A DNA stretch of 64,000 nt from Marsupella aquatica. Taxonomy: Eukaryota > Plantae > Marchantiophyta. The number at the start of each line of letters is the position of its first letter. Within the stretch, counting starts at the first letter, position 1. The position numbers and the translations under genes were made by a program. Shown here piece after piece: positions 1 through 64,000 of the stretch. A model generated the notes under the pieces. That model was not told where the DNA came from. It saw nothing but the letters and a program-made list of their open reading frames with translations, and made no database searches. The stretch is taken from positions 7,939,241 through 8,003,240 of the forward strand of contig OZ316899.1 of the NCBI GenBank assembly GCA_973895155.1, written 5' to 3'.

Positions 1-599
1 CACAGAATGGCATATACGGGGGATCTATGGAAGGCCTAGGAATTGTCGAGAACTAATCTGATTTTCTATCCCTCTGAGCGGATACTTGGTAGTGGTCGAT
101 TTGTGATGTGCTCCGATGTTTAAAGGGAACGCAGGCATGGAGCACTTGTGACAGGGAAGCAGTGACGGTCCTTTGTGGACAACTGGGAATCAGGAGCACG
201 CAAGATTTATGGTCAAGTGAAATGAATGGATGGCAAGGGCTGGCAGGACAGTGGTTATATCTACGTGGCTTCTCTGAGGAACACTTAACACTTGGACGCA
301 GATTCATTGGACTGTTAGCAGACATCCCTAGCTATGAGTGGGGATAGAGCCTGGGCCGGAGAGCTGGTGTTGGGCTGACAACCCAACAGCTCTAAGGATG
401 TTCAGAGTATCCAATAAGAGAGCATATCAGATGCTGAGAGATCGAGGAGGTGGGAGATTTACAGAGTTTAAACAGGACATGGGGAATTGCTAGCACGGGC
501 GACGAATGGAGTGCAAGTTGGGCGGGGCTGTGGGGATCGGACTTCTCTATGAGGCTAAGACATTTATGTGGCGAGTAGTAGCATCTAGGCTCTTCACGG

Positions 600-961
600 T
601 GTCATGCCGAGGGACAGTGCCGCTTGTGCACATCGGCATGTCCCTCGCATGCCCGCTAGGTATGGTTAGGGCTAGTGTACTACTTGAGTTAGTGTCATGT
701 TCTTGTAGCGAGTCTGGGCTGTTCTTGAAGCAAAAGAGGTTTGTTAGTGTGACGCCTGGACCCGGTCCTACTTAGGGCATGTTTTTCTTTGCCGTTCTTT
801 AGTTCTTCTTGAATCGCTGTGAGACAGAGTTTTTCAGAGGCTGCTCGTCGGTTCCGTACACGGAATTCACACAGTGATTCGTTAGATGCTCCCGGCCGAT
901 CTTGGCATCTCGCCGGTTTTCGATTCGATTTCAGTACGTTTGTTTCTATCACGCCTTTTAT
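600..961 (+). repeat. Repeat A1 (362 bp) of element A
   Basis: Matches 10095-10456 with two transitions seen by eye (T/C at 800, G/A in CCCGG/ACCGAT). Confidence 0.95.
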
Positions 962-974
962 TCAAGAAGAACTG
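960..974 (+). promoter_or_regulatory. Putative self-priming primer-binding site
   Basis: ATTCAAGAAGAACTG at the end of A1 is the reverse complement of (C)AGTTCTTCTTGAAT inside repeat A (801-814; 15/15 against A2); no TGG tRNA-type PBS is present. Confidence 0.75.
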
Positions 975-1291
975 CCGAGTTAGCGGTGAGGAGAAGAAGA
1001 TTGCTCGTGACGATTTTGACAATTTTTGGGTGAAGCCATTGCAATTTCCTTGACGAACATTGGAGCGACGGAATGAAAGTTATGGGTTTATGTTGTTATG
1101 TGTATACTTAAGTGTATACACATATCAATGCTCCCGAGGAGGTCTGGAGTTCATTTTCTGGTTGCATCCGCGACCCCTTTGCTTCTTCTTATTGTCACTG
1201 CCGCTTGCTGCCTCGACTGCTTTTGGGGGCCGTTTTCGCATTCCCGGCCACAGCTGCCGGCGAGTTTGCCTCGGCCGCAGCGAGACGCCTG

Positions 1292-2100
1292 CATAGGGCC
1301 GTGTGCCCTGGTTTCGACACGCTTCCACCCCGGCCTCCTCTTTACGTTTTCGCCTTTGAAGGCCCCGTTTTCTTCTTTTTTTCTCGACCTCCTCCGCTTT
1401 GGTGTGCAGGCTGTGCATAGGGCATCGTGCCCTTGCCTCGCCCATTTCTAAGCAGCCAGAGGAAGGGAAAGGAGCGCCAGGAGAGGGCACGAGGCCCTAG
1501 GCAACTTTAAAGCAGAGGGGGAGGGGAGTACATTCAACTCCCTCTCTCGGGAGTCCTGCCAAGCACGAGGCCCTAGGCAATCAATTAAAGCAGGGGGAGG
1601 GGGAGAAGCGCAAGGAGAGGAGGGCACGAGGCCCTATGGAGGATTAAAGAGGGGGGGTTACATTCGACTCCTTTCCCCTGGAGTCCTTCTGCCACTCTGC
1701 CACTCTGCCAGGCACACAAGCATTCATTAAAGCAGGAGAGGAGGGGGAGCGAGAGTGCCAGGAGAGGGCACGAGGCCCTAATAAGTAACATTAAGGAGGG
1801 GAGGGGGAGTTAGTCGCTCCCTTCTCTTCGGGAGCACATGAGGAGCCAGGAGGGGGCGCGAAGCCCTATGCAGGGCCCGAGCCATTGATTGAGACCCCTT
1901 TTCTTTTCGTTTTTGGTCGCTGCGCGACCTGCAGCGCCCATGTTTTTCCAAATCACAGTGGTTTGTGCATAGGCCCTGGTCTTAATTGGGGCCCCATTTC
2001 TTTTCTTTCGCTGCGCCCTCGCCTCGCTTCCTCGCTTCGCCGCGCTTTTTCCTCCTTAATTAAGTGCTCCGCAGCCTGTACGTACATAGGGTCTCGTCGC
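1292..2100. repeat. Dispersed ~15-bp motif (GGGCACGAGGCCCTA and reverse complement) in the long 5' leader of element A
   Basis: Forward copies near 1484, 1562, 1622, 1766, 1854; reverse-oriented degenerate copies near 1292, 1416, 2085. Confidence 0.7.
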
Positions 2101-2753
2101 TTTTCCCTTGTGCTTGCCAGTTTCTAGGTCCACAATGGGGCCCGATGTGTATACACTTAAGGGGGCCCATTTCACATTTTAGGGGCCCATTTTCCTCGGA
2201 TTCGGACATCAGGTCATCTGCATACGGCTGCGGGTCCCGTGTATACACATCTGACGGTCAATTTGGCATATACATCAGCAAACGCACAGGGGGCTAAATT
2301 TGCATTTTTAAGGGTACTTTTTCTCCGACGGTTTTTCGACGGTGACGGTTTTTCTGTGTGTTTACACATTCGACACATTTCTGCCTCGCATCGTTTGTTT
2401 CCTTTGTGGGTTTTATTTCCTAGCCTTGGGGCTGCCATTTCTTTTTCTTGTCAATTTCTTTCCCATTGGCACCCAGGTGAGCATGCAGCATGTCAGCCGA
2501 CGAGCCAGGAGGTAGCAGCACATCGCCACCGACACCCAGGTACCATTTACGGAGTGATCCACGACCATTGGTGCCAATTTCATTGGAGTCTCGGCAATTT
2601 TGACGACGTCCACAGACAGCAGCAGCACCCACACCACGCAATCCTTCTGCTCCATTTGGCGGTTGCTTCACCACTACTCCCAAGCCTGCTATCACTTCAT
2701 TGCCATTTACCCCTTCTGCATCCGTGGTTGTTCCTGCTTCACCGACATACAGC

Positions 2754-4292
2754 ATGGACGCCAGTCACTCATCTGGCCGCATTGAATGCTTCAGCGGGCG
2801 GCCAGGCACTGTTTCTTTGCGTGAGTTCAAATCCACTTTCTACACTGTTGTTTACGAATTGGAGTTGAAGTATGGCAGCAATTTCACAAATGCTTTTGCA
2901 TTTAAGCAGCTAGCCAGGTATGTGCACCACGAGGCTTTGGATGTGTATGAGCAGCACTCTCAACGGCTGCTTGCTGTCACACAATTGCCTAACCCTGCAT
3001 ATGCCACTGCAATTGCGGCTGCCTCACAACTGGCATTACAGAATGCCATTGCAGCCCATGCTGCTGCTCCTGCCACTTCCCCTCCTACTCCAGTTCCCAC
3101 CACTGCACCAGTTACTCCCACTGTCTTGGCACAGGCTACATCAGGCATTTCTCCCACCATTGATTCTCCTGCCTTTCCTGATCCAGTGGCTGAGTTTTTC
3201 CAGGTTCTTGAATTGCAATTCCCAATCAAGAGTGCTGATAAAATCATGCAGTTGGCCACCTTTGTGAGGCAACGCGATGAAACATTGAAGATGCTGTATC
3301 GCCGGCTTCTCAAGCTGAAGGAAGACACCCAAAGCATCATTGACCTGGAAGCTGCTCATCGCTATCTTCACGCATTGGAGGGCACACCAGCTCTCCATTC
3401 GCAAGTGTTGCAGCAAGTATTCTCAGAGTTTGGAGACAGCTACACCCTGCTCAATGTCTATGACACTGCTGAGAAACTTGAGTTGGCCCATGCACATTAT
3501 GAGGCCAGTATTGCGCGTCCACCGCGATCCAGGTACCAGGCTGCTGCCCCTACACTGGCCACCCCTTCCCGTGTGCCACAGTATGGTTCCAAGACCAAGC
3601 CAGCCCATGCTGCTCTCATGCTGCCATCTTGCAACTACTATGGTAAGCCCAATCACAAGGCTAATGAATGTGATATTGTTGCTGAGGACCTGTCTTGTGA
3701 TTTTTGCGAGAAAGTGGGCCACTTGGAGGCAGTTTGTTTTGCCAAATTCCCAGAGAGAAAGCAGCTACGATAGCAGGCCACTCATCCTGCTCCTGCTTCC
3801 ACTCCCCCACCAGCTAGGAGGGCTCCTACAGCATCCGTTGCTCCTCCTTCCAGTGACAAAGCATCCAGTGCTAACAAATTGCCCAAGCAGCAACAGAAGC
3901 AACCAGCTCAGAAGGAGGCTCACACAGCACAGGCAACTCAACTCCAGTCTCTGACTCATGAGGTTGAGTCATTACGTGCCCAACTTGCCAACATCAAAGG
4001 CAAGTCCACTGCCTCTGCTGGTCCTTCTCAACCGGCTGGTCACGTGCAACCCATCCCTGGCCCAGGCACCACTGACAGTTCAGCACCCCTACCCCGTTCT
4101 TTCTATGGCTTGCCATTTGATGCTCATATGGGTGAGTGTGTGCTGTCCTCTGCTACACAGCCTGGCCTTACAGCAGAATTTTCAGATTCATTCTGCCCTT
4201 CCTATTTTGCTTACCAGCAGGCCAGTGCTGCCTCCCGTATTGCTCCACACGCCGCATTGTACAAGCTGATGGTCTTGCTGCTGGTCCTATGA
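2754..4292 (+). pseudogene. gag: gag of element A, with an in-frame TAG at 3771-3773
   Basis: MDASHSSGRIECFSG start; two CCHC knuckles (CNYYGKPNHKANEC with C>Y, CDFCEKVGHLEAVC); ORF 3879-4292 is in the same frame after the stop. Confidence 0.85.
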
Positions 4293-5374
4293 CTAGAGCC
4301 AGGGGAGCTCGGGCTGTCATGCCCCAATCTTTTCAGCCACTCACACTTGCTGAAGAGCGCACCTTGTTGGCGAGGGGGGAGGGAGCTGCAGCTACATCCA
4401 TTCCACCACCAGGTGCTGCTGACATTTCACAGGGAGTTGTTTTTCCTGAGCTGCTTGAGCATTTCACCTCCGGTATGGCACAAAGGATTCTTACCACTTC
4501 ACTTTTCAGTTGCCATGATTTACAGCTGGATGCTAGAGCTGTCATCAGAGCGCTAGAGGGCTCACTGCATTCTTCATCAGCCCCTGTGACACCGGTTTTG
4601 GAGGTCCAATCTCATGTTAATACTGGACCTTCTTCTTCTCCATTGCATGCTTCCACTGGTTTGGCTATCCCAGTACCGATTTCCAGTGGTAGAGATGACA
4701 GTATTGCTGCAGATTGTGTGACCAGAGCTACACTTGATTCTGGTCATGCTGCTCCATCTTTCCTGGCTATGCTGTTGAGTGGGAAGACCGTGGACACTAA
4801 CTCCCTTCACAAGGTACCTCATCATTTGCCAAAAGTGGTGCCTAGTGACAGGACTTTAGTTTCCACCACCATTGCCATTGTTGACAACAGGAATTCAGCA
4901 GTCAAGTTGGAGGGTCACACTCCTCAGGTGGTCATGCTAGACACAAGTGCTCAACCAGTAATCTTGGGCATTCAGTTTGCCAAGAAGATGGGACTGCTGA
5001 CTGATCATTTACAGCCATCCAGGTGGCACATTCGGACTGCTAGTGGCACTGTGGAGGATGTGCTGGGTGAGAGTTCTACTTTACTCACTCTCACTTTTAA
5101 TGGAGGTACAGATCAGGAATTGCATTTCCCAGTCAGATGTTTGGTTACCAATGCCACTACGTATGATGTGCTCATTGGCCAGGAGGCTTTGTTCCCACCA
5201 GGTTTTACCATTGACAACTGGCATGAGCATGCATACTACAGAGTTGATTGGCATACGGATGGCTCACACTTGGGATACATTCCACTTGATTTGCATGGTG
5301 CCCATACCCCTATGGCTCACCACTGTGTGTTGAAAGCAGTGCACACAGCTACCTATGTCAACCACCCATTGTAG
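4250..5374 (+). pseudogene. Aspartic protease region of element A polyprotein
   Basis: VMLDTSAQP (DTG-like), IRTASG flap and YDVLIGQ motifs; frameshift near 4250; TAG 5372-5374 is in frame with ORF 5402. Confidence 0.8.
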
Positions 5375-5401
5375 GATTGGATTGAGGAGGATGAGGATGA
5401 G

Positions 5402-8400
5402 GTGGCTACTGCACATGCTGCTGCATGTGTAGCAGCACTTTCCAGCAACGTGGATCATCAACCAGAGGTGGTACAACGGCTCCAAGCAGCCCATGGACCT
5501 TTGGTGGCTGCATTGCACAAATTTGAGGACCTTGGGCAGCATCATGGACAACCAATAGCCCCAATCTTGAGCGCACCAGTTACATGGACTCCTCCTTCAG
5601 ATGGCCTTACATTGCTTGAGCTTTTTGGTGGCATTTCTACAGGCCTGGAAGCTCTCCTACAGTCTGGCATGGTGGTGAAGCAGTACATCTATGTGGATAT
5701 TGATCCAGGTGCAAGGCAAGTGGCTGAATCCCGTCTGCTGGAATTTTCAGAGCGATTTCCTCAGCAGTTTCCACACAATGCATGGAAGTCTGCATTTTCT
5801 TTCTTTCCTCCAGATATCCAGCTTGCCCAGCACCGGCACTTAACCCTTCTTGGCTCCCTTGATTTGATCATAGCTGGTTGGGAATGCCAAGGGTTTTCAG
5901 CTCCTGGTCACGGTGCTGGACTGCATGATTCTTGTTCTGGCCTTTTCACAGCATTGGTTCAGATTCTCACCTGGGCTCAATCCCTTTATCCTGCTGTTGG
6001 TTATATCATTGAGAATACTCCATCTCAGTTTGACCAGCGTCCACAAGTCAAAGAGGATTTCAGTGTGGTCCAGCACTACTTGGGACCACCCCTTCTCATT
6101 GATGCAGTGCACTGTGGTTCTTATGCACATCGTCTTCGTAACTTTTGGACTAACCTTGCACCACCTTCCTTGCTGGAGATGGCTCTTCACCACACATCCA
6201 GGGACACTAACCTTACAGTGGACCAGATTTTGGATCCTGACAGTTCTTGCCAACCAGTTACACGGCAAGAGCCAGCACCTTGGTATCCAGCTAATACCAT
6301 TGGACAACCCCGTGCTGCTTGGCCTACATTTGTGTCCTTTCCAGGTGCACATGCTTTTCAGGGTGATGGTCCTGGGCTGGTTTATCGACATTCTACCGGT
6401 ACATGGGATGAACCTAGTCCTGAGGAGAGAGAACGGGCTATGGGCTTCCAACCCGGTACTACAGGTCACACCAAAATCACCAGGCTGGCCAGGAATGCTT
6501 TACTTGGCAGGGTAATGGATCTCAATGCTCTCACTTGGCTTCTGGTCACTTGCATCCTTTTTCAGATGTACATTCCTCCAGCATTAGGAGCTCCAGCCTT
6601 ACCACTCCACAGTGCTGCTGCATGGCATCCAGACCAGGTGCACTTACCTCTGTCCAACACTCACCACTTCAGTCCAAGTGTTGGGGGGGAGGAGGTCCCT
6701 TGTAATGTGGCTGACATTATTTCTGAGTTTCATGGTGTGGATCAGACCAGAGCAACAGATACAGCAGGCCTTGGAGAGGCCTCATCACCTTATCAGCAGC
6801 ATGCTAGCAGCTTGGACAGTGGAGAGGCTGGCACTTCTGGCTCTTCAAGCACGAGTACATCAGGTCCTACTCCTAGTGTTGCCAACTACACATTTATCAT
6901 GGGCAACCACCTGAGTAAAAGACAGAAGGACCAGCTGCTGAATTTGCTCCTCAAGCATGAGAATGTGTTTGCTTTCTCTATGAAGGACTTGGGTAAGTGC
7001 AAGACTATGCAGTTCTCCATTGAGTTGGCTGATGAAACACCTATCTTCAGGCGGAGACACCGTTTGAGTAAGCATGAGTGGCAGCTGGTGGATGAGAGGT
7101 GCCAAGAGCTTTATGAAGCTGGTCTTATTCAACCATCTACATCAGATTTTGCGGCAGCTACAGTGATGCCAGCAAAGAAGGATTCCAGTGGATTGTGGAC
7201 AGAGAAGCGCATGTGTGGGGACTACAGGCCATTGAACCTGGTCACACCCCAGGACAGGTACCCCATGCCGCGGCCAGAGGAGCTATTTGACAGCATTGGA
7301 GACTCAGACATCTTCACTCTTGTGGATCTAAGGCAAGGCTTCAACCAGATTTTGCTGCTTGCAAAAGACCGCAAGAAAACAGCTTTCCATGGTAGTAACC
7401 AACTATGGGAGTGGTTGGTGATGCCATTTGGCTTGAAGAATGCGCCTATATTCTTTCAAAGAGTCATGGACCAGGTTCTTCAAGGTGCTGAGTTTCTGAA
7501 ATGCTACATTGATGATGTGTTGGTCCACAGCAAAGGATTTGACCAGCATCTACTTGACCTTGAGGAGCTATTCATGAGGCTTAAGAAGGTGAACCTAAAG
7601 ATACACCCCAAGAAGTGTGAATTTGCTGTCAGATCAGTAGTATACCTTGGGCACCGCATTCTTCCAAATGGAACCATGGCTCACTGGGCCAAGGTGGTAT
7701 CCATCTTGGAAATGCCCACTCCTACCGATGTTCACACTTTGAGGAGTTTTATTGGGTTGTGCAATTACTACCGGATCTACATCAAAGATTTCAGTACCAT
7801 TGCACACCCATTGTATGCTTTGTTGAAAAAGAATGTGACTTGGACATGGAGTACAGATGCTGAGGCAGCATTTGCCACTTTGAAGGAGAAGCTCTCAGAA
7901 TACCCGGTGCTGAGAAGACCTGATTTCAGCAAGGTCTTTGTGCTACACACAGATTGGAGTGCCCTTGGGATTGGTGCCATTCTGGGCCAGCATGATGAGG
8001 AAGGTAAAGAGTACGTCATTGCCTATGCATCCAGGAGCAACAATCAGGCAGAGAGTCATTATTCTTCTTATGAAGGTGAATGCCTTGCTGTTGTGTGGGC
8101 TGTCATACATTATAGGCCCTACCTCTATGGGACCAGGTTTGTTCTCTACACCGACCACCAGCCCTTGAAGTGGTTGATGACCAACGACAAGCTTACTGGC
8201 AAGCTTGCTCGTTGGGCGCTCATACTCCAGGAGTATGATTTTGAGGTAATTCATAGGCCTGGTGTGACACATCAGAATGCTGACACTATGTCCCGCAGCC
8301 CTTTGATTACCTCTGATGATTCCTCAGATGCACGGCAAGATTTTGACCAGGCTTCCATCCTGCCTACATTTCATGCATCGACCTATCTTGCTTTGCTGCC

Positions 8401-9877
8401 ATGCTATGTTGTTGACCAACCTGTGGTGGACATATGGGAGGACAGCGACACTCTGAGATTTTTGCAGCATGGGGAGTACCCCACACATGTTACTGCTGCC
8501 CAGAGAGACCGAATTCAGCAAAGGTCCAAGCGCTACTTGTGGAAGGGAGATCATCTCGTGCGTTGCTTGCCAGACAGGGAAGTGGTGGTTCCACCTATTC
8601 ATGAGAGGGTTGGCCTTATCCGTAAGGTACATTCTGAGCTTGGTCATTTTGGTGTTAAGAGGACTTACAGCCTCTTGGTCCCTCATTATCATTGGAGAGG
8701 CATGCATGGCCAGGTTCGAGATGTTATTGCCCGGTGTGAACAGTGTGATAGGGTGAGGACTTCCTTCACATCTCGACAACCCACACTTCATCCACTCCCT
8801 ATTCAGGGCATGTTTTATCGCTGGTCATGTGATTTGGCTGGAGAATTACCCCTCACGTCTCGGGGTAATCTCTACATCATGATCATGATAGAGCATTTCT
8901 CCAAGTGGATAGAACTTGTGGCATTGCCGGATAAGACCTCCCGTAGCACTAGCCAGGCATTCCTACAACAAGTTCTCAGCCGCTTTGGAGCTTGTGCAGA
9001 ATGTCTCACTGACCAGGGCTCAGAGTTTAGAGGAGAGTTCCAGGAGCTGCTTGATCAGGCCCTCATTGATCATCGCCGGACATCACGAGATCACCCACAG
9101 GCAGATGGCTTGGCAGAGCGCATGGTTCAGACATGCAAGAAGGGCCTCCGGAAGATCTGCCTCACCAAAAACAAGGAGGACTGGGACCTGGCCTTACCCT
9201 ACATTGCCATGGGGTATAGGATGTCCAGACATGCGTCATTGTCTAACTTTTCTCCCTACTTCTTGTTGTTTGGTCGTCACCCAGTTCCACCTTCTGCTAT
9301 TGCTGCTCACATGCTTCAGGTGGTGGACTTGGATTCAGCTGTGACTTGGTCTGATGTGATCTCTGAGAGGGCTGCCCTATTCAGGAGGGTTATGCCCATG
9401 GCCATGGAGAATTTGGCCATTGCACAGCACAGGGACACACTGCGTTATGCACACACACGAGGGGGCACTTTTCAGCCCAAGGTCAGGAAGTTTGATGTGG
9501 GAGATTTCGTGTACTTGCAGCGGCAAGCTAACGACACCCTGGACACCTCTACCAGTCGCACTATTCTCAGGGTCAAAGCTATTCGACCGTCTGGAGTGCT
9601 AGAGTTACAAGGGGCAGATGGGCGCACAATTGCTGACAATGCCAAGAATTGCGCCCCTTGTCATCTGCCTAACCTGGATCCCACCATTGTGACTTCTACT
9701 TGGATTCCACCTGTGGACTACCCTTGCAAAGTGTGTTTGCGAATTGATGATGCTGACCAGATGCTGCTGTGTGACAATTGCAATGGAGGGTACCATCTTT
9801 TCTGCCTTCGGCCTGAACTTACCCAGGTGCCAGAAGGGTTATGGTTTTGCCTTTCCTGTGCTCCACGTGCTATCTGA
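5402..9877 (+). CDS. pol: pol polyprotein: C5 DNA methyltransferase - RT - RNase H - DDE integrase - PHD finger
   Basis: RT: RMCGDYRPLN, MPFGLKNAP, YIDDVLV; RH: LHTDWS, YEGECLAVVW, YTDHQPL; INT: HSELGH..CEQC zinc finger, WSCDL, LTDQGSEF, DGLAERMVQ; uninterrupted 1491 aa. Confidence 0.95.
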   Translation: MATAHAAACVAALSSNVDHQPEVVQRLQAAHGPLVAALHKFEDLGQHHGQPIAPILSAPVTWTPPSDGLTLLELFGGISTGLEALLQSGMVVKQYIYVDIDPGARQVAESRLLEFSERFPQQFPHNAWKSAFSFFPPDIQLAQHRHLTLLGSLDLIIAGWECQGFSAPGHGAGLHDSCSGLFTALVQILTWAQSLYPAVGYIIENTPSQFDQRPQVKEDFSVVQHYLGPPLLIDAVHCGSYAHRLRNFWTNLAPPSLLEMALHHTSRDTNLTVDQILDPDSSCQPVTRQEPAPWYPANTIGQPRAAWPTFVSFPGAHAFQGDGPGLVYRHSTGTWDEPSPEERERAMGFQPGTTGHTKITRLARNALLGRVMDLNALTWLLVTCILFQMYIPPALGAPALPLHSAAAWHPDQVHLPLSNTHHFSPSVGGEEVPCNVADIISEFHGVDQTRATDTAGLGEASSPYQQHASSLDSGEAGTSGSSSTSTSGPTPSVANYTFIMGNHLSKRQKDQLLNLLLKHENVFAFSMKDLGKCKTMQFSIELADETPIFRRRHRLSKHEWQLVDERCQELYEAGLIQPSTSDFAAATVMPAKKDSSGLWTEKRMCGDYRPLNLVTPQDRYPMPRPEELFDSIGDSDIFTLVDLRQGFNQILLLAKDRKKTAFHGSNQLWEWLVMPFGLKNAPIFFQRVMDQVLQGAEFLKCYIDDVLVHSKGFDQHLLDLEELFMRLKKVNLKIHPKKCEFAVRSVVYLGHRILPNGTMAHWAKVVSILEMPTPTDVHTLRSFIGLCNYYRIYIKDFSTIAHPLYALLKKNVTWTWSTDAEAAFATLKEKLSEYPVLRRPDFSKVFVLHTDWSALGIGAILGQHDEEGKEYVIAYASRSNNQAESHYSSYEGECLAVVWAVIHYRPYLYGTRFVLYTDHQPLKWLMTNDKLTGKLARWALILQEYDFEVIHRPGVTHQNADTMSRSPLITSDDSSDARQDFDQASILPTFHASTYLALLPCYVVDQPVVDIWEDSDTLRFLQHGEYPTHVTAAQRDRIQQRSKRYLWKGDHLVRCLPDREVVVPPIHERVGLIRKVHSELGHFGVKRTYSLLVPHYHWRGMHGQVRDVIARCEQCDRVRTSFTSRQPTLHPLPIQGMFYRWSCDLAGELPLTSRGNLYIMIMIEHFSKWIELVALPDKTSRSTSQAFLQQVLSRFGACAECLTDQGSEFRGEFQELLDQALIDHRRTSRDHPQADGLAERMVQTCKKGLRKICLTKNKEDWDLALPYIAMGYRMSRHASLSNFSPYFLLFGRHPVPPSAIAAHMLQVVDLDSAVTWSDVISERAALFRRVMPMAMENLAIAQHRDTLRYAHTRGGTFQPKVRKFDVGDFVYLQRQANDTLDTSTSRTILRVKAIRPSGVLELQGADGRTIADNAKNCAPCHLPNLDPTIVTSTWIPPVDYPCKVCLRIDDADQMLLCDNCNGGYHLFCLRPELTQVPEGLWFCLSCAPRAI
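5603..6545 (+). other. DNMT3-like C5 cytosine methyltransferase domain inside pol
   Basis: Motifs in canonical order: I LELFGGIS, II YVDID, IV DLIIAGWECQGFS, VI YIIENT, VIII AHRLRNFWTNL, IX EERERAMGF, X RNALLGR. Confidence 0.92.
9724..9862 (+). other. PHD finger (C4HC3) at integrase C-terminus
   Basis: CKVC...LLCDNC..GYHLFCL.P.L..VPEG.WFCLSC. Confidence 0.93.
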
Positions 9878-9909
9878 CTTTTCTTCAGCCCTCCTTTTGG
9901 CTGTGGTCT

Positions 9910-9916
9910 GGGGGGG
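9910..9916 (+). promoter_or_regulatory. Putative polypurine tract of element A
   Basis: G7 run directly before repeat B1, about 30 nt after the pol stop. Confidence 0.65.
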
Positions 9917-10092
9917 ATACAGAGGTTTACACCTCCACTACGTACATACCACCTCAGTTGCTTTTTCTTGGCACCTGTGAATGTGATTGGACTTTTTCTA
10001 TGCATGTTGGTTGCTAGCAGCTTGCACATATGCATTGCCGGTGACTTGTATGTTTTCGATACACTATGGCTACGATACTATATGTCACGACA
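9917..10092 (+). repeat. Repeat B1 (176 bp) of element A
   Basis: ATACAGAGG...TGTCACGACA, no difference seen from 10457-10632. Confidence 0.95.
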
Positions 10093-10094
10093 GC

Positions 10095-10456
10095 TGTCAT
10101 GCCGAGGGACAGTGCCGCTTGTGCACATCGGCATGTCCCTCGCATGCCCGCTAGGTATGGTTAGGGCTAGTGTACTACTTGAGTTAGTGTCATGTTCTTG
10201 TAGCGAGTCTGGGCTGTTCTTGAAGCAAAAGAGGTTTGTTAGTGTGACGCCTGGACCCGGTCCTACTTAGGGCATGTTTTTCTTTGCCGTTCTTCAGTTC
10301 TTCTTGAATCGCTGTGAGACAGAGTTTTTCAGAGGCTGCTCGTCGGTTCCGTACACGGAATTCACACAGTGATTCGTTAGATGCTCCCGACCGATCTTGG
10401 CATCTCGCCGGTTTTCGATTCGATTTCAGTACGTTTGTTTCTATCACGCCTTTTAT
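10095..10456 (+). repeat. Repeat A2 (362 bp) of element A
   Basis: Direct copy of 600-961, separated from B1 by GC. Confidence 0.95.
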
Positions 10457-10632
10457 ATACAGAGGTTTACACCTCCACTACGTACATACCACCTCAGTTG
10501 CTTTTTCTTGGCACCTGTGAATGTGATTGGACTTTTTCTATGCATGTTGGTTGCTAGCAGCTTGCACATATGCATTGCCGGTGACTTGTATGTTTTCGAT
10601 ACACTATGGCTACGATACTATATGTCACGACA
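10457..10632 (+). repeat. Repeat B2 (176 bp) of element A
   Basis: Direct copy of 9917-10092 abutting A2 with no spacer. Confidence 0.95.
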
Positions 10633-11761
10633 ACGGGGGTTAGGGTGGTCAAAATTGGTAAAGGTAATGGTGAGTGCAAGCTGTGTCCTGGAACACTGGA
10701 GACTATTCCACACTTGTTCATGACCTGACAACATGCACAGCGCTGCTGGCAGCTCTATTCTCAAAGCTTTGAGGGCATAGTTGCGGATTATTCTGTGGGG
10801 TTGTGTGGGATGATAAATTTTACGGTGGATAAGGAATATAGGAAGGTAGTTAAAATGTGTCTTATACCAGATATTGTGCATGATATAGTTGGGACATAAT
10901 GAGCATATGTTCAAGCAGGGCGGGGCCCAGAGGTTTGATATTTGATTTGCTCTCAGAGGTGGTGGATCATGTCACTACGGTCGGGCTTACACTACCAACG
11001 AGTAACAGACGGACTAGGCTGCTGCGGGTGAAAGAGATTATAAATGAAGAGCGGCTCACATGGTTGAGGCGTTGGGACTGCTAGATCACATCAAGGTAGT
11101 GTAGGAAAGATTGAATGTGGGATAGTAGGCTGGCTAGGTGGATGGATTGTTGTAGGATAAGTCTGTTATGGTAGTCAGATTGGTCTCTTGTGCCTGATGG
11201 CTAGTAGGAATACATGCTACGGGTGCTGTTGGTAAGCCAATTGCATTTGAGTCACGGAACTTGACTACCTTAACACTTAGCTCCGGCGTCACTGACTCCG
11301 ACGCCGAGCTCCCTTATGGTCCAGGCCCGGATAGGCCATCCGGGGAGGACTTAGCATGGGGAGACTTGTGGGCAATGAGACGTGGCACTAGCGAGGCAAG
11401 GAGCCAAGCTAGGGACATACACTAAGGACTTGGACTAGCTGATAGCTGGTCGGGTCAAGGGGAAATGGGCCGGGCTCAAGGATGGCCATCCGGACCTCCG
11501 GATGGACTTTGAGTTCTGAGGGCTTGAGTGTGAGCTCCTCTTGGGCCCAAGGCCCATGGAGTTGATGCCATGGGCAACGGACGCTTGGGGCGCAAGTTAT
11601 GGCCCAATCCGGGTTGGGCCGGTCGAGGGGCCCAAGTAGCAATGAGACTTGAGGGCCTAGGCATGAGCACTGGGTCAGCCCGATCACAATGGGCTAAGGC
11701 ACTCCACTTGCAGATGCCTAACAAGAAAGGTATGGGCGTTGGCAGTTGGTGGTGCGCCCAT

Positions 11762-12573
11762 TGTCGTGCCAAAAGATTTCGGCTCAGGAATGGCTTTTAT
11801 AGGGGATGATGGGCGAGGCCTCTCGGTTGGGTTGCATGCATGCTGACTTGGAGGGGCTGCTTGGTTGGTTGGATTGAGGTTTGGTGATTGGGTGACTCAT
11901 CGTCACCAGGTTTAGTGTTTGGGTGAGTCACCAGGCTTGGAGTTTGGATGAGCCTCGCTGATGGCAGCTGGCTCAGGCTGGATGGTCGGGTTTCTGATGC
12001 TACTTAAGACTTGAGCCTTGGCTCATTGAGGTTGGCGGTTGTCTATTGAGATCTGTTGAGTTGCGTTCTGTGAGTTCCGCTCCGTTCTGCGGAACTCGAC
12101 TGCTGTGCAGCGGTTTTGGAGTTCTGGGCAAGTGTTGGATCCAGGTGTGGAGTTTTTGATCCAGGCGGGGATTTCTCAAGTTTGCAGTCTCGTCAATCCA
12201 GGCGAGGATTTCTCGAGTTTGGAGCCTCGTTGGACCAGGCCCGAGTTCCGTGTGAGCTATTTTAGACTAGTGGAGTAGCTAGTCGAGTTTTGGTTTTGTG
12301 AGCTAAGGAGGATAGTTTTTCCGTCAGATTTTTGAGTAGGTAGTCACTCGAGGAGTTCTACTCGACAAGTTAGAGGTAGCGGCCTGCCGTAGGGCCAGCT
12401 ATCAGACTCTTGCGGGCAAGCTTACTCGAGGGCACCTATTGTAACCTTTGTGAGAAAAGTAAAAAATATAAAAGAGTGAGAGTTTGCTCCGAAAAGTGCT
12501 TGTTGCCTGTCCCAATCACAGCCATAAACGCGCAATTTTCCCGAGGAGCCCCTAACTTTAAGTCCTCGCGACA
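11762..12573 (+). repeat. 5' LTR of element B (812 bp)
   Basis: Direct repeat of 18433-19279; contains ~35-bp GATCCAGGCG tandem units. Confidence 0.95.
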
Positions 12574-12574
12574 T

Positions 12575-12592
12575 TGGCGACCATACTGGGGA
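12575..12592 (+). promoter_or_regulatory. tRNA primer-binding site of element B (Arg-like, tentative)
   Basis: TGGCGACCATACTGGGGA one base after the LTR end. Confidence 0.75.
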
Positions 12593-12615
12593 TTCCTTGG
12601 GGCGATTGGATGAGA

Positions 12616-15600
12616 TGGATGACTATGACAAAGTTGATCGGATCTGGAGCATCGTCATGTCGATGATGAGAACCATAAGGAAGGAAGAGCTTGAGGCAGA
12701 AAGGGCGAATAGGGAAGCGAATAGAACTACTCGGTGTCTCCAAGAGGTTCTGAAGGAGAATGGGCAATTTGATGGGAGAAATGTGACAAGCTACCTTAAG
12801 TCTTACTTGACAGAAGCAGCTGTCTACAAGTTGGACGAAGGGACGGCGGTGAAAGAGTTCATGGTGCTGGTTGAGAAAGAGTTGAGTTTGACGGTGCGGA
12901 CCATCGTTGAGTCAACTGAGGGCTGGGATGACTTCGACCAGAAGATGAAAGAGGAGTTCCAAGCGGAGGATGTTGATTGGGTCACGCAGGCTACCTTCTT
13001 GGATTGGGTGAATGATAGGAACAAGAACCTGAAGGGGCCGCAAGAGCTCCTAAGGGAGTTCAAGAGAAGGGTGTCTCAGTTACCAAAGCGGGATGTGGGA
13101 ATCATAGAGTTGCAGCGCTCAATGCTCTTCTTGAGGGCAGCCGATGAGGACCTTTGAGAGGAGCTTGAGAACGCAATGGAGCTGCTGGAACCTTCGAGAG
13201 TTACCTTGTCTAACAACTGGAACCAAGTTGAGAAAGCGGTGTTGAAAGTGAGCAATCGACACCGGCGGCGAGAGCTAGACAAGGAGGCTACCACTCTCGA
13301 CCTAAGGCCGCCGGAACTGATATTGAGGAAAGGGAAGCGAGAACCAGTGAAGGATGAGATCAAACCATTGATGGATGATCTCTCGGAAATGATGCAGAAC
13401 CTGAAAATCTTGGCGGCACATGCGGTCGAGAATCCAAAACCGAGGGTTGCGAGTGCTCCCGAGAGGAAGCAAGAGATGCAGAGTTGGCCATGCATGTGCT
13501 GCCACAGCAAAGAGCATGACAAACGGGAGTGCTTGGACCTGAGGGAAGCTGCGGATAAAGGGTTGATCAAGTTCATTGGTGAAGTTGGTCAGAAAAAGAT
13601 ATCGTTTGCCAATGCTGAAGAGTCGATTCCATTCAACTCCAACAAGGGAGGCATGAAGGATTTGGCTGAGAAGCGAGTCAAAGAGGCGTCCTCTTCACAC
13701 CCGGAAGCGAATGTTTACAATGTGGAGTTGGATGGCCCCGTGACGGAAACGGACAAGTTTTACAAGCGCTTGGCGGATCTGGTGCGAGAGAGATCCGGAT
13801 GGAGTGACCCGGTGCTGATCAATGCGATAACGGTTGAGGTTGGGGCTAGTTGGGATGCCTCGGTCGAGTCAAAAAGGAAGAAAACCGACAAGGATGACAC
13901 TCCGTCTCAATCAAGGGAACGAGAGAGGCGGGATACTTGAGACAAGGAGAGAAGGGTTAGGTTTGAAGAAGAGGAAATGAGCAAGAAAGAGCCGGAGAAA
14001 GGGAAACCGAACAGGAAGGACCCAGGCTGGGTGCTTGGCAGGGATGTGGACCAGGCCATGTACCCGGAGGTTGTAGCTGAGAAGTTTTGGAGCCAATTGG
14101 CTCAAGGGTTTACCAATGCTGAGTTCTTTGGCAGTATGAGGCGGGAGATCCAGGAAGCAATCTTGGAGAGATCCAAGAGGAAACAGATTTACAAAGAGGG
14201 CCCTCACACCTTGGCGGGGGAGGATGGCGAGATGGAAATTGGGAGTTTCTGAACTTACACTGCTGGGGCGTCCATGGGTTCAGGTAGTAAGCTTGCTGGC
14301 CCCGAAGAGTCAGACTTGGAGAAACCAAAGAGGGTCAAGTCCCTTGAAGAGGAGCTCGTGAACTTGGACGATGAGTCCTTCGAGGCGGAAGAGGAGCTCA
14401 TGGGAACCAGAAGCAAAGCTGAGTCTATGGCAAACAGGGACCCGACTAAAGGGGAAGAATGAGAAAGCATTACTGCGCTGTCAAGGACCATTCATGTCAT
14501 GGGCTCAATGAAAGGAAACAGTTATGCTTACCGAGATGGATACTGGGCTCGAGCAAGTCCGGAGAGTGAGTGCCAGTTGGAAGGAATGGAAGGCAAGGTG
14601 CGGGCGCTCATTGATACTGGCTTGGAGATCAACTTGATGGATCCAAAGGTGTTTCAAAAGGGGAATTGGCCGGTGGATAATGAGTTGCTTTGGAGTGTGA
14701 ACTCGGTGAGTTCAACGAAGGACTATCTTTGGGGCGGATATCCAAATGTGATGGTGAAGTTCGGGAATGTCAAGCAGGCTTGTAACATTTTTGTTCATGA
14801 GCACTTGTCGTTTCCGGTGATACTGGGCATGCCGTTCATCACTGAATGGAGGATGGAGACGAAGGTTCTGGATGATACTACCTTCATGGTGAAGGTTCGG
14901 AGCAAAGATGGGAAAGAGGTGGTTCAATTTCTGGTTGTTTTACCTGGAAACGAGAGGAATAGGAAAGGGTTGAGGACTGAGAGTGCCGATGCTGGTCTAG
15001 GTCCGGAAAACAACTTGGCACTTCGCTGAAAAGAGTGGATCGGCGGAGTGCTCGTTCCTTAGCTCCTTGTGAAGGGGAAACACTATGGATAATGGGGAGG
15101 AAGAGCCACTCAAATGTGCGGAGTCTAACTTGGGAAGGGACAAGCTGGAGAAGGAGTTGGAAAGGCAGTACTTGTCTATGGCCGTGCTTGTATACTCAAG
15201 TACCAAATACAAGACGGTTGACAAGAAGGTGAGGCCGGCGGCGATACCTTTGCCGGACGATGCGATGGAGGTTATGGATCGAGCGAGATTGGAACCAAGG
15301 CTGAGGCCAACTGATCGGATAGGGCATAAGTTTACTCAAGAGAGTTTGGCAAAGCTTAAGATTGGTTCGGATGGGTTACTTACAGAGGTGGAGCAAGTGG
15401 CATTTCAAAAGATGATAATGGAGCATGGCAAGGCATTCTCATTTTTGATTGAGGAGATTGGTTGTGCGGATCCGAGTAAGGTGACGCCAATGGTCATCTT
15501 TACTGTCCCTCATGTTCCGTGGGATCTGAAACCAATTTTGGTTCCACGGGCTTTAGCTCCGAAGCTTGCAGAATTGCTTAAGGAGAAGTTGAGTGCTAGG

Positions 15601-18293
15601 ATTCTCGAGAGGTCTGATGCTCCCTACTCGAACAAATGGTTTACAATGAGAAAGAAGAATGGAAGCTTGAGGTTCATTTAGGATATGCAACCTCCAAACA
15701 AGGTGACCATAAGGAATATGGGAGTTGGGCCACTCGTGGATGAGTTTGCAGAAGAGTTCGCTGGGAGGGCGATCTACTCCATGGGTGATTTGTTTTTGGG
15801 TTACGACCAGTTCCAGTTGGCGCAAGAGAGCCGAGATATTACGACTATGAGGACCCCGCTAGGCCTCTTGAGGATGTGCACTCTTCCTCAAGGGGCGACG
15901 AACTCAGTACCGCACGTGCAAAATGTGATGAGTAAAATCTTGGAGTCGTTCATTCTGGAAAAACCGAGACCATTCATTGATGATGTCCCGATAAAGGGGT
16001 GCTTGGTTGAAGGGAAGGATGAGACCATGAGGAGTGATGGGATCCGACAGTTTGTTGTGGGATCACATTGCTGATGTTAAGGCAGTTCTTGAGAAGCTGA
16101 TTGATGTGGGAGTCACTCTTTTGGGGGAGAAGTCTGAATTCGGGATGAAAGAGGTGAAAGTCTTTGGGCAAATGTGCGGATCTTATGGAAGGAAGCCGAA
16201 CATGGATAAGGTGAGAGCTATTAGCGAGATGATGGATTGCAAATTGGTGCCGGAAGTTTGGAGGTTTATGGGTGCTTGTGTCTTTTACAAGATCTGGATC
16301 CCTCACTTCTCGCACCTGGCGGACCCGCTCTATGAGCTGTTGAGGAAAAAGGTTAAGTGGAGATGGCTACCCAAGCATAGTGAAGCAATGGCTAAGCTTA
16401 AGAGCGCTCTCATGAGCCCGCCAGTTCTCCGAGCTGTGGACTATGAGAGCGGGCAACCACTGATCATGATTGTTGATGCGAGTCTGTTTGCAGCCGGGTG
16501 GGCTGTTGGGCAAGATGACGAGAATGGGGACAGGTATGCGATCAGATTTGGGGCAATTTTTTTTACAAAAAGGCAAAGGAGATATGCTCAAGTTAAGAGG
16601 AGCTTTGGGGTGCCAAAGTGGCACTCCATCAGGAGAGGAACTATTTGATTGGGGCACCGGTGGTGGTTGAGATTGATTGCCAATTGCTGCTGGGGATGAT
16701 TGCGAATTGTGACACGCCTGACATAGCAATGCTCAGGTGGATTGCTTTCATTTGGATGTTCAACCCTGAGCTAAGTCACATTGCAGGAAAGGATAATCCG
16801 GTTGCCGACATGCTGTCAAGGGCAAGATTTGGAAATGAGGTAGTAACGAGAGTTGGCAAGGTGACTGGAACCGAAAGTGTTGGAAGTCTAGAGTTCAAGG
16901 AAGAACTCTACTCGGGAGAGTTGCTGGATATTGGGCGTTATATTAGCACTTTGGAGAAGCAACCAGAGTGGAGTTACCAGGAGTTTGTCAAGATCCGAAA
17001 GAGATCTTACAAGTTCCTATTGAGGGAGGGCTACTTGTGGCGAAGGCATAAGGACCCAAATCAGTTGTTGCAGAGGTTGTGGATACTAAGGATGAGAAAG
17101 ACCGAATTCTCAAAGAGTGCCATGATGCTGACATGGATGGGCACAAAGGGGTGCATTTGACTTACGAGAGGGTTCGGAAGCTGTACTGGTGGCCAGGTTT
17201 ATACTTGGCCGTTCGAGACTATGTCGAGACTTGCGAGATTTGCCAGTTTTACTCGAGGATCCGACATGGGGATGGATTGGTTCCAACTTACCCCGTGGCT
17301 CTACACTTTCAATGGGCTGTTGATGTGGTGTACATGCCGAGAGAGAGCAATGGGGCGAGATACTTGGTTTTGGTGAGAGAAGACTTGTCTTCTTATGTGG
17401 AAGGGAGAGCGTTGGTTTCGAACACTATTGCTGCCGTTTGCCAGTTCATACTTGAGGATATCATTGCAAGGCATGGGTGCTTTACAAGGATCAGAGCTGG
17501 TAGGGGGGATCTCAGCTCCAAGGAAGCGCAAGAGTTTTTTGACCAATACCGCATCAAACTGAAGCTGACTTCAAGTTACAATCCGGAAGGCAATGGGAAA
17601 TCTGAAAGGGGGCACATCCAGATTGTGAGCGCTTTGGCTAAGGCTTGTGATGGGGACTTGGGCAGGTGGTCAATTCTCCTTCCACTTGCTCTGTTAGCGG
17701 ATCGGATGACTTGTAGCTCAGTGACCGGATACGTTCCGACTGAGCTACTTGCTGGGCACTTGCCAATGATGCCACTCGAGGAAGATGTTTGCAGCTGGCG
17801 ACTGATTGGATGGAATGATGAAGTTTCAAGAGAGGAGTTGCTGGCTCGAAGGATCGAACACTTCAACTTGTTACCCGCAAAGACTGAGGTGGCTCGGAAG
17901 CAATTGAAGATGGCAAGGTTAAGGAACAAGGGCAGGTTCGACAGGACTCATCGGTTGAGGCCTGTCTTGGTTAAGGATTGGGTTCTGGTTTACAAAAGTA
18001 AGTTGGACGAGCAACACTTGAGCCGAAACAAGTTTTCTAGGAGGTGGCAAGGTCCGTATGTGGTGGTTGTTATTCATGCAAATGCGACCTACACTATTCG
18101 GGAGTTGGATGGAACAGTTCACCAAGTACCTTACGCAGGGAAAAGGGTGAAGATCTTCAAGAGGAGGACCAAGAAAGGAATGGACTCAAGTTCTGACTTG
18201 AGTGAATTTGAAGATGAGGCACTGGTCCAGGCGCATCCGTTAGACTTGAGTTTCAAAAGTGGCTTGACTGGTTCTTATACGGATGGTTCCTAA
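12616..18293 (+). pseudogene. gag-pol of element B, broken by several stops and frameshifts
   Basis: FDGRNVTSYL gag start, CMCCHSKEHDKREC knuckle, ALIDTG protease, LPQGATNS/FIDDVPI RT, IVDAS RNase H, H..H..CEIC and NGKSERGH integrase, RRWQGPY. Confidence 0.92.
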
Positions 18294-18432
18294 GGCCGAG
18301 TCTGAAGGCTTTGGGTTTGAGTTTCTTGAGGAGGAAGTGGTCCAGGCGCATGGCTCGAGTTTGGACTCAGACTTAGAGGAAATCTGATGGATTGGAGCAG
18401 ACTGGAGGCTGCTAAGGTTTACTGGGGGAGGA

Positions 18433-19279
18433 TGTCGTGCCGAAAGATTTCGGCTCAGGAATGGCTTTTATAGGGGATGATGGGCGAGGCCTCTCGGTTG
18501 GGTTGCGTGCATGCTGACTTGGAGGGGCTGCTTGGTTGGTTGGATTGAGGTTTGGTGATTGGGTGACTCGTCGTCACCAGGTTTGGTGTTTAGGTGAGTC
18601 ACAAGGCTTGGAGTTTGGATGAGCCTCGCTGATGGCAGCTGGCTCAGGCTGGATGGTTGGGTTTCTGATGCTACTTAAGACTTGAGCCTGAGCTCATTGA
18701 GATTGGCGGTTGTCTATTAAGATCTGTTGAGCTGCGTTCTGTGAGTTCCGCTCCGTTCTACGGAACTCGACTGCTGTGCGGTGGTTTTGGAGTTCTGGGC
18801 AAGTGTTGGATCCAGGTGTGGAGTTTTCAATCCAGGCAGGGATTTCTCAAGTTTGGAGTCTCATTGATCTAGGCGGCGATTTCTCAAGTTTGGAGTCTCG
18901 TCGATCCAGGCGAGAATTTCTTGAGTTTGGAGCCTCGTTGGTCCAGGCCCGAGTTCCGTGTGAGTTGTTTTAGACTAGTGGAGTAGCTAGTCGAGTTTTG
19001 GTTTTGTGAGCTAAGGAGGATAGTTTTTCTGTCAGATTTTTGAGTAGTTAGTCACTCGAGGAGTTCTACTCGACAACTTAGAGGTAGCGGCCCGCCGTAG
19101 GGCCAGCTACTAGACTCTTGCGGGCAAGCTTACTTGAGGGCACCTATTGTAACCTTTGTGAGAAAAGTAAAAAATATAAAGGAGTGAGAGTCTGCTCCGA
19201 AAAGTGCTTGTCGCCTGTCCCAATCGCAGCCATAAACGCGTAGTTTGCCCGAGGAGCCTAACTTTAAGTCCTTATGACA
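18433..19279 (+). repeat. 3' LTR of element B (847 bp)
   Basis: Direct repeat of the 5' LTR with one more ~35-bp unit. Confidence 0.95.
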
Positions 19280-22200
19280 CCGTTATGCGCGATAGGATCC
19301 GGGTTGGGGGCCAAATGTTTAGGGACCAATGCTTGTCCGGGGGTGGTAGGTCTCCAGAAGCATATACGAGGGGAGTGGTGTCTCCTTGGGGGCTAAAGGC
19401 AAGCCGAAGTCGTGAGCTAGCCGCGGCGGTCGTGACACTAAGGGAAATCGCCAAACGGAAATGGCGATATCTTCCCAACGGGAAGTCTGTTGGAGGACTT
19501 CTTAGGTGCATTGGAAAGCTCTCAACTGAGCTCAGCTGGGTCTGGGGGCGCCATGGGTTCTCATGGTTTGCGGGTGTTATCTTGCCCGCTTGCCAAATCC
19601 TGCCGAACAGCAACCAAGCCGTGTTCAGTCTCCCAAGGGAGCTTGCGTTGGGGAGGCAAGGCCAAGTAGGGGAGCTTGCGTTGGGGAGGCAAGGCCAAGT
19701 AGGGGTGGAGGCTGAGTTCCAAGGGTGCTTGGCCCCTAGACCATCAAAGAGGTGAACCGGGAGTGGTTGCTAGAGTCAAGGCCATTCTGGTCCCAGCGTG
19801 TTGGGACAAGCTTGGGACAAGCTTTAGGACAAGCTACGCTAATTAGGCCATGAGCATCTCCTGAGGTCAGGGCGGTCAGTTGGTGATGGATAGGTACGAG
19901 GGGGAACTTGGGCCGTGCCCAAGGAAGGAGCTATTTTGGACAAATAGTGGGCGTGGGTTCTGGTTCCGGCTTATGGCATCGGGAGGACCTATCGCTGACC
20001 TATTTACCGTCTGTTGAGCTTAAATAGGATGCTAGACTTGGCGAGTTCTAGATCCTGAAGGGTTACTTACCGAGGTACTTGGTTGCTTGTGCAGATAGGG
20101 AGGACCGTTGAGTAGCGGTCGTGTTAGAGAGCAAGTGCGACCTCGTATGGGAGGGGCTGTTGGCGGTGCAAGGGGCACTAGTTTACTTGCTCGAGGTATT
20201 CCGTGGAGGCGTTCGGGCACCAGGGGCACTTGGGTGTGAGTGCTGGGATTGGTGAGGGCGCTGGGTGGCGAGGTCCACCACTATTTGTGTGTGCTGGTGT
20301 TGGCTACGATTTGCAGTGCTGGATATGGTGGTTGCTTTTCTGTTTGTTTCCCCCGGCCATGGGGTTTGCGTGGCCCCGTAAAATAATAAAAATTCTAAAA
20401 TGTTTAAAGGAAAACAAGGCGGGCCAGGCATATGGCGGTCGTGAGCCGGGCACGGTCGAGGGTCGCAAAGGGGGAAATACACGGCAACCGACGACTGAAG
20501 GGCCAGGCACGAGACTAAGTGCGTAGAGGGGCAGGCAGTCGGGGGCAGCCAAAGCCATGAAGCGGCTATTGGCAAGAGGCAGGGCACACAAAAGGGAGGG
20601 CGCGGGGTAACGCCGGCGAGAGGGGGAGGGAGAGGGAGAGAAAAGGGCCAGGGTGTGCGCCGGCTGGCGCTGTGCAGACAACCAAGGTCGCGGCTACGAC
20701 CAACAATAGGGGGAGGGGAGGGAGTCGGTAGGAGGGCGGGGCCAGGTAGAACTTGTGTTTGTATACACACAAGGAGTGATTTAAACCCCTTTAAAACCAA
20801 AAATTTGCACCAACAAAGAAATTGGTTGGGTTACTCACAAAGCGACTCTCGTTTACACGAGAAAAAATGACAACTGCCAACAAGAAATGTTGTCAAATTT
20901 CACCAGCACACTCTACAAGCTCAGCAAAGGAAAAAATTCTGTTGCGTCGCACTCTCTCCGCGTCAAGTACCAATCCCAGACTCAAAATGATCACTTCGCC
21001 GTGATCTCTCCTGTAATTAGGTGATTATTCTATAAAAAAAAGTTAAAGTATCAAAATCATAAATTTTTAAATTTTTAAAGTTTTTATAAGACCCTTTAAG
21101 AAAATTTAAGTTAGTATAAGCTCAAATGGGTAAGGATACCATTGGAAGACGTCAAGGCTACGTACTCTGGTTTTCACATATTAGACGTCAAGACGGCAAG
21201 AAGTTGAAAGGAGCTTCAAAAATGAGGTGACGTCCTGGGCGGCCTCCTTGCAGGGATGGCAGGGACGGCCTCCTCACGAAGACGGCAAAGACGGCGCCGG
21301 CTTGGATGGCTTCTACACAGGGACGGCCGGGATGGCACCCATTTTTTGCCAAGGACGGCCGACTCCTTCCGATCCGGCCCGCATGAAAAACTCAAGGATG
21401 TCTTGGACGGCCTCCACATAGGGACGTCCGGGACGTCCACCCCGCCACAACCTTATGTGAAGTCCGCGCCGGCCCAAACCTTGTTCTCCATTTTTCTTTG
21501 AGGGACATCCATGGCGGCCGGCAGTAGGGCGCGAGCTTCAACCCTCAGTGCTCACTCGATGGACCACCATTTGAGCTCATTTCAATTGCTATAGGAGCGC
21601 AGCTGCCTAGAGAATGTTCACCCCGATTTTGAACTGCTATTGATGAGACGTTGAGGAGTATTGGGTCATCGATGCTCTCTGATTTCTTGGAATTGAAGAA
21701 ATTGCAATTTTGAGAGCTTCGCCTGATCAGAGCTCCTTCATTTCTATCTCTTTTCAGTTCATTCCTTCTCCCATAGTAGCGCAGCTACCTTAGATCCTTG
21801 AGATTTCATTCTTGAGTGTCACGTCGTCGGCTGCGGCCTTAACTCAGACTTCAGCTTAGACGGGCACATCCCTCGTAAATCTGAGGGTTCGAGCAAGAAG
21901 GGAAGCACGTAATGCACCTTATTCTCATAAACTAGCGCTAAGTGCGCATACTGCTAAATACAGACACCTCCTAGGTATGGTTTGTGTTCCACCGCCGGAA
22001 TGTACCTTAGTCGATAGCAGGATCGACCCCGGCTTAAGGGCTTCTAAGCCTTCATGCTGTCCGCCTTCGATCCGGATTCGATGATACAGGTCCTCAACCC
22101 GTGCTCGCAACCACTTACCCGCAGGCTGCACCCTGTGCACGTCTCGGGTAGTGCGTTCGGCCTGGCGCTGCCACCCATATACGAGAAACCCACACACATA

Positions 22201-22824
22201 CACGCACACATGCATACAATCTCGATTTACATGAAGGAAAATGATGGGAAAGGATTTTACTACAAAGGGAACATATGCGTACACTTAGTTGACCCGACAG
22301 CCCCGGAATGAATAGGTTCAAGGCCGGGGGTGCACACTACAACGGAGCCCGGCTCCGCACTCGCCCTGTGAGCTTAGTCCTACCCCCTCCCCTTGGTACT
22401 CTTTCATTCCCAGAGGTCGGGACTCCCCGCACATACCGCGGACGCCCAACTCTGCAAATAAAAACCCCCCCCTTGCCTCTACCGAGGGGTGCACTAAATA
22501 CTAAGGGACGAGGGACGGGGTGTCGTCTCGCCGAAGATTCGCTGACTAAGGTCCTAACTAAGCTGACAGTCAGGCCGGAAAACGGCTATATCTTATTAGA
22601 AGATCCTAATCTACGTAGGCTGGACAGCATGGCAGCGCTGCTGTACCTACGGCAGGTGCCTGTCCCAAAAGCCTGACTAAGCCAGTCCTAATCCTAATCT
22701 ATTCCTACTCCGCTGCTAATGCCTGGCACGCTTGCCAGACCCGCCCGAATGGGAGCGGCCATCCCGCTGCCTTCGAAGCCTGTTATTGTCCGCCTTGAGG
22801 AGCTGGACCTGGTCCAGCAGAGAT

Positions 22825-24462
22825 TCATTCTCTCGCCTCGCCGCGTCCGTCTCCTCTGCTGCCTCCTGACATGCCTCCTCCAGCTGCTGTCAGTTTACCC
22901 GCCAGTTGGTCCTGCTTCTCGGCCTCGGTTTGGAGCCGCGCCACCTCGGCCTGCAGCGTGGCTATCTCCGCCGTGTCCCGCTGGGCTCGTTCCTCGGCCT
23001 CCTCCAAGTCTTTCTGCCAGGTGACGGTTTGATTCTTCAAACTGTCAATCTGGTTCCGGAGTCGTGTAATCTCGGCCTCGTTTCCAGCTTTGGCCTGTTC
23101 GGCTAGGGCGGTAAGAGCGTGCGCCTTTGCTAACAACTCATCGGCGGCTGCAACCTTGGGTCGTAGTTGCAGAAGCTCAGCCTCTTGAGCCGCAACTTCG
23201 TTCTTTAGGTACACAGACTCCACCCGGTATCGCTCTATCCTCTTAAGGGCCTCTGACTGGGCCCGACCTGCCTTTACTGCGGCAACCAACTCCTGATTGA
23301 AGAAATGGGCTACCTTCCGGGCCATGAACTCCCCGGTATCCCGGGCAATTTGATGAGAGAAATCTCCCAGAAGCCCATTCAGAAATGTACCCGGTACGAA
23401 GAGTTCCGGGTGGTCCAGGTTGTGCCTGTCCGGAGTTGGGCACGGGCAGACGTCAACACGCGCGGGGGCCGGGGCAGTGACGTCCAGCCCTGGGGACGTA
23501 ACGTTGGAAGGGGCTGGAGTGTCCTCCTGCAGCAATGTCCGGTTCTCCGGAATAGCCACCGGTGGGTCTTTGGGAGATCCGGGCTCGGGTAAGACCTCCG
23601 CCGTACCGACTTCTGTACTTAGCCCGACTTGTTGGGTTGCATCAACGGTTGCGACAACCGACCCATCCAGTACCTCCTCGGTTACGACTACAGCTACTTG
23701 TGGAGGTGGGGTGGGTGAAGCTGGCGTGTCCGCTGGACTTCGGGCCTCGGGTTGGGGCCATCTCTCCAAGGCCGGGAAAACCCACCTAGCTGGGACCAGC
23801 TTTGTAACGTTGACACGGGGAAAGGTTCATCGATCAAACCGGGCGTACCACTCAAGAATGAGCTTGATGTGGCTAGCGAAATACGCCTTCCCGCCAATGT
23901 ACAGCGTCTTCCTTCGCCGCTCCATCTCTTCATGGAATTTCTTAGCGAAGTACGACGTCCACTTCCTAGGTCGATAGTTCTCGACCTGGATAACCTGGGC
24001 GGCGGAGATCTCCCCCCGGGGTTCCATCATGTGGAGGGCGTACCTCTGAAACTCCAGTTGCTCAGCTATCTTGGGGATGAGGCAGGTCTTCATCACGAAC
24101 CCGTTGTCCACTACTCCCTCTGAGGGAAAACTTGAAGATTGGTACTTGGCTCCCTTGCCCCCGGGAGCCCATGATTCGACTCGATGGTCACCTTTGAGTA
24201 ACCCAAAGATCATCCTGAGCCGTTCTTCCGTGAGGGACATACTCCTTCCCCGCAGCCGAGTATGTTGACGCGCGTCGTCATAATTCCTGACGAACTCTGT
24301 CATGTTCTCCCCGTAGTACCTGCAAGTGTTCCAGGGGAGGGAGGCGAGGTGCTCGAATCCCTGAGTCTTCAGGTACACCACATGCTTGGGATGGAGGATG
24401 TTTTTGTGAACGTTTTCCCCCATGCGGTGCATTGTCACCTTGGCTACGGCTACCGTGGCCAA
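22825..24462 (-). pseudogene. E ORF2: plant-transposon accessory domain + Pro-rich linker + coiled coil (one in-frame stop at 23827)
   Basis: ORFs 23827-24462 and 22825-23769 share a frame; homologous to 36760-37480, 45838-47404, 42919-43723 and more distantly 25890-26480. Confidence 0.7.
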
Positions 24463-25292
24463 CGGTAACCCGGATGCAGTGGTGGATTCCTTCCTCGTGA
24501 CTGGCTCGGGGAAGGTGACACTTCCCCATCCTCCCGATCGGGCCTGGGTAGTGCCACTGCCGTTAGTAACGGGCCCGGGTCAGCCATGGTCACCATGTTG
24601 TCTGCCGGGGCCGCTCCTGGGGTCAGAGCAGGGAGTGGGGACGATATAGTGTCGGCCCCCTGAGCGCTTGTTCCTCTGGGCCGCCTGGTCAAGGGTGGGG
24701 TAGCCTCGTCGTCATCGCTAAGATCCACAACGTTGATGACGGAGCGTACTTGTGCTGGTTGGGCGATCGGTGGTGGGGTTTGGCTAGGCTGCGGCTGAGG
24801 CTGAGGCTGAAGCTGAAGCTGAGCCTGAGGTTGAGCCTGAGGTTGAGCCTGAGGTTGCATGGGTACGAGTATGGGTTCGATTGAGTTGGTCATGTTGGTT
24901 GATGGCCGAGTTCCCATGAAGCTCTGTAGGTGCTGGTAGAAGTTCTCCGAAGCGAGTGCAGACGACCTTGTCGAACGGGTAGTGCTGGACTTGCTGTTGA
25001 TGATAGCCCGAACCTGAGCAGGGATGTGGTCAAAGTGATGTCGTTGCAAGTCGATTGTACCCGGGATATTGAAGACCTCGTCCGGAAGCCGAAGCAATGC
25101 TTCCCAAAAACCGATATATTTGTCTCCGTTGAAGAAGTACCCAGATACCTCTGCTGGTCGGTAAAGCTCACTCTGAGATGGGTAGTCAAAGTTAAGGATG
25201 TAGTGGTGTCGTCCTGCTAGGCGGATGGCTCTCTCGTACTTGCGTTCGATTTCGTATCGGCGCGGGTTGGCGTGTTTCAATGAGTCGGCCAA
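24450..25292 (-). CDS. E ORF1, unknown function
   Basis: 280 aa with QP repeats; YFFNGDKYIGFWEALLRLPD matches FFFEGRKYLGFGEALLRLPD in 48657-49229. Confidence 0.6.
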   Translation of the reverse strand: MADSLKHANPRRYEIERKYERAIRLAGRHHYILNFDYPSQSELYRPAEVSGYFFNGDKYIGFWEALLRLPDEVFNIPGTIDLQRHHFDHIPAQVRAIINSKSSTTRSTRSSALASENFYQHLQSFMGTRPSTNMTNSIEPILVPMQPQAQPQAQPQAQLQLQPQPQPQPSQTPPPIAQPAQVRSVINVVDLSDDDEATPPLTRRPRGTSAQGADTISSPLPALTPGAAPADNMVTMADPGPLLTAVALPRPDREDGEVSPSPSQSRGRNPPLHPGYRWPR

Positions 25293-25889
25293 GTGCCTTC
25301 CGGTAGATAGGAACTGCGTCCAGAATCAAATGGCCGAGCTGGAGAGGATCGTGTGCGACATTCAGAGGAGATAGTAGTGGCGACTTAGAGCGAACGAGAG
25401 AGTTGGGGTCGAAGCTGGCGCGTGGACTGATGGACTGGTGCACTACAAAGGGTTGGCTCCCCTTTTATACCTTGAGGGCTCGATCCCCCCACGTCTCCTC
25501 GACGCCCATAGGCTGAACCGCTCATGCTTGTGGTGTACCGGCCACTCCGCCGGTCTGAGTCAGCGCGTGTTAGTGGCCGCTTCTTAAGTACGTTATACGG
25601 ACCCGAGGGAGGGGTCCCTCCACGCTCGTAACCCGGGTGTGCGAATAGCGACCCGCCGCCAGTCCAAACCTGAATTCCCCCTTATTGACTAATGATGTCT
25701 TACCCATAATGATTACCTAAATACTATCGTTATGTTAATAATAGCAGCCTAAGATACTCCTAACGCGCGTGCTAAGCGCAGTTAGACCGAGTCACTCATT
25801 AACCGCCGTACCGGCGGCGTCACATTGAGCCTCCATGCTTAACCGTTTTTAGGAGGAGAGCTCTAGAGCCTTCTCAGATTTTCTGAGCT

Positions 25890-27734
25890 ATGGCCACCAG
25901 AAGCTTACCAATTAGTAAGGCCATTAGGGTGACCTTACCTCCAGGTCCTAAGGCTTACTTTAGACTCCTTAGTAACCTGGTAGAGATGGGCTTGAGTTCC
26001 TTACTTTTTCTTCCTTGGGATATGGTGCATGGGTCCATCATTGTCGATTTTCTTCGTCCACCCCGAGCTGGCACTTTTTGGAGTTCTACTAGAGGTTCAG
26101 CTGATGTGTGTACCACCGCCGTTATTTCTGAGGTATACCAGTTGAGCCAGGAGGGAGAGAGACTTCTCTCTCTTGGAGAGGACTTGACTGTCCCCTATTT
26201 TAGAGGTACCAGGGACCGGAGGTCTGGTTGGAAGATTGATCAGTGCAGGAACCGGGAGTTAGCTCATCTACTCCGATTCCTTGTACCTATCTTTCATCCG
26301 ACCAAACCCACCAGGGCTATGGTTTACTTGACCAGCTCTATCATTGTATCATGGACCGGCAAGAGGAGGATCAACTAGGCCTTAGCTCTTTCGGAGGTGA
26401 TCGCCAAGCAGGTGGTTGTCTTGTCTACTACCGGTGATACCTATCTGACACCCTACTTGGCGCACATTTACTTTTTGAGAGGCTGCTTATTACCAGTGGA
26501 GCTGAGCGATTGGAGGAGGAGAGCGAGACACTTTGAGCTACCTCAGCCAGAGTTAGCAAGAGAGTTGACTCCACCACCAATGACATCTCCGAGACCCCCT
26601 CCAGTGGAGCAGACGACAGCACCAGATCTACCAGGGATGACTTCTTCCTCTTTTGTTGCTTCCACTTCTTATCCGTCATGGACTGATTTTGTTGGTGATG
26701 CTGAGCGACTAGCTAGTGTGGCTGGTTTCAACCAGCATTTGGTAGATGAGGCCACTAGACTCTTGAGTTGTACCCCTCTACAGTTACTTGACTCTATTTG
26801 TGCTTTGCTTTCCGAGTCTCGTACCGTACCACCCCCTCATGTTTCACCCCTTGCACCTTCACCACAACCTGATCACCCTATGGATGTGGATGAGCCGGAG
26901 CTACCTATTGCTGACCCTTCACTCCCTCCTCCATCCTCACCTACACCCCCTCTACCTGATCCCATTCTTTCCCCTATCCCTCCTACATTTTCACCTGAGC
27001 ACCCTCCATCTCCTTTACCCCCTTCACCAGTACCCCCTCCAGATCCATTTTCCTCTATTGAGGATACCACCCTATCACCCCTTGATAATTCATTTCCCTC
27101 TCCTACCATGGAAGGAGATGAACCTATTCCTGAGCCTATTCCCGAGATTGAGCCTGAGCCTGAGCCTGAGACTATAGAGCCTCCCAGTATACCATTTATA
27201 GCTCCTACTCCTTTGATGTCTCAGCCTCCTATTGTCTCTTCTGTTGCCAACATTGAGCCTCTTTTTGTCTTTCCCGCCCAGTTCGATAGGATGATTACGT
27301 CACTCATCGACGCACGCACTCCTCTTGCACCTCCTTTACCTCCACTTATGTTTGGTTGTGAGTCTTTTCCTTTTCCACACACCTACGACATGGTTCCGAT
27401 TTCTTGTGGTATTCTATGGCTACCTATCGACAAGCTGAGATTACCCACGATTGAGACTCCTGACCTTTGGAGTTGGGTTTATCATTGTAGAAAGGTCATA
27501 GCACCTTTCCCTCTTCCAGCTCCAGACATTCCATGGCCATCAGATTACTTTGTTTGGATCGGACCGGATGGACATCCCATCCGGAAGACCAGTGAGCCTC
27601 GTTTGATTCGTTACCGTGAGGACCTTTTCCGTCGACAGTATTTGAAGGGACAAAGGACCAAAGGGAAGATAGCCCTTGGTTATGTAGCTCGCCTCCCTCT
27701 ACTTGTAGTCGACCCTCCTCCTATTACAGTATGA
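25890..27734 (+). pseudogene. Accessory ORF inside the 5' LTR of D (one in-frame TAG at 26376)
   Basis: ORFs 25890-26378 and 26397-27734 are in frame; L.LPW...F...RG...ISEVYQL...GW....C....LRFL...YL..YLAHIY domain followed by a Pro/Glu-rich tract. Confidence 0.7.
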
Positions 27735-28777
27735 GATTAGTATTTTATTTTGTAGACTTTTACTTAGCTCTGACCATTTGACTATCCCTTAGTCAAAGTT
27801 GACTTTTACTTTACTTAGTTTAGACTTAGGCATGTCTCTTCATTCTCCTTAGCCCGTGGGCGATCTCATGCACTTAGTGTGATACCAGTCTCATTTTGAG
27901 ACAGTGTGGATAGTTATTTGCATCTCCTCATCTTGGAGTTTTGTCCCTTGTACGTGTAATGCAATTTTGCAAGGAAGATTTGCATACCTTGGAATTTGAT
28001 TACTTGTGCTAGGAGTCTACCCCTCCTTCGTATGGTAATGCATGTTGCAATTACCGTAAGAAGTAAAATCCATAAAAATACAGTTTGTGGAATGTATTAG
28101 AAGATCCGTTGGTCGGTGCCTAATCCAAACTACAACATTTGTTGTCCATTTATGTATTTATATGAAGGACTTATCTTGGAAGATAAGTATTACATGAAAT
28201 CAAGAAATAGAAATCTATATGATTAAGAAGTAGCGACATTCTTAATTCACGGATTTGAAGTACCATTGTGGTATACTGAATGTGCATTAGTTTTTCTTTG
28301 GAATTGCGCATCGCTGAAGAAGGAAACATGTTGCCGGCATTTTAATGACACACTACTATACACACAATCCAAAACTTATCTTGGGTTTTGTGAGCATAGA
28401 CACTTCTTAAACTTAGATTTATGATGGAAACCTAGAGAGCAGTTATAGCAAGGTTATGTTTGACTTATCAACGTCTCAAATAATGCCATAGCTCTTTCTT
28501 AAGACATGGTGACGAAGCTAAATATTGCTAAACTATACCTCTAAAAGCTCTAAGATTCTGTTATACAGCAAATGTCACTTTGTTCTTATTTTATTAATTC
28601 CTTGTGTTTTGTTTAAGATTCTATTTTTCTTATAGATGTTGAGTACCATCTCTAAACCACTCAAAACACTTTAAAACATCTTTTCATCCCATTCTTGTTC
28701 TCCCACAGGAACGAACACCGAGTTTTTAGCATATATTCGATGATATTTGCTTTTGTTAGCATACGACATACGATTTT

Positions 28778-28795
28778 TGGCGCCACTGTCGGGAA
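28778..28795 (+). promoter_or_regulatory. tRNA primer-binding site of element D (Asp-like, tentative)
   Basis: TGGCGCCACTGTCGGGAA following TACG-ATTTT (decayed TACA LTR end near 28772). Confidence 0.7.
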
Positions 28796-28976
28796 ACAGG
28801 TCAGGGATGATTTGACAAGCTGGCAGTGAATGCCAAACTATCAATTCTTGGAATTCAAGGAGGTTGAAGGAAGAGGGAGTTAGATATAGTGAATTAGGGT
28901 TGCAAACCTATTTCATGGTGTTTGATTCTCTTTAGAATTGAATCTTGCTGAATTTTAAGAAAAGAAAGGAGAGACA

Positions 28977-30149
28977 TTGGAGATCAAAAACATGCCAAGG
29001 AGAAATCGACCTCAGAAAAGGGAGCGAGCCCAAATCAAGTCACGAGAAAATCAACGTCACAATATTATCACCACCACTACGCATTCTAGGGCGACAATCG
29101 TGAAAAGTCAAAGAGGAAGTGCAAGTGGAGGAAGTTATTTTTGGGGTGGCGAATTGATTAAAGTTGATTCATGGGATACGAATGTTTTCCTTGATTGTTT
29201 ATTGATTTTCAGGCGAGTTTCAGACGGAAGATTCGAATTGGTGGAAGCCACGCAAGACAATGAATTTGATAAGGAATTGATTCCTATATTGTTAAAGGAC
29301 CACCATATTGAGGAGGAAAGTTTAGATTTGGAGATTGAGAATGAATTGAAGAACGCTTTGGCAATCTTGAAGGGAGATCCTTTGTGGAGACATCAGCTTG
29401 ATAATGTGCTGAAGGACTTCTATGGAAACTCCAATGTACTTCTACAAGAGGAAAAGCCTGTTATGAGATTGAGTAGAAAGGTGTTAATTGCAACCTTGGA
29501 CCACTACGCTAGGAATGGGTGGATCTTAATTAAGTGGAAGGAGTTGAGTTGGGGAAAAGCATGTTTCAATGGGTTTCCGATTTGCCAGAAATTTGTGACA
29601 AGACAGACATATTAGTGTTGAAGAGATTGTGGATTGATGATCGTGAATACAAGCTATTACCTATCGAGGAGGAAAATGATTTAGAATTTGTTCTAAGAAA
29701 GAATGAGCGTCATAGTTTTTGGGCGACTGATGCAGAGCAGTTAAGAATCAAGGAAAGTTTGGCCATATTGCATGGACTTGGAGATTTGTGGATAGATGCA
29801 CTTGATGTGCTAAACAATCTTTTGAATGGGTATCAGACCTCAACGGTTAACGAAGAATTGAACAATGGATTCTTTCAAATAGAGTTCTAACTTGGTAGAT
29901 AAGATGCCGAGATCTCAACCAAGATCACTAGGCACCTTCAGAATACAGAATATGAGAAATACCTATTTGAGAACAAGAGTACTTAGCCTAAGAGGAAGAA
30001 GAGGAATTCATTGGTTATCCATTACTTGGTGGCAAGGAGACCAACTTCATTTAGTGATTTTGAGATTAAATGGACGAGTTGCAGGAGAGAGATATGTTGT
30101 CATTTCCATTTCAGATTTAGCCCATGCTCTCATCCAGGACCAGAGATGA
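28977..30149 (+). pseudogene. Broken upstream ORF(s) of element D, unknown function
   Basis: Three abutting ORFs right after the PBS; no gag motif recognised. Confidence 0.4.
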
Positions 30150-30315
30150 AGAAGATGAGGGAGTGCTTAATGACTGCCTTATGATGAACCATTGATTGGC
30201 TTGTGAAGGAAAATTCTGCCTCCAATTTTTGATTTGAATTCTAACATCAGATTTGGATTCCTCGGAAGATGGCATGTTAAATTGATATAAAATTGAGCCA
30301 AAACTGATAAGGGAA

Positions 30316-30933
30316 TTGGGAGTTGTGACCAATTTAGTTTCAAAAAAAATTTATGGACGTCCCGGACGGCCTGCGTGTAAAGACGGATTAATGGGCAAGA
30401 TTTTAAATAAAATGGTTTCTACACATAAAGTGGATTGGGATATAAAGCTATCTTCCGCATTATGGGCATACCGAACAGCCGAGAAAATCAAGACCACTAA
30501 AACATCATTTTATCTCACTTATGGATTGGACGCCTTAATTCCCATTGAGATGGAGTTGTTAACCGAGAGGACAATCATTTCCGACCGCATGGAGGAGGAA
30601 CCTAGTTTGCAATGCAGATTAACTCAATTGGAAACCTTGGAAGAAGATAGGTTATTGGCCTTGCAACACACCTTACTCCAACAAATGAAAAGGAAGAAGG
30701 CTTATGACAAAAATTTAAAGCCTAACAAGTTGAAGGATGGAGATTTAGCCTTAATCTATGATGCACGATATATGTTTTTTCCTGGTAAACTCCATACCCA
30801 TTGGATAGGCCCTTACAAAGTAATCAAAGTTTGGCAAAATGGATCTGTTTCATTAGCTACTTTGGATGGGACATCTCTAGATACAAGGATCAATGCCGCA
30901 AGAGTTAAGCTCTACCTTACCCCACTTGAATAA
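30316..30933 (+). pseudogene. C-terminal half of Gypsy integrase (element D)
   Basis: DWDIKLSSALWAYRT, FYLTYG, KLHTHWIGPYKV (GPY/F), RVKLY; ends just before the PPT. Confidence 0.9.
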
Positions 30934-30971
30934 AGCTTGTGAGGACACGACGCAGTTTGGGGGGAGACCTA

Positions 30972-31733
30972 TGTAATTAGGTGATTATTCTAAAAAAGAG
31001 AGTTAAAGTATCAAAACCATAAATTTTTAAATTTTTTAAGTTTTTATAAGGCCCTTTAAGCAAATTTAAGTTAGTATAAGCTCAAATGGGTAAGGATACC
31101 ATTGGAAGATGTCAAGGCTACTCTGGTTTTCACATATTAGACGTCTACGCTGGCCTGATCACACTTTCTACTTTTCTTCGAGGGACGTCCATGGCGGCCG
31201 GCAGTAGGGCGCGAGCTTCGACCCTCAGTGCTCACTCGATGGACCACCATTCAAGCTCATTTCAATTGCTATAGGAGCGCAGTTGCCTAGAGAATGTTCA
31301 CCCCGATTTTGAACTGCTATTGATGAGACGTTGAGGATAAACCCAACTCCAAAGGTTGAAATGTAGAAAGGTCAGAGCATGGGCTAAATCGAGAGATCTT
31401 TTGAATGGGTTCTCGTGGTGACCTTTCTACATTTCAATTCCTTGATTGCCGTCTTCATGAGGAGGCCGTCTAGGGCGGCGTCGTCCCTGCCGTCCCTGTG
31501 AGGAGGCCGTCCAGGACGTCACCTCATTTTTGAAGCTCCTTTCAACTTCTTGCCGTCTTGACGTCTAATATGTGAAAACCAGAGTAGCCTTGACGTCTTC
31601 CAATGGTATCCTTACCCATTTGAGCTTATACTAACTTAAATTTGCTTAAAGGGCCTTATAAAAACTTTAAAAATTTAAAAATTTATGATTTTGATACTTT
31701 AACTCTTTTTTTTAGAATAATCACCTAATTATA
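30972..31733 (+). repeat. Truncated 3' LTR of D fused to an inverted copy of the LTR 5' end
   Basis: 30972-31337 matches 21012-21658 with an internal deletion; 31446-31733 is the reverse complement of about 21012-21288. Confidence 0.85.
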
Positions 31734-32281
31734 TCTCCGTTGAGCCCAAACACTTTGCGTTTCTTCTTCCGAGTCGGATGTCACAACAAGTAACCCGGTT
31801 CAGGGAAAAACAAACACCATAGCTTGTCAAAAAACCAAAACACAACTTGTACTCATTACGTCGCACTCGCACTGCAAACGCCAGTAAACCAGGTACCAAA
31901 ACGACCAGCTCGCTTCAACCTTCAACTTGAGCTATAACATGCGACGCCTCCTGCACCGCACAGCTCACACCGTTGGAAAAAAAACTCTGGTCCCTCCAAC
32001 AAAAAATACCGTCGAACACGAAACTCCACAGAAAAATGTTTTCTGCAATTACTCCTCACTTAGAAATCCGATCCACGATTTCTTAACGCCGTTAGAAAGC
32101 CCTCTCAACGATCTATCCGATGAGCCCACCACCAACAAGTTTCATGCAACAAAAAGTGGTGGACCGTGCCACCCAACGCCCTCACCAATCCCAACACTCA
32201 CGCCTAAGTGCCTTGGGTGCCCGAACGCCTCCACGGAATACCTTGATCAAGCACCCTAGTGCCCCTTGCACCACCAACGAC

Positions 32282-34852
32282 CAGCGCAGCAGTGAGTACC
32301 CTCTCTCGATTGCGGGGGCATAACTCTGTGTATTTGACCAAATCGGCTATAATTGACCTCGTTGGAAAGAGGAGCTCACTTGTGTACATTGGCATGCTGA
32401 GGAGGAGGTTCTTGCCTGTCTGCATGGGGAATCTCAACTTAGAAGGAGGCAAAAGAGAAGTTAGTATTTTGTTTCCCTCTAGATCCAGGATGTTGTGTGA
32501 AGCGGGGACGCTTCACAGTTAAGTAGGGGGATATGTGACACCAATGACATGGTCCTTATTCTATAATCTGATTAAGTAGGTTGCTGTATGCAAGGAGTAG
32601 CTATTGATATTGCATAACAATTAGCAAGATGGCAAGAATAAGGGCAATCATGGCGTTAAGAGTAGGGAAATAAAAGCTATGTCGCGGGTGGTCGATGACC
32701 ATATCTCTTTCAATATATCACCAAATCCAGATCTGTAAAGAGCATTGGAAAGATCTGGTCAAGGCGAGTAAAATCGATATAAAACACTCGAGAAACAGAG
32801 GTGTATTAAGGAAGATACGGCCTGATTAGTGTGACGGGTTAACTTGTGGTCGGAATTAGCGGATTCGGCTTCAATTTCGGGTTAACCCAAGCTCGGCCAC
32901 GGCTTAGCTTAGGTAAGCATGGCTTCAGCTTAGCTCAGGTCAGCACAACTTCAGCTTAGGCTTAACCCGGGTTCGGATTAGATTGATCCCGGGTTAGACT
33001 GAACTCGGGTTAGCCTAAACTCGGGCTTGGGTTAGCATAGGTAAGTTCGGGTTCGGGCTCAGCCTAGGTTAGCGGATAGCGGGTAGCGGCCTAACCCAAG
33101 ACCACGGGTTAGCTCTACTTGGGTTAGATAGGATAGCTAGGTTAGCCAAACTCGGGTTAGCTATGTAACCCGGGTTAGCATAGTAGTGAGTACCCCCTCT
33201 TGGTTACGGGGACATAACTTTCTGTGTATTTGGCCAAATCAGCTATAATTGACCTCGTTGGAAAGAGGAGCTCAAGACGCTTCCAACGCAATCCACGTAG
33301 AAAATGATTGAATAGAGAAATCGGGAGAGGAGGCACAAGCTCACAAAAACCATGGAAGAGGGCCAAATCCGAAGAACATAGCCAATTCAAGATAGAAATA
33401 AAGTTGCGAGTTAGGGTTCAGTAGTTAGAGATAGTGGCGGCTCTGTTAGGGCTGGGATGGGCTCCAGCAACGTAGTATCCAACCATTTGGGCTCAGTATG
33501 AGAGTATATAGAGCAGCCCCCCGGTACAGGCAGGGGGGGACTTCAGTTGTGTGATCTCACGTAGACTGAGCAACAGGGAGGAGCTCTGTGCAAGGAAGGC
33601 TGGGCTTGGAAGCTGTGTGTTGGGGAGAGCTTGGTTGTGCTATTACTCAAGGAGTAATCAGCCACGCTTCACAGCAATAGTTGGCCAGGTTTGCAAGCTG
33701 GATTGTGGCTCTTTCTAGTAGGCAACACAACTGGGTTCTTTTCCCCCGATACAGAGCCTTGGTGATAGGTGATGTGTTGGTGATTGTAAACTATGGGGAG
33801 GATTTCAATGTGATTTGTGGTGAGCACATTAGGGAGGTTGAGACACTGATTGAGGGGCAGCAGGAGGAGCATTAACAGTTCAGTCTGGCAAGGCTACGTG
33901 ATCCATGGGGAGTCCCGGCCTTTGTCTAGTAGAGAGCACTAAGGGATTTATGGCCAGAGCTGAGCTTGCAGGGCAAGCGTGAGGCCGGGCCTCATTGCAG
34001 TCTGGGATAGATTGTTGTTAGGCCTGGTACCAGCTTTGAAGTCGAGTCAACTGTGCATGCGTAACTTGACATTCTAAAATGGAGGTGTGAGATCTGTATG
34101 TGCCCCCAAGAATGAAGTGCAGTGAAGGAGGTTGAGTTCAGGATTGAGTTTGCAAGGCAAGTACGGGATTGGTTCGAGTCCAATCTGCCATTGCAATCTG
34201 GAGTAAGCCGGGCTCAGGTTCAGGATTGAGCTTGCATGGCAAGCACGGGGCTTGCGGGGCAAGCACGTCGCAATCTGAAGGAGACAGCCTTCGGGCCTAG
34301 TGTTCAGATCAAGTGTTCTCAGTGAACTATTGTGCACATCTTTGAATCTAATTGAGTTTTCCTCTCAGGCCTCATTTCTCTCATGGATGTGTGTGTGTAT
34401 AAGGCAATCTGAGTGTATGATGGGACTAGCAGCGCCACTGAGAGGTGTACCGGGTGCATTGAAGTGGGTTGGGTGAGGGCTATCACAGCTCTGATTGCTG
34501 AGAGTGGAATGGCAGAGTGGTGGGGCAATGGCTTAGAAGTCCCTAAGCCAAGAATCAGTCAGGAGTCACTGGTTTATGGGTACATTTTGGCGGCGGAATA
34601 GAAATATACCTATGAAGACCCCTTCTCACCAGAACTATCATGGGCACATAATCTGAATCTCAACCTTGGTTCCTAGGGATTGAGCTTGGGTGATGTGTGA
34701 CAGAGTCTTGCTATGATAGTCTAGTGTTAAGGGCATAAACTGGTGTTTACCGGCCTTCACAGCATCCCTTCGTGATCCTCAGGTACAAGGAGATGGTTTT
34801 GACACCCAATAGTGACGGTTTTGGTGTTGAGACCCATGTCAATCGCGTGACA
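32282..34852 (+). mobile_element. Truncated LTR element H: LTR fragment, 3' UTR, PPT and ~2.3-kb LTR (32534-34852)
   Basis: AAGTAGGGGGATA PPT then TGTGACA; ends GTGACA; 32282-32398 duplicates 33177-33274. Confidence 0.6.
32860..33180. repeat. Degenerate short-unit repeat (CGGGTTAG/CTTAG/CTCGG) inside LTR H
   Basis: Many GGTTAG and AACTCGGG units with reverse-complement TAACCC copies interspersed. Confidence 0.75.
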
Positions 34853-36250
34853 ACAACCGCTACTCAACGGTCCTCACAGTCTGCACAAGCAACCGAACAC
34901 CTCAGTAAGTAACCCTTCAGGATCTGGAACTCGCCAAGTCTAGCATCCTAACTCAAGCTCAATAGACATTGGTAAATAGGTTAGTGATAGGTCCTCCCGA
35001 TGCCATAAGCCGGAACCAGAACCCACGCCCACTGTTCGTCCAGAACAGCTCCTTCCATGGATGCGGTCTGGGTTCCCCCTCATACCTATCCATCACCAAC
35101 TGACCACCTTCATCTCAAGACATGCTCATGGCCCAAATAGCGTAGCTTGTCCTAAAGCTTGTCCCAAGCTTGTCCTAACACGCCGGGACCAAAATGGCCC
35201 CGCCCCTAGCAACCGACTCCTGATTTGCCTCACTGACAGTCTAAGGACCGAGCACTCTTGGAACTCAACCTCCATACCTACTTGGCCTTGCCTCCCCAAC
35301 GCAAGCTCCCTTGGGAGACTGAACGCGGCTTGGCTGTTGTTTGGCAAGATTTGGCAAGCGGGCAAGTTAACACCCGCAAACCCCAAGAACTCATGGTGTC
35401 CCCAGACCCATCTGAGCTCAGGAGGGCGTATCCCTCCTTGAAAGATTTTTAACGCATCCAAGAAGTCCTCCAGCGGACTTCCCGTTGGGAAGATATCGTG
35501 GTTTCCGTTTGGCGGTTTCCCTTAGTGTCGCGACCGCAGCGGCTCACGACTTCGGCTCGCCCTTAGCCCCCAGGGAGACACCACTCCCCTCATATATGCT
35601 TCTGGAGACCTACCACCCCCGAACCAGCTTTGGTCCCTAAACATTTGGCCCCCAACCCGGATCCTATTGCGCATAATGGGCGCGCCACCAACTGGTAACG
35701 CCCATAACTTTCTCGTTAGGCATCCGCAAGCGGGTTGCCTTAACCTGTTGTGATTGGGCCGACCCAATGCTTATGTCTAGGCCCTCAGGTCTCATTGCCG
35801 CTTGGGGCCCCCGATCGGCCCAACCCGGATAGGGCCATAATTTGCGCCCAAAGCGTCCGTTGCCCATGGCGTCAACTGCATGGGCCTTGGGCCCAAGAGG
35901 AGCTCACACCCAAGCCCTCAAAACTCAAGGTCCAGAAGGTTGTCCTTGAGCCCGGCCCATTTCCCCTTGCCCCAACCCGCTCTCAGCTAGCCCAAGTCCT
36001 TAGTGTGTGTCACCAGCTTGGCTCCTTGCCTTTGCTAGCGCCACGCCTCGTCGCTCACAAGTCTCCCCATGCTAAGTCCTCCCCGGATGGCCTATCCGGG
36101 CCTGGACCATAAGGGAGCTTGGCGTCGGAGTCAGCGATGCCGGAGCTAAGTGTTAAGGTAGTCAAGTTCTGCGACTTGAAAACTCTTGGGATCTTCAAAC
36201 CATCCACTGCACAAGAAATTCTTGTCACCACTGTGTCACCTCCCAGGCAT

Positions 36251-36557
36251 GCTCTGATATCACTTGTTGGAAATAATCCTTATCTCAAGACACCATGCAC
36301 ATGTGAACACCATACAAAGTAGTTGACACACCGAGTACGTGGTTCACCTCATGATCGAGGCTACGTCCACGGGAAAGCAAGAGACATTTACTTCTTTCTT
36401 GCTCAACTCCAACAATGAACTGAAGATCCACCAAGGACTGGCACCAGCCCTGGCTATATACACAACAACACTACCGATAACCTTAGCTAAGTCCTAACCT
36501 GAGTTAGCCTAACTATGGTTAGCTCAAGAGTCACAAGACTAAGAGCAATACCTAACA
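36251..36557 (-). mobile_element. Short LTR (36265-36557) plus tRNA-iMet PBS of an old element whose body extends leftward
   Basis: TGTTGG...CTAACA; GCTCTGATATCA at 36251-36262 reads TGATATCAGAGC on the minus strand, one mismatch from TGGTATCAGAGC. Confidence 0.7.
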
Positions 36558-38458
36558 TTGTACAGGTGCGGAGGATACCAAGGTTTCCTCTTGGATCACG
36601 GCCTCTAGTTTGGGGCCAGCTTCAACCCGATCAGCTGTGATTGCATGGGCCTGGTTTCAGGCATCCAGGGTTGCAATATATAACCACCAAGTCCGGAACA
36701 GAAGAAGGTGCCCCACCAGTTGTTTTTGGGGTCGGGGTGGACACCACAAGCGCTAGACTTTGGCTCTAGGGTTGCGGCCGCCTCTCCTGAGCCGGGAAGA
36801 CCCACCTAGCCGGAGTGAGTTCGGGCTTGTTGCACCTTGGGAGGGTTTTTTGGTTGAAACAGGCATACTACTCAAGGATGATCTTGATTTGGCTTGCGAG
36901 GTATGCCTTCCCCCCGAGGTACAAGGTCTTCCTTCGTCATTCCATCTCCTTGTGGAACTTCTTGACGAAGAAAGAAGCCCACTTCCTAGGCTGGTAGTTC
37001 TCAACCTGGATCACCTAGGCGGTGGATACCTCGCCCCGTAGCTCCATCATAGGGAGGGCATACCTCTGAAACTCTAGCCGCTCCGCAATCTCCAAGATGA
37101 GGCATGTCCTCATTAGGAAGCCGTTTTCCACCGAACCCTTGGCCGGGAATCTAGAAGATTGGTACTTTGCTCCCTTGCCCCCTAGGGCTCGTGATTCTAC
37201 CCGATTTTGTCCCTCAAGTAGACCAAAGATGAGCTTTAGTTGCTCCTCGGTCAAGGACATTATCCGTCCGTGCGCACGGGTTTGTTGACGGGCCTCGTCA
37301 AAGTTCAAGATGAACTCCGTCATATCTTGCCCGTAGTACCTGCAAGTGTTCCAAGGGAGGGCGGCAAGGTGTTCAAACCCTTGGGTCTTCAGGTAAGATG
37401 CATGCTTCGGGTGGAGAATGTTTTTGTGGACATTCTCCCCCATGCAATGCATGGTCAACTTGGCCACTACGACGGTGGCCACAGTTAAGCCGGATATTGC
37501 GGCCGGCTCCTTTCTCTTATGGGGTGCGTCCCATGGCTCTCTAAACCCAAGAACCCTCCCTGAACAAGCCGATTCCCACCGGTTTCTCGCTTGCCAAGGC
37601 CGATTCCACGGTTTATCGGCATAGGACGTTGCTAACCCCTCTCTACTTATTAACCACATATACTGGAGAGATCTTTCATCGGGTCATGAGATATGCACCC
37701 GGCCTACTCTAGGCCTCTCCTTACTCTCTTCTATTGGTCTCCCTTCAAGTATGTTTGGATTCCGCCCCCAAAATGATCTCCAATTGGCTTGGGTAGCCGC
37801 TAAGATCCCTCTCAGCTCCACACATCCAACTCTTCCCGCTTCTAAACTTCCTTTCTGTCTTTGGTTGATGTGGGCAATCTTCATACAAGTTGATGCAACA
37901 CACAATTAAAAAGATGACTCCTACTGACTAAGGTATGCCATGCCATTGCCATACAAGGAGTACTTCTCATACATAAGGTCTGCGAACTAAGCCCGAAGGC
38001 CAATTCTATTCAGCTCTTAGGCATGAGGAAACATAAATGTACACAAGGGTCACAACATAACTAACCTAGAGCTTCTCTTTACTAATTGATTCTAGCCTTG
38101 CTGGTGCACTAAAAACTTGCTTAAGAAGAAGGCCCTATGGTCTCCGCTGCCCAGGTATTTATCCCGGTAGCTTACCTACCTATTTCCTTGCTGCATAAGC
38201 CAAATCCACCCCAAGTGGAACCTACCTATGTACAACGGGGCAAAAGCACAAGTGTTGCTGATCTGCAATCCCACTAATCTAAGTGTCAGGGCCGCTTCTT
38301 GGTCCTGATCCTAATCCTAAATTTGGAGGTCCATGCCCGCTCTGCCCACTCACGCCTCCTACCTCCACGTCCGCCCTCTCTAAAAGGGAAGGCGCCCTTA
38401 CACCATCACGACGCTGGTGGCTGGTCCTCAATGGACACCCCCATCCTTCCTCGATGGT

Positions 38459-40809
38459 AGTAGTGGACCTAGCCACCCAGCGCCCTCACCAATCCTAGCA
38501 CTCACACCTAAGTGCCCCTGGTGCCCGAACGCCTCCACATAATACCTCGAGCAAGCACCCCAGTGCCCCTTGCACCGCCAGCGGCCCCTCCCATACAAAG
38601 CCGCACTTGCTCTCCAACACGACCGCTACTCAATAGTCCTCACTGTCTGCACAAGCAACCAAGCACCTCGGTAAGTAACCCTTCAGGATCTAGAACTCGC
38701 CAAGTCTAGCATCCTAACTCAAGCTCAACAGACATTGGTAAATAGGTCAGCGATAGGTCCTTCTGATGCCATAAGTCGGAACCATAACCCGCGCCCATTG
38801 TTCGTCTAGAACAGCTCCTTCCTTGGGCGCGGTCCGGGTTCCCCCTTGTACCTATCCATCACCAATTGACCGCCCTGACCCCAGGACATGCTCATGGCCC
38901 AAGTAGCATAGCTTGTCCTAAAGCTTGTCCCAACACGTCGGGACCAGAATGGCCCCGACTCTAGCAACCAACTCCCGATTTGCCTCACTAATGGTCTAGG
39001 GGCCAAACACTCTTGGAACTCAACCTCCACACCTACTTGGCCTTGCCTCCCCAACGTAAGCTCCCTTGGGAGCCCCTTGGGAGACTAAACACGGTTTGGC
39101 TGCTGTTTGGCAGGATTTGGCAAGCGGACGAGTTAACACCCGTAAACCTTGATAACCCATGGTTCCCCTAGACCCAGATGATCTCAGGAGGTCATAGCCC
39201 TTGTCAAGAGCTTTCCAACGCACCCAAGAAGTCCTCCAACGGACTTCCCGTTGAGAAGATATTGTCATTTCTGTTTGACGGTTTCCTTTAGTGTCGCGAC
39301 CGCCACGGCTCACGACTTTGGCTCGCCCTTAGCCCCCAGGGAGACACCACTCCCCTCATATATGCTTTTGGAGACTTGCCACCCCCGGACCAGCTTTGGT
39401 CCCTAAACATTTGGCCCCCAACCCAAATCCTATCGCGCATAATGGGCGCGCCACCAACTAGCAACGCTGTCGTGCCGAAAGATTTCGGATCAGGAATGGC
39501 TTTTATAGGGGATGATGGGCGAGGCCTCCCGGTTGGGTTGCGTGCATGCTGACTCAGAGGGGCTGCTTGGTTGGATGGATTGAGGTTTGGTGATTGGATG
39601 ACTCGTCATCACCAGGTTTGGTGTTTGGGTGAGTCACCAGGCTTGGAGTTTGGATGAGCCTCGCTGCTGGCAGCTGGCTCAGGCTGGATGGTTGGGTTTC
39701 CGATGCTACTTAAGACTTGAGCCTCGGCTCATTGAGGTTGGCGTTTATCTATTGAGATCTGTTGAGTTGCGCTCTGTGAGTTTCGCTCCGTTCTGCGGAA
39801 CTCGACTGTTGTGCGGCAGTTTTGGAGTTCTGAGTGAGTTTTCGATCCAGGTGGGGAGTTTTTGATCCAGGCGGGGAATTTCTTGAGTCTGGAGTCTCGT
39901 TGATCCAGGCGGGGATTTCTCAATTTTGGAGTCTTGTCGATCCAGGCGAGGATTTCTCGAGTTTGGAGCCTTGTTGGTCCAGGCCCGAGTTCCGTGCGAG
40001 CTGTTTTAGACTAGTGGAGTAGCTAGTCAAGTTTTTGGTTTTGTGAGCTAAGGAGGATAGTTTTTCCGTCAGATTTTTGAGTAGTTAGTCACTCGAGGAG
40101 TTCTACTCGACAAGTTAGAGGTAGCGGCCCACCGTAGGGCCAACTACCAGACTCTTGCGGGCAACCTTACTCGAGGGCACCTATTGTAACCTTTGTGAGA
40201 AAAGTAAAAAATATAAAGGAGTGAGAGTTTGCTCCGAAAAGTGCTTGTCACCTATCCCAATCGCAGCCATAAACGCGTAGTTTGCCCAAGGAGCCCCTAA
40301 CTTTAAGTCCTCGCGACAACGCCCATAACTTTCTCGTTAGGCATCTGCAAGCGGAGTGTCTTACCCCGTTGTGATCGGGCCAATCTAGTGCTCATGCCTA
40401 GGCCCTCAGGTCTCATTGCCGCTCGGGGCCCCTGATCGGCCCAACCTAGATCGGGGCATAACTTGCACCCCAAGCGTCCATTGCCCATGACGTCAACTCC
40501 ATGGGCCTTGGGCCCAAGAGGAGCTCATACTCAAGCCCTCAGAACTCAAAGTCCATCCGGAGATCCGGACGGTCGTCCTTGAGCCCGGCCCATTTCCCCT
40601 TGACCTAACTAGCTCTCAACTAGTCCAAGTCCTTAGTGTGTGTCACCAGCTTGGCTCCTTGCCTTCGCTAGCACCACGTCTCATTGCCCACAAGTCTCCT
40701 CATGCTAAGTCCTCCCCGGATGGCCTATTCGGGCCTGGACCATAAGGGAGCTTGGCGTTGGAGTCAGCGACGCCGGAGCTAAGTGTTAAGGTAGTTGAGT
40801 TCCGCGACT
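38459..40809. mobile_element. Family C unit, copy 3, interrupted by a B solo LTR
   Basis: AGTAGTGGACC...GTTCCGCGACT; colinear with copies 1 and 2. Confidence 0.85.
39468..40318 (+). mobile_element. Solo LTR of family B (851 bp)
   Basis: Homologous to 11762-12573; perfect 4-bp TSD ACGC. Confidence 0.95.
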
Positions 40810-40914
40810 GCGGCCAATGTAGGCTTCCCGTCCTCTGACAGGTTACCCACTCCTGGCCGGGTCAACCCATCTTTGGCATGTCCGGGCTCCACCCTTACTT
40901 CAGCCTTGGCTTCC

Positions 40915-43900
40915 TCAACTTGTGCCTGTTTGGCGCACTTCTGCCACCCCGACTTCTGTCTGTGTGGCTTTTGCCTGTGGGGGTTCCACCCCTATGGCTT
41001 TTGTACTGTCCTTCCCGGCATCGGCTACCCTGCCGTAGTGGTCCTCCTCAAAGGCTTGTTCTATGAGTTGGGTTGTCTTGTCCTCCCAAGGTTGCGGTTG
41101 ATACCGATCAATGGTTGGCAACTTTGAGTCAGTGCCTGTCATGGCCTCCCCCAACCAGTCTTCTTGGCCTACCTCCAAGACTGCTTCCTTGACAGCCACA
41201 ACCTCGCACAAGGCCGGTGCCATGCTCTCCACCTCAGCCACAGTGGCCTAACAAATGGTGTGGCTCCCTGACCCAGAAGGCTTCCACTTTCTGTCCTTCC
41301 CCTCCCAAGCAGCTAGTGCCTTCCCCTTGCCACTTACTTCCAGCAAAGGTGAGGGTACCACAGCTTGTCGCTTGGTCAGTACCACGCCCTGCCACCCTAT
41401 TGCTGCCACCGGGGGTCCACTTGTTGCGGCCAGCCGATTTAGCTCCTCAGACTGCTTCTTCCATCGCTCAGCTTGGTTGTCTGTCCGCCTCTGCAGATTT
41501 TCCATCTTCTGGGTGGCGTCCTCCAATTCCACCAGGGTCTCGTCTAAATCCCCACGGGCTTGCTCCAACTCTACTAGGTTCTCGTCCAACTCCTTCTGTA
41601 AGGCCGCCCTTTCCTCTTGGGTTGCTTTCAGCTCCGCATTGAGCTCATGGACGACATCAAAGTAACTTGATCTTATTCATTTTTTTGTAGGTTTGATCAA
41701 GCATGTCATCCTTCTTACGCAGCTCGGCTTGAAAGTTGGCCGACAGGTCCTCAAGGTCTTCTTTTAACTTGTCGATGCCCCTGTAGGTCTCATCAAGTTT
41801 GCCTTTCTTCTGATGGAGGGCCTTGCGGCATTCTTTGATCTCATCCTTCAGTGCCCGCTCCTTCCTCTAAGCCTCGGTCATGGCTTTGTTGTAGGCCGTT
41901 ATGTGAGTTGCCTCTGCCTTCTTCAGCTCCTACTTCCACTTCTCCTTCTCCTTAAGGGCTTTGGCCAAATCTTCTTGAGTGTGGGCTAGTTGCCCCTGCA
42001 TGATGCTTATTTCATGCTTCCTAACTCGTAGCTCGTCCTGGGCCTACTTGGCCGCCTTTAAATCTTCGGCCTCGGCTTCCTTCTCTCTTAGCCGCCGGAT
42101 GACTTCCTCCTTCTTCATCCTCTCCAAGGCCAGTGCGTCCTCCAACCGGATTTTCTCCGACATCTCTTTGTGGACGAAAGGCCCCGTCTCCAATTCTACC
42201 CCAAAGATGTCAAGGGCGAGTATCCCGCACATCCTCCCATACTCCAGGGCTCTGGAACGTGCATAGGTGGAGTGGTTAGGAGATGTTGGCATCTCCCAAC
42301 ACGGCCTTCTTTCCCAAGCCGCCCTCCATATCTCATCAAACGTGGGCAAAGACCCGGCTTGAGTCCCTGCGAGATGCCAAATGTCCTCCGGTCATCCTCC
42401 ACCTGGCAAATCCTTCTTCTTGGCCAGGGTTGCTTCCTCCCGGTCACTCAATCGCTGCTGCAACTCGTGATCAGCCTGTTGTCTCTCATTGTAATTTGGA
42501 GGAGGTATGTCTGATGGGGAAGACTCTGGGCTCTTCTGATGTTGTGGATCCCCATGCACCACTCTTGGAAGTGTGGGGATAAAATGGCCGCAGGTCCGCA
42601 CCCCTGGTACTGAGCAATCCAACCCGTAACCCAAGTCCTCGTGGTATTCCTCCACGTGCTCCCCTGCTTTTGGGCATCCTGGTGCTTGCTGATCCTCTCT
42701 AGGACTAGCCGCAAACCCGGCATCCTGCCTGGTACTATGCATGCGTGCGGCTCTTCCAACTCCCGCACCCGGCCTTTGCTTTCCTTTTCAGGATTGGGAA
42801 CCCTGGGTCCATGTCCCTCGGATTCTGAACTGGAGTCTCCTACGTACCTCCGTACTCCCGACTCTTTTTCCGGCCTGCTTCTCTTCATGGCCCCAACCAT
42901 GGGTTCTCCTCTAGCGGTTCATGCGGTGCCCGCTACTAGTGCCTCTGGTGCTACTGCCGCCTTCTCCTTCTTCAGTATCTGTAGAAGGTTCTGTATGGCC
43001 GGTTGTTGCATCGGCCTAGGTTTTGGCGTCTGCCAAAAGATTGGAGCTATTGTGGGGCTGCCGGGTGGGTCGGGCTTCTTTGCTGTTGGCTTTGGCTCAA
43101 ACTCCTCTTCTGGCGCTCTTGCCTGTAGGGGAAGGATTGGGGCAAAGATTTGACTTCGGGCATACCGGCACAACAACGGCATATGATAACCAAGCCAGGA
43201 CACGCTCCCTTGGCTAATCACTTGTTGCTCCTCCTTCAATATCTTCCTTAGTTGGTTGAGGAGGTACCCGTTGTAGTCTTGGCTTGGGTCTAGCCTCTCT
43301 GCCACATATACCCGTGCTTTGCCAATCTCCGGCCTCGACAAGTTACAATGCATTGTCACCCGCAAGAAATCGATCATTTCTCGAATATGCAGGTTAGTGC
43401 AAGTGTTGCGGAAGAAGCCATTCTTTGTTGATGGCCCGGGGAACAATCTAAACTCCTTGTCCGACAAGTTCTTCCGGGTTTCTACCTTAGTTAGCCTTGT
43501 TGCCCATCGGCAAGCCAAATACTTTGGCAATCACGTTGGAGGTGAGATAGAAGTCCCTCTCGTAGATCTTGATTGAGCTGGACTCGTGGTCCCATGATCC
43601 CACAAATTCCAGTAAGTCTGACTCTGGCACCTCTGGCTTCAGCCACGGCAATCTAACAAAGGTCTCTAAGCTTGATCCGGCCATAAGCCTTGATACTTTT
43701 TGGTCTGCATGGTTGTGAAACATGCATCCTCATCTTGTGCAAAATGTAGCTGCACTGCCGGTGGTATCATTGTCGCCCAGCCCTTCCAAGTGTCATCTTG
43801 GGTAGGGACGACATTTACTAGGTCAACTTCTGGTTCCTCGGCTCCCTCCTCTCTCTGGTTCCCTTGTTTGGCCGGCCTTCTTGATATTGCTGACCTCGTC

Positions 43901-44403
43901 CTCTTGGCTGGTGTGTTTTCTTCGTTGTTGGCCATCTTTCTCTTCATTTTAGCCGCTCCGGACGATTCTCCCAACACTGTTGCTTTCATCCACGCCGCCG
44001 TGCAGCCCTTCAGGTCCCAATGTTTGTCGCTGCAATTGTTGGTGGCCTGCCGGATGCCAAAAATTTTGTTGTCTTGAATTAGAAGATCATTGAGCTCATT
44101 GGCAGTAGGTGTCCACAAGAATTCAGCCTTGATGAATTCTCCTCCTAAGAAGGCCAACTTCTGCAATTCCCATAGCCAAGCAAGCTCCTGTTGCTCACGG
44201 GCTGCTCTTTCTGATTCTTCCTCCTCGTAGGTCCCAACGTACTCACTTGCCCGTTTGAACAGGCATCCCCAGAAATGTGCCACTTGATTGATGTTGCTCA
44301 TTCCCTCCTCTGTCGTTGCTTGGTAGCTGCTTATGCCCCCATGTTCTCCTTTGTAACTAACAGTCGTTGGCTTCTGTTTGCACTTTGTTTGATCAAGGTG
44401 CAA
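40915..44403 (-). pseudogene. G ORF cassette: ORF1, accessory domain (42919-43723) and long coiled coil (about 41250-42200)
   Basis: FVRLPW..LLEFVGSWD..IAKVFGLP..NGFFRNTC..IDFLR..WLGYH matches E ORF2; E/K/A-rich heptads; multiple stops. Confidence 0.65.
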
Positions 44404-45040
44404 ATGTGAGCCTCCTTTACCCCCCTTCCGGCCTGCGCTACTCGTCTCATTTACTGATTACTGGCAGTAGCCAACATTAGCGTGCCTTAACCCTAATCGC
44501 AACCCTTAGTGGCCGTTACTCCTCTTACTCCCGGCCTTGGCTCGGGTTCCATGTATACCCTTAAGTGTTTATGGTTCTATCGTCTTTTTCTCCTTATACT
44601 AGTGGATTTATTGTATACCACCCAGTTTTACCTTTTACACAGCCCAGTGATTCCTGGCTAGGCATCACATCTTCCTACTCCAAGATTGGTTCCTGGGGTG
44701 GCTCATGGAGGGGGACATCTCCCCCTCTTCTCTATCTGGCGGTGGTATTGCTACCGCCATTAGAATTGGTGTCGGGGCTGCAACCATCATCACGTTGTCT
44801 ACCGGGGCCGCCTCCCGGGTTTGGGCTTGTGGGGACGGCGATGTGTTACCCATCCCAGGTTGGTGCATCCCTGGTGGTTTCTAGACAAGAGGTGGAGGAA
44901 CCTCCTCATCCTCTGAGCTCAGGTTCACCGCGTTCACCACGGATTGTACCCGAGCGGGGAGTGCAACCAGTGGTGGGGAGCGGCTTGAGGGTGCCCGGGG
45001 TGGGGTCTGCGCCTGTGCACTGGCCGTCGATGTTGCTGGA

Positions 45041-48000
45041 TGTCGCGCCGCTAAGTCGGGCCTTAAATCCAGTTTAGTTCTATGGGGCGACCTCGACCAC
45101 CAGTAAGGGTGAGGGTTCGGGCAAGGAGGTGTGTAGTGGCCATGATTAGCCCTAAGTCGGGCCAAATCGATATACTTATTGGTATAATATTTACGCAACT
45201 TGTACTGGTCATAGGTATATTTGTTTTCCACCGCTGGAATATTCTCACAGTTAGTGACTCGGACTAACTCCCGGCTTGGGGCTTTCAAGCCATCGACGCG
45301 ACAGAACCTTGTGACATGCAATGGGTGGCAATCCCTACCATTAGTCCGCACCCGGTACGTCCCTTGAAATGGCGCCTTTGCCCAGACAAAGCATGCCCCA
45401 ACACCAATTACTCGTGGAGACATTAGAGGGAGAAGACTACATTTACTCAGCGAAGAATCAGGTTACATAGTTGACTCGACTTCTAAGGGGGTCAGCGGGC
45501 CCAACGGCAGTCGATGCCCAGTCTCTACGAGGCCCCGCCTTGCACTTGCCCAACAAGCTCAACTCTGGCTCTCACTCCTTAGTGCACTCTGACCCTGCTC
45601 AGGCCGGGACTTCCCGTGCCTCGCCTTTCCTTGCGCTGAGATAACTAAGCCTTCTCCCCTTCCCCACAGAGGGAGGGGAAGCCTAAATACCATGGTTGCA
45701 AAAAGGAACCGAAAGATTCTTCCTACTACGCCGCTACTCGTCGCCTAATGACAGTATTATGTCGTTAAGCCTAATCAAAAAGATGCCGCTGACTCAACTG
45801 CCTTGCACGCCTGCTCCCACCCTTCGCTAACCACCCCTTACGTGTGTGTTGTGGTCGGACCAGGGTTTGTCCCCCTGTCGGGGTGAGACCTCAAGCCGCC
45901 TTGATCAGAGGTGGGCCTAGGTCTGGCCCGCTGGAGGACTAGCAGAGTAACGCGGTCCTGCAAGGCCTTGTTATCCCGGACCGCCTCCTCTGCCTTGTTT
46001 GCCGCCTCATCGGCCTCTGCTTGGAGCCGCGCTATGTCCAGATTGAGCTGGTTAATGGAGTCATAATGGGTCTGGTCCTGCGCCAGCAATTTATCCCGTT
46101 CGGCGGATAGACTAGCCACCTGCTGAGCTGCCTGTAGGAATTGGTTGTTGAGGTCGGTCAAGCTGGTAACCCGAGCCGAGGATTCTGAGCGCAACTGGAG
46201 CACGGTGTTGTCCAGTTTCTTGAGATCCGCTTGCGCCCCGCTCAACTCCTGGGTTAGTCCGTCCCGCTGTTTGATGGTGCGGACTAACTCCTCACGACGG
46301 GTAGTGGCCTCCTCCTCCAGGTGTTCTACCAACATTTGGAGGCGCCTGATCTTGTTCCCCTTTGCCATGAGCTCTTCCTCCAAGCGGCTTACGATCTGTG
46401 GTTGGTGTTCTAACATGAACAAGGCTGGTTGAAAGTACGCCGAAACTTGTTGTCCAATGTACGTCGCCAGCTCCCCGGACAGAGTCTGACTAAACTTTTG
46501 GACCAGGTCGTAGGCCATGGTTCCCGGGGCTACCTGGTAGTCCTCCATCCTCTTGGGTACCGGCGGTTCCTCGGGCGGGGTAGTGAGCTCCTCCGTAGTC
46601 TGCAATGGGGAGGGGAAGGTTTCTTCAGGTGGTGGAGGGATTGGAGGTGGTTGTACCGGGGGTAGCAACGGCTCGACAGGAGGGGGCGGTGGAATTTCAA
46701 CCCAGGGAGGTGACGGAGTATTAGTCATGGCCTCTGGCTCGGGGTTTGCTCGAGGCGAGGTAGTCCGCTCCCTCAGGGTAGCCTCCTCCGTAGCGGGGGT
46801 GACCTTAGTCGGGGCTGAGGTGGCCATATTCTTTCCCCTGGCCTCCCACCGTGCCTTGTACCAGGCAAGGATGATGGCGATATGACTTCCCAGGTAAGTT
46901 TTCCCCCCGACAACCATACCTCCCTAAGCTCGCTTAAGCTCCCCCGAGAACCTACGGTAAAAGAATTCCAGTTTCGCCGCTTGAACTGTTCCACTTGGAC
47001 GATCGTGTAGAGTGAAATCTCAGATTGTGGCTCAATCATGTGTAGGGTAGTCCGTATGAAGTTAAGCCGCTCCATACAGATTAAGTTGGTGCACGACCCC
47101 TGCTTGTATCCGTTGTTTGTCTTACCCTCGGGTTTGAAGTGCCGAGGTGTATACTCCTTATCCCAAATTCGGAGTTCAACCGACACTGGCCCGGTTGGCA
47201 GGCAGAATATCTGTGCTAGCCGATGCTCCGTGAGTGATAAGGTCTGCCCTGAAACCTTGGTGGTTGATGCGTCAGTATCAAAATTGGAGATGAACTCACA
47301 AATCTCCTTCGGCCCGGCTGCGCACAGTCTCCATAGCAAGTGAGCGAACTACGCCAACTGATGCTCCTTGAGATAGTTCGCATGGTCAAGTTTTTTGATT
47401 GCAATCCAGACTACCTCGGGGACGCGGATTACCTGTAATAAGTTAGACTTTGGATTATCCGCGGGCCGTCGGGTTTGGTTGGTTGGTGGGTTCGTCGGGG
47501 CAGGTGCAGGGGTGGCATTGGTTCACGTTGTTGGTTTGGGGGCCGGCATTGTTCTTGCCTACTTCCGAGAACGCTGCTCAAGCTGCGGACTAACACGCTC
47601 AAAACCCGAGGAATACTCGGTGTTGTTCACTGGACGGACTTGGGACTGGTTTGGTGGTACGCCGGTGGTCATCGGCTAAGGGGCTGGGGGTGGTGTCGGG
47701 GTAGCCATATTCCAGTTGAAGGCGTTGGAGCTTTCCCCGGGGAACGTAAGGTTACGCGTCGCTTCCCGTTGTCTACTGATGTCTTCTTCACGTTTCTCGG
47801 CTGCAATCTGCTGGTCGATGTATCCCAAAATCTTGTCAAACTTTGTTGGAGTCAGTCTCTGGCTGCCCCTTAGCCTAAAGAACTTTGCGGGGACTTCAAG
47901 AATCGCCTCTGCCATCGATCTGAACCCTTCCTCGTTGATATATAGCTCGGTGATGTAATCTCACAGCTCGTTGTAACTGGAATCCCTGGTGATGGCCGTC

Positions 48001-48704
48001 TTCTCACAGTTAACTTGTGCTACTTTGGCCACCAGCTTCGCGTATCTTCGTTCGTAAGCGGCTTTCTTGGGGCAAGAGTACCAGTAAGTCTCGGAGAGTT
48101 TAGCACCAACCTCGCCAAACAAGGTCCAAAATCCCAAGGCTGTAAGGGTCATACTAACCTCTGTAGTCTGGTTCGTCGAGTCCGCATTCCCGCCCGATCA
48201 GTCCGCTTGCTGGTGGAGGCCTTACTCGCCCTGACTAAATCTTGCCACAATCCGCTCTTATTCCTTGATAATTTCCTTGTAAAGGTCAGCTTGATTCGAG
48301 CCAAAGGCGAGAGTGAATGGCAGCATCCTCGAATCCCGAAAGGTAGAAATGAGCAAATGGCCCACAGCGCCATCGACTCCGCTCTTATAGGGGTGCCAGG
48401 GTGAGCTCGAGCATGAGAGGGCAAGGCCATTTTGGTCATTGATAATGAGCTAAAGTTGGCGTCTTGGTCCAAGCATGATTCTCCTAACAGATTTTTACTC
48501 CGCCGCTGCCACCGTACCTCGGTCGACCGTAATAATCCTCCTCCTTAATTTGTAATCATTCGGTCAACTAACCTACTCCTAATCTATTCATAATGGCAAA
48601 GACGGCTATTCATGCTATTCTACGCTACGGCTACGGTCCTAATGACCGTATAAATCCTAATCTATGACCTGCGTTCGGTTAAGTGACACGTTGCCCGTGT
48701 CACA
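45041..48704 (-). mobile_element. 3.66-kb solo-LTR-like unit F carrying ORFs
   Basis: TGTCGCG...GTGTCACA, perfect TSD CTGGA (45036-45040, 48705-48709), minus-strand TATAAG at 48384-48389. Confidence 0.85.
45838..47404 (-). pseudogene. F ORF2: accessory domain + Pro-rich linker + coiled coil (frameshifted)
   Basis: EFISNFD..LSLTEHRLAQIFCLP..NGY..GGKTYLGSHIAIILAWY versus E GGKAYFASHIKLILEWY. Confidence 0.7.
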
Positions 48705-51110
48705 CTGGAGGAGGTGCCATAGGTCCCAACATTCCATCCAAGAAGCCAAGCAATGATGGTCCATCCGGGTTTGGGCTATTACCAAACCGATAGTCAAGGA
48801 AGGACTGCACCCGAGCGGGTATGTCATCAAAGTGATGGTGTTGTAAGTCCACCATTCTTGGATCTTGAAGACCTTGTCCGGGAGTCGGAGGAGTGCTTCT
48901 CCAAAGCCGAGGTACTTTCTTCCCTCAAAGAAGAACTCGGCTATCTTGTCATCCCGAAAATACTTGCTCTCAAATGGAAGGTTAAGGTCGTCGAACGCCC
49001 ATTCAAATGTATAAGCCGTTTGTACTGCCTTTTGGCTTTGTACTTGTGTGGGTTGTGCCTGGCGAGCAAGGCTGCAAGGTGGTTGCCAATGCTTAAGAAT
49101 TGAAACCAAAAGCAAATGGCAGAATTGGACATAACCATGACAGACATATGGCAAGGTGTGCAAGATTGCTAAGGGGGAAAAGGAGGAGCTGGGATCAAAG
49201 TTGGCGCAAGGAGTGAACTGGTGATTCATAGGAGGGAAAGAGCTTGCCTTTTTTACCCTTGCGGGGCGTCAACCAATCGGCTCCTCTTGCTCTAATAGGC
49301 CGAGTCCCTCACGCCCAAAGTGTATTGTCCACCCCTCAGGTCCGGGTCAGGGTGTGCTAGAGGGCCGCCTCCAGATCAATTATATGGATCCAAGGTGGAG
49401 GGCCATAATGCGCTCCTAATCCGGCGGTACGTCTGGCGTAGCGCTGCCAGCCCGAGCGTGAATGCTCATTATTTACTAAACTTGTCCTAAACATCATGAC
49501 TAGCTAATTTGTGTCACTATGCTAATAACTATGGATTCCTAAGTCTACTTTGTACATGCTTAGCACGGGTTAAGCCGTATTATTCATTACCAGTCGTGCT
49601 TGCGGTGTCACAGTCTGCAATTGGAAGTGCTTGCCCCCAATTTCTCTCCGGTGCTGAAGTTGTCTCGCATGGTGTGGTTATGGTAAACTCTCTTGCTCTT
49701 CTTCATTCCATTGAGTTCGTTGTTCAATGGGCTGATCTTTTGCTCAATGGGAAAATCACTTGTGGTATTCGCCGTCCAATCATTTTTCTCTATGGCTGAC
49801 TGAAAACCTACTTTGGCCTCGTGGGGGGGTCACTATATGGAGGGCCATACATCACGTGCGACGTTTTAGGGTTTGACCCCCCTAACTTATAAGTGAATTT
49901 TTTTTTGCAAAATCCTTTCTTTCTTTAATTGCCATTTTGTATTAAAAAACCCCTAAAAACTTTAAAGAAAGTATTATTTACCATTAAATAGGCCTATGTG
50001 TTCTTTAAAGTTGATCAGTCAATAAAACATGCCCTATGTGTTCTTCCACCAAACTTTGGAAGTCTTTCTTCACACCCATTTAAATGGGCCTATACTTCAT
50101 CGCACGTGATGTGCCACTTCCGTGGAAGTGACCCCCCCAAGACTTTGGCAGAAGCTTCACGATTCAAAATCGTAGTCTACAAGGGAATTGTGAGCCTTCT
50201 TCTTTGCAAGGTACATGTATTTCCCTCTTCCCGATCATGTGATGGCTGGCTGGCTGGCCGCGAGGTGCTAACAACAGAGTGGAAAGGAAATGCTGCTCCA
50301 ATTTCTTGCCTTCAATTTTTTTTGGGTGCATCTCCTATTGTAGAAGAAAGCTTATTGTCCTCCTTTGAGAGAAATTGAGATGCCACGCTCGCACTGAAGC
50401 TTGCCACCACTCTTTGTACATGGTACAAGGTTTGTTGTTGCTACCTATGGTCCTCCGCTCCGCTGCTTTGTTGCTTCCTTGCTGTGCAACCGTCTCTGCT
50501 GGATTAGGTTTTCAGCGTCAGCCATGTTCTCGACTTCCATGATGCCTGAGCTCCATCATCAAACTCATGGTCTAATCCTCTTTGGTGGTGCTTATGGTGG
50601 AAGCTATATTGGTTTTGGTTAATAAATTTACATTGCCTTTGGCTTATAGTTGTTCTACTGAAATTTCTTTGTCTTGAGAATTTTCTTTGTGTATCTTTAC
50701 TGCTATCATTGTTTACGCTAGTCAAAGTATCAGCTTTTCTTGCAAATTTCCGCTTCAATGCCTGCACTTTGGGATGGCAAATTTGGCTGCGTGGCTGAAT
50801 GGCAATCTCTTATAGATGTCATTGTTTGTTTTGTATTAAAGTGGACAACTTGAGCATACCAATGCCATAGATGTGATCCTTATGCAGTGCAGGGGTTAGC
50901 GGTTTTGTATATAAGTTTGCTTGATTGTCTTTGGTTGAGATCCACTCCATAGTAATTTGAACTCCATAATTTGAACCCCATATTTTGAACGCATATAAAA
51001 TAGTTTGGGGGCAATGTGTTTAATTGATCGCCTTTAATAAAGCCCTGTGCTATTTGGTCCACATAGGGTCTATTGTCTTCATATATTGTAGTAGGATCCT
51101 TGATAAGTTG

Positions 51111-53900
51111 TTAGCCTGTGTTCTTATTAATGTGATCAATTAATCTGCGTAACCAAACACATCCCCGACTTGCGCTCATAGAGAGCAATAATTTCTGCAT
51201 GGTTTGAAGATGTTGCAATAAGTGTTTGTTTGGAACTCTTCCATGAAATTGCAGTTGTACCTTGAAGGAACACGTACCCTGTTTGGGACTTTGCATTGTC
51301 GGGATCAGACAAGTAACCCGCGTCTGCAAAGCCTGTCAGGGTGGTAGCCATGTTCTTGGGGAAGTAGAGTCCCATATCCATAGTGCCCTGCAAGTAACGG
51401 AATATACATTTAATGTTGTTCCAATGTCTGATTGTAAGCTGGGAACTGTGGCGGGCAAGCAGACTAGCCGCAAAGCAAATATTTGGTCGGGTCTGATTTG
51501 CCAAGTACATAAGGGCTCAAATTGCTGAAAGGTAGGGCTTCTCTGGTCCAAGCAGTTGTTTTGTTTCCAATTGCCTCTTGAACATGTCTAAGTTAGTTGG
51601 GTCTAAAGACCTTAGGTCCATTGGTGTGCTCACTGGGTGAGCATTCTACATATTAAACTGTTTGATGATCTTCTTTGTGTAGGTTGGTTGATTGATAAGG
51701 ATCCCACCTGGTAAGTAATCAAATTGTAGTCCCAGGCAGTTGTTTGGTACTCCGAGATCTTTCATTTTGAAAACTCCTTTTAGAGTGGTAATCATCTGTG
51801 CAGTGAGCATTGGGGTTCCAAAAATATTGATGTCATCGACAAAGATGGCCAATATCACAAATTATTTTCCAGTTTGTTTAATGAACAGGCAAGGTGCAAT
51901 ATCATCATTGATGAAGTTCAGAGCAAGCATTTCTGCTTTAAATCATTTATACCAAATGCGACCGCTTTGTTTGAACCCATTAATGGAGCGAAGCACTTGA
52001 ACAACAAATGCCTTTTTAATTTTCTGGGCCTTTGGTGTGTGTAGCACACTCTTGGGTTGTTGGACTGCAGGTCCACCATGTACCTTGCCTGTGCTCAGTG
52101 GGAGCAGGTCTGCCCATTATATTTGTTGTAGGCTTAGGCAGTGTGTGTAGCACACTATAGCTCTTATGCACATAAGGTCCAGCTTTGTTAATATGCTCTT
52201 TTGAGGCCTCTGTAGCAATAATTTTCTTTATACCAGATAGTAGTCTATCTGGAGCCAGATGTTGGACTTTCTCCCCCTGAATATGGAAGGCCATGCGCTT
52301 GATCAGCTCGGGGGTGCTTTCATAAAAATTTATGTGTCCAGAATACCATACAGGTATGCTATAACTATGTCCATAAGATGCATTCATTGCTAATTTATGA
52401 ATTAGGGCAAAGGCAATCATGTATCTATAGGTGATAGCATCCATTATTGGCAAATATGTTAGGTCATATTCACGGTCCGGGATTTGGGTGAAGCCCTTTG
52501 CTACCAGACAGGCTTTATACCATATCACTTCACCTTTTGCGTTACGTTTTCTCATGAATGTAGCTTATATCTTGTGAAGTTTGTATTTGGTGGTATCAAG
52601 ATTATTGGGCCAAAGACTTGTCTCTTAATAAGTGAATCCAATTATGAGTTAATAGCCTCCTCCCATTGGGGCCAATCTTTTATGTTCTGAGCTTCAAGAA
52701 CTGTAAGTGGATCCGGAGTGTCATTTGTAATTTCTTGTGAGATATAAAATGCAAAGTGCTCATTCATTTCCATGTTATCACGGGACCACACTTTTCCCAT
52801 ATGCATATAATGTATTGAGATTTCATCATTTTCTATGTGTGTGAGGAGGTTTGTTGTTGCAAATGTTGGGCTATGAGTTGTTCTTGGTACAGATGGGGGA
52901 TTCCTCTTCTGTCGTGGATGGGTATCCTTGGATCCGGTTGGACGTCCCCTTTTAGTTTGAGGTAATACATCAGTTGCTAGAGTTTTCATCATATTCAGTC
53001 TAGTTGGTACTTTAACTGCCTCTACATATGAACGTGTGACGTTGGCGGCATCATTAAATGCGTAAGGAAGTTTATCCATCATTCGGGTTAAGTGGAGGAT
53101 ACATTGGACCTCCTCATTTGACTGTCTAGTACGGGGGTCATTCTAGAAGGGATTTGGTGTTGTCCAAAGTGAGTGGGTTACATTTGCTGGGTCATTCAAA
53201 TTCATGCTTGAGTGCAATTGTGGAAATCTGTCTTCAAAAAAATGACAATCGTGGAACCTTGCCTTGAAGATGTCCCCAGTTGTAGGTTCTAAGAACCTGA
53301 TAATTGATGGTGAGTCAAATCCTATGTATGTACCTTTCTGCCTCTAGGGGCCCTTTTTGTACACTTAGTGCCAAGGATGGGAACAAGGACTTGACATCCA
53401 AATGTTCTCAGGTGGGAAATGTCAATTCGTAGGCCAAATGCAATATGTTATGGGGATTGTGAGTTGAATGACTGCAGTTGGGAGTTGTGTCTGCATTAAT
53501 AATGGTCTTGCTATCATCTGAAGTTTTTTAATGAGTGATTCCACAATTCCATTTTGGAAATGGATGTAAGGTATTGGATATTGAGTATTGATTCCTGCTG
53601 TTGAATGAGCATAAATCATTGAAGGTTTTTGATGTAAATTCCCCAGCACCATCTACTTTGAGGATTTTAATGGGGTTATTGGGGAATTGTGTTCATAGTT
53701 TAAGGATATTCACTAAGATGCGGGAAAATACTAGATTTCTAGTAGATAATAGCACTTGATATCTGTGACCATTTGGATGAGGAGTCCATGATTGCCAGGA
53801 AGAAGCAAAATGGGCCACTTGGTGGCTCTATTGGGCCATAGATATCAGCGTTTAACTGTTCAAGGAAATTTCGAATGGTATGGACAGTTTTTGAGATTGT
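51111..53900 (-). pseudogene. Ty1/Copia pol remnant (INT-RT-RNase H), Bianca-like
   Basis: QNGIVESLIK (INT), KRGRPTGSKD, YKACLVAKGFTQ and AIFVDDINIFG (RT), GFADAGYLSDPDNAKSQTGYVF (RH); Copia domain order; no LTRs found. Confidence 0.9.
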
Positions 53901-56428
53901 TGGTTGGGTTACAAGCCCTGGGCCCTCAGATTACAAAATAACAAAACATACGTGCAAACTTCCGATGGGTATTAAATATCAAATCTGCAAAATAATATTA
54001 GAACACTGTTCTAAGCAACAAGGTCCTTGTTTATATTTGCAACCAATTAGAAGAGGTGACGGGTTTTTAAAAAGATGTCCCAAAGTTAGTGAAATGAGGG
54101 GCCATGGTAATATCCAATGACACACGTTACTTGTTCACTGGACCACATGTCATCACACCAATGGATTAGGGGTTTCAGGTTTGGGGGGGAAGGGTGGTCG
54201 AAGCGTGTATTCCCCCAAGGTTCCCCCCAGAGCCGTTCAATGTAGGATGCCCTAGATCGGACGGCCAGGATTACTGCAGGTTCCAAGAACGGGGCCGAGT
54301 TGGTCGGGGAGACGGTGCGGGAGGCTGGGATGGGGGCAGGGACAGGAGGGGTCTCTCAAGAGGTCCAAGCTGAGGCCCCACTTTTGGACGTTCTCCCATT
54401 TTTGCCAGTTTCTCTCGCCAGTTTCTTTGCGTTTCTTTGTCGCGTGATTGTTTGCCAGGGTTTGGGTGAAAGCGTTCAACTTTTGGCTTTCTCTTTGTGA
54501 ACGTGTTTGTGCACTGTCTTGGTGCAACCATTCCAATTCCTGTGTCGTCCATTGCATGATTGAGTCTATAAGGGAATGCTACAACTGGATTGCAAGCTAG
54601 GCAAAGTTTGGCGGGGAGCTAGGCGTGGAGCTAAGGCTGCATCGTGGGTGAGGTTGCAGGCTACATTGCAACCTTGGGCGAGGTGGACTCCCGATTCTGC
54701 TGTCACCGATCAAAGCTCAGTGGGATCAACTGATTGAAGGTACTTGTTATAAACGGTCCCAATCCTGGTTCCTACTGTTTGGAATGAGCAAAACTATGGG
54801 CGAGTGATTGCGATGGTGATTATTGTGAGCTGAGGTGCAAGTGCATTTTGCTGTTGCAGCCTCTATTTTTGTTGTTGGCTTTTTGGGGCTTGTCCGAGGT
54901 GTGCTGTCATGCTCCACAACTTCATTTCAGCTTTCTTGCATTTCTCTGTGTTCTTTAGCTGCCTTTGTCCTGGCCTCTTTTGCTTGAATCCCCTTTCTCA
55001 CTTTCTCCCCAACCTTCTCACTTTCTTTTGGGCTTTCTTTGCGAGTTTATGTTGTCTGTAGAGCTTGCGCAATCTTGGGCCAAGGTTTGGGGAAAGTGTT
55101 TGACTTTGTTCTCAACAATCTGGGTGGACTACAAGCTGGGCAGGGAGCTAGGGTGAGTAATTGTTTGAGGCTGGGCTGTGGGCTGTCATTGACCTTGGTG
55201 ACTATCTTGCTAAGACCTGCACTCCCGGCCCCAATCCAGTTGCCCGACAACTTGGCTCCCGGTTGGGCTGTTAGCAATCTAAGCTCAATGGCATCCCGAG
55301 TGGCATCAACTTCATCCAAGGTAAATGTTATGCGTGACTGTTCCAATCCTGGTTCTCACTGCTTCGAATGAAGAATGTACATTGTGTCCAGCATTGAGGG
55401 CTTATGCTCGGGTTTAGGGTTGCGGCAAGTAATCTGTTAGAAGTGAGTTGCCCCTAGTGCCCACTTCTATTGCATTTTCATTGGTACTTGCGGGGGTACT
55501 TTGTGTGTTGATCCCATCCGCTTATCTAGCATTCTTCACTCAACTGTGTATATTATTGTGCAATGCCGACGGGAATGTTGCATTGAATTCTGATTTCTTG
55601 GAGGCCCGCCCGTTGTCCATATTTTTTTGTTCTCATCTGGATGACATTGTTATGATGTCTTTGGTTTGGAAAGATTTAGGGTCACTACCTTGGTCTATCT
55701 CTCCCTTTTGTTGTTTCTTGCCATTCGCAAAGTCTTTAACATCTGCTCTGTGTTTGTAGAACCATTGATATCCCTAGAGCAATAGCTGTGTGTTTCCGTT
55801 ATTGCTTACCCTTGCTGCCAAAAGTTTCAGGCATTTTGCTTCTGTATGTGATTCTTACACCCAAGAAGTGATGGTGAGTTTGCAAGGAAGTTGTGTCATT
55901 TAATTCTTATAGGCATTGGCCCGACGCCCTTCCAGACTTATCCAACGCTTTTTCTTGTAGGATCATACCCGACCAGAGTTACTGCAGCGGTTCAAAGTCA
56001 GCAGAAGGCTGTTCAGCTGGCCCCGGGGTTAGCCCCAAGAAGTGACGGTGAGTTGGGAAGTTGTAATCTATTGTATACTAGTTTGCAGTGTCTCTATTGC
56101 ATTGCTGACATTTCTGAAGGCATCGGATGATTACCCCAAGGGCTTATCCTATGCTTTTTCTTGTAGGATTATATTGGACCACAGTTGCAGCAGCGGCCGA
56201 TAGTTAAGCCAACTACTGTTCAATTGACGGTAAGAAGACTGGCGCAATTACTATGAGTTTTTGCAGAGTCAGATTGCAAGAGGAACCATGTGAATACACG
56301 TTGACTTACTTTTGGGTTCCTTGTTTTTCCTAATTTAAGCACATCCTTGTATTGCAGGGACAAGTAAGGAGTGAAGGAGAGACCGTGCTTGTTGTGAACA
56401 CCAATGGCTACCAGAACAAGGTAATAAC

Positions 56429-56580
56429 CCATCGTTTTTGGTGTACAAGTTTGGGTTGTCTCCTTGGGTGGATTTGTAGGGTTTGGGTCCACCACAGCAG
56501 ATTCCATCCAAGGAGACAACCCAAACTTGTACACCAAAAACGATGGTGTGAATGTTTGGATTCCATCTGCTGTGGTGGAC
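56429..56580. repeat. Two interlocked perfect inverted repeats (39 bp and 16 bp)
   Basis: 56429-56467 pairs with 56508-56546; 56487-56502 pairs with 56565-56580. Confidence 0.9.
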
Positions 56581-56601
56581 ATTGTAGTTTAATTAACAGT
56601 A

Positions 56602-56820
56602 TTGCATGATAGCCATCGTAAAGTATGTTACTATGCAGTGGCTAGAGGTCGTAGGCCAGGCATTTACAAATGTCAACAAGCTGCAATGCAACAAGTCCTA
56701 CATTTCAGTGGGAATAGTCATAGGTCCTTTACGTCGAGAACACAAGCGAAGCAATGGCTATGTCACAGAGCTTGGCTGGGTTGGCATGATTGTGAATGTC
56801 AGACTTCAAATGTATTTTGA
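56602..56820 (+). CDS. RNase H1 N-terminal hybrid-binding (caulimovirus viroplasmin-like) domain fragment
   Basis: YYAVARGRRPGIY....A..QV..FSG..HRSF.S...A.QWL signature; probably an exon or pseudo-exon. Confidence 0.8.
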   Translation: MHDSHRKVCYYAVARGRRPGIYKCQQAAMQQVLHFSGNSHRSFTSRTQAKQWLCHRAWLGWHDCECQTSNVF

Positions 56821-58967
56821 ATTAGGTTGAATTCAAGGTGTGCCCACTTTTACATGTTGTACTGTGGATGGTGCAGTAAACTATATTTGTTGTCTTTTTC
56901 CGGTCAGCACATGGAACTTGGTCTGGAATGTGCCTGCACATAGGTGCTTTCATGAAAGTCCATTGTTGTGAAGTATGTTTTCAACTTAATCTGTTGCAAG
57001 CCTATGAAACTTCCATTGTGTTCAAGGATTCAAGGTCTGAGAAGCATTTCCACCATATTCCTTGGTCAACCGCCTACATTCAGTAAGCAACGACCCAAAC
57101 CTTGCGAGTATGGTGACCACCCGTTCCATGACCATGGCAACGGACACTCTTACCAAACATGTCCGTAGGCTGTATAGGCTAATGGTTCATGATAAAGTTC
57201 TCCCTCGAGGTCTTGGGGTCCTCTGCTACTATCAGGACGTTGCCCCCGTTAGACGTAGCAGTCTGCCTAGGGCACTCCGATGCGTCCCAAGACCTAATCA
57301 TCTTCCCATCTATCTTCTATTTTGTCTGAAGACTGATGGAGTGCTTGACGCATCCAGGGCCTAGCTTAATATATGTATCCATCAATTGGATGCAGAGTGC
57401 AATATGTGTTCCTTAGAACCGGCTCTTGATCAAAATGCAAAGCTTAATCTTGCTCGTTGGATGGCTCATTTTGGTTGTGAGGTTTTTAACACACATCCCT
57501 GGGTGAATCTGTCCATACCTTAAAGTGGCCCCAAGAGGAGATGCGCCAAGCCCTCATAGTGTACCCTTAAAATGGTAGAAGGCTTTTGCGGTTTGCTCCT
57601 ATATATGGAGCTATTTTGTACAAGGAATGCATCAATTTTTATGGCAATGAACCGACAGAGGAAAACTGGTCTGAGTTCCTTTTTGAGGAACTATGATGAT
57701 ATTTCCTCCATTTTGAAGTAATGGAGGAAATACTTCATTTGTTCAACAGAAATTCAAGCCTTGCCAAAACATTGTCGAGTTTGGTATTGTCTGGGGTGTT
57801 GTACTACGGGTTCTATTTGAAGCAAGGCACATCCACCCCACTTCATAGTCCTACTTTTCATCCCGTTCTATCAACAAGGTATGTCATAGCCGAGGTATTC
57901 TATAATGCGAGGAAACAGGAATTTTGTTAGCGAGGGGAGTATTGTTAGCTGAGACACTTGTGGTTTTAAATTTCTTTTGCTTTTTGCTGCTTTTCTATTT
58001 TGTGTGTATTTTATGCTCCAGATGGCTAGCGAGATAGCTAGCAAAAAGATGAGTCCCCAAAATGGATGTTATCAACAAGGTCCTGTTAGCGAGGGAATTG
58101 CATATAGAAAAATTAGGGGTCATGTGAAGAAATTTTGTTCATACGAGGAAAATTTCTACTGTTTCCTCGCACGCCACAATGACCCGTCGTAGCCCAAGTT
58201 ACCTCATCTCAATCTTTGTTGCTTTTCTGGATTTTTTTTACAGTCTAACAACAGAGATTGTGTGTTGCTCAGGTAAGTAGCACAGGGTTGCTTGTCGCAT
58301 GTCCATTCTGCATTTCCTTTAGAGCTCTTGCATGTGTTGCTGTGCAAGAATTGCTCGACTTCAAGGAGACCCCAGGGAAGTGATGCCCTTGGTGGAGACT
58401 GCTGGATTTGGTCCCTTGCAGTCTAGCGCTCCTTGTTGGAGAGGCAGGTTGCCTGGGAGGGGGGGGGGGCTTTGAGTTGGCAGCCAAGTGAAATCCAGTT
58501 TAGAGCCTTGTCATAGGGTTGGGTGGTCCGAGAGACAATTCAAGTTAATGTTGAGTCATCGGCTGAGCGGGTCAGTAAGGAAATTTTGACTTGGCCATAT
58601 GTGTTTGAGTGGAGGGAATTGGAGTGGTGGGCCTGGCCCCGACTGCACATGGTTGAAGCACAAATCCTGCCTATGCAGATCCCAATCCCTCTTGTGCTTA
58701 CGCTGACACTGGAGTCCTTGCCAGCAAAGGGTTCGTCCCTTCCCACCCAAAATTACTCAGAGAAAGCTGCAATGGATCTTTCGAGCCAATGACCAAGAGA
58801 AATGGCCAGGATGGGGCAAGGCCCTCTTGGTATTGGTCCAGTGGAGGTGGTCTCCCAAGAAGTGGACCAAGAGTCACGCCTATTCAATCTCAGTACTAGC
58901 AATTAAACTTTGGTTGTGGAGTAGGGTTTGCCTTGCCTCACATAGTTTTGCCTGTGTTTAACAGGCC

Positions 58968-59717
58968 ATGTTGGAGATTCACATATACCTTTTGGAAATG
59001 GACCCATACTACTGGGAGGATGGGGCCCTTTTAAATCAGCTGAAGAGGCTGGATTCATGTCTTATCTTGCGTATTTTTAAGTTAATTGTGCAGGCATCTG
59101 ACTTGAACAAATATCACTTTTATTTAGATGAGCAGGATGGGATTATTTATATTTGGTGGGACAGATATGTTTGTTGGTGTAATTGCTTGGTTCTCCTTCT
59201 TCTCAAGATTGGCGCAGTGAGGCGTCTGATTCTTCACTGCTGCCATGTGGTAGATGGCAATCCCTTGTATGAATCAAACTTTTATGCTGCCAATAGAAGA
59301 CGAGCATTCAATGAGATCCAAGATATCATCGATCATCTCCCAGATCCTCTTGCCACAAAGTTCCTCATTGACAGTGGTGGGAAACTTCATTCCTATCGGA
59401 CCCATGAACTCCCTCCTCGACCTCTATGTAGGTTCTTCAAGATGATCTATACCACTGGTCTGTGGACAAGTGTGTTAGCAAGTGGGGAGGTGTGCACTTG
59501 CTGTGTTAATGCTTGTTGTGACATTCCGTCACGCAGGTATTCAGTAGAAATAGTACATCCGGCCACTGGAGCAGTGGACTTTCATTGGTTGTGGGCTTAT
59601 GATCATACAGTCACCCATATCCCGCATTGGCCCAAGAAACATATATCACAATTTGATATATCACGATTTGATACTGATACAGAGCCTGAGAATAGTGATG
59701 ATGAGATCTTAGTGTAG
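58968..59717 (+). CDS. Hypothetical protein, 249 aa
   Basis: Uninterrupted ATG-started ORF with Cys cluster (CTCCVNACC) and acidic tail; family not recognised. Confidence 0.45.
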   Translation: MLEIHIYLLEMDPYYWEDGALLNQLKRLDSCLILRIFKLIVQASDLNKYHFYLDEQDGIIYIWWDRYVCWCNCLVLLLLKIGAVRRLILHCCHVVDGNPLYESNFYAANRRRAFNEIQDIIDHLPDPLATKFLIDSGGKLHSYRTHELPPRPLCRFFKMIYTTGLWTSVLASGEVCTCCVNACCDIPSRRYSVEIVHPATGAVDFHWLWAYDHTVTHIPHWPKKHISQFDISRFDTDTEPENSDDEILV

Positions 59718-60053
59718 TAGTGCTCTAGTACGTCAAACAGAATTTTCTTGTACATTTTGAGACAGCACAATTGTGTACATTTTGGGCCTTGAGACTTTCA
59801 TTTCATTTCAGTGGACATCATTTTCATTATACGGTCTCATGTTGTGCCAACTGTATTCATGTGCCATGTTCTATTTTTGTTGGCTTTGTGTATTTTTCCA
59901 TGGGAAGTGATGATAAAATCACTAACTTGGTTTGTGGTTTAGGTTATGAGGTTAAACCCATGTTACAAAACTGTCAACCACAATCCTAGGTTTCCTATGT
60001 CTCCGGATTGAACTTCCTGTGTGAATAGGTGAAGTGATGTTGTCATTGCTAGA

Positions 60054-63000
60054 TTGTTTGCAGGGAAGAATTGTCATGTTCTTATGCCGTCCGTGCCTAT
60101 CTATCGGGTCAATAATGAGTCAGGAGACCAAAAGCATTTAGGGACTCTTAGCTACAAGGAGGGTTGGACCTTGGCTGACGCTAGGCAAAAGATGGTGGAC
60201 CTGGAACTTTGGGATTTTGAGTTCCAGTTTATTGATGTCAAATATAATAGTTGAATTAAGGTTGCCTGGGAGAAAGGCAACCTCATTGACGACTGTGGAG
60301 GGAACTTGTTGTTATCCCAAAGGTTGGGACTGCAGTACCGGGCACTAGTGTCAATGTTGGCAATAGCAATGCTTCCAATGGTACATCTCAAACCGTAAGC
60401 CAGAGTGACGACCTTGATACCCAACGTGTCAAGAGTACTGACTGGCTAGTAGATGAGCCCACATTGCCCAATCCTTCCCTTCCTAACACTCCTCCAATAG
60501 TGGAGGAGGAGGTTGTGCAAGTGAGGCCTTTGGCAACGACTATGCCAAAGGAATTGGAGAGGCACTGGTTGAAAGAGGTGGATAAGTTGAAGGAGCACCT
60601 GGTGTCCATCAATGTTGCACACCACAAGTGGAAAGTCATAACTTGGGACAAAGATGGTGTGCCCTGTGGTAAGATTGAGTGTGTAGAGTGTCAGTGCAAT
60701 AGGCTGGGAACATCAAAGGGGTTGATGGACAGAGGGAGCGTCACTAATCGCTTCACCAATTTCAAACACAAACATCTCATTACAGATAAGCATGCATCAA
60801 ATGTGGCAACTAATAGGGGTGAGAAAGTCGACCATGCAGAGATCTCCAAGAGGGCTGCAACATCTTTACTGAGTGATAGAAGCACTCTTGACATTCACGT
60901 CAAGATTGTGGACCGTGTGAACGAATCCCAAGCCGTTCACGATCAAACTTTTGAAATTGTAGGTGACCTTAGCAAGGAGCCTATGGAGTTGCGGAAGTTT
61001 AAACTCCTATGTTATTTTTGCACAGAGTATCTTGTACTGATACAACATAATTTGGAGTCCAATTTACAATCCCATTGTAGTAGTGTGAACCATTTAAATG
61101 CAGCGGCAAGAAGTCAGAAACCACCTAGTGGTCAACCAGTACTGTCTGGAAAGGCAGGCGGGCCTCCTAGAAGTGATAAGAGAGATGTTTGACAAAGAAC
61201 AATTTCAGGATTCTTAAGTCGCCAAGCTTGAGACAAAGCTTCTAGCAGTCGGCCTAGGGGTAGCGACTCAAGTGGAGGCTCAAGCAGCCAGACCGGGGAT
61301 TTAGCACCAGATAAAGGTATTGTGCATGGATGGTCGTTGTTGTGTTGGGGATTGTGGAGAGATGTGATCATATACAAAGGAGAAGTCAGGCCTATCAAGG
61401 AAATCCTGTTTGACCAGCTTAAAGTGGAGGGTGACTGGTTTGTAGAGCCTCTAGTCACAGCTGAGGTGTGGTGTCTGTCAACCCAAGAAACATGTGCTAT
61501 ACAAGGACTATTTAGACACAAACAATGTAGTAGAATGTCAGAGGCTGGCAATGGTTTTCGAGACCTTACTTGCAAGCAATGTTACTCAATAAAGTTCAGA
61601 GACAATTTTAGAGGAAGAGTTAGTCGAGAGGCCATCTCAACAGTCAAGAGAGGGACCAGAGGTACCGGGAAGGGTCGGCGGTTAGATTATCTTACAGTTC
61701 CTAAAATAAATTTTCAGGCAAAAGTGTATAAGAGGAACATATTGAGAGAGAGAAGGCGTGTGAGAATGCTACAACACCGTCTATGCATGTTGCATGCGCG
61801 AGTCACTGAGTTCATTGAGTCAAGGATGTCTGCGAGGAGTCTAGGAATAGGAAAGATGTGTTCAAGTTTTGCAATTCCATTGTATTGCTCATCAAAGAGG
61901 AGCCTTTGGTGGGAGAGACACATTGTGGGATTTGCTAAGAGATGTAGCTTCCAACCTCAACAAGGAAAAGCAGGGTCAGAGGTGGTGATCAGGGTCAAAG
62001 CTACTTGTCTAGACACTGTACCAACATGGAGGAAGACGTGTGGTTGATTGCCTACAGACTAATGGTTTAGGCCCTAGTCTAAACACCCTTCAACGAGATC
62101 AAAGGGGTATGGTGGGGTTTCGTGTTGGTATACGAGTGGAGCAATTCAAGTTTGTAGCCGAAGTGTACTCCAGATTGAAACGGAGGATGGGTATTGTTGG
62201 TCCGGTGCCATGCTATGTGGCAGAGGATGAGACTGTTGTCAAGCGCACAGTCAGGTGATTTCACTGCCTTGATTATCATCAATCATTGAATCTGAGCTTG
62301 GTACTTGTTACCATGCCTACACTCTTCAATTGACTGAAGTTGTCATGTGCTATGCAGATGGCAGCCCAAACATGATACAATTTTGGGATTTTGTGGAGAG
62401 AAAGAGAACCATAAATGTGTGGTGGGCTTGACCGTGAAGGTTGGAGAGGCCAAGGAGGGCTTCAACAACATAACTGGAGCCTTTCAAACATATGTTGTTG
62501 GCCACCAAGCAAGAGCGCTCGTAGTGAATCCCTTGGTTCGTGGATTTCCTCGTCTCTGTTTAGGAGGAACCATTACATGCAACAAGTTTAAGGCGAACGA
62601 TGTAAGAGATCAATGGAGTGACATAGGATCCCTGTGGACCACTCATTGCTTGCAGTCAGTCGGCCCCCTCTTGGGCCATGCCAGTGATGGGGATTCTTGT
62701 AGGAGGAAGCTCATGCTGGAAGATTACACTAATAAAAGAATACAAGGGCCCAGACAGAACCTTTGTTGGGAATGATGGCTATTGAGTCACTCGTTTAGCA
62801 CTGAGGGGCCCTATGTGCATGCTCATGGATTACATGATCAAGATTATATCCACAATGGGAAGAAGCTCATAAACACACTGGATACATTGGCTAGAACATT
62901 GAAATTAGGGGCGCATGTGGCAAGTTGGAGTCATTTGGGGACTGTGTAGAAGCTTGGTACCCATGATGAACACGGCATTAACCTTGCGGACATTGGGCAT

Positions 63001-63746
63001 AATGATAGACAAAAATCAATTGGGCTAGTGCGCAGAGACTATGTAGTAGGAAAGTAGTGGATTCATTGAGGAAGCTTTGACAACGGAAGGATGTGAAAGT
63101 GGATATGTCACTCGGGACAGAGATTTATATAACCGTATGTGCAAACTATTTGGATGTGTTCATCAACACATCCCTTACTTTGCGCCAACGGATTGCCCTC
63201 TGTGGAAACGTTGGTTTCTTTTTCAGACTTTGGAGACTGTGGTGCTTCTATGGGAACCATACTGTAGGTGGTAATACACAACCAATTAGTTTTACAGCAA
63301 GTTGCATCCCTATGCAGAGTTTCCTTGACATTCAGATATCAATGCATTTTGTGGTCCTTCTGATAGTCCAGTTTAGAGATAATTTCCGACATCTGCCTAT
63401 ACCCTTGCAGATGACAAGCTCTGACTATTGTGAACAGTTTTTCTCTAAAGTAGGTGGGATGAAAGGGAATGAGCAAAACTATGACTTTTCAGAACTTGTT
63501 GATTGTGCAACCTCGTTGAACCGGTTGGCAGCCATGGATTTGAGCCGCGGGATTGTAGGTGCAGGCAAAAGTCATAAGAAGCACAGGTCCATTTGGATGT
63601 CTCTCATTCCAGGCCCCAAAGCCGTTGCTGATCAAGCAGACTATTCAGGCATAGAAACAAATGAGGAAGTTGTGGCAGCTTTGAAAGAGGGGTTGTTGTT
63701 GGCACAAAATGCTGCCATCCAACTTGAAATGAACCCAATCACATCT
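60054..63746 (+). pseudogene. Decayed DDE transposase, P-element/THAP9-like, with N-terminal zinc fingers and an intron
   Basis: AEDET (62222), HASDGD..RRKLM (about 62680), HDQDYIHNGKKL (62833, D(2)H motif), SSDYCEQFFS (63417); GT-AG intron 62255-62357 joins VKRTVR to WQPKH; CxxC...H..H fingers in 60464-61192. Confidence 0.7.
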
Positions 63747-64000
63747 TGTGATGCCTAGCCAGGAATCATTAGGCCACTTTAAATAGTAAAATCAGGAGTG
63801 TACCCTAGGAAACACCTTAGTATAGTAACAAAACAGGGAAATATAAACAATTAAGGGTGACTATGGAACACGAGCCGAGGCCGAAAGTAAGGACGTCGGG
63901 GGAGGGAACACAATTAGGGTTAGGGCGCGCTAAGTACCGGCGGCTATGGGTAACCAACGGGAAGGAAGACCAGCCAAGGGGGGGGGGGGGTAAGGACCGA
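63747..64000 (+). mobile_element. Start of a G-family LTR running off the window
   Basis: TGTGATGCCTAGCCAGGAATCA and downstream motifs match the reverse complement of 44470-44669; truncates the transposase. Confidence 0.8.

Follow-up and report, generated by a model that had tools for sequence, protein, structure and literature searches.

The 64-kb stretch of Marsupella aquatica DNA analysed here (the window) contains a young copy of a green-lineage Gypsy family with split, permuted repeats, arranged as A1-internal-G-run-B1-GC-A2-B2 at the coordinates given by a first-pass annotation, which were confirmed to the base. All features of the element described below are on the forward strand, except the palindromic junction, which carries no strand. 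The element is flanked by a perfect 4-bp target-site duplication, ACGG, at 596-599 and 10633-10636. Repeat A1 (600-961, 362 bp) starts with TGTCATG, the left integrase end, probably holds the promoter, R and U5, and is 99.4% identical to A2 (10095-10456, 362 bp), with two mismatches over 362 bp, at positions 800 and 895. A run of seven G (9910-9916) is located directly 5' of repeat B1 (9917-10092, 176 bp), as in relatives. B1 corresponds to the 5' part of U3, ends in CACGACA, and is identical over its 176 bp to B2 (10457-10632), whose terminal CACGACA is the right integrase end. The outer ends of the element are thus TGTCATG...CACGACA, of the TG..CA type. Two equal LTRs are absent from the genomic copy, in which A alone forms the left end and B-GC-A-B the right end, and no further copies of A, B or the internal part were found elsewhere within the 64-kb window.

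Two junctions in the right-hand repeats deserve separate description. Between B1 and A2 there is a spacer of exactly two bases, GC (10093-10094), and the end of B, the spacer and the start of A form a palindromic junction (10086-10101) with a perfect core, GACAGCTGTC, at 10089-10098. This palindrome contains both integrase ends and looks like an LTR-LTR circle junction; it was kept in L001, L002, L005, L071, L087, L089, L090 and L091, and its spacer measured 2 nt in every copy compared. A2 and B2 meet at 10456-10457 in the exact blunt joint reported earlier, with no base lost or added.

A long leader, which contains four copies of a degenerate 38-nt motif (1483-1801, repeat family D3), precedes the coding part. 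The gag-like ORF (2700-3773, stop at 3771-3773) had no Pfam match, and was 24% identical to P0004, a relative with a single ORF, across residues 62-420 of the latter. The aspartic protease ORF (4136-5374, in-frame stop at 5372-5374) lies in a different frame from gag, and is followed by a pol ORF of 1491 aa (5402-9877), encoding in Pfam order a DNA methyltransferase (DNMT, about 5591-6556), reverse transcriptase (RT, 7199-7660), RNase H (7847-8236), the H2C2 (8594-8761) and rve core (8816-9097) domains of the integrase, and a PHD finger (9725-9859). The DNMT assignment comes from a weak Pfam match (PF00145) and from a comparison with the DNMT part of P0004, to which 393 aa align at 41% identity and with the motifs retained. 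Within PR-DNMT-RT-RNaseH-IN-PHD, the Pfam matches follow the Ty3/Gypsy order PR-RT-RNaseH-IN with a DDE integrase, the DD35E residues are invariant in the protein alignment, and no match to a tyrosine recombinase was found among 16 ORFs (at least 100 aa, both strands). The element belongs to the green-lineage PHD/DNMT clade of Ty3/Gypsy. The window copy may be inactive, since it differs from single-ORF relatives by two in-frame stops and one frame change.

Primer site and putative self-priming

A tRNA-type primer site was discarded, since the sequence after A lacks a TGG start and covaries with A instead. In five lineages (the window element, the main metagenome family, L071/L083, L004 and L089), a perfect pairing of 11-16 nt links the bases directly after A to a site within A. 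These pairs start at the end of A or at most 3 nt from it, and the self-primer sequences differ in all five lineages, so that the two sides covary. In the window, a putative self-primer (801-814), which would be the 5' end of the genomic RNA, is the perfect complement of a putative primer-binding site at 960-973, which overlaps the end of A by two bases. This pairing was present in both the MFE and the centroid fold of the leader RNA. The fold of the whole leader was no more stable than shuffles (z = -0.87, not significant), and for this reason only the specific 801-814/960-973 pairing was counted as evidence.

The complementarity indicates Tf1-like self-priming, for which there is precedent in retrotransposons (PMC6317226), and it would make B-GC-A the LTR produced by reverse transcription. 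The G-run, found directly 5' of B in nearly all copies compared, is the putative plus-strand primer (polypurine tract), while neither a primer site after B nor a purine tract before A was found. The earlier proposal that the reverse-transcribed LTR reads B+GC+A is therefore supported by a primer site adjoining A, a G-run adjoining B and a covarying self-primer in five lineages.

Related loci and the A2/B2 joint

The ...B-NN-A-B layout was found in 37 of 80 metagenome loci, 13 of which also contained A1, and the A...B-A-B family layout was also seen in L004, in L005 and in the volvocine alga Pleodorina starrii (L087). The recurrence of this architecture at dozens of independent loci rules out chance, and the layout is the norm of the family, neither a one-off nor an artefact; the conventional LTR pairs or assembly artefact that the first-pass annotation had named as contrary outcomes were not borne out. 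That annotation left unconsidered a second form, A-internal-B, which was the only one at about 24 loci and could represent primary insertions or later B1/B2 deletions. B1 and B2 were identical or nearly so in young copies. Perfect 4-bp duplications were found around 10 elements (the window copy and nine relatives), six of them A-internal-B-A-B and four A-internal-B, and, together with the TG..CA ends and the lack of a tyrosine recombinase, they bear out the DDE-integrase type of insertion that had been suggested. Fourteen A-internal-B-A-B elements had a visible left end, while the mirror form A-B-GC-A-internal-B was found in 0 of the 29 elements with a visible left end.

Some loci were informative only in part. 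The Klebsormidium nitens locus for protein P0105 (L086) is truncated and lacks terminal repeats, which makes it uninformative on DNA ends; L088 (Haematococcus) is nested with other elements and was left unparsed; L003, L091 and L092 are too short for both ends to show; and L002 is a complex or nested array of unsettled origin. L001 and L089 are cyclic contigs, and the long-read contigs L001 and L090 show internal-LTR-internal tandems. These three loci were rejected as proof of circles or concatemers, since an assembler can run in a circle through identical repeats, and cyclic or tandem contigs can be explained as repeat walks in the assembly graph. The tandems of L001 and L090 are not required by the model proposed below.

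The A2/B2 joint was the sole variable point of the structure, ranging from -3 to +1 nt across relatives. Measured against each element's own A1, 6 of 13 elements lacked 1-3 nt at the joint, compared with an indel rate of 0.004 per nt within the repeats, and the missing nucleotides were precisely those in common with the primer site. In L066 the joint contained one additional G, derived from the G-run. Element-derived inserts occurred in two relatives and at that point only: about 135 nt of the stretch immediately 5' of B1 in L014, and in L004 a 763-nt segment duplicated from the gag region of that element's internal part, in inverted orientation. The joint thus behaves like the right cDNA terminus meeting the left one (U5 end and U3 start), in agreement with the earlier view that two cDNA termini are joined there.

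Proposed replication route and alternative explanations

The explanation that we consider probable, at somewhat better than even chances, is that of a self-priming Gypsy element whose two cDNA termini are joined before a DDE integrase inserts the permuted DNA. Transcription would start inside A1, near position 801, and the first 14 nt of the RNA would fold back onto 960-973 to prime the minus strand, the plus strand being primed from the G-run 5' of B1. The predicted product, B-GC-A / internal / B-GC-A, would have two equal LTRs, and its natural termini would not be integrase ends; instead, the integrase ends (TGTC.../...GACA) would lie back to back inside each LTR as a GACA-GC-TGTC palindrome, mimicking an LTR-LTR junction. 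The replicating genomic form, A-internal-B-GC-A/B, would then be a circular permutation of the cDNA, which implies that the cDNA termini (A end and B start) were joined before insertion. The DDE integrase would take the palindrome adjoining the PBS-side A as both ends and generate the 4-bp duplication; precedents for an integrase cutting a palindromic LTR-LTR junction have been described (PMC1905944, PMC1180852, PMC4372172). Were the integrase instead to act on a linear cDNA with unjoined ends, through both of its palindromes, or on a 1-LTR circle, the outcome would be A-internal-B, unable to replicate. This mechanism is plausible but only partly supported: the anatomy and its conservation, the covarying primer complementarity, the duplications and the variable joint were observed, while the transcription start, the form of the cDNA and the maker of the joint are parts that we infer.

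The annotation had ascribed the layout to opening of a 2-LTR circle. Its joined termini found support in our data, but a symmetric opening of the palindromes did not: a 2-LTR circle contains the same B/A palindrome twice and only one isomer was seen, so a plain circle model needs added polarity. In its simplest version, host end joining would make the 2-LTR circle and the integrase would open either B/A palindrome without preference. Loss of a few bases, gain of a single one and capture of fragments, all seen at the joint, are typical of end-joined circle junctions, integrase cleavage of circle junctions has precedent (PMC1905944, PMC1180852), and A-internal-B-GC-A/B is one of the two products expected. 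The mirror product should however be equally frequent, against 0 of 29 left ends and the 14 A-internal-B-A-B elements, and a rescue requires either biased opening or an A/A deletion that turns the mirror form into A-internal-B much more quickly, the latter at a rate difference that we roughly estimate as at least 7-fold. We consider this version unlikely. The missing mirror isomer leads us to prefer a one-sided joint to a ligated 2-LTR circle that is opened freely. As a speculative example of such a polar step, the plus strand, which would be the last to finish, may jump to the left terminus after reaching the A end.

Polarity, as well as the identity of B1 and B2, would also be explained if templated strand switches during reverse transcription regenerated the termini in the manner proposed for PAT/Ngaro elements, with an RNA from A1 to B2, B1-GC-A2 as internal template, and an inherited A/B joint in a linear A-internal-B-GC-A-B cDNA. 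The layout is indeed identical to the split direct repeats of tyrosine-recombinase elements (PMC8969392; PMC5890265). Nevertheless, a primer site that follows A and a G-run that precedes B would keep canonical transfers from ever copying B2, the counterpart sites after B and before A were not found, and variation at primer-derived bases with extra bases from the PPT side is not predicted for an inherited joint, which leaves this explanation improbable. A tyrosine-recombinase route of the DIRS/PAT/Ngaro kind shares only the repeat layout with our observations and is scarcely credible, given the lack of such a domain in any ORF of at least 100 aa on either strand, the intact DD35E integrase, and the TG..CA ends with 4-bp duplications, which recombinase elements lack (PMC8969392). 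Another reading is that the layout is secondary or artefactual, arising from misassembly, from a single rearrangement, or from an insert devoid of LTRs that is lodged in one LTR of a tandem A+B pair; in its favour, A+B alone resembles a canonical TG..CA LTR. It is very improbable in view of the presence of the layout in dozens of loci with differing flanks, ages and assemblies and in distant lineages, of a primer site lying at the border of A and a G-run at that of B, and of the lack of any duplication around the internal part.

The joining of cDNA termini may extend beyond this family copy. The chances seem evenly balanced that the whole clade (chlorophytes, Klebsormidium and moss-associated genomes) obligatorily integrates circularly permuted cDNA, with the integrase sites kept inside U3 as a palindrome like that of an LTR-LTR junction and the joint freshly made in every replicating copy; joined-termini DNA would then be the productive intermediate, made by a polar route that gives one of the two possible isomers only. 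In retroviruses, joined-termini DNA is usually a dead end.

Comparison with known systems and significance

The closest published description is KnitGypsy-Dnmt3 of Klebsormidium nitens, with a Gypsy pol containing an embedded Dnmt3-like cytosine methyltransferase and an A-coding-B-A-B arrangement. The annotation knew of no such description in Gypsy elements; the implied absence is not right, since a figure legend of de Mendoza et al. 2018 (PMC5890265, Fig. 4c) gives this element the repeat structure of DIRS elements together with Gypsy domains. The legend is a remark only, without ends, duplications, primer sites or mechanism, so the layout has been noted before in Gypsy (Klebsormidium, 2018) without explanation. 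The K. nitens protein P0105 is 47% identical to the window element over RT-IN, and the copy in the window represents another, more remote member of the family.

In the self-priming Ty3/Gypsy elements Tf1/sushi and plant Tcn1, the RNA 5' end also complements a site directly after the left repeat, without a tRNA-type site (PMC6317226), a likeness drawn here from covariation with an inferred RNA 5' end. Those elements have ordinary LTR pairs and chromodomains, in contrast to the PHD finger and split repeats of the window clade. The A1-internal-B1-A2-B2 order is shared with PAT-like, Ngaro and DIRS elements (PMC8969392, PMC5890265), which include TOC1/TOC3 of Chlamydomonas and SymbioDIRS-Dnmt3. 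These use a tyrosine recombinase and make no target duplication, whereas the window element has a DDE integrase, TG..CA ends, 4-bp duplications and, where B1 meets A2, a palindrome built around a 2-nt spacer.

The 2-LTR circles of HIV-1 and foamy virus share with the window element a ...CA-NN-TG... palindrome holding both integrase ends, and there is evidence that integrase can cut the 2-LTR junction and that circles can feed integration (PMC1905944, PMC1180852, PMC4372172). The retroviral palindrome arises only via joined termini, as a side path, while in the window element it would lie within every LTR, and the joined termini (A/B) would not be integrase sites, unlike the retroviral 2-LTR junction. 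An ordinary Ty3/Gypsy neighbour with two equal LTRs is also present in the window (11762-19272); it matches the split-repeat element in gene order, integrase, TG..CA ends and length of the duplication, and differs from the A left end and B-GC-A-B right end described above.

If the proposed route is true, the family would represent a natural case of the old retroviral circle-junction integration route with an ordinary DDE integrase, the split-repeat layout would have evolved independently of tyrosine recombinases, and the elements would offer a tractable system for integrase use of internal sites and cDNA end joining. LTR-finding software designed around two equal LTRs will miss or mis-annotate this widespread green-lineage clade, including its DNMT-carrying elements, which are of epigenetic interest.

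Repeat layout and coding content of the window copy

The Gypsy retrotransposon at window 600-10632 contains a split-repeat arrangement, A1-internal-B1-GC-A2-B2. A repeat finder and self-BLAST of the window showed that A1 (600-961) and A2 (10095-10456) are 362 bp long and differ by two mismatches, while B1 (9917-10092) and B2 (10457-10632) are 176 bp long and identical. B1 and A2 are separated by two bases (GC), A2 and B2 abut directly, and a run of seven G lies immediately 5' of B1. The outer ends are TGTCATG (left) and CACGACA (right), with ACGG on both sides. This matched exactly the layout, TG..CA ends and perfect 4-bp target site duplication described in the first-pass annotation. No further copies of A, B or the internal part were found elsewhere in the window by self-BLAST.

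The coding part has the Gypsy order: a gag-like ORF (2700-3773), a protease ORF closed by an in-frame stop (4136-5374), and a 1491-aa pol ORF (5402-9877) encoding a cytosine methyltransferase, reverse transcriptase, RNase H, integrase zinc finger and core, and a PHD finger. In an alignment of 14 sequences, the window among them, the D, D, 35, E residues of the integrase do not vary, and none of the 16 ORFs of at least 100 aa on both strands resembles a tyrosine recombinase. The Dnmt-like methyltransferase domain (5591-6556) retains the FGG, ECQG and ENT motifs and shares 41% identity with its counterpart in P0004, a relative's protein. Between primer site and gag, the leader is 1.7 kb long and holds a G-rich 38-nt motif in four degenerate copies (1483-1801).

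Repeat identities of 99.4% and 100% point to a recent insertion. P0004 is one 2358-aa ORF, whereas gag, protease and pol are apart in the window copy. Relative to such single-ORF proteins, it has in-frame stops at 3771-3773 and 5372-5374 and a frame change between about 4136 and 4290, which may be sites of programmed recoding, or else damage or early decay in a copy that is still young.

Directly downstream lies a decayed Gypsy element (11762-19272) with an integrase ORF (17079-18293) and an ordinary LTR pair (11762-12566 and 18433-19272, 90.9% identity), indicating that the window is not odd in general. A third copy of its LTR is found at 39468-40318, and the surrounding region is a repeat nest. 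For about 10 kb downstream of the split-repeat element (10001-20000), GC skew is strongly positive at 0.2-0.3, which sets this part off from the remaining window.

Distribution of the layout among relatives

Protein relatives were found in green algae and Klebsormidium, many of them with the methyltransferase. A scan of JGI metagenome contigs, onto which A and B were mapped, yielded 80 loci at 47-80% protein identity. Apart from a few, the relatives are old, decayed copies on metagenome contigs. The order pol-B-A-B was present at 37 loci (13 with A1 on the contig too) and pol-B only at 24 (8 with A1), while pol-B-A followed by unrelated DNA was seen at one real locus (L017, the same as L063). 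B was never found left of A1 among 29 visible left ends, including the window. These counts are of loci, not proven independent events; L006/L009, L035/L045, L069/L070, L031/L032 and L058/L059 are each the same place in two assemblies. The split-repeat layout is thus a trait of the family and no accident, neither the one-off rearrangement nor the assembly artefact that the first-pass annotation had allowed for.

Two relatives at about 51-56% identity retain the arrangement in detail: L004 has A1 at the left and then G-run, B1, two bases, A2 and B2, and L005 has G-run, B1, GC, A2 and B2 with exact abutment. Young copies (the window element, L004, L005 and L087) show little or no difference between B1 and B2. 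The GACA-GC-TGTC core of the palindrome at the B end/A start recurs in L001, L002, L089, L090 and L091. An element of Pleodorina starrii (L087) has, in order, B1, a perfect palindrome of 20 bp that shares the ACA-GC-TGT core, A2 and B2. The L004 spacer is AC; in old metagenome copies it is two bases without exception, GC or variants that are mostly transitions. A check anchored on motifs showed six A-internal-B-A-B elements (window, L020, L027, L054, L057, L071) and four A-internal-B elements (L042, L044, L067, L074) to be flanked by perfect 4-bp duplications, and four further elements by duplications with one mismatch.

Several loci are more complex. A reverse-oriented solo A|B unit (L052:6059-6529) adjoins an A-internal-B type element; such units would have the appearance of ordinary solo LTRs. 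L002:8592-18801 is an array, A'|B'-GC-A-internal-B-GC-A|B-A'', whose outer A copies are 97.8% identical to each other and only about 88-90% to the inner ones, and the element enclosed by them seems to be located at another copy's palindrome. One B-GC-A LTR flanked by two internal regions is found in the long-read assemblies L001 (the whole contig) and L090 (5696-9150), and two tandem B-GC-A LTRs within a cyclic contig at L089:11634-13977. Such contigs could reflect genuine tandem arrays, extrachromosomal forms or walks in the assembly.

Primer pairing and the A2|B2 joint

The 14 bases spanning the A1 end (960-973) are a perfect complement of 801-814 within A. The same pairing, each time with a different sequence, is found in the main metagenome family (L034, L040, L057, L060; 14 nt), L071/L083 (14 nt), L004 (11 nt) and L089 (16 nt, starting at the exact first base past A). 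The probability of a perfect 12-16-nt match at a fixed border arising by chance is about 1e-4 to 1e-5 for each element, and covariation among lineages dispels doubt. Both the minimum-energy and the centroid structure of 801-990 include the pairing; the whole fold of this region is no more stable than shuffles. The pairing has the signature of Tf1/sushi-type self-priming, also predicted for the plant Tcn1 clade (PMC6317226), with an RNA start that we infer here; the first nucleotides of the RNA would fold back onto the primer site. Because the primer site follows A and the G-run precedes B, canonical rules give a reverse-transcription LTR running from B start to A end. This B-GC-A unit is well supported by the sequences, on firmer grounds than when the first-pass annotation proposed it.

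If the cDNA is B-GC-A/internal/B-GC-A, A2|B2 fits the right terminus joined to the left. This joint is the only place where the structure varies. Of 13 elements, each compared with its own A1, six (L020, L027, L033, L035, L051, L057) are 1-3 bases short there, the missing bases being the two or three common to A and the primer site, as imprecise removal of the primer would predict. Indels within the repeats number 36 per 8,900 aligned bases, an enrichment at the joint estimated at roughly 20-fold. Larger inserts are element-derived: L066 has one additional G, from the G-run, L014 about 135 nt copied directly from the region just upstream of B1, G-run included, and L004 (9039-9803) a 765-bp inverted copy, 98.7% identical, of its own internal 1827-2589. 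Joined termini give rise to additions from the side of the plus-strand primer and to the capture of pieces of an element's own cDNA; a joint that is templated and inherited would give neither. The near-identity of B1 and B2 in young copies agrees with one template being copied into both in each cycle.

Proposed insertion of a permuted form, and known systems

The TG..CA ends and 4-bp duplications indicate that the DDE integrase used A start and B end. These would lie back to back within each cDNA LTR, forming a palindrome that resembles a retroviral LTR-LTR junction; retroviral integrases are able to cut such junctions (PMC1905944, PMC1180852), and integration from 2-LTR circles has been described (PMC4372172). 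Most likely, therefore, the genomic form is permuted from a molecule whose termini were joined, in line with the circle model of the first-pass annotation. That model's free opening fared less well, since a 2-LTR circle has two equivalent palindromes and opening at the other would give A-B-GC-A-internal-B. This mirror form was seen at none of the 29 visible left ends, against 14 A-internal-B-A-B copies with a visible left end, and free opening does not account for the common A-internal-B copies with duplications. The latter are the product to be expected when integrase acts at both palindromes of a 1-LTR circle or of linear cDNA whose ends are unjoined, but could equally stem from later B1/B2 deletions. 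Since the mirror form is absent, either some step must be polar, or opening biased, or the mirror form must collapse much faster into A-internal-B. Speculatively, the plus strand, last to finish at the A end, would switch to the left terminus and copy B as far as the palindrome, extending the right side alone. The earlier observation is confirmed and its interpretation partly supported.

The first-pass annotation knew of no such description for Gypsy elements; one exists, in the Fig. 4c legend of de Mendoza et al. 2018 (PMC5890265), where KnitGypsy-Dnmt3 of Klebsormidium has a DIRS retrotransposon repeat structure with Gypsy domains, the same architecture as here. No text on its ends, duplications, priming or mechanism was found in that paper, and its name was absent from the other papers in the literature searched. 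The window copy thus belongs to a kind noted earlier and left unexplained. Split direct repeats are otherwise described in tyrosine-recombinase elements, which lack duplications (PMC8969392), whereas the window element has a 4-bp duplication and a DDE integrase; TOC1 of Chlamydomonas, whose LTRs are unusually arranged, belongs to the recombinase elements and is non-autonomous (PMC5613634, PMC9940879). For this kind, the searchable literature yielded no account of self-priming, of an internal palindrome as integrase site, of what the joint is, of the A-internal-B class, of the lack of the mirror form or of the extension into chlorophytes.

The structure is genuine, occurs widely and poses a mechanistic puzzle, and it makes directly testable the old question whether joined cDNA termini can be a productive integration precursor. 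Its architecture was noted before. The sequences establish the anatomy with its conservation, the primer pairing, the duplications and the variability of the joint, and from them we infer the key mechanistic steps (RNA start, cDNA form, joining agent and internal cutting by integrase).

Follow-up and report, generated by a model that had tools for sequence, protein, structure and literature searches.

Within a 64,000-nucleotide stretch of DNA (the window), a retrotransposon-encoded cytosine methyltransferase of the DNMT3 type had been predicted between a protease and a reverse transcriptase. The locus raises the questions of whether the domain is what it resembles, whether it is maintained beyond this one insertion, and what such an enzyme might do for the element that carries it.

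The domain and the element that encodes it

The domain was found in a 10-kb Ty3/Gypsy element at positions 600-10632, in the order gag-PR-DNMT-RT-RH-IN-PHD (Table 1). One open frame of 1500 amino acids (5375-9877) contained the methyltransferase domain, reverse transcriptase (RT), RNase H, integrase and a PHD finger, the last four all scoring above the Pfam cut-offs. The Ty3/Gypsy features were the PR-RT-RH-IN order, a Ty3-like RT, a DDE integrase, TG...CA at the ends of the element and a short target duplication. The element does not belong to the DIRS order, since a DDE integrase was present and no match to the recombinase family was found in the four frames scanned. The PHD finger resembled those of WSTF, KDM5 and ATXR5, which are of the type that reads unmodified H3 tails. 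The right flank of the element encodes what looks like a zf-RVT-like remnant of an old LINE (PF13966, a weak match at E 0.034), and the LINE-like frame read on across the insertion site.

Table 1. Features of the element, in window coordinates
Feature	Position	Strand	Basis or remark
Left target-site duplication, ACGG	596..599	+	Same 4 bases at 10633-10636
Repeat A1; starts TGTCATG (integrase-type TG end); contains predicted promoter, start site and R-U5	600..961	+	360/362 identical to A2
Predicted transcript 5' end and self-primer	801..814	+	Complementary to 960-973, 14/14
Primer-binding site (PBS), self-priming type, flush with A1 end	960..974	+	Pairing with primer
Long 5' leader; degenerate internal repeats at ~1450-1810; without CpG depletion	962..2753	+	
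gag region; zinc-knuckle-like Cys/His stretch at ~3630-3750	2754..4900	+	Broken: stop 3771-3773, frameshift ~4244
Aspartic protease	4901..5191	+	PF13975 E 5.9e-6, just under cut-off; followed by in-frame stop 5372-5374
DNMT3-like C5-cytosine methyltransferase domain, non-permuted	5585..6580	+	Cys 5885, Glu 6011, Arg 6131 and 6137
Reverse transcriptase core, Ty3-like	7199..7660	+	YIDD at 7505
RNase H	7847..8236	+	Pfam
DDE integrase: H2C2 zinc finger, core, C-terminal part	8594..9700	+	Best matches Ty3 and foamy-virus integrase
PHD finger, end of Pol	9725..9859	+	Pol stop 9875-9877
G7 polypurine tract (PPT), flush with B1	9910..9916	+	Kept in 14/14 independent long 3' ends of relatives and in L160
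Repeat B1, ends CACGACA	9917..10092	+	176/176 identical to B2
Palindrome GACA-GC-TGTC where B1 meets A2; putative internal integrase site	10089..10098	.	Sole such site in window; 2-base spacer in 14/14 relatives and L160
Repeat A2	10095..10456	+	Repeat comparison
Repeat B2, ending in CA; flush with A2, where an LTR end is predicted to meet an LTR start	10457..10632	+	
Right target-site duplication, ACGG	10633..10636	+	Same 4 bases at 596-599

The motifs of a C5-methyltransferase occurred in canonical, non-permuted order (I, ELFGG, 5618; IV, GWECQ, 5876; VI, IENT, 6008; VIII, AHRLR, 6125; IX, ERAMGF, 6431; X, LLGR, 6500), all in the same frame as RT, which confirmed that part of the original prediction. 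The match to the Pfam DNA_methylase model that was to identify the domain was weak (E 0.0029, 17.5 bits, below the 22-bit cut-off), and the identification came instead from three other comparisons. DNMT3A was the top match of the domain in a phmmer search of the PDB (E 4.6e-7); a profile built from 59 family sequences matched DNMT3A at 1e-25, DRM at 6e-14 to 5e-10 and HhaI at 7e-9; and an AlphaFold2 model (pLDDT 96.2, pTM 0.93) matched DNMT3A in Foldseek at E 1.1e-18. The model superimposed on DNMT3B with a Z score of 29.2 (rmsd 2.5, 271 aligned), compared with 25.1 for M.MpeI and 19.7 for DNMT1. Judged by profile E-values and structural Z scores rather than by a tree, the domain was thus nearest to DNMT3, ahead of DRM, DNMT1/CMT, DNMT2 and the bacterial enzymes, and the preference for DNMT3 over DRM that had been read from a few motifs held in all three comparisons. 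It is virtually certain that a DNMT3-like C5-methyltransferase is encoded in this Ty3/Gypsy Pol. Its location between protease and RT stood as predicted, while its extent was corrected from 5603..6545 to approximately 5585-6580, and the protease was in the same frame but behind the stop at 5372-5374.

The paired repeats differed at only 2 of 538 bases and the insertion is therefore young, in agreement with the suggestion that the copy was recently mobile. It carried three lesions, the stops at 3771 and 5372 and the frameshift near 4244, so this copy is dead and cannot make the enzyme itself. A stop at 4290 was rejected as a further lesion, because it lies behind the frameshift. In protein P0001 and in the Calypogeia fissa protein P0152, gag-PR-DNMT was one continuous frame. 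In four public runs, with 10818, 6121, 1980 and 1004 contigs aligned, nearly all of the depth at both stops showed a different letter, and the stop lesions are therefore private to this copy. After base 10092, many unlike flanks were found, in 9 and 14 contigs with an agreement of 0.46 and 0.40, a diversity that fits many insertions, where contig depth in these runs is not to be equated with copy number.

Relatives and constraint

The closest named relative was a polyprotein of the liverwort Calypogeia fissa, with 79% identity in the domain and 85% in a partial RT, and Sphagnum-named fragments were 58-66% identical to the window. The host is therefore likely to be a bryophyte, in keeping with the land-plant genome suggested originally. 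A metagenome search matched at least 600 stretches, at least 485 of them encoding a relative; the best 80, with 60-76% identity, were retained. These loci, termed moss-type because a Sphagnum-named protein resembles them (median 80%) more than it resembles the window, kept the domain order of the window wherever the domains were present. The domain is accordingly not confined to a single insertion, as it would have been had the original prediction been wrong, but is found in many loci and in contigs of other organisms. A profile search with an E-value limit of 1e-30 gave 297 clusters. Of 171 proteins inspected, 42 had the order RT-RH-DNMT-IN-PHD and many more had partial versions of it, while in a minority the domain followed the protease. 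In the chlorophyte relatives, the domain was located between RNase H and integrase. The named members of this wider family were from Tetradesmus, Hariotina, Monoraphidium, Scenedesmus, Haematococcus and Cymbomonas; no Klebsormidium-named match occurred among the matches listed, most of which lacked an organism name.

For the 62 sequences that had both DNMT and RT, the patristic distances of the two domains were correlated (rho 0.52, Mantel p 0.001), but only 14 of 30 supported DNMT splits recurred in the RT tree; the five sequences with DNMT before RT formed one group in both trees, which were unrooted FastTree trees of the elements without host enzymes. The simplest reading of these sequences would be a single capture, after which the domain changed its place in Pol. 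The viral contigs and prokaryote genomes searched contained no close donor from phages or bacteria. In the close alignment to viral contigs, none of 26 pattern matches was a relative, and what the wide alignment gave was weak and partial, with 24-47% identity over short stretches and E-values no better than 1e-8. Of 32 loci from prokaryote genomes, 31 were weak and partial, and the remaining one, L160, was a full element that is evidently eukaryotic DNA inside a prokaryote bin. With the bryophyte and chlorophyte relatives, methyltransferase-bearing retrotransposons reach beyond one charophyte alga into land plants and chlorophytes. Such a range suggests that the domain was captured once, long ago, in green plants and moved inside Pol later, and is not a Klebsormidium oddity.

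Conservation was assessed in 155 diverse domains, mostly 30-45% identical to that of the window. The catalytic cysteine and the motif VI glutamate were present in every one, and the two motif VIII arginines in 154 and 152, respectively. The dipeptide in motif IV was EC in 92 and PC in 52, and motif VI read ENT in 66, ENV in 56 and ENA in 22. PC is the textbook motif IV dipeptide and was present in DNMT3A by alignment. EC and ENT had been taken for changes that might alter activity or specificity. They may do so, but they are states of the family and not lesions or peculiarities of this copy, and PC and EC alternate inside the clade. The median Ka/Ks of the domain, computed between the window and the 80 loci (74 with Ks defined), was about 0.10, a value to be read with Ks near saturation and with pairs that are not independent, the window sequence being common to all. 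The corresponding values were 0.105 for the protease, 0.09 for RNase H, 0.06 for RT and 0.04 for integrase. The domain is therefore under purifying selection; neutral evolution, which would also have counted against the prediction, does not fit. In old, dead moss-type copies the motif VIII arginine codons were often mutated, with arginine in 50/80 and 49/80. Because the cysteine, glutamate and arginines are conserved and Ka/Ks is low, the family retains an enzyme that looks active by its sequence and very probably is active. It also looks abundant and recently active in bryophytes, which makes the role of the enzyme testable in hosts with plant-type methylomes.

Permuted repeats and a predicted integration route

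The stranger feature of the element, missed in the original prediction, is its permuted repeats. The layout was A-coding-B-GC-A-B, with A starting in TG and B ending in CA. With the priming sites included, the order A-PBS-coding-PPT-B-GC-A-B departs from the ordinary LTR layout of two complete flanking repeats, and the TG was located 178 bases 3' of the PPT, not directly after it. The repeats A and B of the window aligned to those of the moss-type loci over 22 bases at most, and so the latter were found by self-comparison, initially in 29 of the 80 loci and then in all 80.

Several observations indicated that the PBS is complementary to the 5' end of the predicted RNA, as in self-priming elements, 1) the 14 base pairs between the PBS and the predicted transcript start extended to 15 with the A2 copy, while the best of 300 shuffles gave 12 and none reached 13 or more, 2) among 24 independent moss-type left ends, 22 paired at 12-15 of 15 positions, one paired at 10 and one had no site, 3) the moss-type primer and PBS differed from those of the window by two compensatory pair changes, and 4) the moss-type primer began 32 nucleotides 3' of a TATA box in 20 of 21 cases. 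There was no tRNA gene within the 64-kb window. L160, whose RT is 51% identical, had G7, a B of 108 bases and the same palindrome in the order seen here; its primer and PBS paired at 13/13 with a sequence different from that of the window, a score reached by 2 of 300 shuffles. If synthesis is primed at the PBS and at the G-run, the LTR would be B-GC-A, with tips that lack TG...CA. The A2|B2 joint would then be an LTR end joined to an LTR start, and the integrated ends would come from the middle of the LTR.

The joints differed in precision. Indels were absent from G-run|B and from CA-nn-TG in all of 14 independent long 3' ends, whereas the A|B joint was imprecise in 6 (Fisher p 0.016); these are old copies in short-read assemblies, and the count includes L006, which may be a substitution, among the six and the ambiguous L032-minus among the precise. 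Single contigs of close relatives had a shortened A2 against an exact start of B. At 10 two-ended sites, the 4-bp target duplication was exact in 6, differed by one transition in 3 and was absent in 1 (L006). The mirror form, A-B-A-coding-B, was not found in any of the 24 independent left ends. Another 10 independent 3' ends had B only, one of which shared its site with a long copy. Short A-coding-B copies were rejected as proof of integration by a 1-LTR circle, because the short L022 and the long L057 occupy the same site and short forms can therefore derive from long ones or from assembly.

These features suggest the following cycle. RNA would start at 801 in A1 and terminate within A2, and its first 14 bases would pair with 960-973 to prime the minus strand, as in Tf1. 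The G7 tract would prime the plus strand, giving a cDNA with B-GC-A at both ends and no TG...CA at its tips. Integrase would then make a 2-base staggered cut, CA|GC|TG, in the upstream LTR and insert the resulting ends into the target, staggered by 4 bases. If a symmetric 2-LTR circle were the substrate, half of the insertions should have the mirror form, so that its absence from the 24 left ends would require an asymmetry at this step; one may be provided by the upstream LTR, which would become double-stranded well ahead of the other LTR during plus-strand synthesis. The cDNA tips, the end of A and the start of B, would be joined end to end to yield A-coding-B-GC-A-B, either before integration as a 2-LTR circle or afterwards as a repaired break. 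The chemistry of the internal cut has precedent, since foamy-virus and HIV-1 integrases can cut internal palindromic LTR junctions according to the parts of those reports available (PMC1180852, PMC1905944). An internal cut by integrase combined with end-joining is probably the route taken.

Ngaro, PAT-like and VIPER elements typically have this layout too (PMC6681497, in part), and that of the Klebsormidium element was called DIRS-like in the accessible text (PMC5890265). The layout could accordingly be remade as in these tyrosine-recombinase split-direct-repeat elements, with RNA extending into B2, the A|B joint simply inherited, and integrase acting on an ordinary linear molecule whose TG...CA ends derive from the internal B-GC-A joint. 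The absence of the mirror form and the 8 of 14 ends with a precise A|B joint agree with such a scheme. However, A ends exactly at the covarying PBS and B starts exactly after the G-run, a minus strand primed at the PBS and jumping to A2 would by this reasoning not copy B2, and the indels cluster at A|B; inheritance of this kind is therefore considered unlikely. Short repeats are prone to mis-assembly and L006 had no target duplication, but the idea that faulty assembly or a single rearrangement produced the layout was refuted by the long 3' ends of other organisms, 14 of them independent, the target duplications and the LINE-like frame that continues across the insertion, which leave it a negligible probability.

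The preferred route, internal cutting and end-joining, turns a layout that had merely been noted before into a testable mechanism. Most retroelements get no further by routes of the 2-LTR-circle type. Routine use of an internal site by a DDE integrase, together with end-joining, would, if confirmed, bring back the old circle-junction model and make it part of a normal life cycle. Without paired terminal LTRs, such elements are likely to be missed or mis-bounded by standard LTR finders. The literature searched, with subscription journals, theses and Repbase outside its scope, contained no description of this priming and integration route and no account of the bryophyte (Calypogeia, Sphagnum) or chlorophyte members.

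Probable target of the methylase and comparison with known systems

Methylation of the cDNA by the encoded enzyme was proposed by de Mendoza et al. in 2018 (PMC5890265). As far as the available text of that report goes, SymbioDIRS-Dnmt3 domains methylate CG de novo in yeast, while the Klebsormidium domain gave no methylation there, a result judged inconclusive by its authors (PMC5890265). In the present element, 14 codon-boundary CpG were observed in pol where 104.6 were expected (0.13), compared with ratios of 0.25 in gag and 0.49 in a neighbouring Gypsy, and NCG codons accounted for 15/481 in pol against 97/329 in that neighbour (Fisher p 3e-27). CHG was undepleted in the element (42 vs 31.5) and depleted in the neighbouring Gypsy (22 vs 36.5). 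On the other hand, CpG was kept in repeat A1 (1.04) and in the leader (0.72), both of which are part of the cDNA; 3 of 9 other frames in the window had values of 0.22-0.36; in complete moss-type copies the flanks were more CpG-depleted than the coding region in 9 of 10; and L160 was barely depleted (0.59-0.74). The CpG loss is thus non-specific and the compositional evidence for self-methylation of cDNA is mixed. In old moss-type paired repeats, C>T differences were found at 74 of 234 CG, 41 of 133 CHG and 169 of 1234 CHH sites, from which it follows that hosts methylate these elements.

On this evidence, it is fairly likely that the methylase targets the cDNA of the element at CG. Packaged with Pol, the enzyme would mark the cDNA so that a new copy arrives CG-methylated. 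An active methylase might instead mark a specific site, such as the CpG within CACGACA in one arm of the predicted integrase site, or the neighbourhood of integration, or it might damp the activity of the element itself. The CpG of that arm was retained in all three families despite the loss of coding CpG, repeat A and the leader escape the loss, L160 shows no depletion, and in the chlorophyte forms the domain adjoins integrase-PHD. The loss of coding CG without loss of CHG in a young copy nevertheless fits broad CG methylation over many cycles, and a job other than camouflage of the whole cDNA seems unlikely. The domain might also be kept for a non-catalytic role, in nucleic-acid or SAM binding or as a spacer, with the CpG loss being the work of the host. 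EC in place of the textbook PC and the methylation of these elements by their hosts could be read in this way. The inactivity of the Klebsormidium domain in yeast points in the same direction (PMC5890265, in part). The invariance of the cysteine and glutamate, the near-invariant arginine pair and the alternation of PC with EC in the clade argue against such a role, which appears quite improbable.

Taken together, the locus is a recently inserted, broken copy of a Ty3/Gypsy family, likely of a liverwort or another bryophyte, and there is a slightly better than even chance that working copies both methylate their own cDNA at CG and integrate by a cut inside the LTR. A broader reading is tentative, falling a little short of even: a lineage that spans the green plants, from prasinophytes to liverworts and mosses, would have shifted its integrase site to the middle of the LTR, propagate only through end-joining of the cDNA tips, and methylate its cDNA with its own DNMT3-like enzyme, which may mark which of the identical sites is cut.

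The domain has the same fold and motif order as the catalytic domains of mammalian DNMT3A/DNMT3B (Z 29.2 and 27.8) and differs from them in its sequence (about 20-26% identity), in the lack of PWWP or ADD, in EC for PC, and in its location inside a retroelement polyprotein. The kind of element, including the A-coding-B-A-B repeats, is already published as KnitGypsy-Dnmt3 of Klebsormidium nitens (PMC5890265), and a 2025 paper, in the portion available, still cites only that report (PMC12344493). As had been suggested by analogy with charophyte Gypsy elements bearing a DNMT3-like domain, the present element matches that description: both have an intronless, non-permuted Dnmt3-like domain in a Gypsy Pol, purifying selection and A-coding-B-A-B repeats (PMC5890265). 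The comparison is by description only; the host of the window element is likely a bryophyte, close relatives of the element are abundant in several organisms, and its self-priming site, poly-G tract, internal CA-GC-TG and 4-bp duplication are absent from the accessible text on KnitGypsy-Dnmt3 (PMC5890265). SymbioDIRS-Dnmt3 of Symbiodinium, as described there, also has a Dnmt3-like domain in Pol and an A-coding-B-A-B layout but integrates by tyrosine recombinase, whereas the window element has a DDE integrase and a target duplication (PMC5890265).

Self-priming is known from Tf1 and has been predicted for the plant element Tcn1 (PMC4600332, PMC6317226, each in part). The Tf1/Sushi group and Tcn1 resemble the window element in having a PBS complementary to the predicted 5' end of the RNA, not to a tRNA, but they are chromoviruses with ordinary LTRs, in contrast to the PHD finger, methylase and permuted LTRs found here (PMC4600332, PMC6317226). 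At the 2-LTR circle junction of foamy virus and HIV-1, a DDE integrase cuts an internal palindrome to processed ends, as predicted for the present element (PMC1180852, PMC1905944). In those viruses, as far as the sections available describe them, the palindrome arises only when the LTR tips are ligated, whereas the palindrome of the window element, with its 2-base spacer, belongs to the mid-LTR sequence itself, and no integrase site is present at the tips (PMC1180852, PMC1905944).

Other elements and repeats in the window

The window also carried a second, degenerate Gypsy-type element, which served as the composition control for the main element, together with several related long frames and an inverted repeat. 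No Pfam match was found for these long frames; they may be accessory genes that belong to other mobile elements.

Further features of the window
Feature	Position	Strand	Remarks
Second Gypsy-type element, degenerate	about 11760-19160		Ordinary paired repeats 95-96% identical; RT and integrase remnants
Several related long frames	22825-25325, 37015-37683, 42448-47348	minus	Sited between further repeat families
Inverted repeat	56429-56546		44 bases, 98%, 30-base loop

Methyltransferase domains in related elements

A strict DP-x...S/A-P-P/L pattern was present beyond the PHD, in the C-terminal tails of four of the 75 long relatives (P0004, P0007, P0013 and P0469). The pattern is reminiscent of amino-methyltransferase motifs, suggesting that some algal elements may encode two methylases; the Pfam D12 match to the P0004 tail was weak (E 0.37). 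P0023 (2086 aa) is a non-LTR-type RT protein with matches to PHD and PCIF1_WW, and the methyltransferase domain at its C-terminal end falls in the same clade as that of the main element (33% identity) and has the PC form, with proline preceding the catalytic cysteine. P0023 is a possible further capture of the domain by another class of retroelement.

The distant element L160 (L160:1-9285) was complete and located in a cyanobacterial bin, evidently as eukaryotic contamination. Its assembly has a 127-base terminal overlap, and the circular form is either a repeat collapse or a real circle.

The integrase site and the LTR ends

The CpG in CACGACA (window 10079-10092), adjoining the predicted integrase site, was retained despite the loss of CpG from the coding region. 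The same CpG was also retained, despite coding CpG loss, at the B ends of the moss-type copies, relatives from the metagenome scan, where it occurs in tandem repeats.

In the PHD-bearing, laboratory-active Gypsy-7a of Chlamydomonas, the final 8 bases found in the right LTR are missing from the left one, according to a figure legend (PMC9940879, Fig. 6). The difference described in that legend might represent the LTR permutation of the main element in minimal form.

Follow-up and report, generated by a model that had tools for sequence, protein, structure and literature searches.

An internal CA-gc-TG junction in a Ty3/Gypsy element of non-canonical LTR layout as a predicted site of staggered integrase cutting

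We analyzed a 64-kb window of Marsupella aquatica DNA (64,000 nucleotides), which contains a Ty3/Gypsy element of 10,033 bp at positions 600 to 10632. A CA-gc-TG junction within its terminal repeats contains, arranged head to tail, the two insertion ends of the family, and the element's own DDE integrase probably nicks it after CA on each strand and joins both ends to the target. Judged from the sequence, this staggered cut is the likeliest reading. The wider proposal stands at about even chances: a green-lineage Ty3/Gypsy clade may have moved its attachment (att) sites into U3, with an integrase that acts as a site-specific double-strand endonuclease and an end-joined, circle-like cDNA that is obligatory.

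The first-pass annotation had described the B1/A2 boundary as CACGACA-GC-TGTCATG with a perfect 10-bp palindrome, and reading the positions directly in the window confirmed both statements. Positions 10086 to 10101 are CACGACAGCTGTCATG, and the palindrome GACAGCTGTC occupies 10089 to 10098, with symmetry ending at 10 bp. The further description, right and left element ends placed head to tail around a 2-bp spacer that is missing outside, was equally borne out. With the element boundary marked by a slash, the left outer end reads ...CACGG/TGTCATG and the right outer end ...CACGACA/ACGGG. The element starts with TG, finishes with CA, and lacks at both outer ends the GC spacer (10093 to 10094), the predicted source of both 5' overhangs. 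The sequence ACGG at 596 to 599 is duplicated at 10633 to 10636, representing a 4-bp TSD. The palindrome results from a 4-bp terminal inverted repeat, TGTC..GACA, combined with a self-complementary spacer. Perfect 10-bp palindromes number 69 in the window, which puts a palindrome by itself at chance level, and it was rejected as evidence when taken alone. Above chance are the place of the junction exactly between both element ends and its conservation among relatives. By these features of the sequence it is a genuine conserved element component, predicted to serve as a head-to-tail attachment junction within the LTR.

The element has the layout A-body-B-gc-A-B, with all directional features on the plus strand. 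Its A repeats (A1, 600 to 961, starting TGTCATG; A2, 10095 to 10456) match at 360 of 362 positions, and its B repeats (B1, 9917 to 10092, ending CACGACA; B2, 10457 to 10632, forming the right element end with CA) are identical (176/176). A1 would correspond to distal U3, R, and U5 of the 5' LTR and B1 to proximal U3. The long 5' leader carries a 38-nt motif four times at 1483 to 1801. It is followed by a region at 2604 to 4292, called gag-like from its position, which has an in-frame stop at 3771 to 3773 and a weak zinc finger as its sole Pfam match. An aspartyl protease frame (4136 to 5374; PF13975, E 6e-6) is out of the gag frame and ends in a stop before pol. In this copy, stops and a frameshift interrupt both the gag and the protease region. 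The pol frame (5375 to 9877; 1500 codons) is open and encodes a DNMT3-like domain, RT, RNase H, an H2C2 and DDE integrase, and a PHD. The sequence around the insertion site (494 to 599 and 10637 to 10760) resembles an interrupted LINE zinc-finger coding region (zf-RVT); the zf-RVT profile matched the right flank weakly (E 0.039) and the left flank not at all.

Several other repeats were noted in the window. An ordinary Gypsy element at 11762 to 19279 has LTRs of about 810 to 850 bp, a PPT directly followed by TG, a tRNA-type PBS (CA/TGG), and an integrase at 17052 to 18293; it begins with TGTCGTG, which on the opposite strand reads as the B end of the 600 to 10632 element. A solo LTR of the family of this ordinary Gypsy element lies at 39468 to 40318. 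The 4-bp flanks of these two insertions (CCAT/CCGT and ACGC/ACGC, respectively) fit the NCGN preference that the accessible part of the literature describes for Phygy. The same preference, suggested by ACGG, was considered for the 600 to 10632 element and rejected, as the TSDs of its relatives do not bear it out. A MITE-like element at 30971 to 31734 has 175-nt inverted ends at 97%, with a related partial copy at 21012 to 21657. A further repeat family is found in both orientations (11250 to 11762, 19280 to 20283, 34853 to 36176, and 38458 to 40809) and the ordinary Gypsy element and the solo LTR both appear to interrupt it.

The Pol order of protease, RT, RNase H, and integrase is that of Ty3/Gypsy (Metaviridae), with the DNMT3-like domain between protease and RT. 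The integrase has a DDE core with an HHCC domain and matched the integrases of Ty3 (E 2e-20) and PFV (E 2e-16), with the D, D, and E catalytic residues aligned. In all 15 rows listed out of 16, the distance from the second D to E is 35 residues, with one gap relative to Ty3 and PFV; this spacing, one shorter than that of PFV, is possibly a mark of the clade. No tyrosine recombinase was found in 22 other frames of the element or in 2 long frames of a distant relative (locus L085). There was also no chromodomain match in the element, a PHD being present instead. The TG..CA termini and 4-bp TSD fit Ty3/Gypsy elements (TSD of 4 to 6 bp), and the TSD is contrary to DIRS/Ngaro/PAT elements, which have none. 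The canonical LTR layout is absent: the PPT is followed by ATAC.. and not by TG, and the att pair lies inside B-gc-A. We therefore regard it as an element with Gypsy enzymes and a non-canonical LTR layout.

For the DNMT3-like domain (5585 to 6574), the best PDB matches were to DNMT3A (E 4.5e-7), and PF00145 was matched as well. The window carries GWEC as the catalytic motif of this domain; among 24 relatives, 20 have GWEC and 4 have GWPC. The domain precedes RT in the window and in L085, and lies between RNase H and integrase in most relatives. The same domain set was found in relatives from many metagenomes and from Monoraphidium, and the DNMT part also matches Marchantia proteins. A quick RT tree, which held no named KnitGypsy sequence, grouped the window element with 21 relatives, nearly all of them DNMT bearing and including Monoraphidium P0008 (SH-aLRT 99).

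Both ends of reverse transcription can be predicted. A G7 run at 9910 to 9916, in the same position in relatives, is the predicted PPT and abuts B1. No tRNA-type (TGG) PBS follows A1; instead, positions 960 to 974 are complementary to positions 801 to 814 over 14 nt (960 to 973), and over 15 nt to the A2 copy at 10295 to 10309. We predict a self-priming-type PBS at 962 to 974 and a self-primer, likely the RNA 5' end, at 801 to 814. The primer/PBS pair is TCAAGAAGAACT with AGTTCTTCTTGA in the window and TCTAGAAAAACT with AGTTTTTCTAGA in close relatives. Two more matched pairs were found in L085 and L049, giving concerted change across three lineages with a complement of 12 to 15 nt. The helix is present in both MFE and centroid folds, the whole region scoring no better than shuffles (z -1.07). 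A 12-bp hairpin, CTTGACTTGACA-N4-TGTCAAGTCAAG, in L085 (7228 to 7255), L086, and L049 shares sequence with the predicted self-primer, so that its formation could compete with the pairing of primer and PBS. From these boundaries we infer that the repeat enclosed by PPT and PBS is B-gc-A, with ends AT..AT and the TG/CA pair inside, which would place the attachment site within U3. Of the 66 loci in which B could be aligned, not one has TG directly 3' of the PPT.

Contigs of the window family left the element at the bases predicted. In runs X1, X2, and X6, at least 17, 9, and 8 contigs, respectively, exit exactly behind position 10092 into unlike flanks, and at least 10, 5, and 3 exit exactly before position 10095. 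A few breakpoints among the rows listed fall at 10090, 10094, or 10095 instead. Run X1 may be the source sample of the window DNA, and run X5 had no coverage of the junction. No spacer indels were listed for the three runs, the sole change being G to A at 10093 in 4%, 7%, and 0% of the depth.

Related loci were taken as the best 80 of 520 in a metagenome scan. Seven stop before the end of the integrase and seven have no alignable B, leaving 66 loci, or 61 after removal of 5 duplicates. The B-A-B order is present in 28 of them, and 33 end at the first B, without A2-B2. When 0 to 6 nt were permitted, spacer length was 2 nt in all 28 non-duplicate relatives. Its sequence was AC in 10, AT in 7, GC in 5, GT in 3, GA in 2, and AA in 1. 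Conservation of the spacer, proposed earlier as a check, was found for its length, and GC itself was kept in 5 of 28 members of this one related subfamily; varying spacer sequence, which the first-pass annotation had named as refuting, is thus formally present. AC, GT, and AT are the expected products of methylcytosine decay of GC, and B1/B2 pairs have decayed at 22% of CHG sites. At the first spacer base, however, A occurs in 18 of the 28 relatives, more than decay at essential CA/TG positions would suggest (12 of 56; P 2e-4), and for this reason the palindrome centre is probably dispensable. Spacer length looks fixed, and spacer sequence is probably free. Clustering of spacer states was examined on a tree of the 28 copies (8 changes versus 8.4 when shuffled), which was star-like, with two long-branch rows, and uninformative on inheritance. 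A variable spacer weakens the need for palindromy there and not the cut, since the spacer would become a discarded overhang. Such tolerance nevertheless speaks against our model by analogy with PFV, for which the accessible text reports that a broken palindrome abolished junction cutting (PMC1180852).

These family data also bear on the reading that an ordinary LTR element underwent a single rearrangement or autointegrated and that its palindrome is due to chance. Palindromes of 10 bp are indeed common in the window, as counted above. The reading is refuted, and we give it practically no credence: the layout is common to 28 independent relatives and the distant L086, contigs of three runs show many copies with identical end points, and the PPT is never directly followed by TG (0/66).

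In 17 complete relatives with clean ends, the TSD was 4 bp and exact in 8 and had at most one mismatch in 14; mismatched pairs gave 0.7% and 9%, respectively. Excluded from this count were L007, which has no TSD; L059, whose start is eroded; L078, whose end has decayed (ATAT/ATAT by eye); and the duplicate L062. A TSD is missing or poor in L028, L044, L069, and L007, which counts against the cut proposed here. Some other copies deviate in structure. Right ends lie 15 bases early, at the first of two tandem CACGACA-ending units, in L023, L026, L027, L045, L048, L059, and L069, reflecting either slippage deletion or an alternative end. The internal B1 of L008 and L035 has one unit. L060 contains, on the minus strand at about 6060 to 6530, a solo A-B unit that resembles an ordinary solo LTR and has nearly duplicated flanks (AAGT/AAAT). 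A2 of L013 (about 2480 to 2550) is shortened to about 76 bases and fused to B, and the A start of L061 (about 2615 to 2710) is partly duplicated at the left end.

The A2/B2 join (AT/AT; 10455 to 10458) differs from the junction in its variability. Among 27 readable copies it was precise in 9, had a substitution in 1, and carried indels in 17, with fuzzy anchors and classes assigned partly by eye. Located in the same way, the A1/PBS boundary lay at a single distance in 17 of 18 resolved copies (2 of 20 were unresolved). Because indels are frequent at the former and the latter is constant, A2/B2 is read as the site of joined cDNA ends. It behaves like a newly made join, and the CA-NN-TG junction behaves like templated sequence. 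Templated-looking duplications of the A end were found at A2/B2 in L029, L036, L063, and L066.

This variability bears on a Ngaro/PAT-like replication, in which the RNA would run from A1 to B2 and the split repeats would template a circle, the layout being unrelated to an LTR cycle. In its favor, YR elements with split direct repeats have this layout, a likeness that the figure legend on KnitGypsy-Dnmt3 also states (PMC5890265). We consider this very improbable, as the predicted PPT and self-priming PBS bound B-gc-A exactly, A2/B2 differs from copy to copy and is not inherited, and the element has a 4-bp TSD, a DDE integrase, and no YR match.

According to the model that we favor, self-primed reverse transcription would produce a linear cDNA that carries B-gc-A repeats and has no attachment sites at its own ends. 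The cDNA ends would be joined, most simply as a 2-LTR circle, creating A2/B2. The integrase would open the junction adjoining the PBS, yielding two CA-3'OH ends, each with a 2-nt 5'-GC overhang, as retroviral ends have after processing. Insertion at 4-bp spacing, with the overhangs removed, would leave the observed structure without the spacer. With full promoter-R-U5 on the left and full U3-R on the right, this product would be able to replicate again. The observed structure follows exactly if the cDNA ends are joined and the PBS-side junction is used. A double nick after CA that gives two CA-OH ends with 2-nt GC overhangs in one step had been proposed in the first-pass annotation. Its geometry was right, and the cut itself is a prediction; what it implied at sequence level held, namely, a fixed 2-nt spacer, CA/TG ends, loss of the spacer, a 4-bp TSD, an intact DDE integrase, and no tyrosine recombinase match in the frames searched.

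Since two junctions of this kind are present in a symmetric 2-LTR circle, a mirror form, A-B-gc-A-body-B, would be predicted, and its absence argues against the model. It was found in none of the 20 relatives with a visible left end, 9 of which are full A-body-B-A-B and 11 A-body-B; at 0.5 each, 0 of 9 has a probability of 0.5^9, or about 0.002. The absence would be explicable if the same internal staggered cut were made on linear cDNA, with no free circle, and the left LTR became double stranded first. Host end-joining or an RT template jump would then connect the loose ends, either while integration proceeds or once it is complete. The product would be the same, including an imprecise A2/B2 with duplications of the kind seen in the four loci named above. 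We nevertheless think this route unlikely: it leaves a chromosome break to repair, yet TSDs are mostly kept.

A-body-B copies retain the TSD, and the share of relatives without A2-B2 (33 of 61) counts against the favored model. Under that model these copies would be dead ends, formed through a 1-LTR intermediate or when both junctions are cut; they may also be B1xB2 recombinants or assembly collapses. Their age did not differ from that of full copies by CpG count (32 versus 26 loci; P 0.33), a weak test. The number of these copies and their equal age would suit a scheme without a double nick, in which RT, while displacing a strand, halts at the junction or slightly beyond it and the integrase only trims flaps as in ordinary 3' processing. 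Such a scheme would also accommodate non-palindromic spacers, the lack of mirror forms, and the location of some right ends at an upstream copy of the end motif. It offers no reason for a fixed spacing, however, and the strict 2 nt in 28 of 28 relatives, kept in distant lineages, suggests that one complex reads both ends; we judge it improbable.

More distant loci, with integrases 41 to 54% identical, extend the pattern. GACA-G[CT]-TGTC was found downstream of the integrase in 6 of 9, with 0.004 to 0.02 occurrences expected in each, and the three loci without it offer only 166 to 511 bases downstream of the integrase. A G-run lies about 55 to 240 bases upstream of the motif in all six. L085, L086, and L049 are mutually related, so the six loci represent about four lineages. 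L086 has the B-A-B order, with B2 ending in CA without GC; in L083, L084, and L089, the position of the motif suggests an att role. GACA-GA-TGTC in L087, L088, and L001 was left uncounted; in L087 and L001 it falls within coding sequence with no PPT before it. Neither the circular assembly of L085 nor the order B-gc-A-PBS, seen in L085 and L049, was accepted as proof of real circles, as repeat collapse gives the same result. A scan of viral contigs returned 2 distant Gypsy loci, in which the layout is absent. Loci L083 to L089 are eukaryote-type retrotransposons of the clade within prokaryotic genome bins, probably through binning contamination.

Since the 1980s it has been disputed whether a closed end-to-end junction can serve retroviral-type integrases as a substrate for integration, with both sides reviewed in the accessible part of PMC1180852. 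The clade looks like a natural system built on such integration, and the question is reduced to an oligonucleotide assay. If the model is true, a DDE element has converged on the split-repeat layout of tyrosine-recombinase retrotransposons. Under the wider proposal, the productive intermediate would be circle-like cDNA, which leads nowhere in other LTR elements. Pipelines that demand two full TG..CA LTRs, as described in part in PMC6317226, would miss or mis-cut a high-copy family of this kind. In the open literature searched, including accessible parts of PMC6317226, PMC12440569, and bioRxiv 10.64898/2026.05.21.726589, with subscription papers and Repbase reports outside the scope, we found no account of an LTR retrotransposon that integrates through an internal junction; the portion of the Troyka paper that was available has nothing on the A-body-B-A-B layout. 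Practical uses are conceivable for an integrase able to open covalently closed donors and insert them.

IS3 and IS30 circle junctions present abutted ends to a DDE enzyme, with a short spacer that comes from the donor flank and is remade in each cycle; in the present element, the spacer appears to be inherited. The analogy with IS3 drawn earlier is thus loose, as the junction here appears templated inside the LTR and the newly made join, which had gone unmentioned, would be A2/B2. In Tf1/sushi and Tcn1 elements the LTRs are ordinary and TG..CA lies at the ends of the cDNA, unlike the present element. Ngaro and PAT tyrosine-recombinase retrotransposons integrate at a B/A junction, as is predicted here. 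They share the A-coding-B-A-B layout (PMC5890265, in part), whereas the present element has a DDE integrase, 4-bp TSD, predicted PPT and PBS, and no YR match. With Tf1/sushi and Tcn1 it has in common a DDE integrase and, as predicted, a PPT and a PBS complementary to its own 5' LTR rather than to a tRNA (accessible parts of PMC4600332 and PMC6317226). A close likeness is in KnitGypsy-Dnmt3 of Klebsormidium nitens, described in a 2018 figure legend as combining DIRS-like repeats with Gypsy domains (de Mendoza et al., PMC5890265). It likewise has Gypsy domains, a Dnmt3-like domain inside Pol, and A-body-B-A-B repeats. The comparison is by description only, as the accessible text and supplements give no junction sequence, TSD, priming mode, or mechanism. 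The layout was thus already drawn in 2018, and the mechanism was not found in print. Regarding junction cutting, titles cited in PMC1180852 describe MLV circle junctions and internal att sites as poor substrates, a point against the model. In vitro, according to the accessible account, PFV integrase nicks a palindromic CA-AT-TG junction 3' of CA on each strand, so that 5'-AT overhangs remain (Delelis et al. 2005, PMC1180852). The PFV 2-LTR circle junction and the present one are alike in the geometry of the cut site after CA, the 2-nt 5' overhang, and the loss of two nucleotides on integration; the cut and the overhang are predicted here. They differ in origin and frequency: the PFV junction arises from joined cDNA ends and is a minority form, whereas the one described here would be templated in U3, with joined ends at A2/B2, and would be used by every inserted copy examined.

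Follow-up and report, generated by a model that had tools for sequence, protein, structure and literature searches.

Introduction

To our knowledge, no function has been established for the extra ORFs of plant gypsy retrotransposons, and we know of VANC-type anti-silencing only from dicot DNA transposons. As far as the available text of the reports goes, the domains of these extra ORFs in Athila, Tat, Ogre and Retand elements are Athila ORF-1 (PF03078), PMD (PF10536), Transposase_28 (PF04195) and Transposase_32 (PF20167) (PMC6317226, PMC11963269, PMC7264820). VANC21, in the accessible portion of its description, binds motifs of its own family and strips methylation in trans (PMC5735166), and VANC proteins have been modelled as coiled-coil oligomers (PMC13547354). 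The same fold occurs in the host silencing proteins MAIN/MAIL (PMC13547354, bioRxiv 2024.09.27.615353). In animals, 490 of 527 contigs with the retroviral gene sag carry no other retroviral gene, according to the accessible part of one report (PMC4667437). In a literature search whose coverage stops short of subscription papers and bioRxiv supplements, we found no account of a whole gene within a plant retrotransposon LTR.

Here we analyse 64,000 nucleotides from the liverwort Marsupella aquatica (GCA_973895155.1, contig OZ316899.1, positions 7,939,241 to 8,003,240; 'the window'), which hold several likely solo-LTR repeats of 3.7-4.8 kb, each with one large broken gene (Table 1). We read units E, F, G/E2 and H as solo LTRs of Ty3/gypsy elements in which a gene, likely placed in U3, would encode a protein with a VANC21-like core that binds the DNA of its own family and likely acts in trans against silencing; taken as a whole, we judge this reading to be about evenly balanced between true and false.

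Table 1. Features of the window (positions counted from its first letter)
Feature	Position	Strand	Remarks
Unit E, likely solo LTR	21817..25824	-	4008 bp; TG..CA; TSD TTGAG
E first TATA box, likely promoter of the LTR gene	25463..25469	-	+356; 108 bp before the ATG
E gene, ~845 codons (earlier ORF1 + ORF2)	22825..25361	-	ATG at 25361
E N-terminal helical domain, ~120 aa	24999..25361	-	also conserved in F, G, H and relatives
E conserved ~200-aa domain	23830..24435	-	predicted VANC21-like fold
E C-terminal coiled-coil region	22882..23256	-	after Pro-rich linker; weak coiled-coil Pfam matches, all below cut-off
E second TATA-like motif, 3' of gene	22494..22500	-	homologous to unit I TATA; likely genomic-RNA start
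E conserved 3' part, likely R-U5	21817..22500	-	homologous across E, F and I
Host repeat of E, likely 5' LTR	21012..28773	+	~3.75 kb with E left out; primer site 28778
Distant homolog gene in host repeat	25887-27734		
Unit I, gene-less LTR	32534..34852	+	TATA 33505; directly after polypurine tract 32521-32533
E2	36751..37519	-	74% to E; continues G past H; holds VANC-like domain; 3' part of unit lost
Unit H, distant gene-bearing likely solo LTR	37520..44669	-	imperfect TSD TCTTC/TCTTA (4/5)
H VANC-like domain	43729-43147	-	N-terminal domain also present
H coiled coil	41676-41251	-	
G, middle part	44670..45035	-	64% to E; F on one side, H on the other
Unit F, likely solo LTR	45041..48704	-	3664 bp; TG..CA; TSD CTGGA; inside G
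F second TATA-like motif	45689-45683	-	
F gene, ~770 codons	45838..48152	-	N-terminal and VANC-like domains share a frame (5 stops); frameshift near 46960
G, 5' part of E-like unit	48710..49612	-	62% to E

Borders and insertion of the units

The first-pass annotation had described E and F as TG..CA units with 5-bp target-site duplications (TSDs) and without terminal direct repeats, gag or pol, and the coordinates, duplications and Pfam results all agree: neither unit shows terminal direct repeats, and none of their ORFs has a gag or pol match in Pfam. Of 592 LTR-like start/end pairs lying 3-5.5 kb apart in the window, two carry a 5-bp duplication, namely E and F (0.58 expected). The ends of F are fixed independently, since G runs on at both of its sides; those of E are fixed independently by an empty site and by the family end in public contigs. 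In four of four runs the host repeat reads straight through the empty site. The whole length of E (30 of 30 bins) is covered in four of four runs, which represent at most two studies, with 4225-11887 contigs per run. Further copies end at 21817, the 3' end of E, and continue into unrelated flanks (agreement 0.46-0.53, three runs). E is a clean insertion and a member of a many-copy family with a fixed end. No primer-binding site (PBS) was seen among 19 loose ends at 21817, a count that is not decisive as these are contig ends. Viral and metagenome contigs searched with the E domain gave no relative, and an exact 25-base LTR-end pattern had no match in metagenome contigs.

G and E2, first taken for two separate diverged units, turned out to be halves of one E-like unit split by H. 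G (49612-48710 and 45035-44670) aligns to E 25824-24485 and E2 (37516-36751) to E 24496-23731, and because these matches adjoin, the two tile a single E-like unit minus its 3' part. H, which sits between them, is a further, distant member with the E-type layout and measures ~4.8 kb once the nested repeat 38458-40809 is left out. A longer, TSD-based version of G (40963-49612) was dropped, because it does not begin as an LTR does and would cut H in two.

The host repeat of E contributes a more distant relative of the gene. The segment that holds this homolog starts with sequence found after a polypurine tract (PPT) and ends at a PBS of the tRNA-Asp type, as in Diaspora/Calypso, 5 bp past the repeat end; only the host element shows such a site. 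Its 3' repeat is truncated and gene-less, and at the end of this repeat stands the LTR start in inverted orientation; the host has ~290-bp inverted ends and a TSD. The host-type and E domains are homologous by profiles (hhalign 98.7%, from two sets built apart); the homology rests on profiles because pairwise BLAST between the two domains is not significant.

One gene per unit

Where the first-pass annotation had seen two ORFs in each unit, we find one gene of ~850 codons, broken in these copies, because ORF1 and ORF2 share a frame in F and are joined in a natural 906-aa relative (P0141), in which a single chain comprises both ORF domains and a coiled coil. The three features described at first, a conserved ~200-aa domain, a Pro-rich linker and a coiled coil, are all present, in the order N-terminal domain, linker, conserved domain, Pro-rich linker, coiled coil. 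This layout is common to four deeply diverged units, with 22-75% protein identity in the domain, which together with the more distant host-type family suggests that the arrangement is old and has been repeatedly kept. The named relatives are each an 'unnamed protein product' of Calypogeia fissa.

Stops or frameshifts interrupt every gene copy in the window, and these copies are dead; the E gene has two stops, one close to its start and one near 23828, and a frameshift near 24490. The dN/dS comparison proposed with the first-pass annotation gave, for the conserved domain of E versus E2, 0.10 (0.05-0.16), with 1.2-1.7 in the other frames, and the domain is under purifying selection; E versus F is saturated.

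Predicted fold of the conserved domain

The model of the conserved domain (pLDDT 95.8) matches VANC21 with Z 7.8 over 191 aligned residues at rmsd 4.0, and VANC21 is the sole chain at Z>=5 among 48,161, the next reaching 2.5. With Z under 8, the match is a middling one. VANC21 is also the top Foldseek match (TM 0.52, E 0.21), at 10-12% identity. The conserved core is thus predicted to have a VANC/PMD-like fold. The families suggested earlier for comparison were PF20167, TRP28 and PMD; no window protein reaches these in Pfam, and VANC21 is the clear fold match. In particular, window proteins gave no match above cut-off to PF20167, PF03078, PF04195 or PF10536, and the conserved domain has no Pfam match up to E 10, which leaves it outside DUF1985. 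PF20167 appears in one of 51 scanned relatives at 21 bits (E 3e-4, cut-off 45), and Atlas leads for one homologue (PF20167, PF03078) all lie below 0.9. PDB sequence searches with two profiles returned nothing meaningful, and BFVD gave no match at E<=0.001. The N-terminal domain has no Pfam match, and at Z>=5 or E<=0.001 its model (pLDDT 82) matches no fold. Dense arrays of a short motif are what characterises VANC targets; none rises above shuffles in the non-coding DNA of E, F, G or H. No VANDAL/MuDR host element was found, there being no transposase and a TSD of 5 bp. The earlier guess of an anti-silencing role nevertheless gains a structural basis from the model, VANC21 being its only clear fold match.

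Promoter layout and the place of the gene

The TATA box reported about 320-360 bp from one end lies on the minus strand in both units, at +315 in F. The second motif reads TATTTAG in E and F and is a non-canonical box. In E it aligns with the TATA of unit I (score 59, shuffled maximum 33.5); the corresponding comparison of F with I stays at shuffle level (39.5 versus 40). Over their final ~650 bp, E and F can be aligned to the PPT-adjacent unit I (F-I E 1e-24, E-I 3e-6; local scores 232 and 226, shuffled maxima 89 and 96), and no alignment is obtained between the 5' parts of the three units, as expected if they are U3. E and F are likely solo LTRs, given that the gene-less LTR to which these ~650 bp are homologous comes directly after a polypurine tract. 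Fixed family ends and the 5-bp TSDs strengthen that part of the first description; no element with two E-, F- or H-type repeats around gag-pol was found in the 64-kb window. The gag-pol elements of the window (11762-19279, with 812-bp LTRs, and 2604-10632) were tried as parents and rejected, having no DNA in common with E, F, G or H.

The second TATA-like box 3' of the gene suggests that the gene is located in U3. The proposal of a gene inside the LTR is likewise favoured by the distant homolog in the host repeat, after which a tRNA primer site follows, and by purifying selection, with the amendment that it concerns one gene. The units were very probably left behind by LTR-LTR recombination. 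The gene probably entered U3 through plus-strand priming upstream of an accessory gene. Close to the beginning of the LTR it would have a TATA of its own, and the TATA for the genomic RNA would follow the gene. Because priming is proposed to begin upstream, reverse transcription would copy the accessory gene into both LTRs. A solo LTR would then retain promoter, gene and LTR end signals. The encoded protein would probably bind DNA and oligomerise through its coiled coil, and it may counter host silencing, to which we assign slightly less than an even chance.

Alternative explanations

E, F, G/E2 and H could be solo LTRs with the gene in R/U5 behind a single promoter, the first TATA, in which case leader and strong-stop DNA would be ~3.6 kb long and gag would be expressed through splicing or internal initiation. 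Here the canonical first TATA, 315-356 bp from the 5' end and so at the usual U3 length, fits well, as does the non-canonical second motif. Yet the TATA of the gene-less unit I sits where the second motif of E is homologous, and conservation among E, F and I is limited to the parts after that motif, so that we consider the R/U5 placement improbable. The protein may also do another job, such as integration tethering, nuclear import or damping of its own family in the manner of MAIN-like host proteins. Fold sharing with MAIN/MAIL, the lack of target-motif arrays in the LTRs and an N-terminal domain with no counterpart found would all accommodate this; however, the sole solved match is an anti-silencing protein, MAIL1/MAIN themselves counteract Polycomb silencing (bioRxiv 2024.09.27.615353), and early trans action fits a gene with its own promoter. 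Such a role seems to us unlikely.

Two further readings dispense with the solo LTR. TG..CA ends, imperfect ~25-bp terminal inverted repeats in E, the ~290-bp inverted ends and TSD of its host, and the presence of GingerRoot in bryophytes (PMC6839031) could point to non-autonomous DNA transposons mobilised by a Ginger/GingerRoot-like, integrase-related transposase and carrying a VANC-like cargo gene, as VANDALs do. GingerRoot has terminal inverted repeats of 100-150 bp and a 6-bp TSD (PMC6839031), whereas E and F have 5-bp TSDs and no such repeats, and they show neither a 6-bp or 4-bp TSD nor a transposase; moreover, their 3' parts have a homologue in an LTR next to a PPT, and this origin is very unlikely. 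The units could finally be deletion derivatives in which two halves of a short LTR are fused around an internal extra ORF, a notion that draws on the shared 3' part of the gene-less unit I and on the usual internal position of extra ORFs in the available text of PMC7264820. Against it, many copies cover the whole length with a fixed end; among the 15 joints listed out of 48 in E copies of public contigs, none removes the gene; the same layout recurs in all four units; no PBS or PPT motif lies within them; and a fused unit could not be re-copied by reverse transcription. We regard this origin as having hardly any chance of being correct.

With solo LTRs carrying the gene in U3 as the preferred reading, a wider proposal can be put only tentatively, and we would sooner doubt than assert it: that an old bryophyte gypsy group keeps a VANC-fold gene in U3, that each solo LTR thereby amounts to a complete anti-silencing gene specific to its family, and that retroelements had VANC-type anti-silencing before the dicot VANDALs arose.

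Comparison with known systems

A VANC-fold gene in an LTR, if true, would join gypsy extra ORFs to VANC anti-silencing and give the former a testable function. The units resemble VANC21 of Arabidopsis VANDAL21, a MuDR-type DNA transposon (PDB 9LNK/9LNJ; available text of PMC5735166), in predicted core fold, accessory role, variable linkers and coiled coil; they differ in their 10-12% identity, in likely belonging to an LTR retrotransposon of a liverwort, in an extra N-terminal domain and in that no target-motif arrays were found. With the extra ORFs of Athila, Tat, Ogre and Retand they have in common an accessory ORF with plant-transposon domain and SMC-like coil in a Ty3/gypsy setting, but those ORFs, in the accessible portions of the reports, occupy the LTR-gag interval or the one from pol to the 3' LTR, whereas the gene described here is contained entirely in the repeat unit (PMC6317226, PMC11963269, PMC7264820). 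Retrosat2, RIRE3 and RIRE8 (PMC3485330), Ogre and BAGY-1 (as cited in PMC1142308) likewise have LTRs of 3-5 kb, many solo LTRs and an extra ORF in the family; that ORF lies outside the LTR, and the available text of these sources does not report the LTRs as coding.

If the reading is true, a solo LTR would be a whole gene instead of a non-coding scar, and LTR-LTR recombination, the main host route of deleting such elements, would leave the counter-defence in place. Gene-bearing solo LTRs get annotated as host genes and are missed by LTR-finding programs that expect short repeats. For a gene persisting in solo LTRs there is a parallel in sag of MMTV-like betaretroviruses (accessible part of PMC4667437); sag is a small, immune-acting gene of an animal retrovirus and encodes an unrelated protein, whereas the ~2.5-kb gene described here makes up about two thirds of the repeat.

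Nested repeats and the gene-bearing units

The whole window consists of nested repeats, the features of which are collected in the table. Among 592 pairs of LTR-like start and end sequences lying 3-5.5 kb apart, only those of E and F carry a 5-bp duplication (two pairs, with 0.58 expected). The first-pass annotation had described both units as free of terminal direct repeats, gag and pol, with a TATA box about 320-360 bp from one end. Our analysis agrees: in self-comparison of the window neither E nor F showed terminal direct repeats, none of their ORFs had a Pfam match to gag, protease, RT, RNase H or integrase (weak coiled-coil families were the only hits), and minus-strand TATA boxes were found at +356 in E and +315 in F. 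Units E2 and G, previously listed as two, are parts of one, as their matches adjoin on E and therefore tile a single E-like unit that was cut by F and H and is without its 3′ part. The N-domain, the conserved domain and the coiled coil recur in unit H.

Repeat features of the window, with flanking duplications and internal features
Feature	Position	Strand	Flanks or ends	Remarks
Unit E	21817-25824	minus	TTGAG both sides (5-bp duplication)	
Unit F	45041-48704	minus	CTGGA both sides (5-bp duplication)	
Unit G	49612-48710, then 45035-44670 past F	minus		matches E 25824-24485
Unit E2	37516-36751	minus		matches E 24496-23731
Unit H	44669-37520	minus	TCTTC and TCTTA	4798 bp minus nested repeat
Second H-type repeat	63747-64000			begins at 63747, inserted at end of ORF 63081-63758
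Region around second H-type start	58962-63758			unassigned ORFs, possibly of a DNA transposon; no Pfam match
Unit I (gene-less LTR)	32534-34852	plus	starts TGTGACAC right after polypurine tract; ends GTGACA	CGGGTTA 7-mer array at 32830-33160, likely U3: 9 copies (shuffled max 5)
Host repeat segment of E	21012-28773			~3.75 kb minus E; ends at tRNA-Asp-type primer site (28778)
Whole host of E	21012-31734		TCTCC flanks whole; ~290-bp inverted ends	
Repeat family B, ~1.5 kb	11250-20288, 32149-36176, 38458-40809		AGT...ACT, not TG...CA	first copy with 5-bp duplication ATTTG, split by gypsy element; other two without matching duplications
Gypsy element	600-10632		split repeats: 600-961 = 10095-10456; 9917-10092 = 10457-10632	cytosine methyltransferase-like region before RT; PHD finger after integrase
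Gypsy family A	11762-19279, 39468-40318		812-bp LTRs	primer site 12575, degenerate gag-pol; two copies in B repeats, insertion points within ~10 bp of same position
Copia-like pol fragments	51136-53142	minus		degenerate; judged by eye from RT/RNase H motifs

A single gene with a predicted VANC21-like domain

The two reading frames reported earlier for E and F, ORF1 and ORF2, are better described as one gene. In F their domains share one frame interrupted by five stops, and P0141, a natural protein of 906 aa, carries the ORF1 domain (E 4e-15 against unit E, 5e-13 against unit F), the conserved domain and the coiled coil on a single chain; the E gene is therefore taken to run from an ATG at 25361 to 22825, approximately 845 codons. 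It is broken in the window copy, and at the frameshift other contigs of the family differ from E. Over 199 codons of the conserved domain, dN/dS between E and E2 is 0.10 (bootstrap 0.05-0.16), with 91 of the 143 differences at third codon positions and 1.2-1.7 in three control frames, so the domain evolves under purifying selection.

Searched against 1.84 billion proteins, a profile built from the window domains retrieved 133 at E<=0.001; P0076, an Fn3 false hit among them, was dropped. The liverwort Calypogeia fissa was the source of 7 of the 20 relatives looked up, and all 14 N-domain matches came from this species, two of these already being part of the query. These relatives point to a leafy liverwort, or another bryophyte, as the likely source of the window. 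No Pfam family fits the window domains, and Transposase_32 was touched by one of 51 scanned relatives, under the cut-off. The conserved-domain model, folded with 113 sequences, reached a pLDDT of 95.8, and VANC21, the anti-silencing protein of Arabidopsis VANDAL21 DNA transposons, was the only chain at Z>=5 among 48,161 PDB representatives (Z 7.8, next 2.5; 191 residues aligned, rmsd 4.0, 12% identity). Foldseek also placed VANC21 on top, though weakly (E 0.21, probability 0.82, TM 0.52). The N-terminal domain model is a helical bundle (pLDDT 82) for which no structural match was found.

Probable position of the gene within the LTR

The final ~650 bp of E and F align to each other and to the gene-less LTR I, which fixes their orientation and places the gene in sense. 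The TATA box of I aligns to the E motif TATTTAG, ~325 bp past the stop codon, with a score of 59 against a shuffled maximum of 33.5; F also has this motif, its match to I being at shuffle level. Read in this way, LTR I appears to locate the gene ahead of the TATA box that belongs to the LTR itself. In their 5′ parts, the units E, F, I and H do not align to each other. We consider it probable, from these sequence comparisons, that the gene and a promoter of its own lie in a long variable U3, behind which comes a normal TATA-R-U5. The earlier proposal that the gene lies inside the LTR gains support from the homology of the E and F ends to a polypurine tract-adjacent LTR, but the full-length parent it called for was not found for E, F or H in the sequence examined.

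The repeat into which E inserted reads as a second line of support. Its internal remnant ends with an integrase C-terminus and then a polypurine tract, after which the sequence repeats the start of the host segment; within that segment (25887-27734) lies a distant homolog of the conserved domain, and two separately built profiles, one of 39 E-type and the other of 54 host-type proteins, align at 98.7% (E 3e-16). As a caveat, the 3′ repeat of the host is cut short, and its end is formed by an inverted copy of the segment's start. At its right end the host carries the LTR start in inverted and deleted form, and its inverted termini occur together with a primer site of Athila type, an integrase end and a polypurine tract; possibly the host derives from aberrant cDNA that integrated by way of two U3 ends.

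That E is a member of a family, and no accident, is clear from Logan contigs, where coverage came from four of seven runs (at most four samples from two studies, one run possibly being the window's source). All 30 bins of E are covered by 4225-11887 contigs per run. Among the 15 of 48 joints considered, none removes the gene, and depth is at most 284 versus bin sums that range from thousands to hundreds of thousands. Other copies end at 21817, the 3′ end of E, and continue into unrelated flanks (1, 8, 5 and 5 contigs per run; flank agreement 0.46-0.53 in runs with several contigs), and in all four runs an empty site was observed in which the host repeat runs from 21816 directly into the sequence after the right duplication. 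No primer-site consensus was found among loose ends at the 3′ end of E, which is not decisive because assembled contigs may miss such a junction. At 27 of the 40 best-supported differences (of 333), E has A/T where the family has G/C, a pattern that, we infer, fits a methylated dead copy.

Possible origin and role

In reverse transcription, any sequence downstream of the polypurine tract, up to the 3′ end of the RNA, forms U3 and so comes to stand in both LTRs. In Athila/Tat elements, extra ORFs are usually found downstream of pol and ahead of the tract (PMC7264820, PMC6317226). Plus-strand priming upstream of such an extra gene would bring it into U3; in the host element, the tract does follow the integrase stop, at a distance of ~20 bp. 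LTR-LTR recombination would then leave one solo unit keeping promoter, gene and LTR end signals.

As to function, VANC21 removes methylation in trans and binds to dense motifs that are specific to its family (PMC5735166). Its fold is common to MAIN/PMD proteins, and models show coiled-coil oligomers for both VANC and Athila proteins (PMC13547354; bioRxiv 2024.09.27.615353). On the strength of the predicted fold, the LTR gene product may be a family-specific DNA-binding anti-silencing factor, a role to which we would give at best an even chance. The CGGGTTA array of LTR I is a candidate target array for a trans-acting factor, although I itself has no gene. Counting against the role, no motif arrays were found in the non-coding DNA of units E, F, G and H; the middling Z argues the same way, as does the use of this fold by host regulators.

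Comparison with known elements

Accessory ORFs in gypsy elements and VANC-like folds in plant mobile elements are each known already, as are LTRs of 3-5 kb (PMC3485330, PMC1142308), a gene, sag, that persists in solo LTRs (PMC4667437), and a retrotransposon-encoded PMD-A (bioRxiv 2024.09.27.615353). Among the result listings of a literature search, no description appeared of a plant retrotransposon LTR that contains an entire VANC-fold gene of ~850 codons. To these known systems the window contributes a distant host-type family besides four diverged units. It also shows that the gene is single and has a new N-domain, and supplies a gene-less LTR as a marker for the position of the gene.
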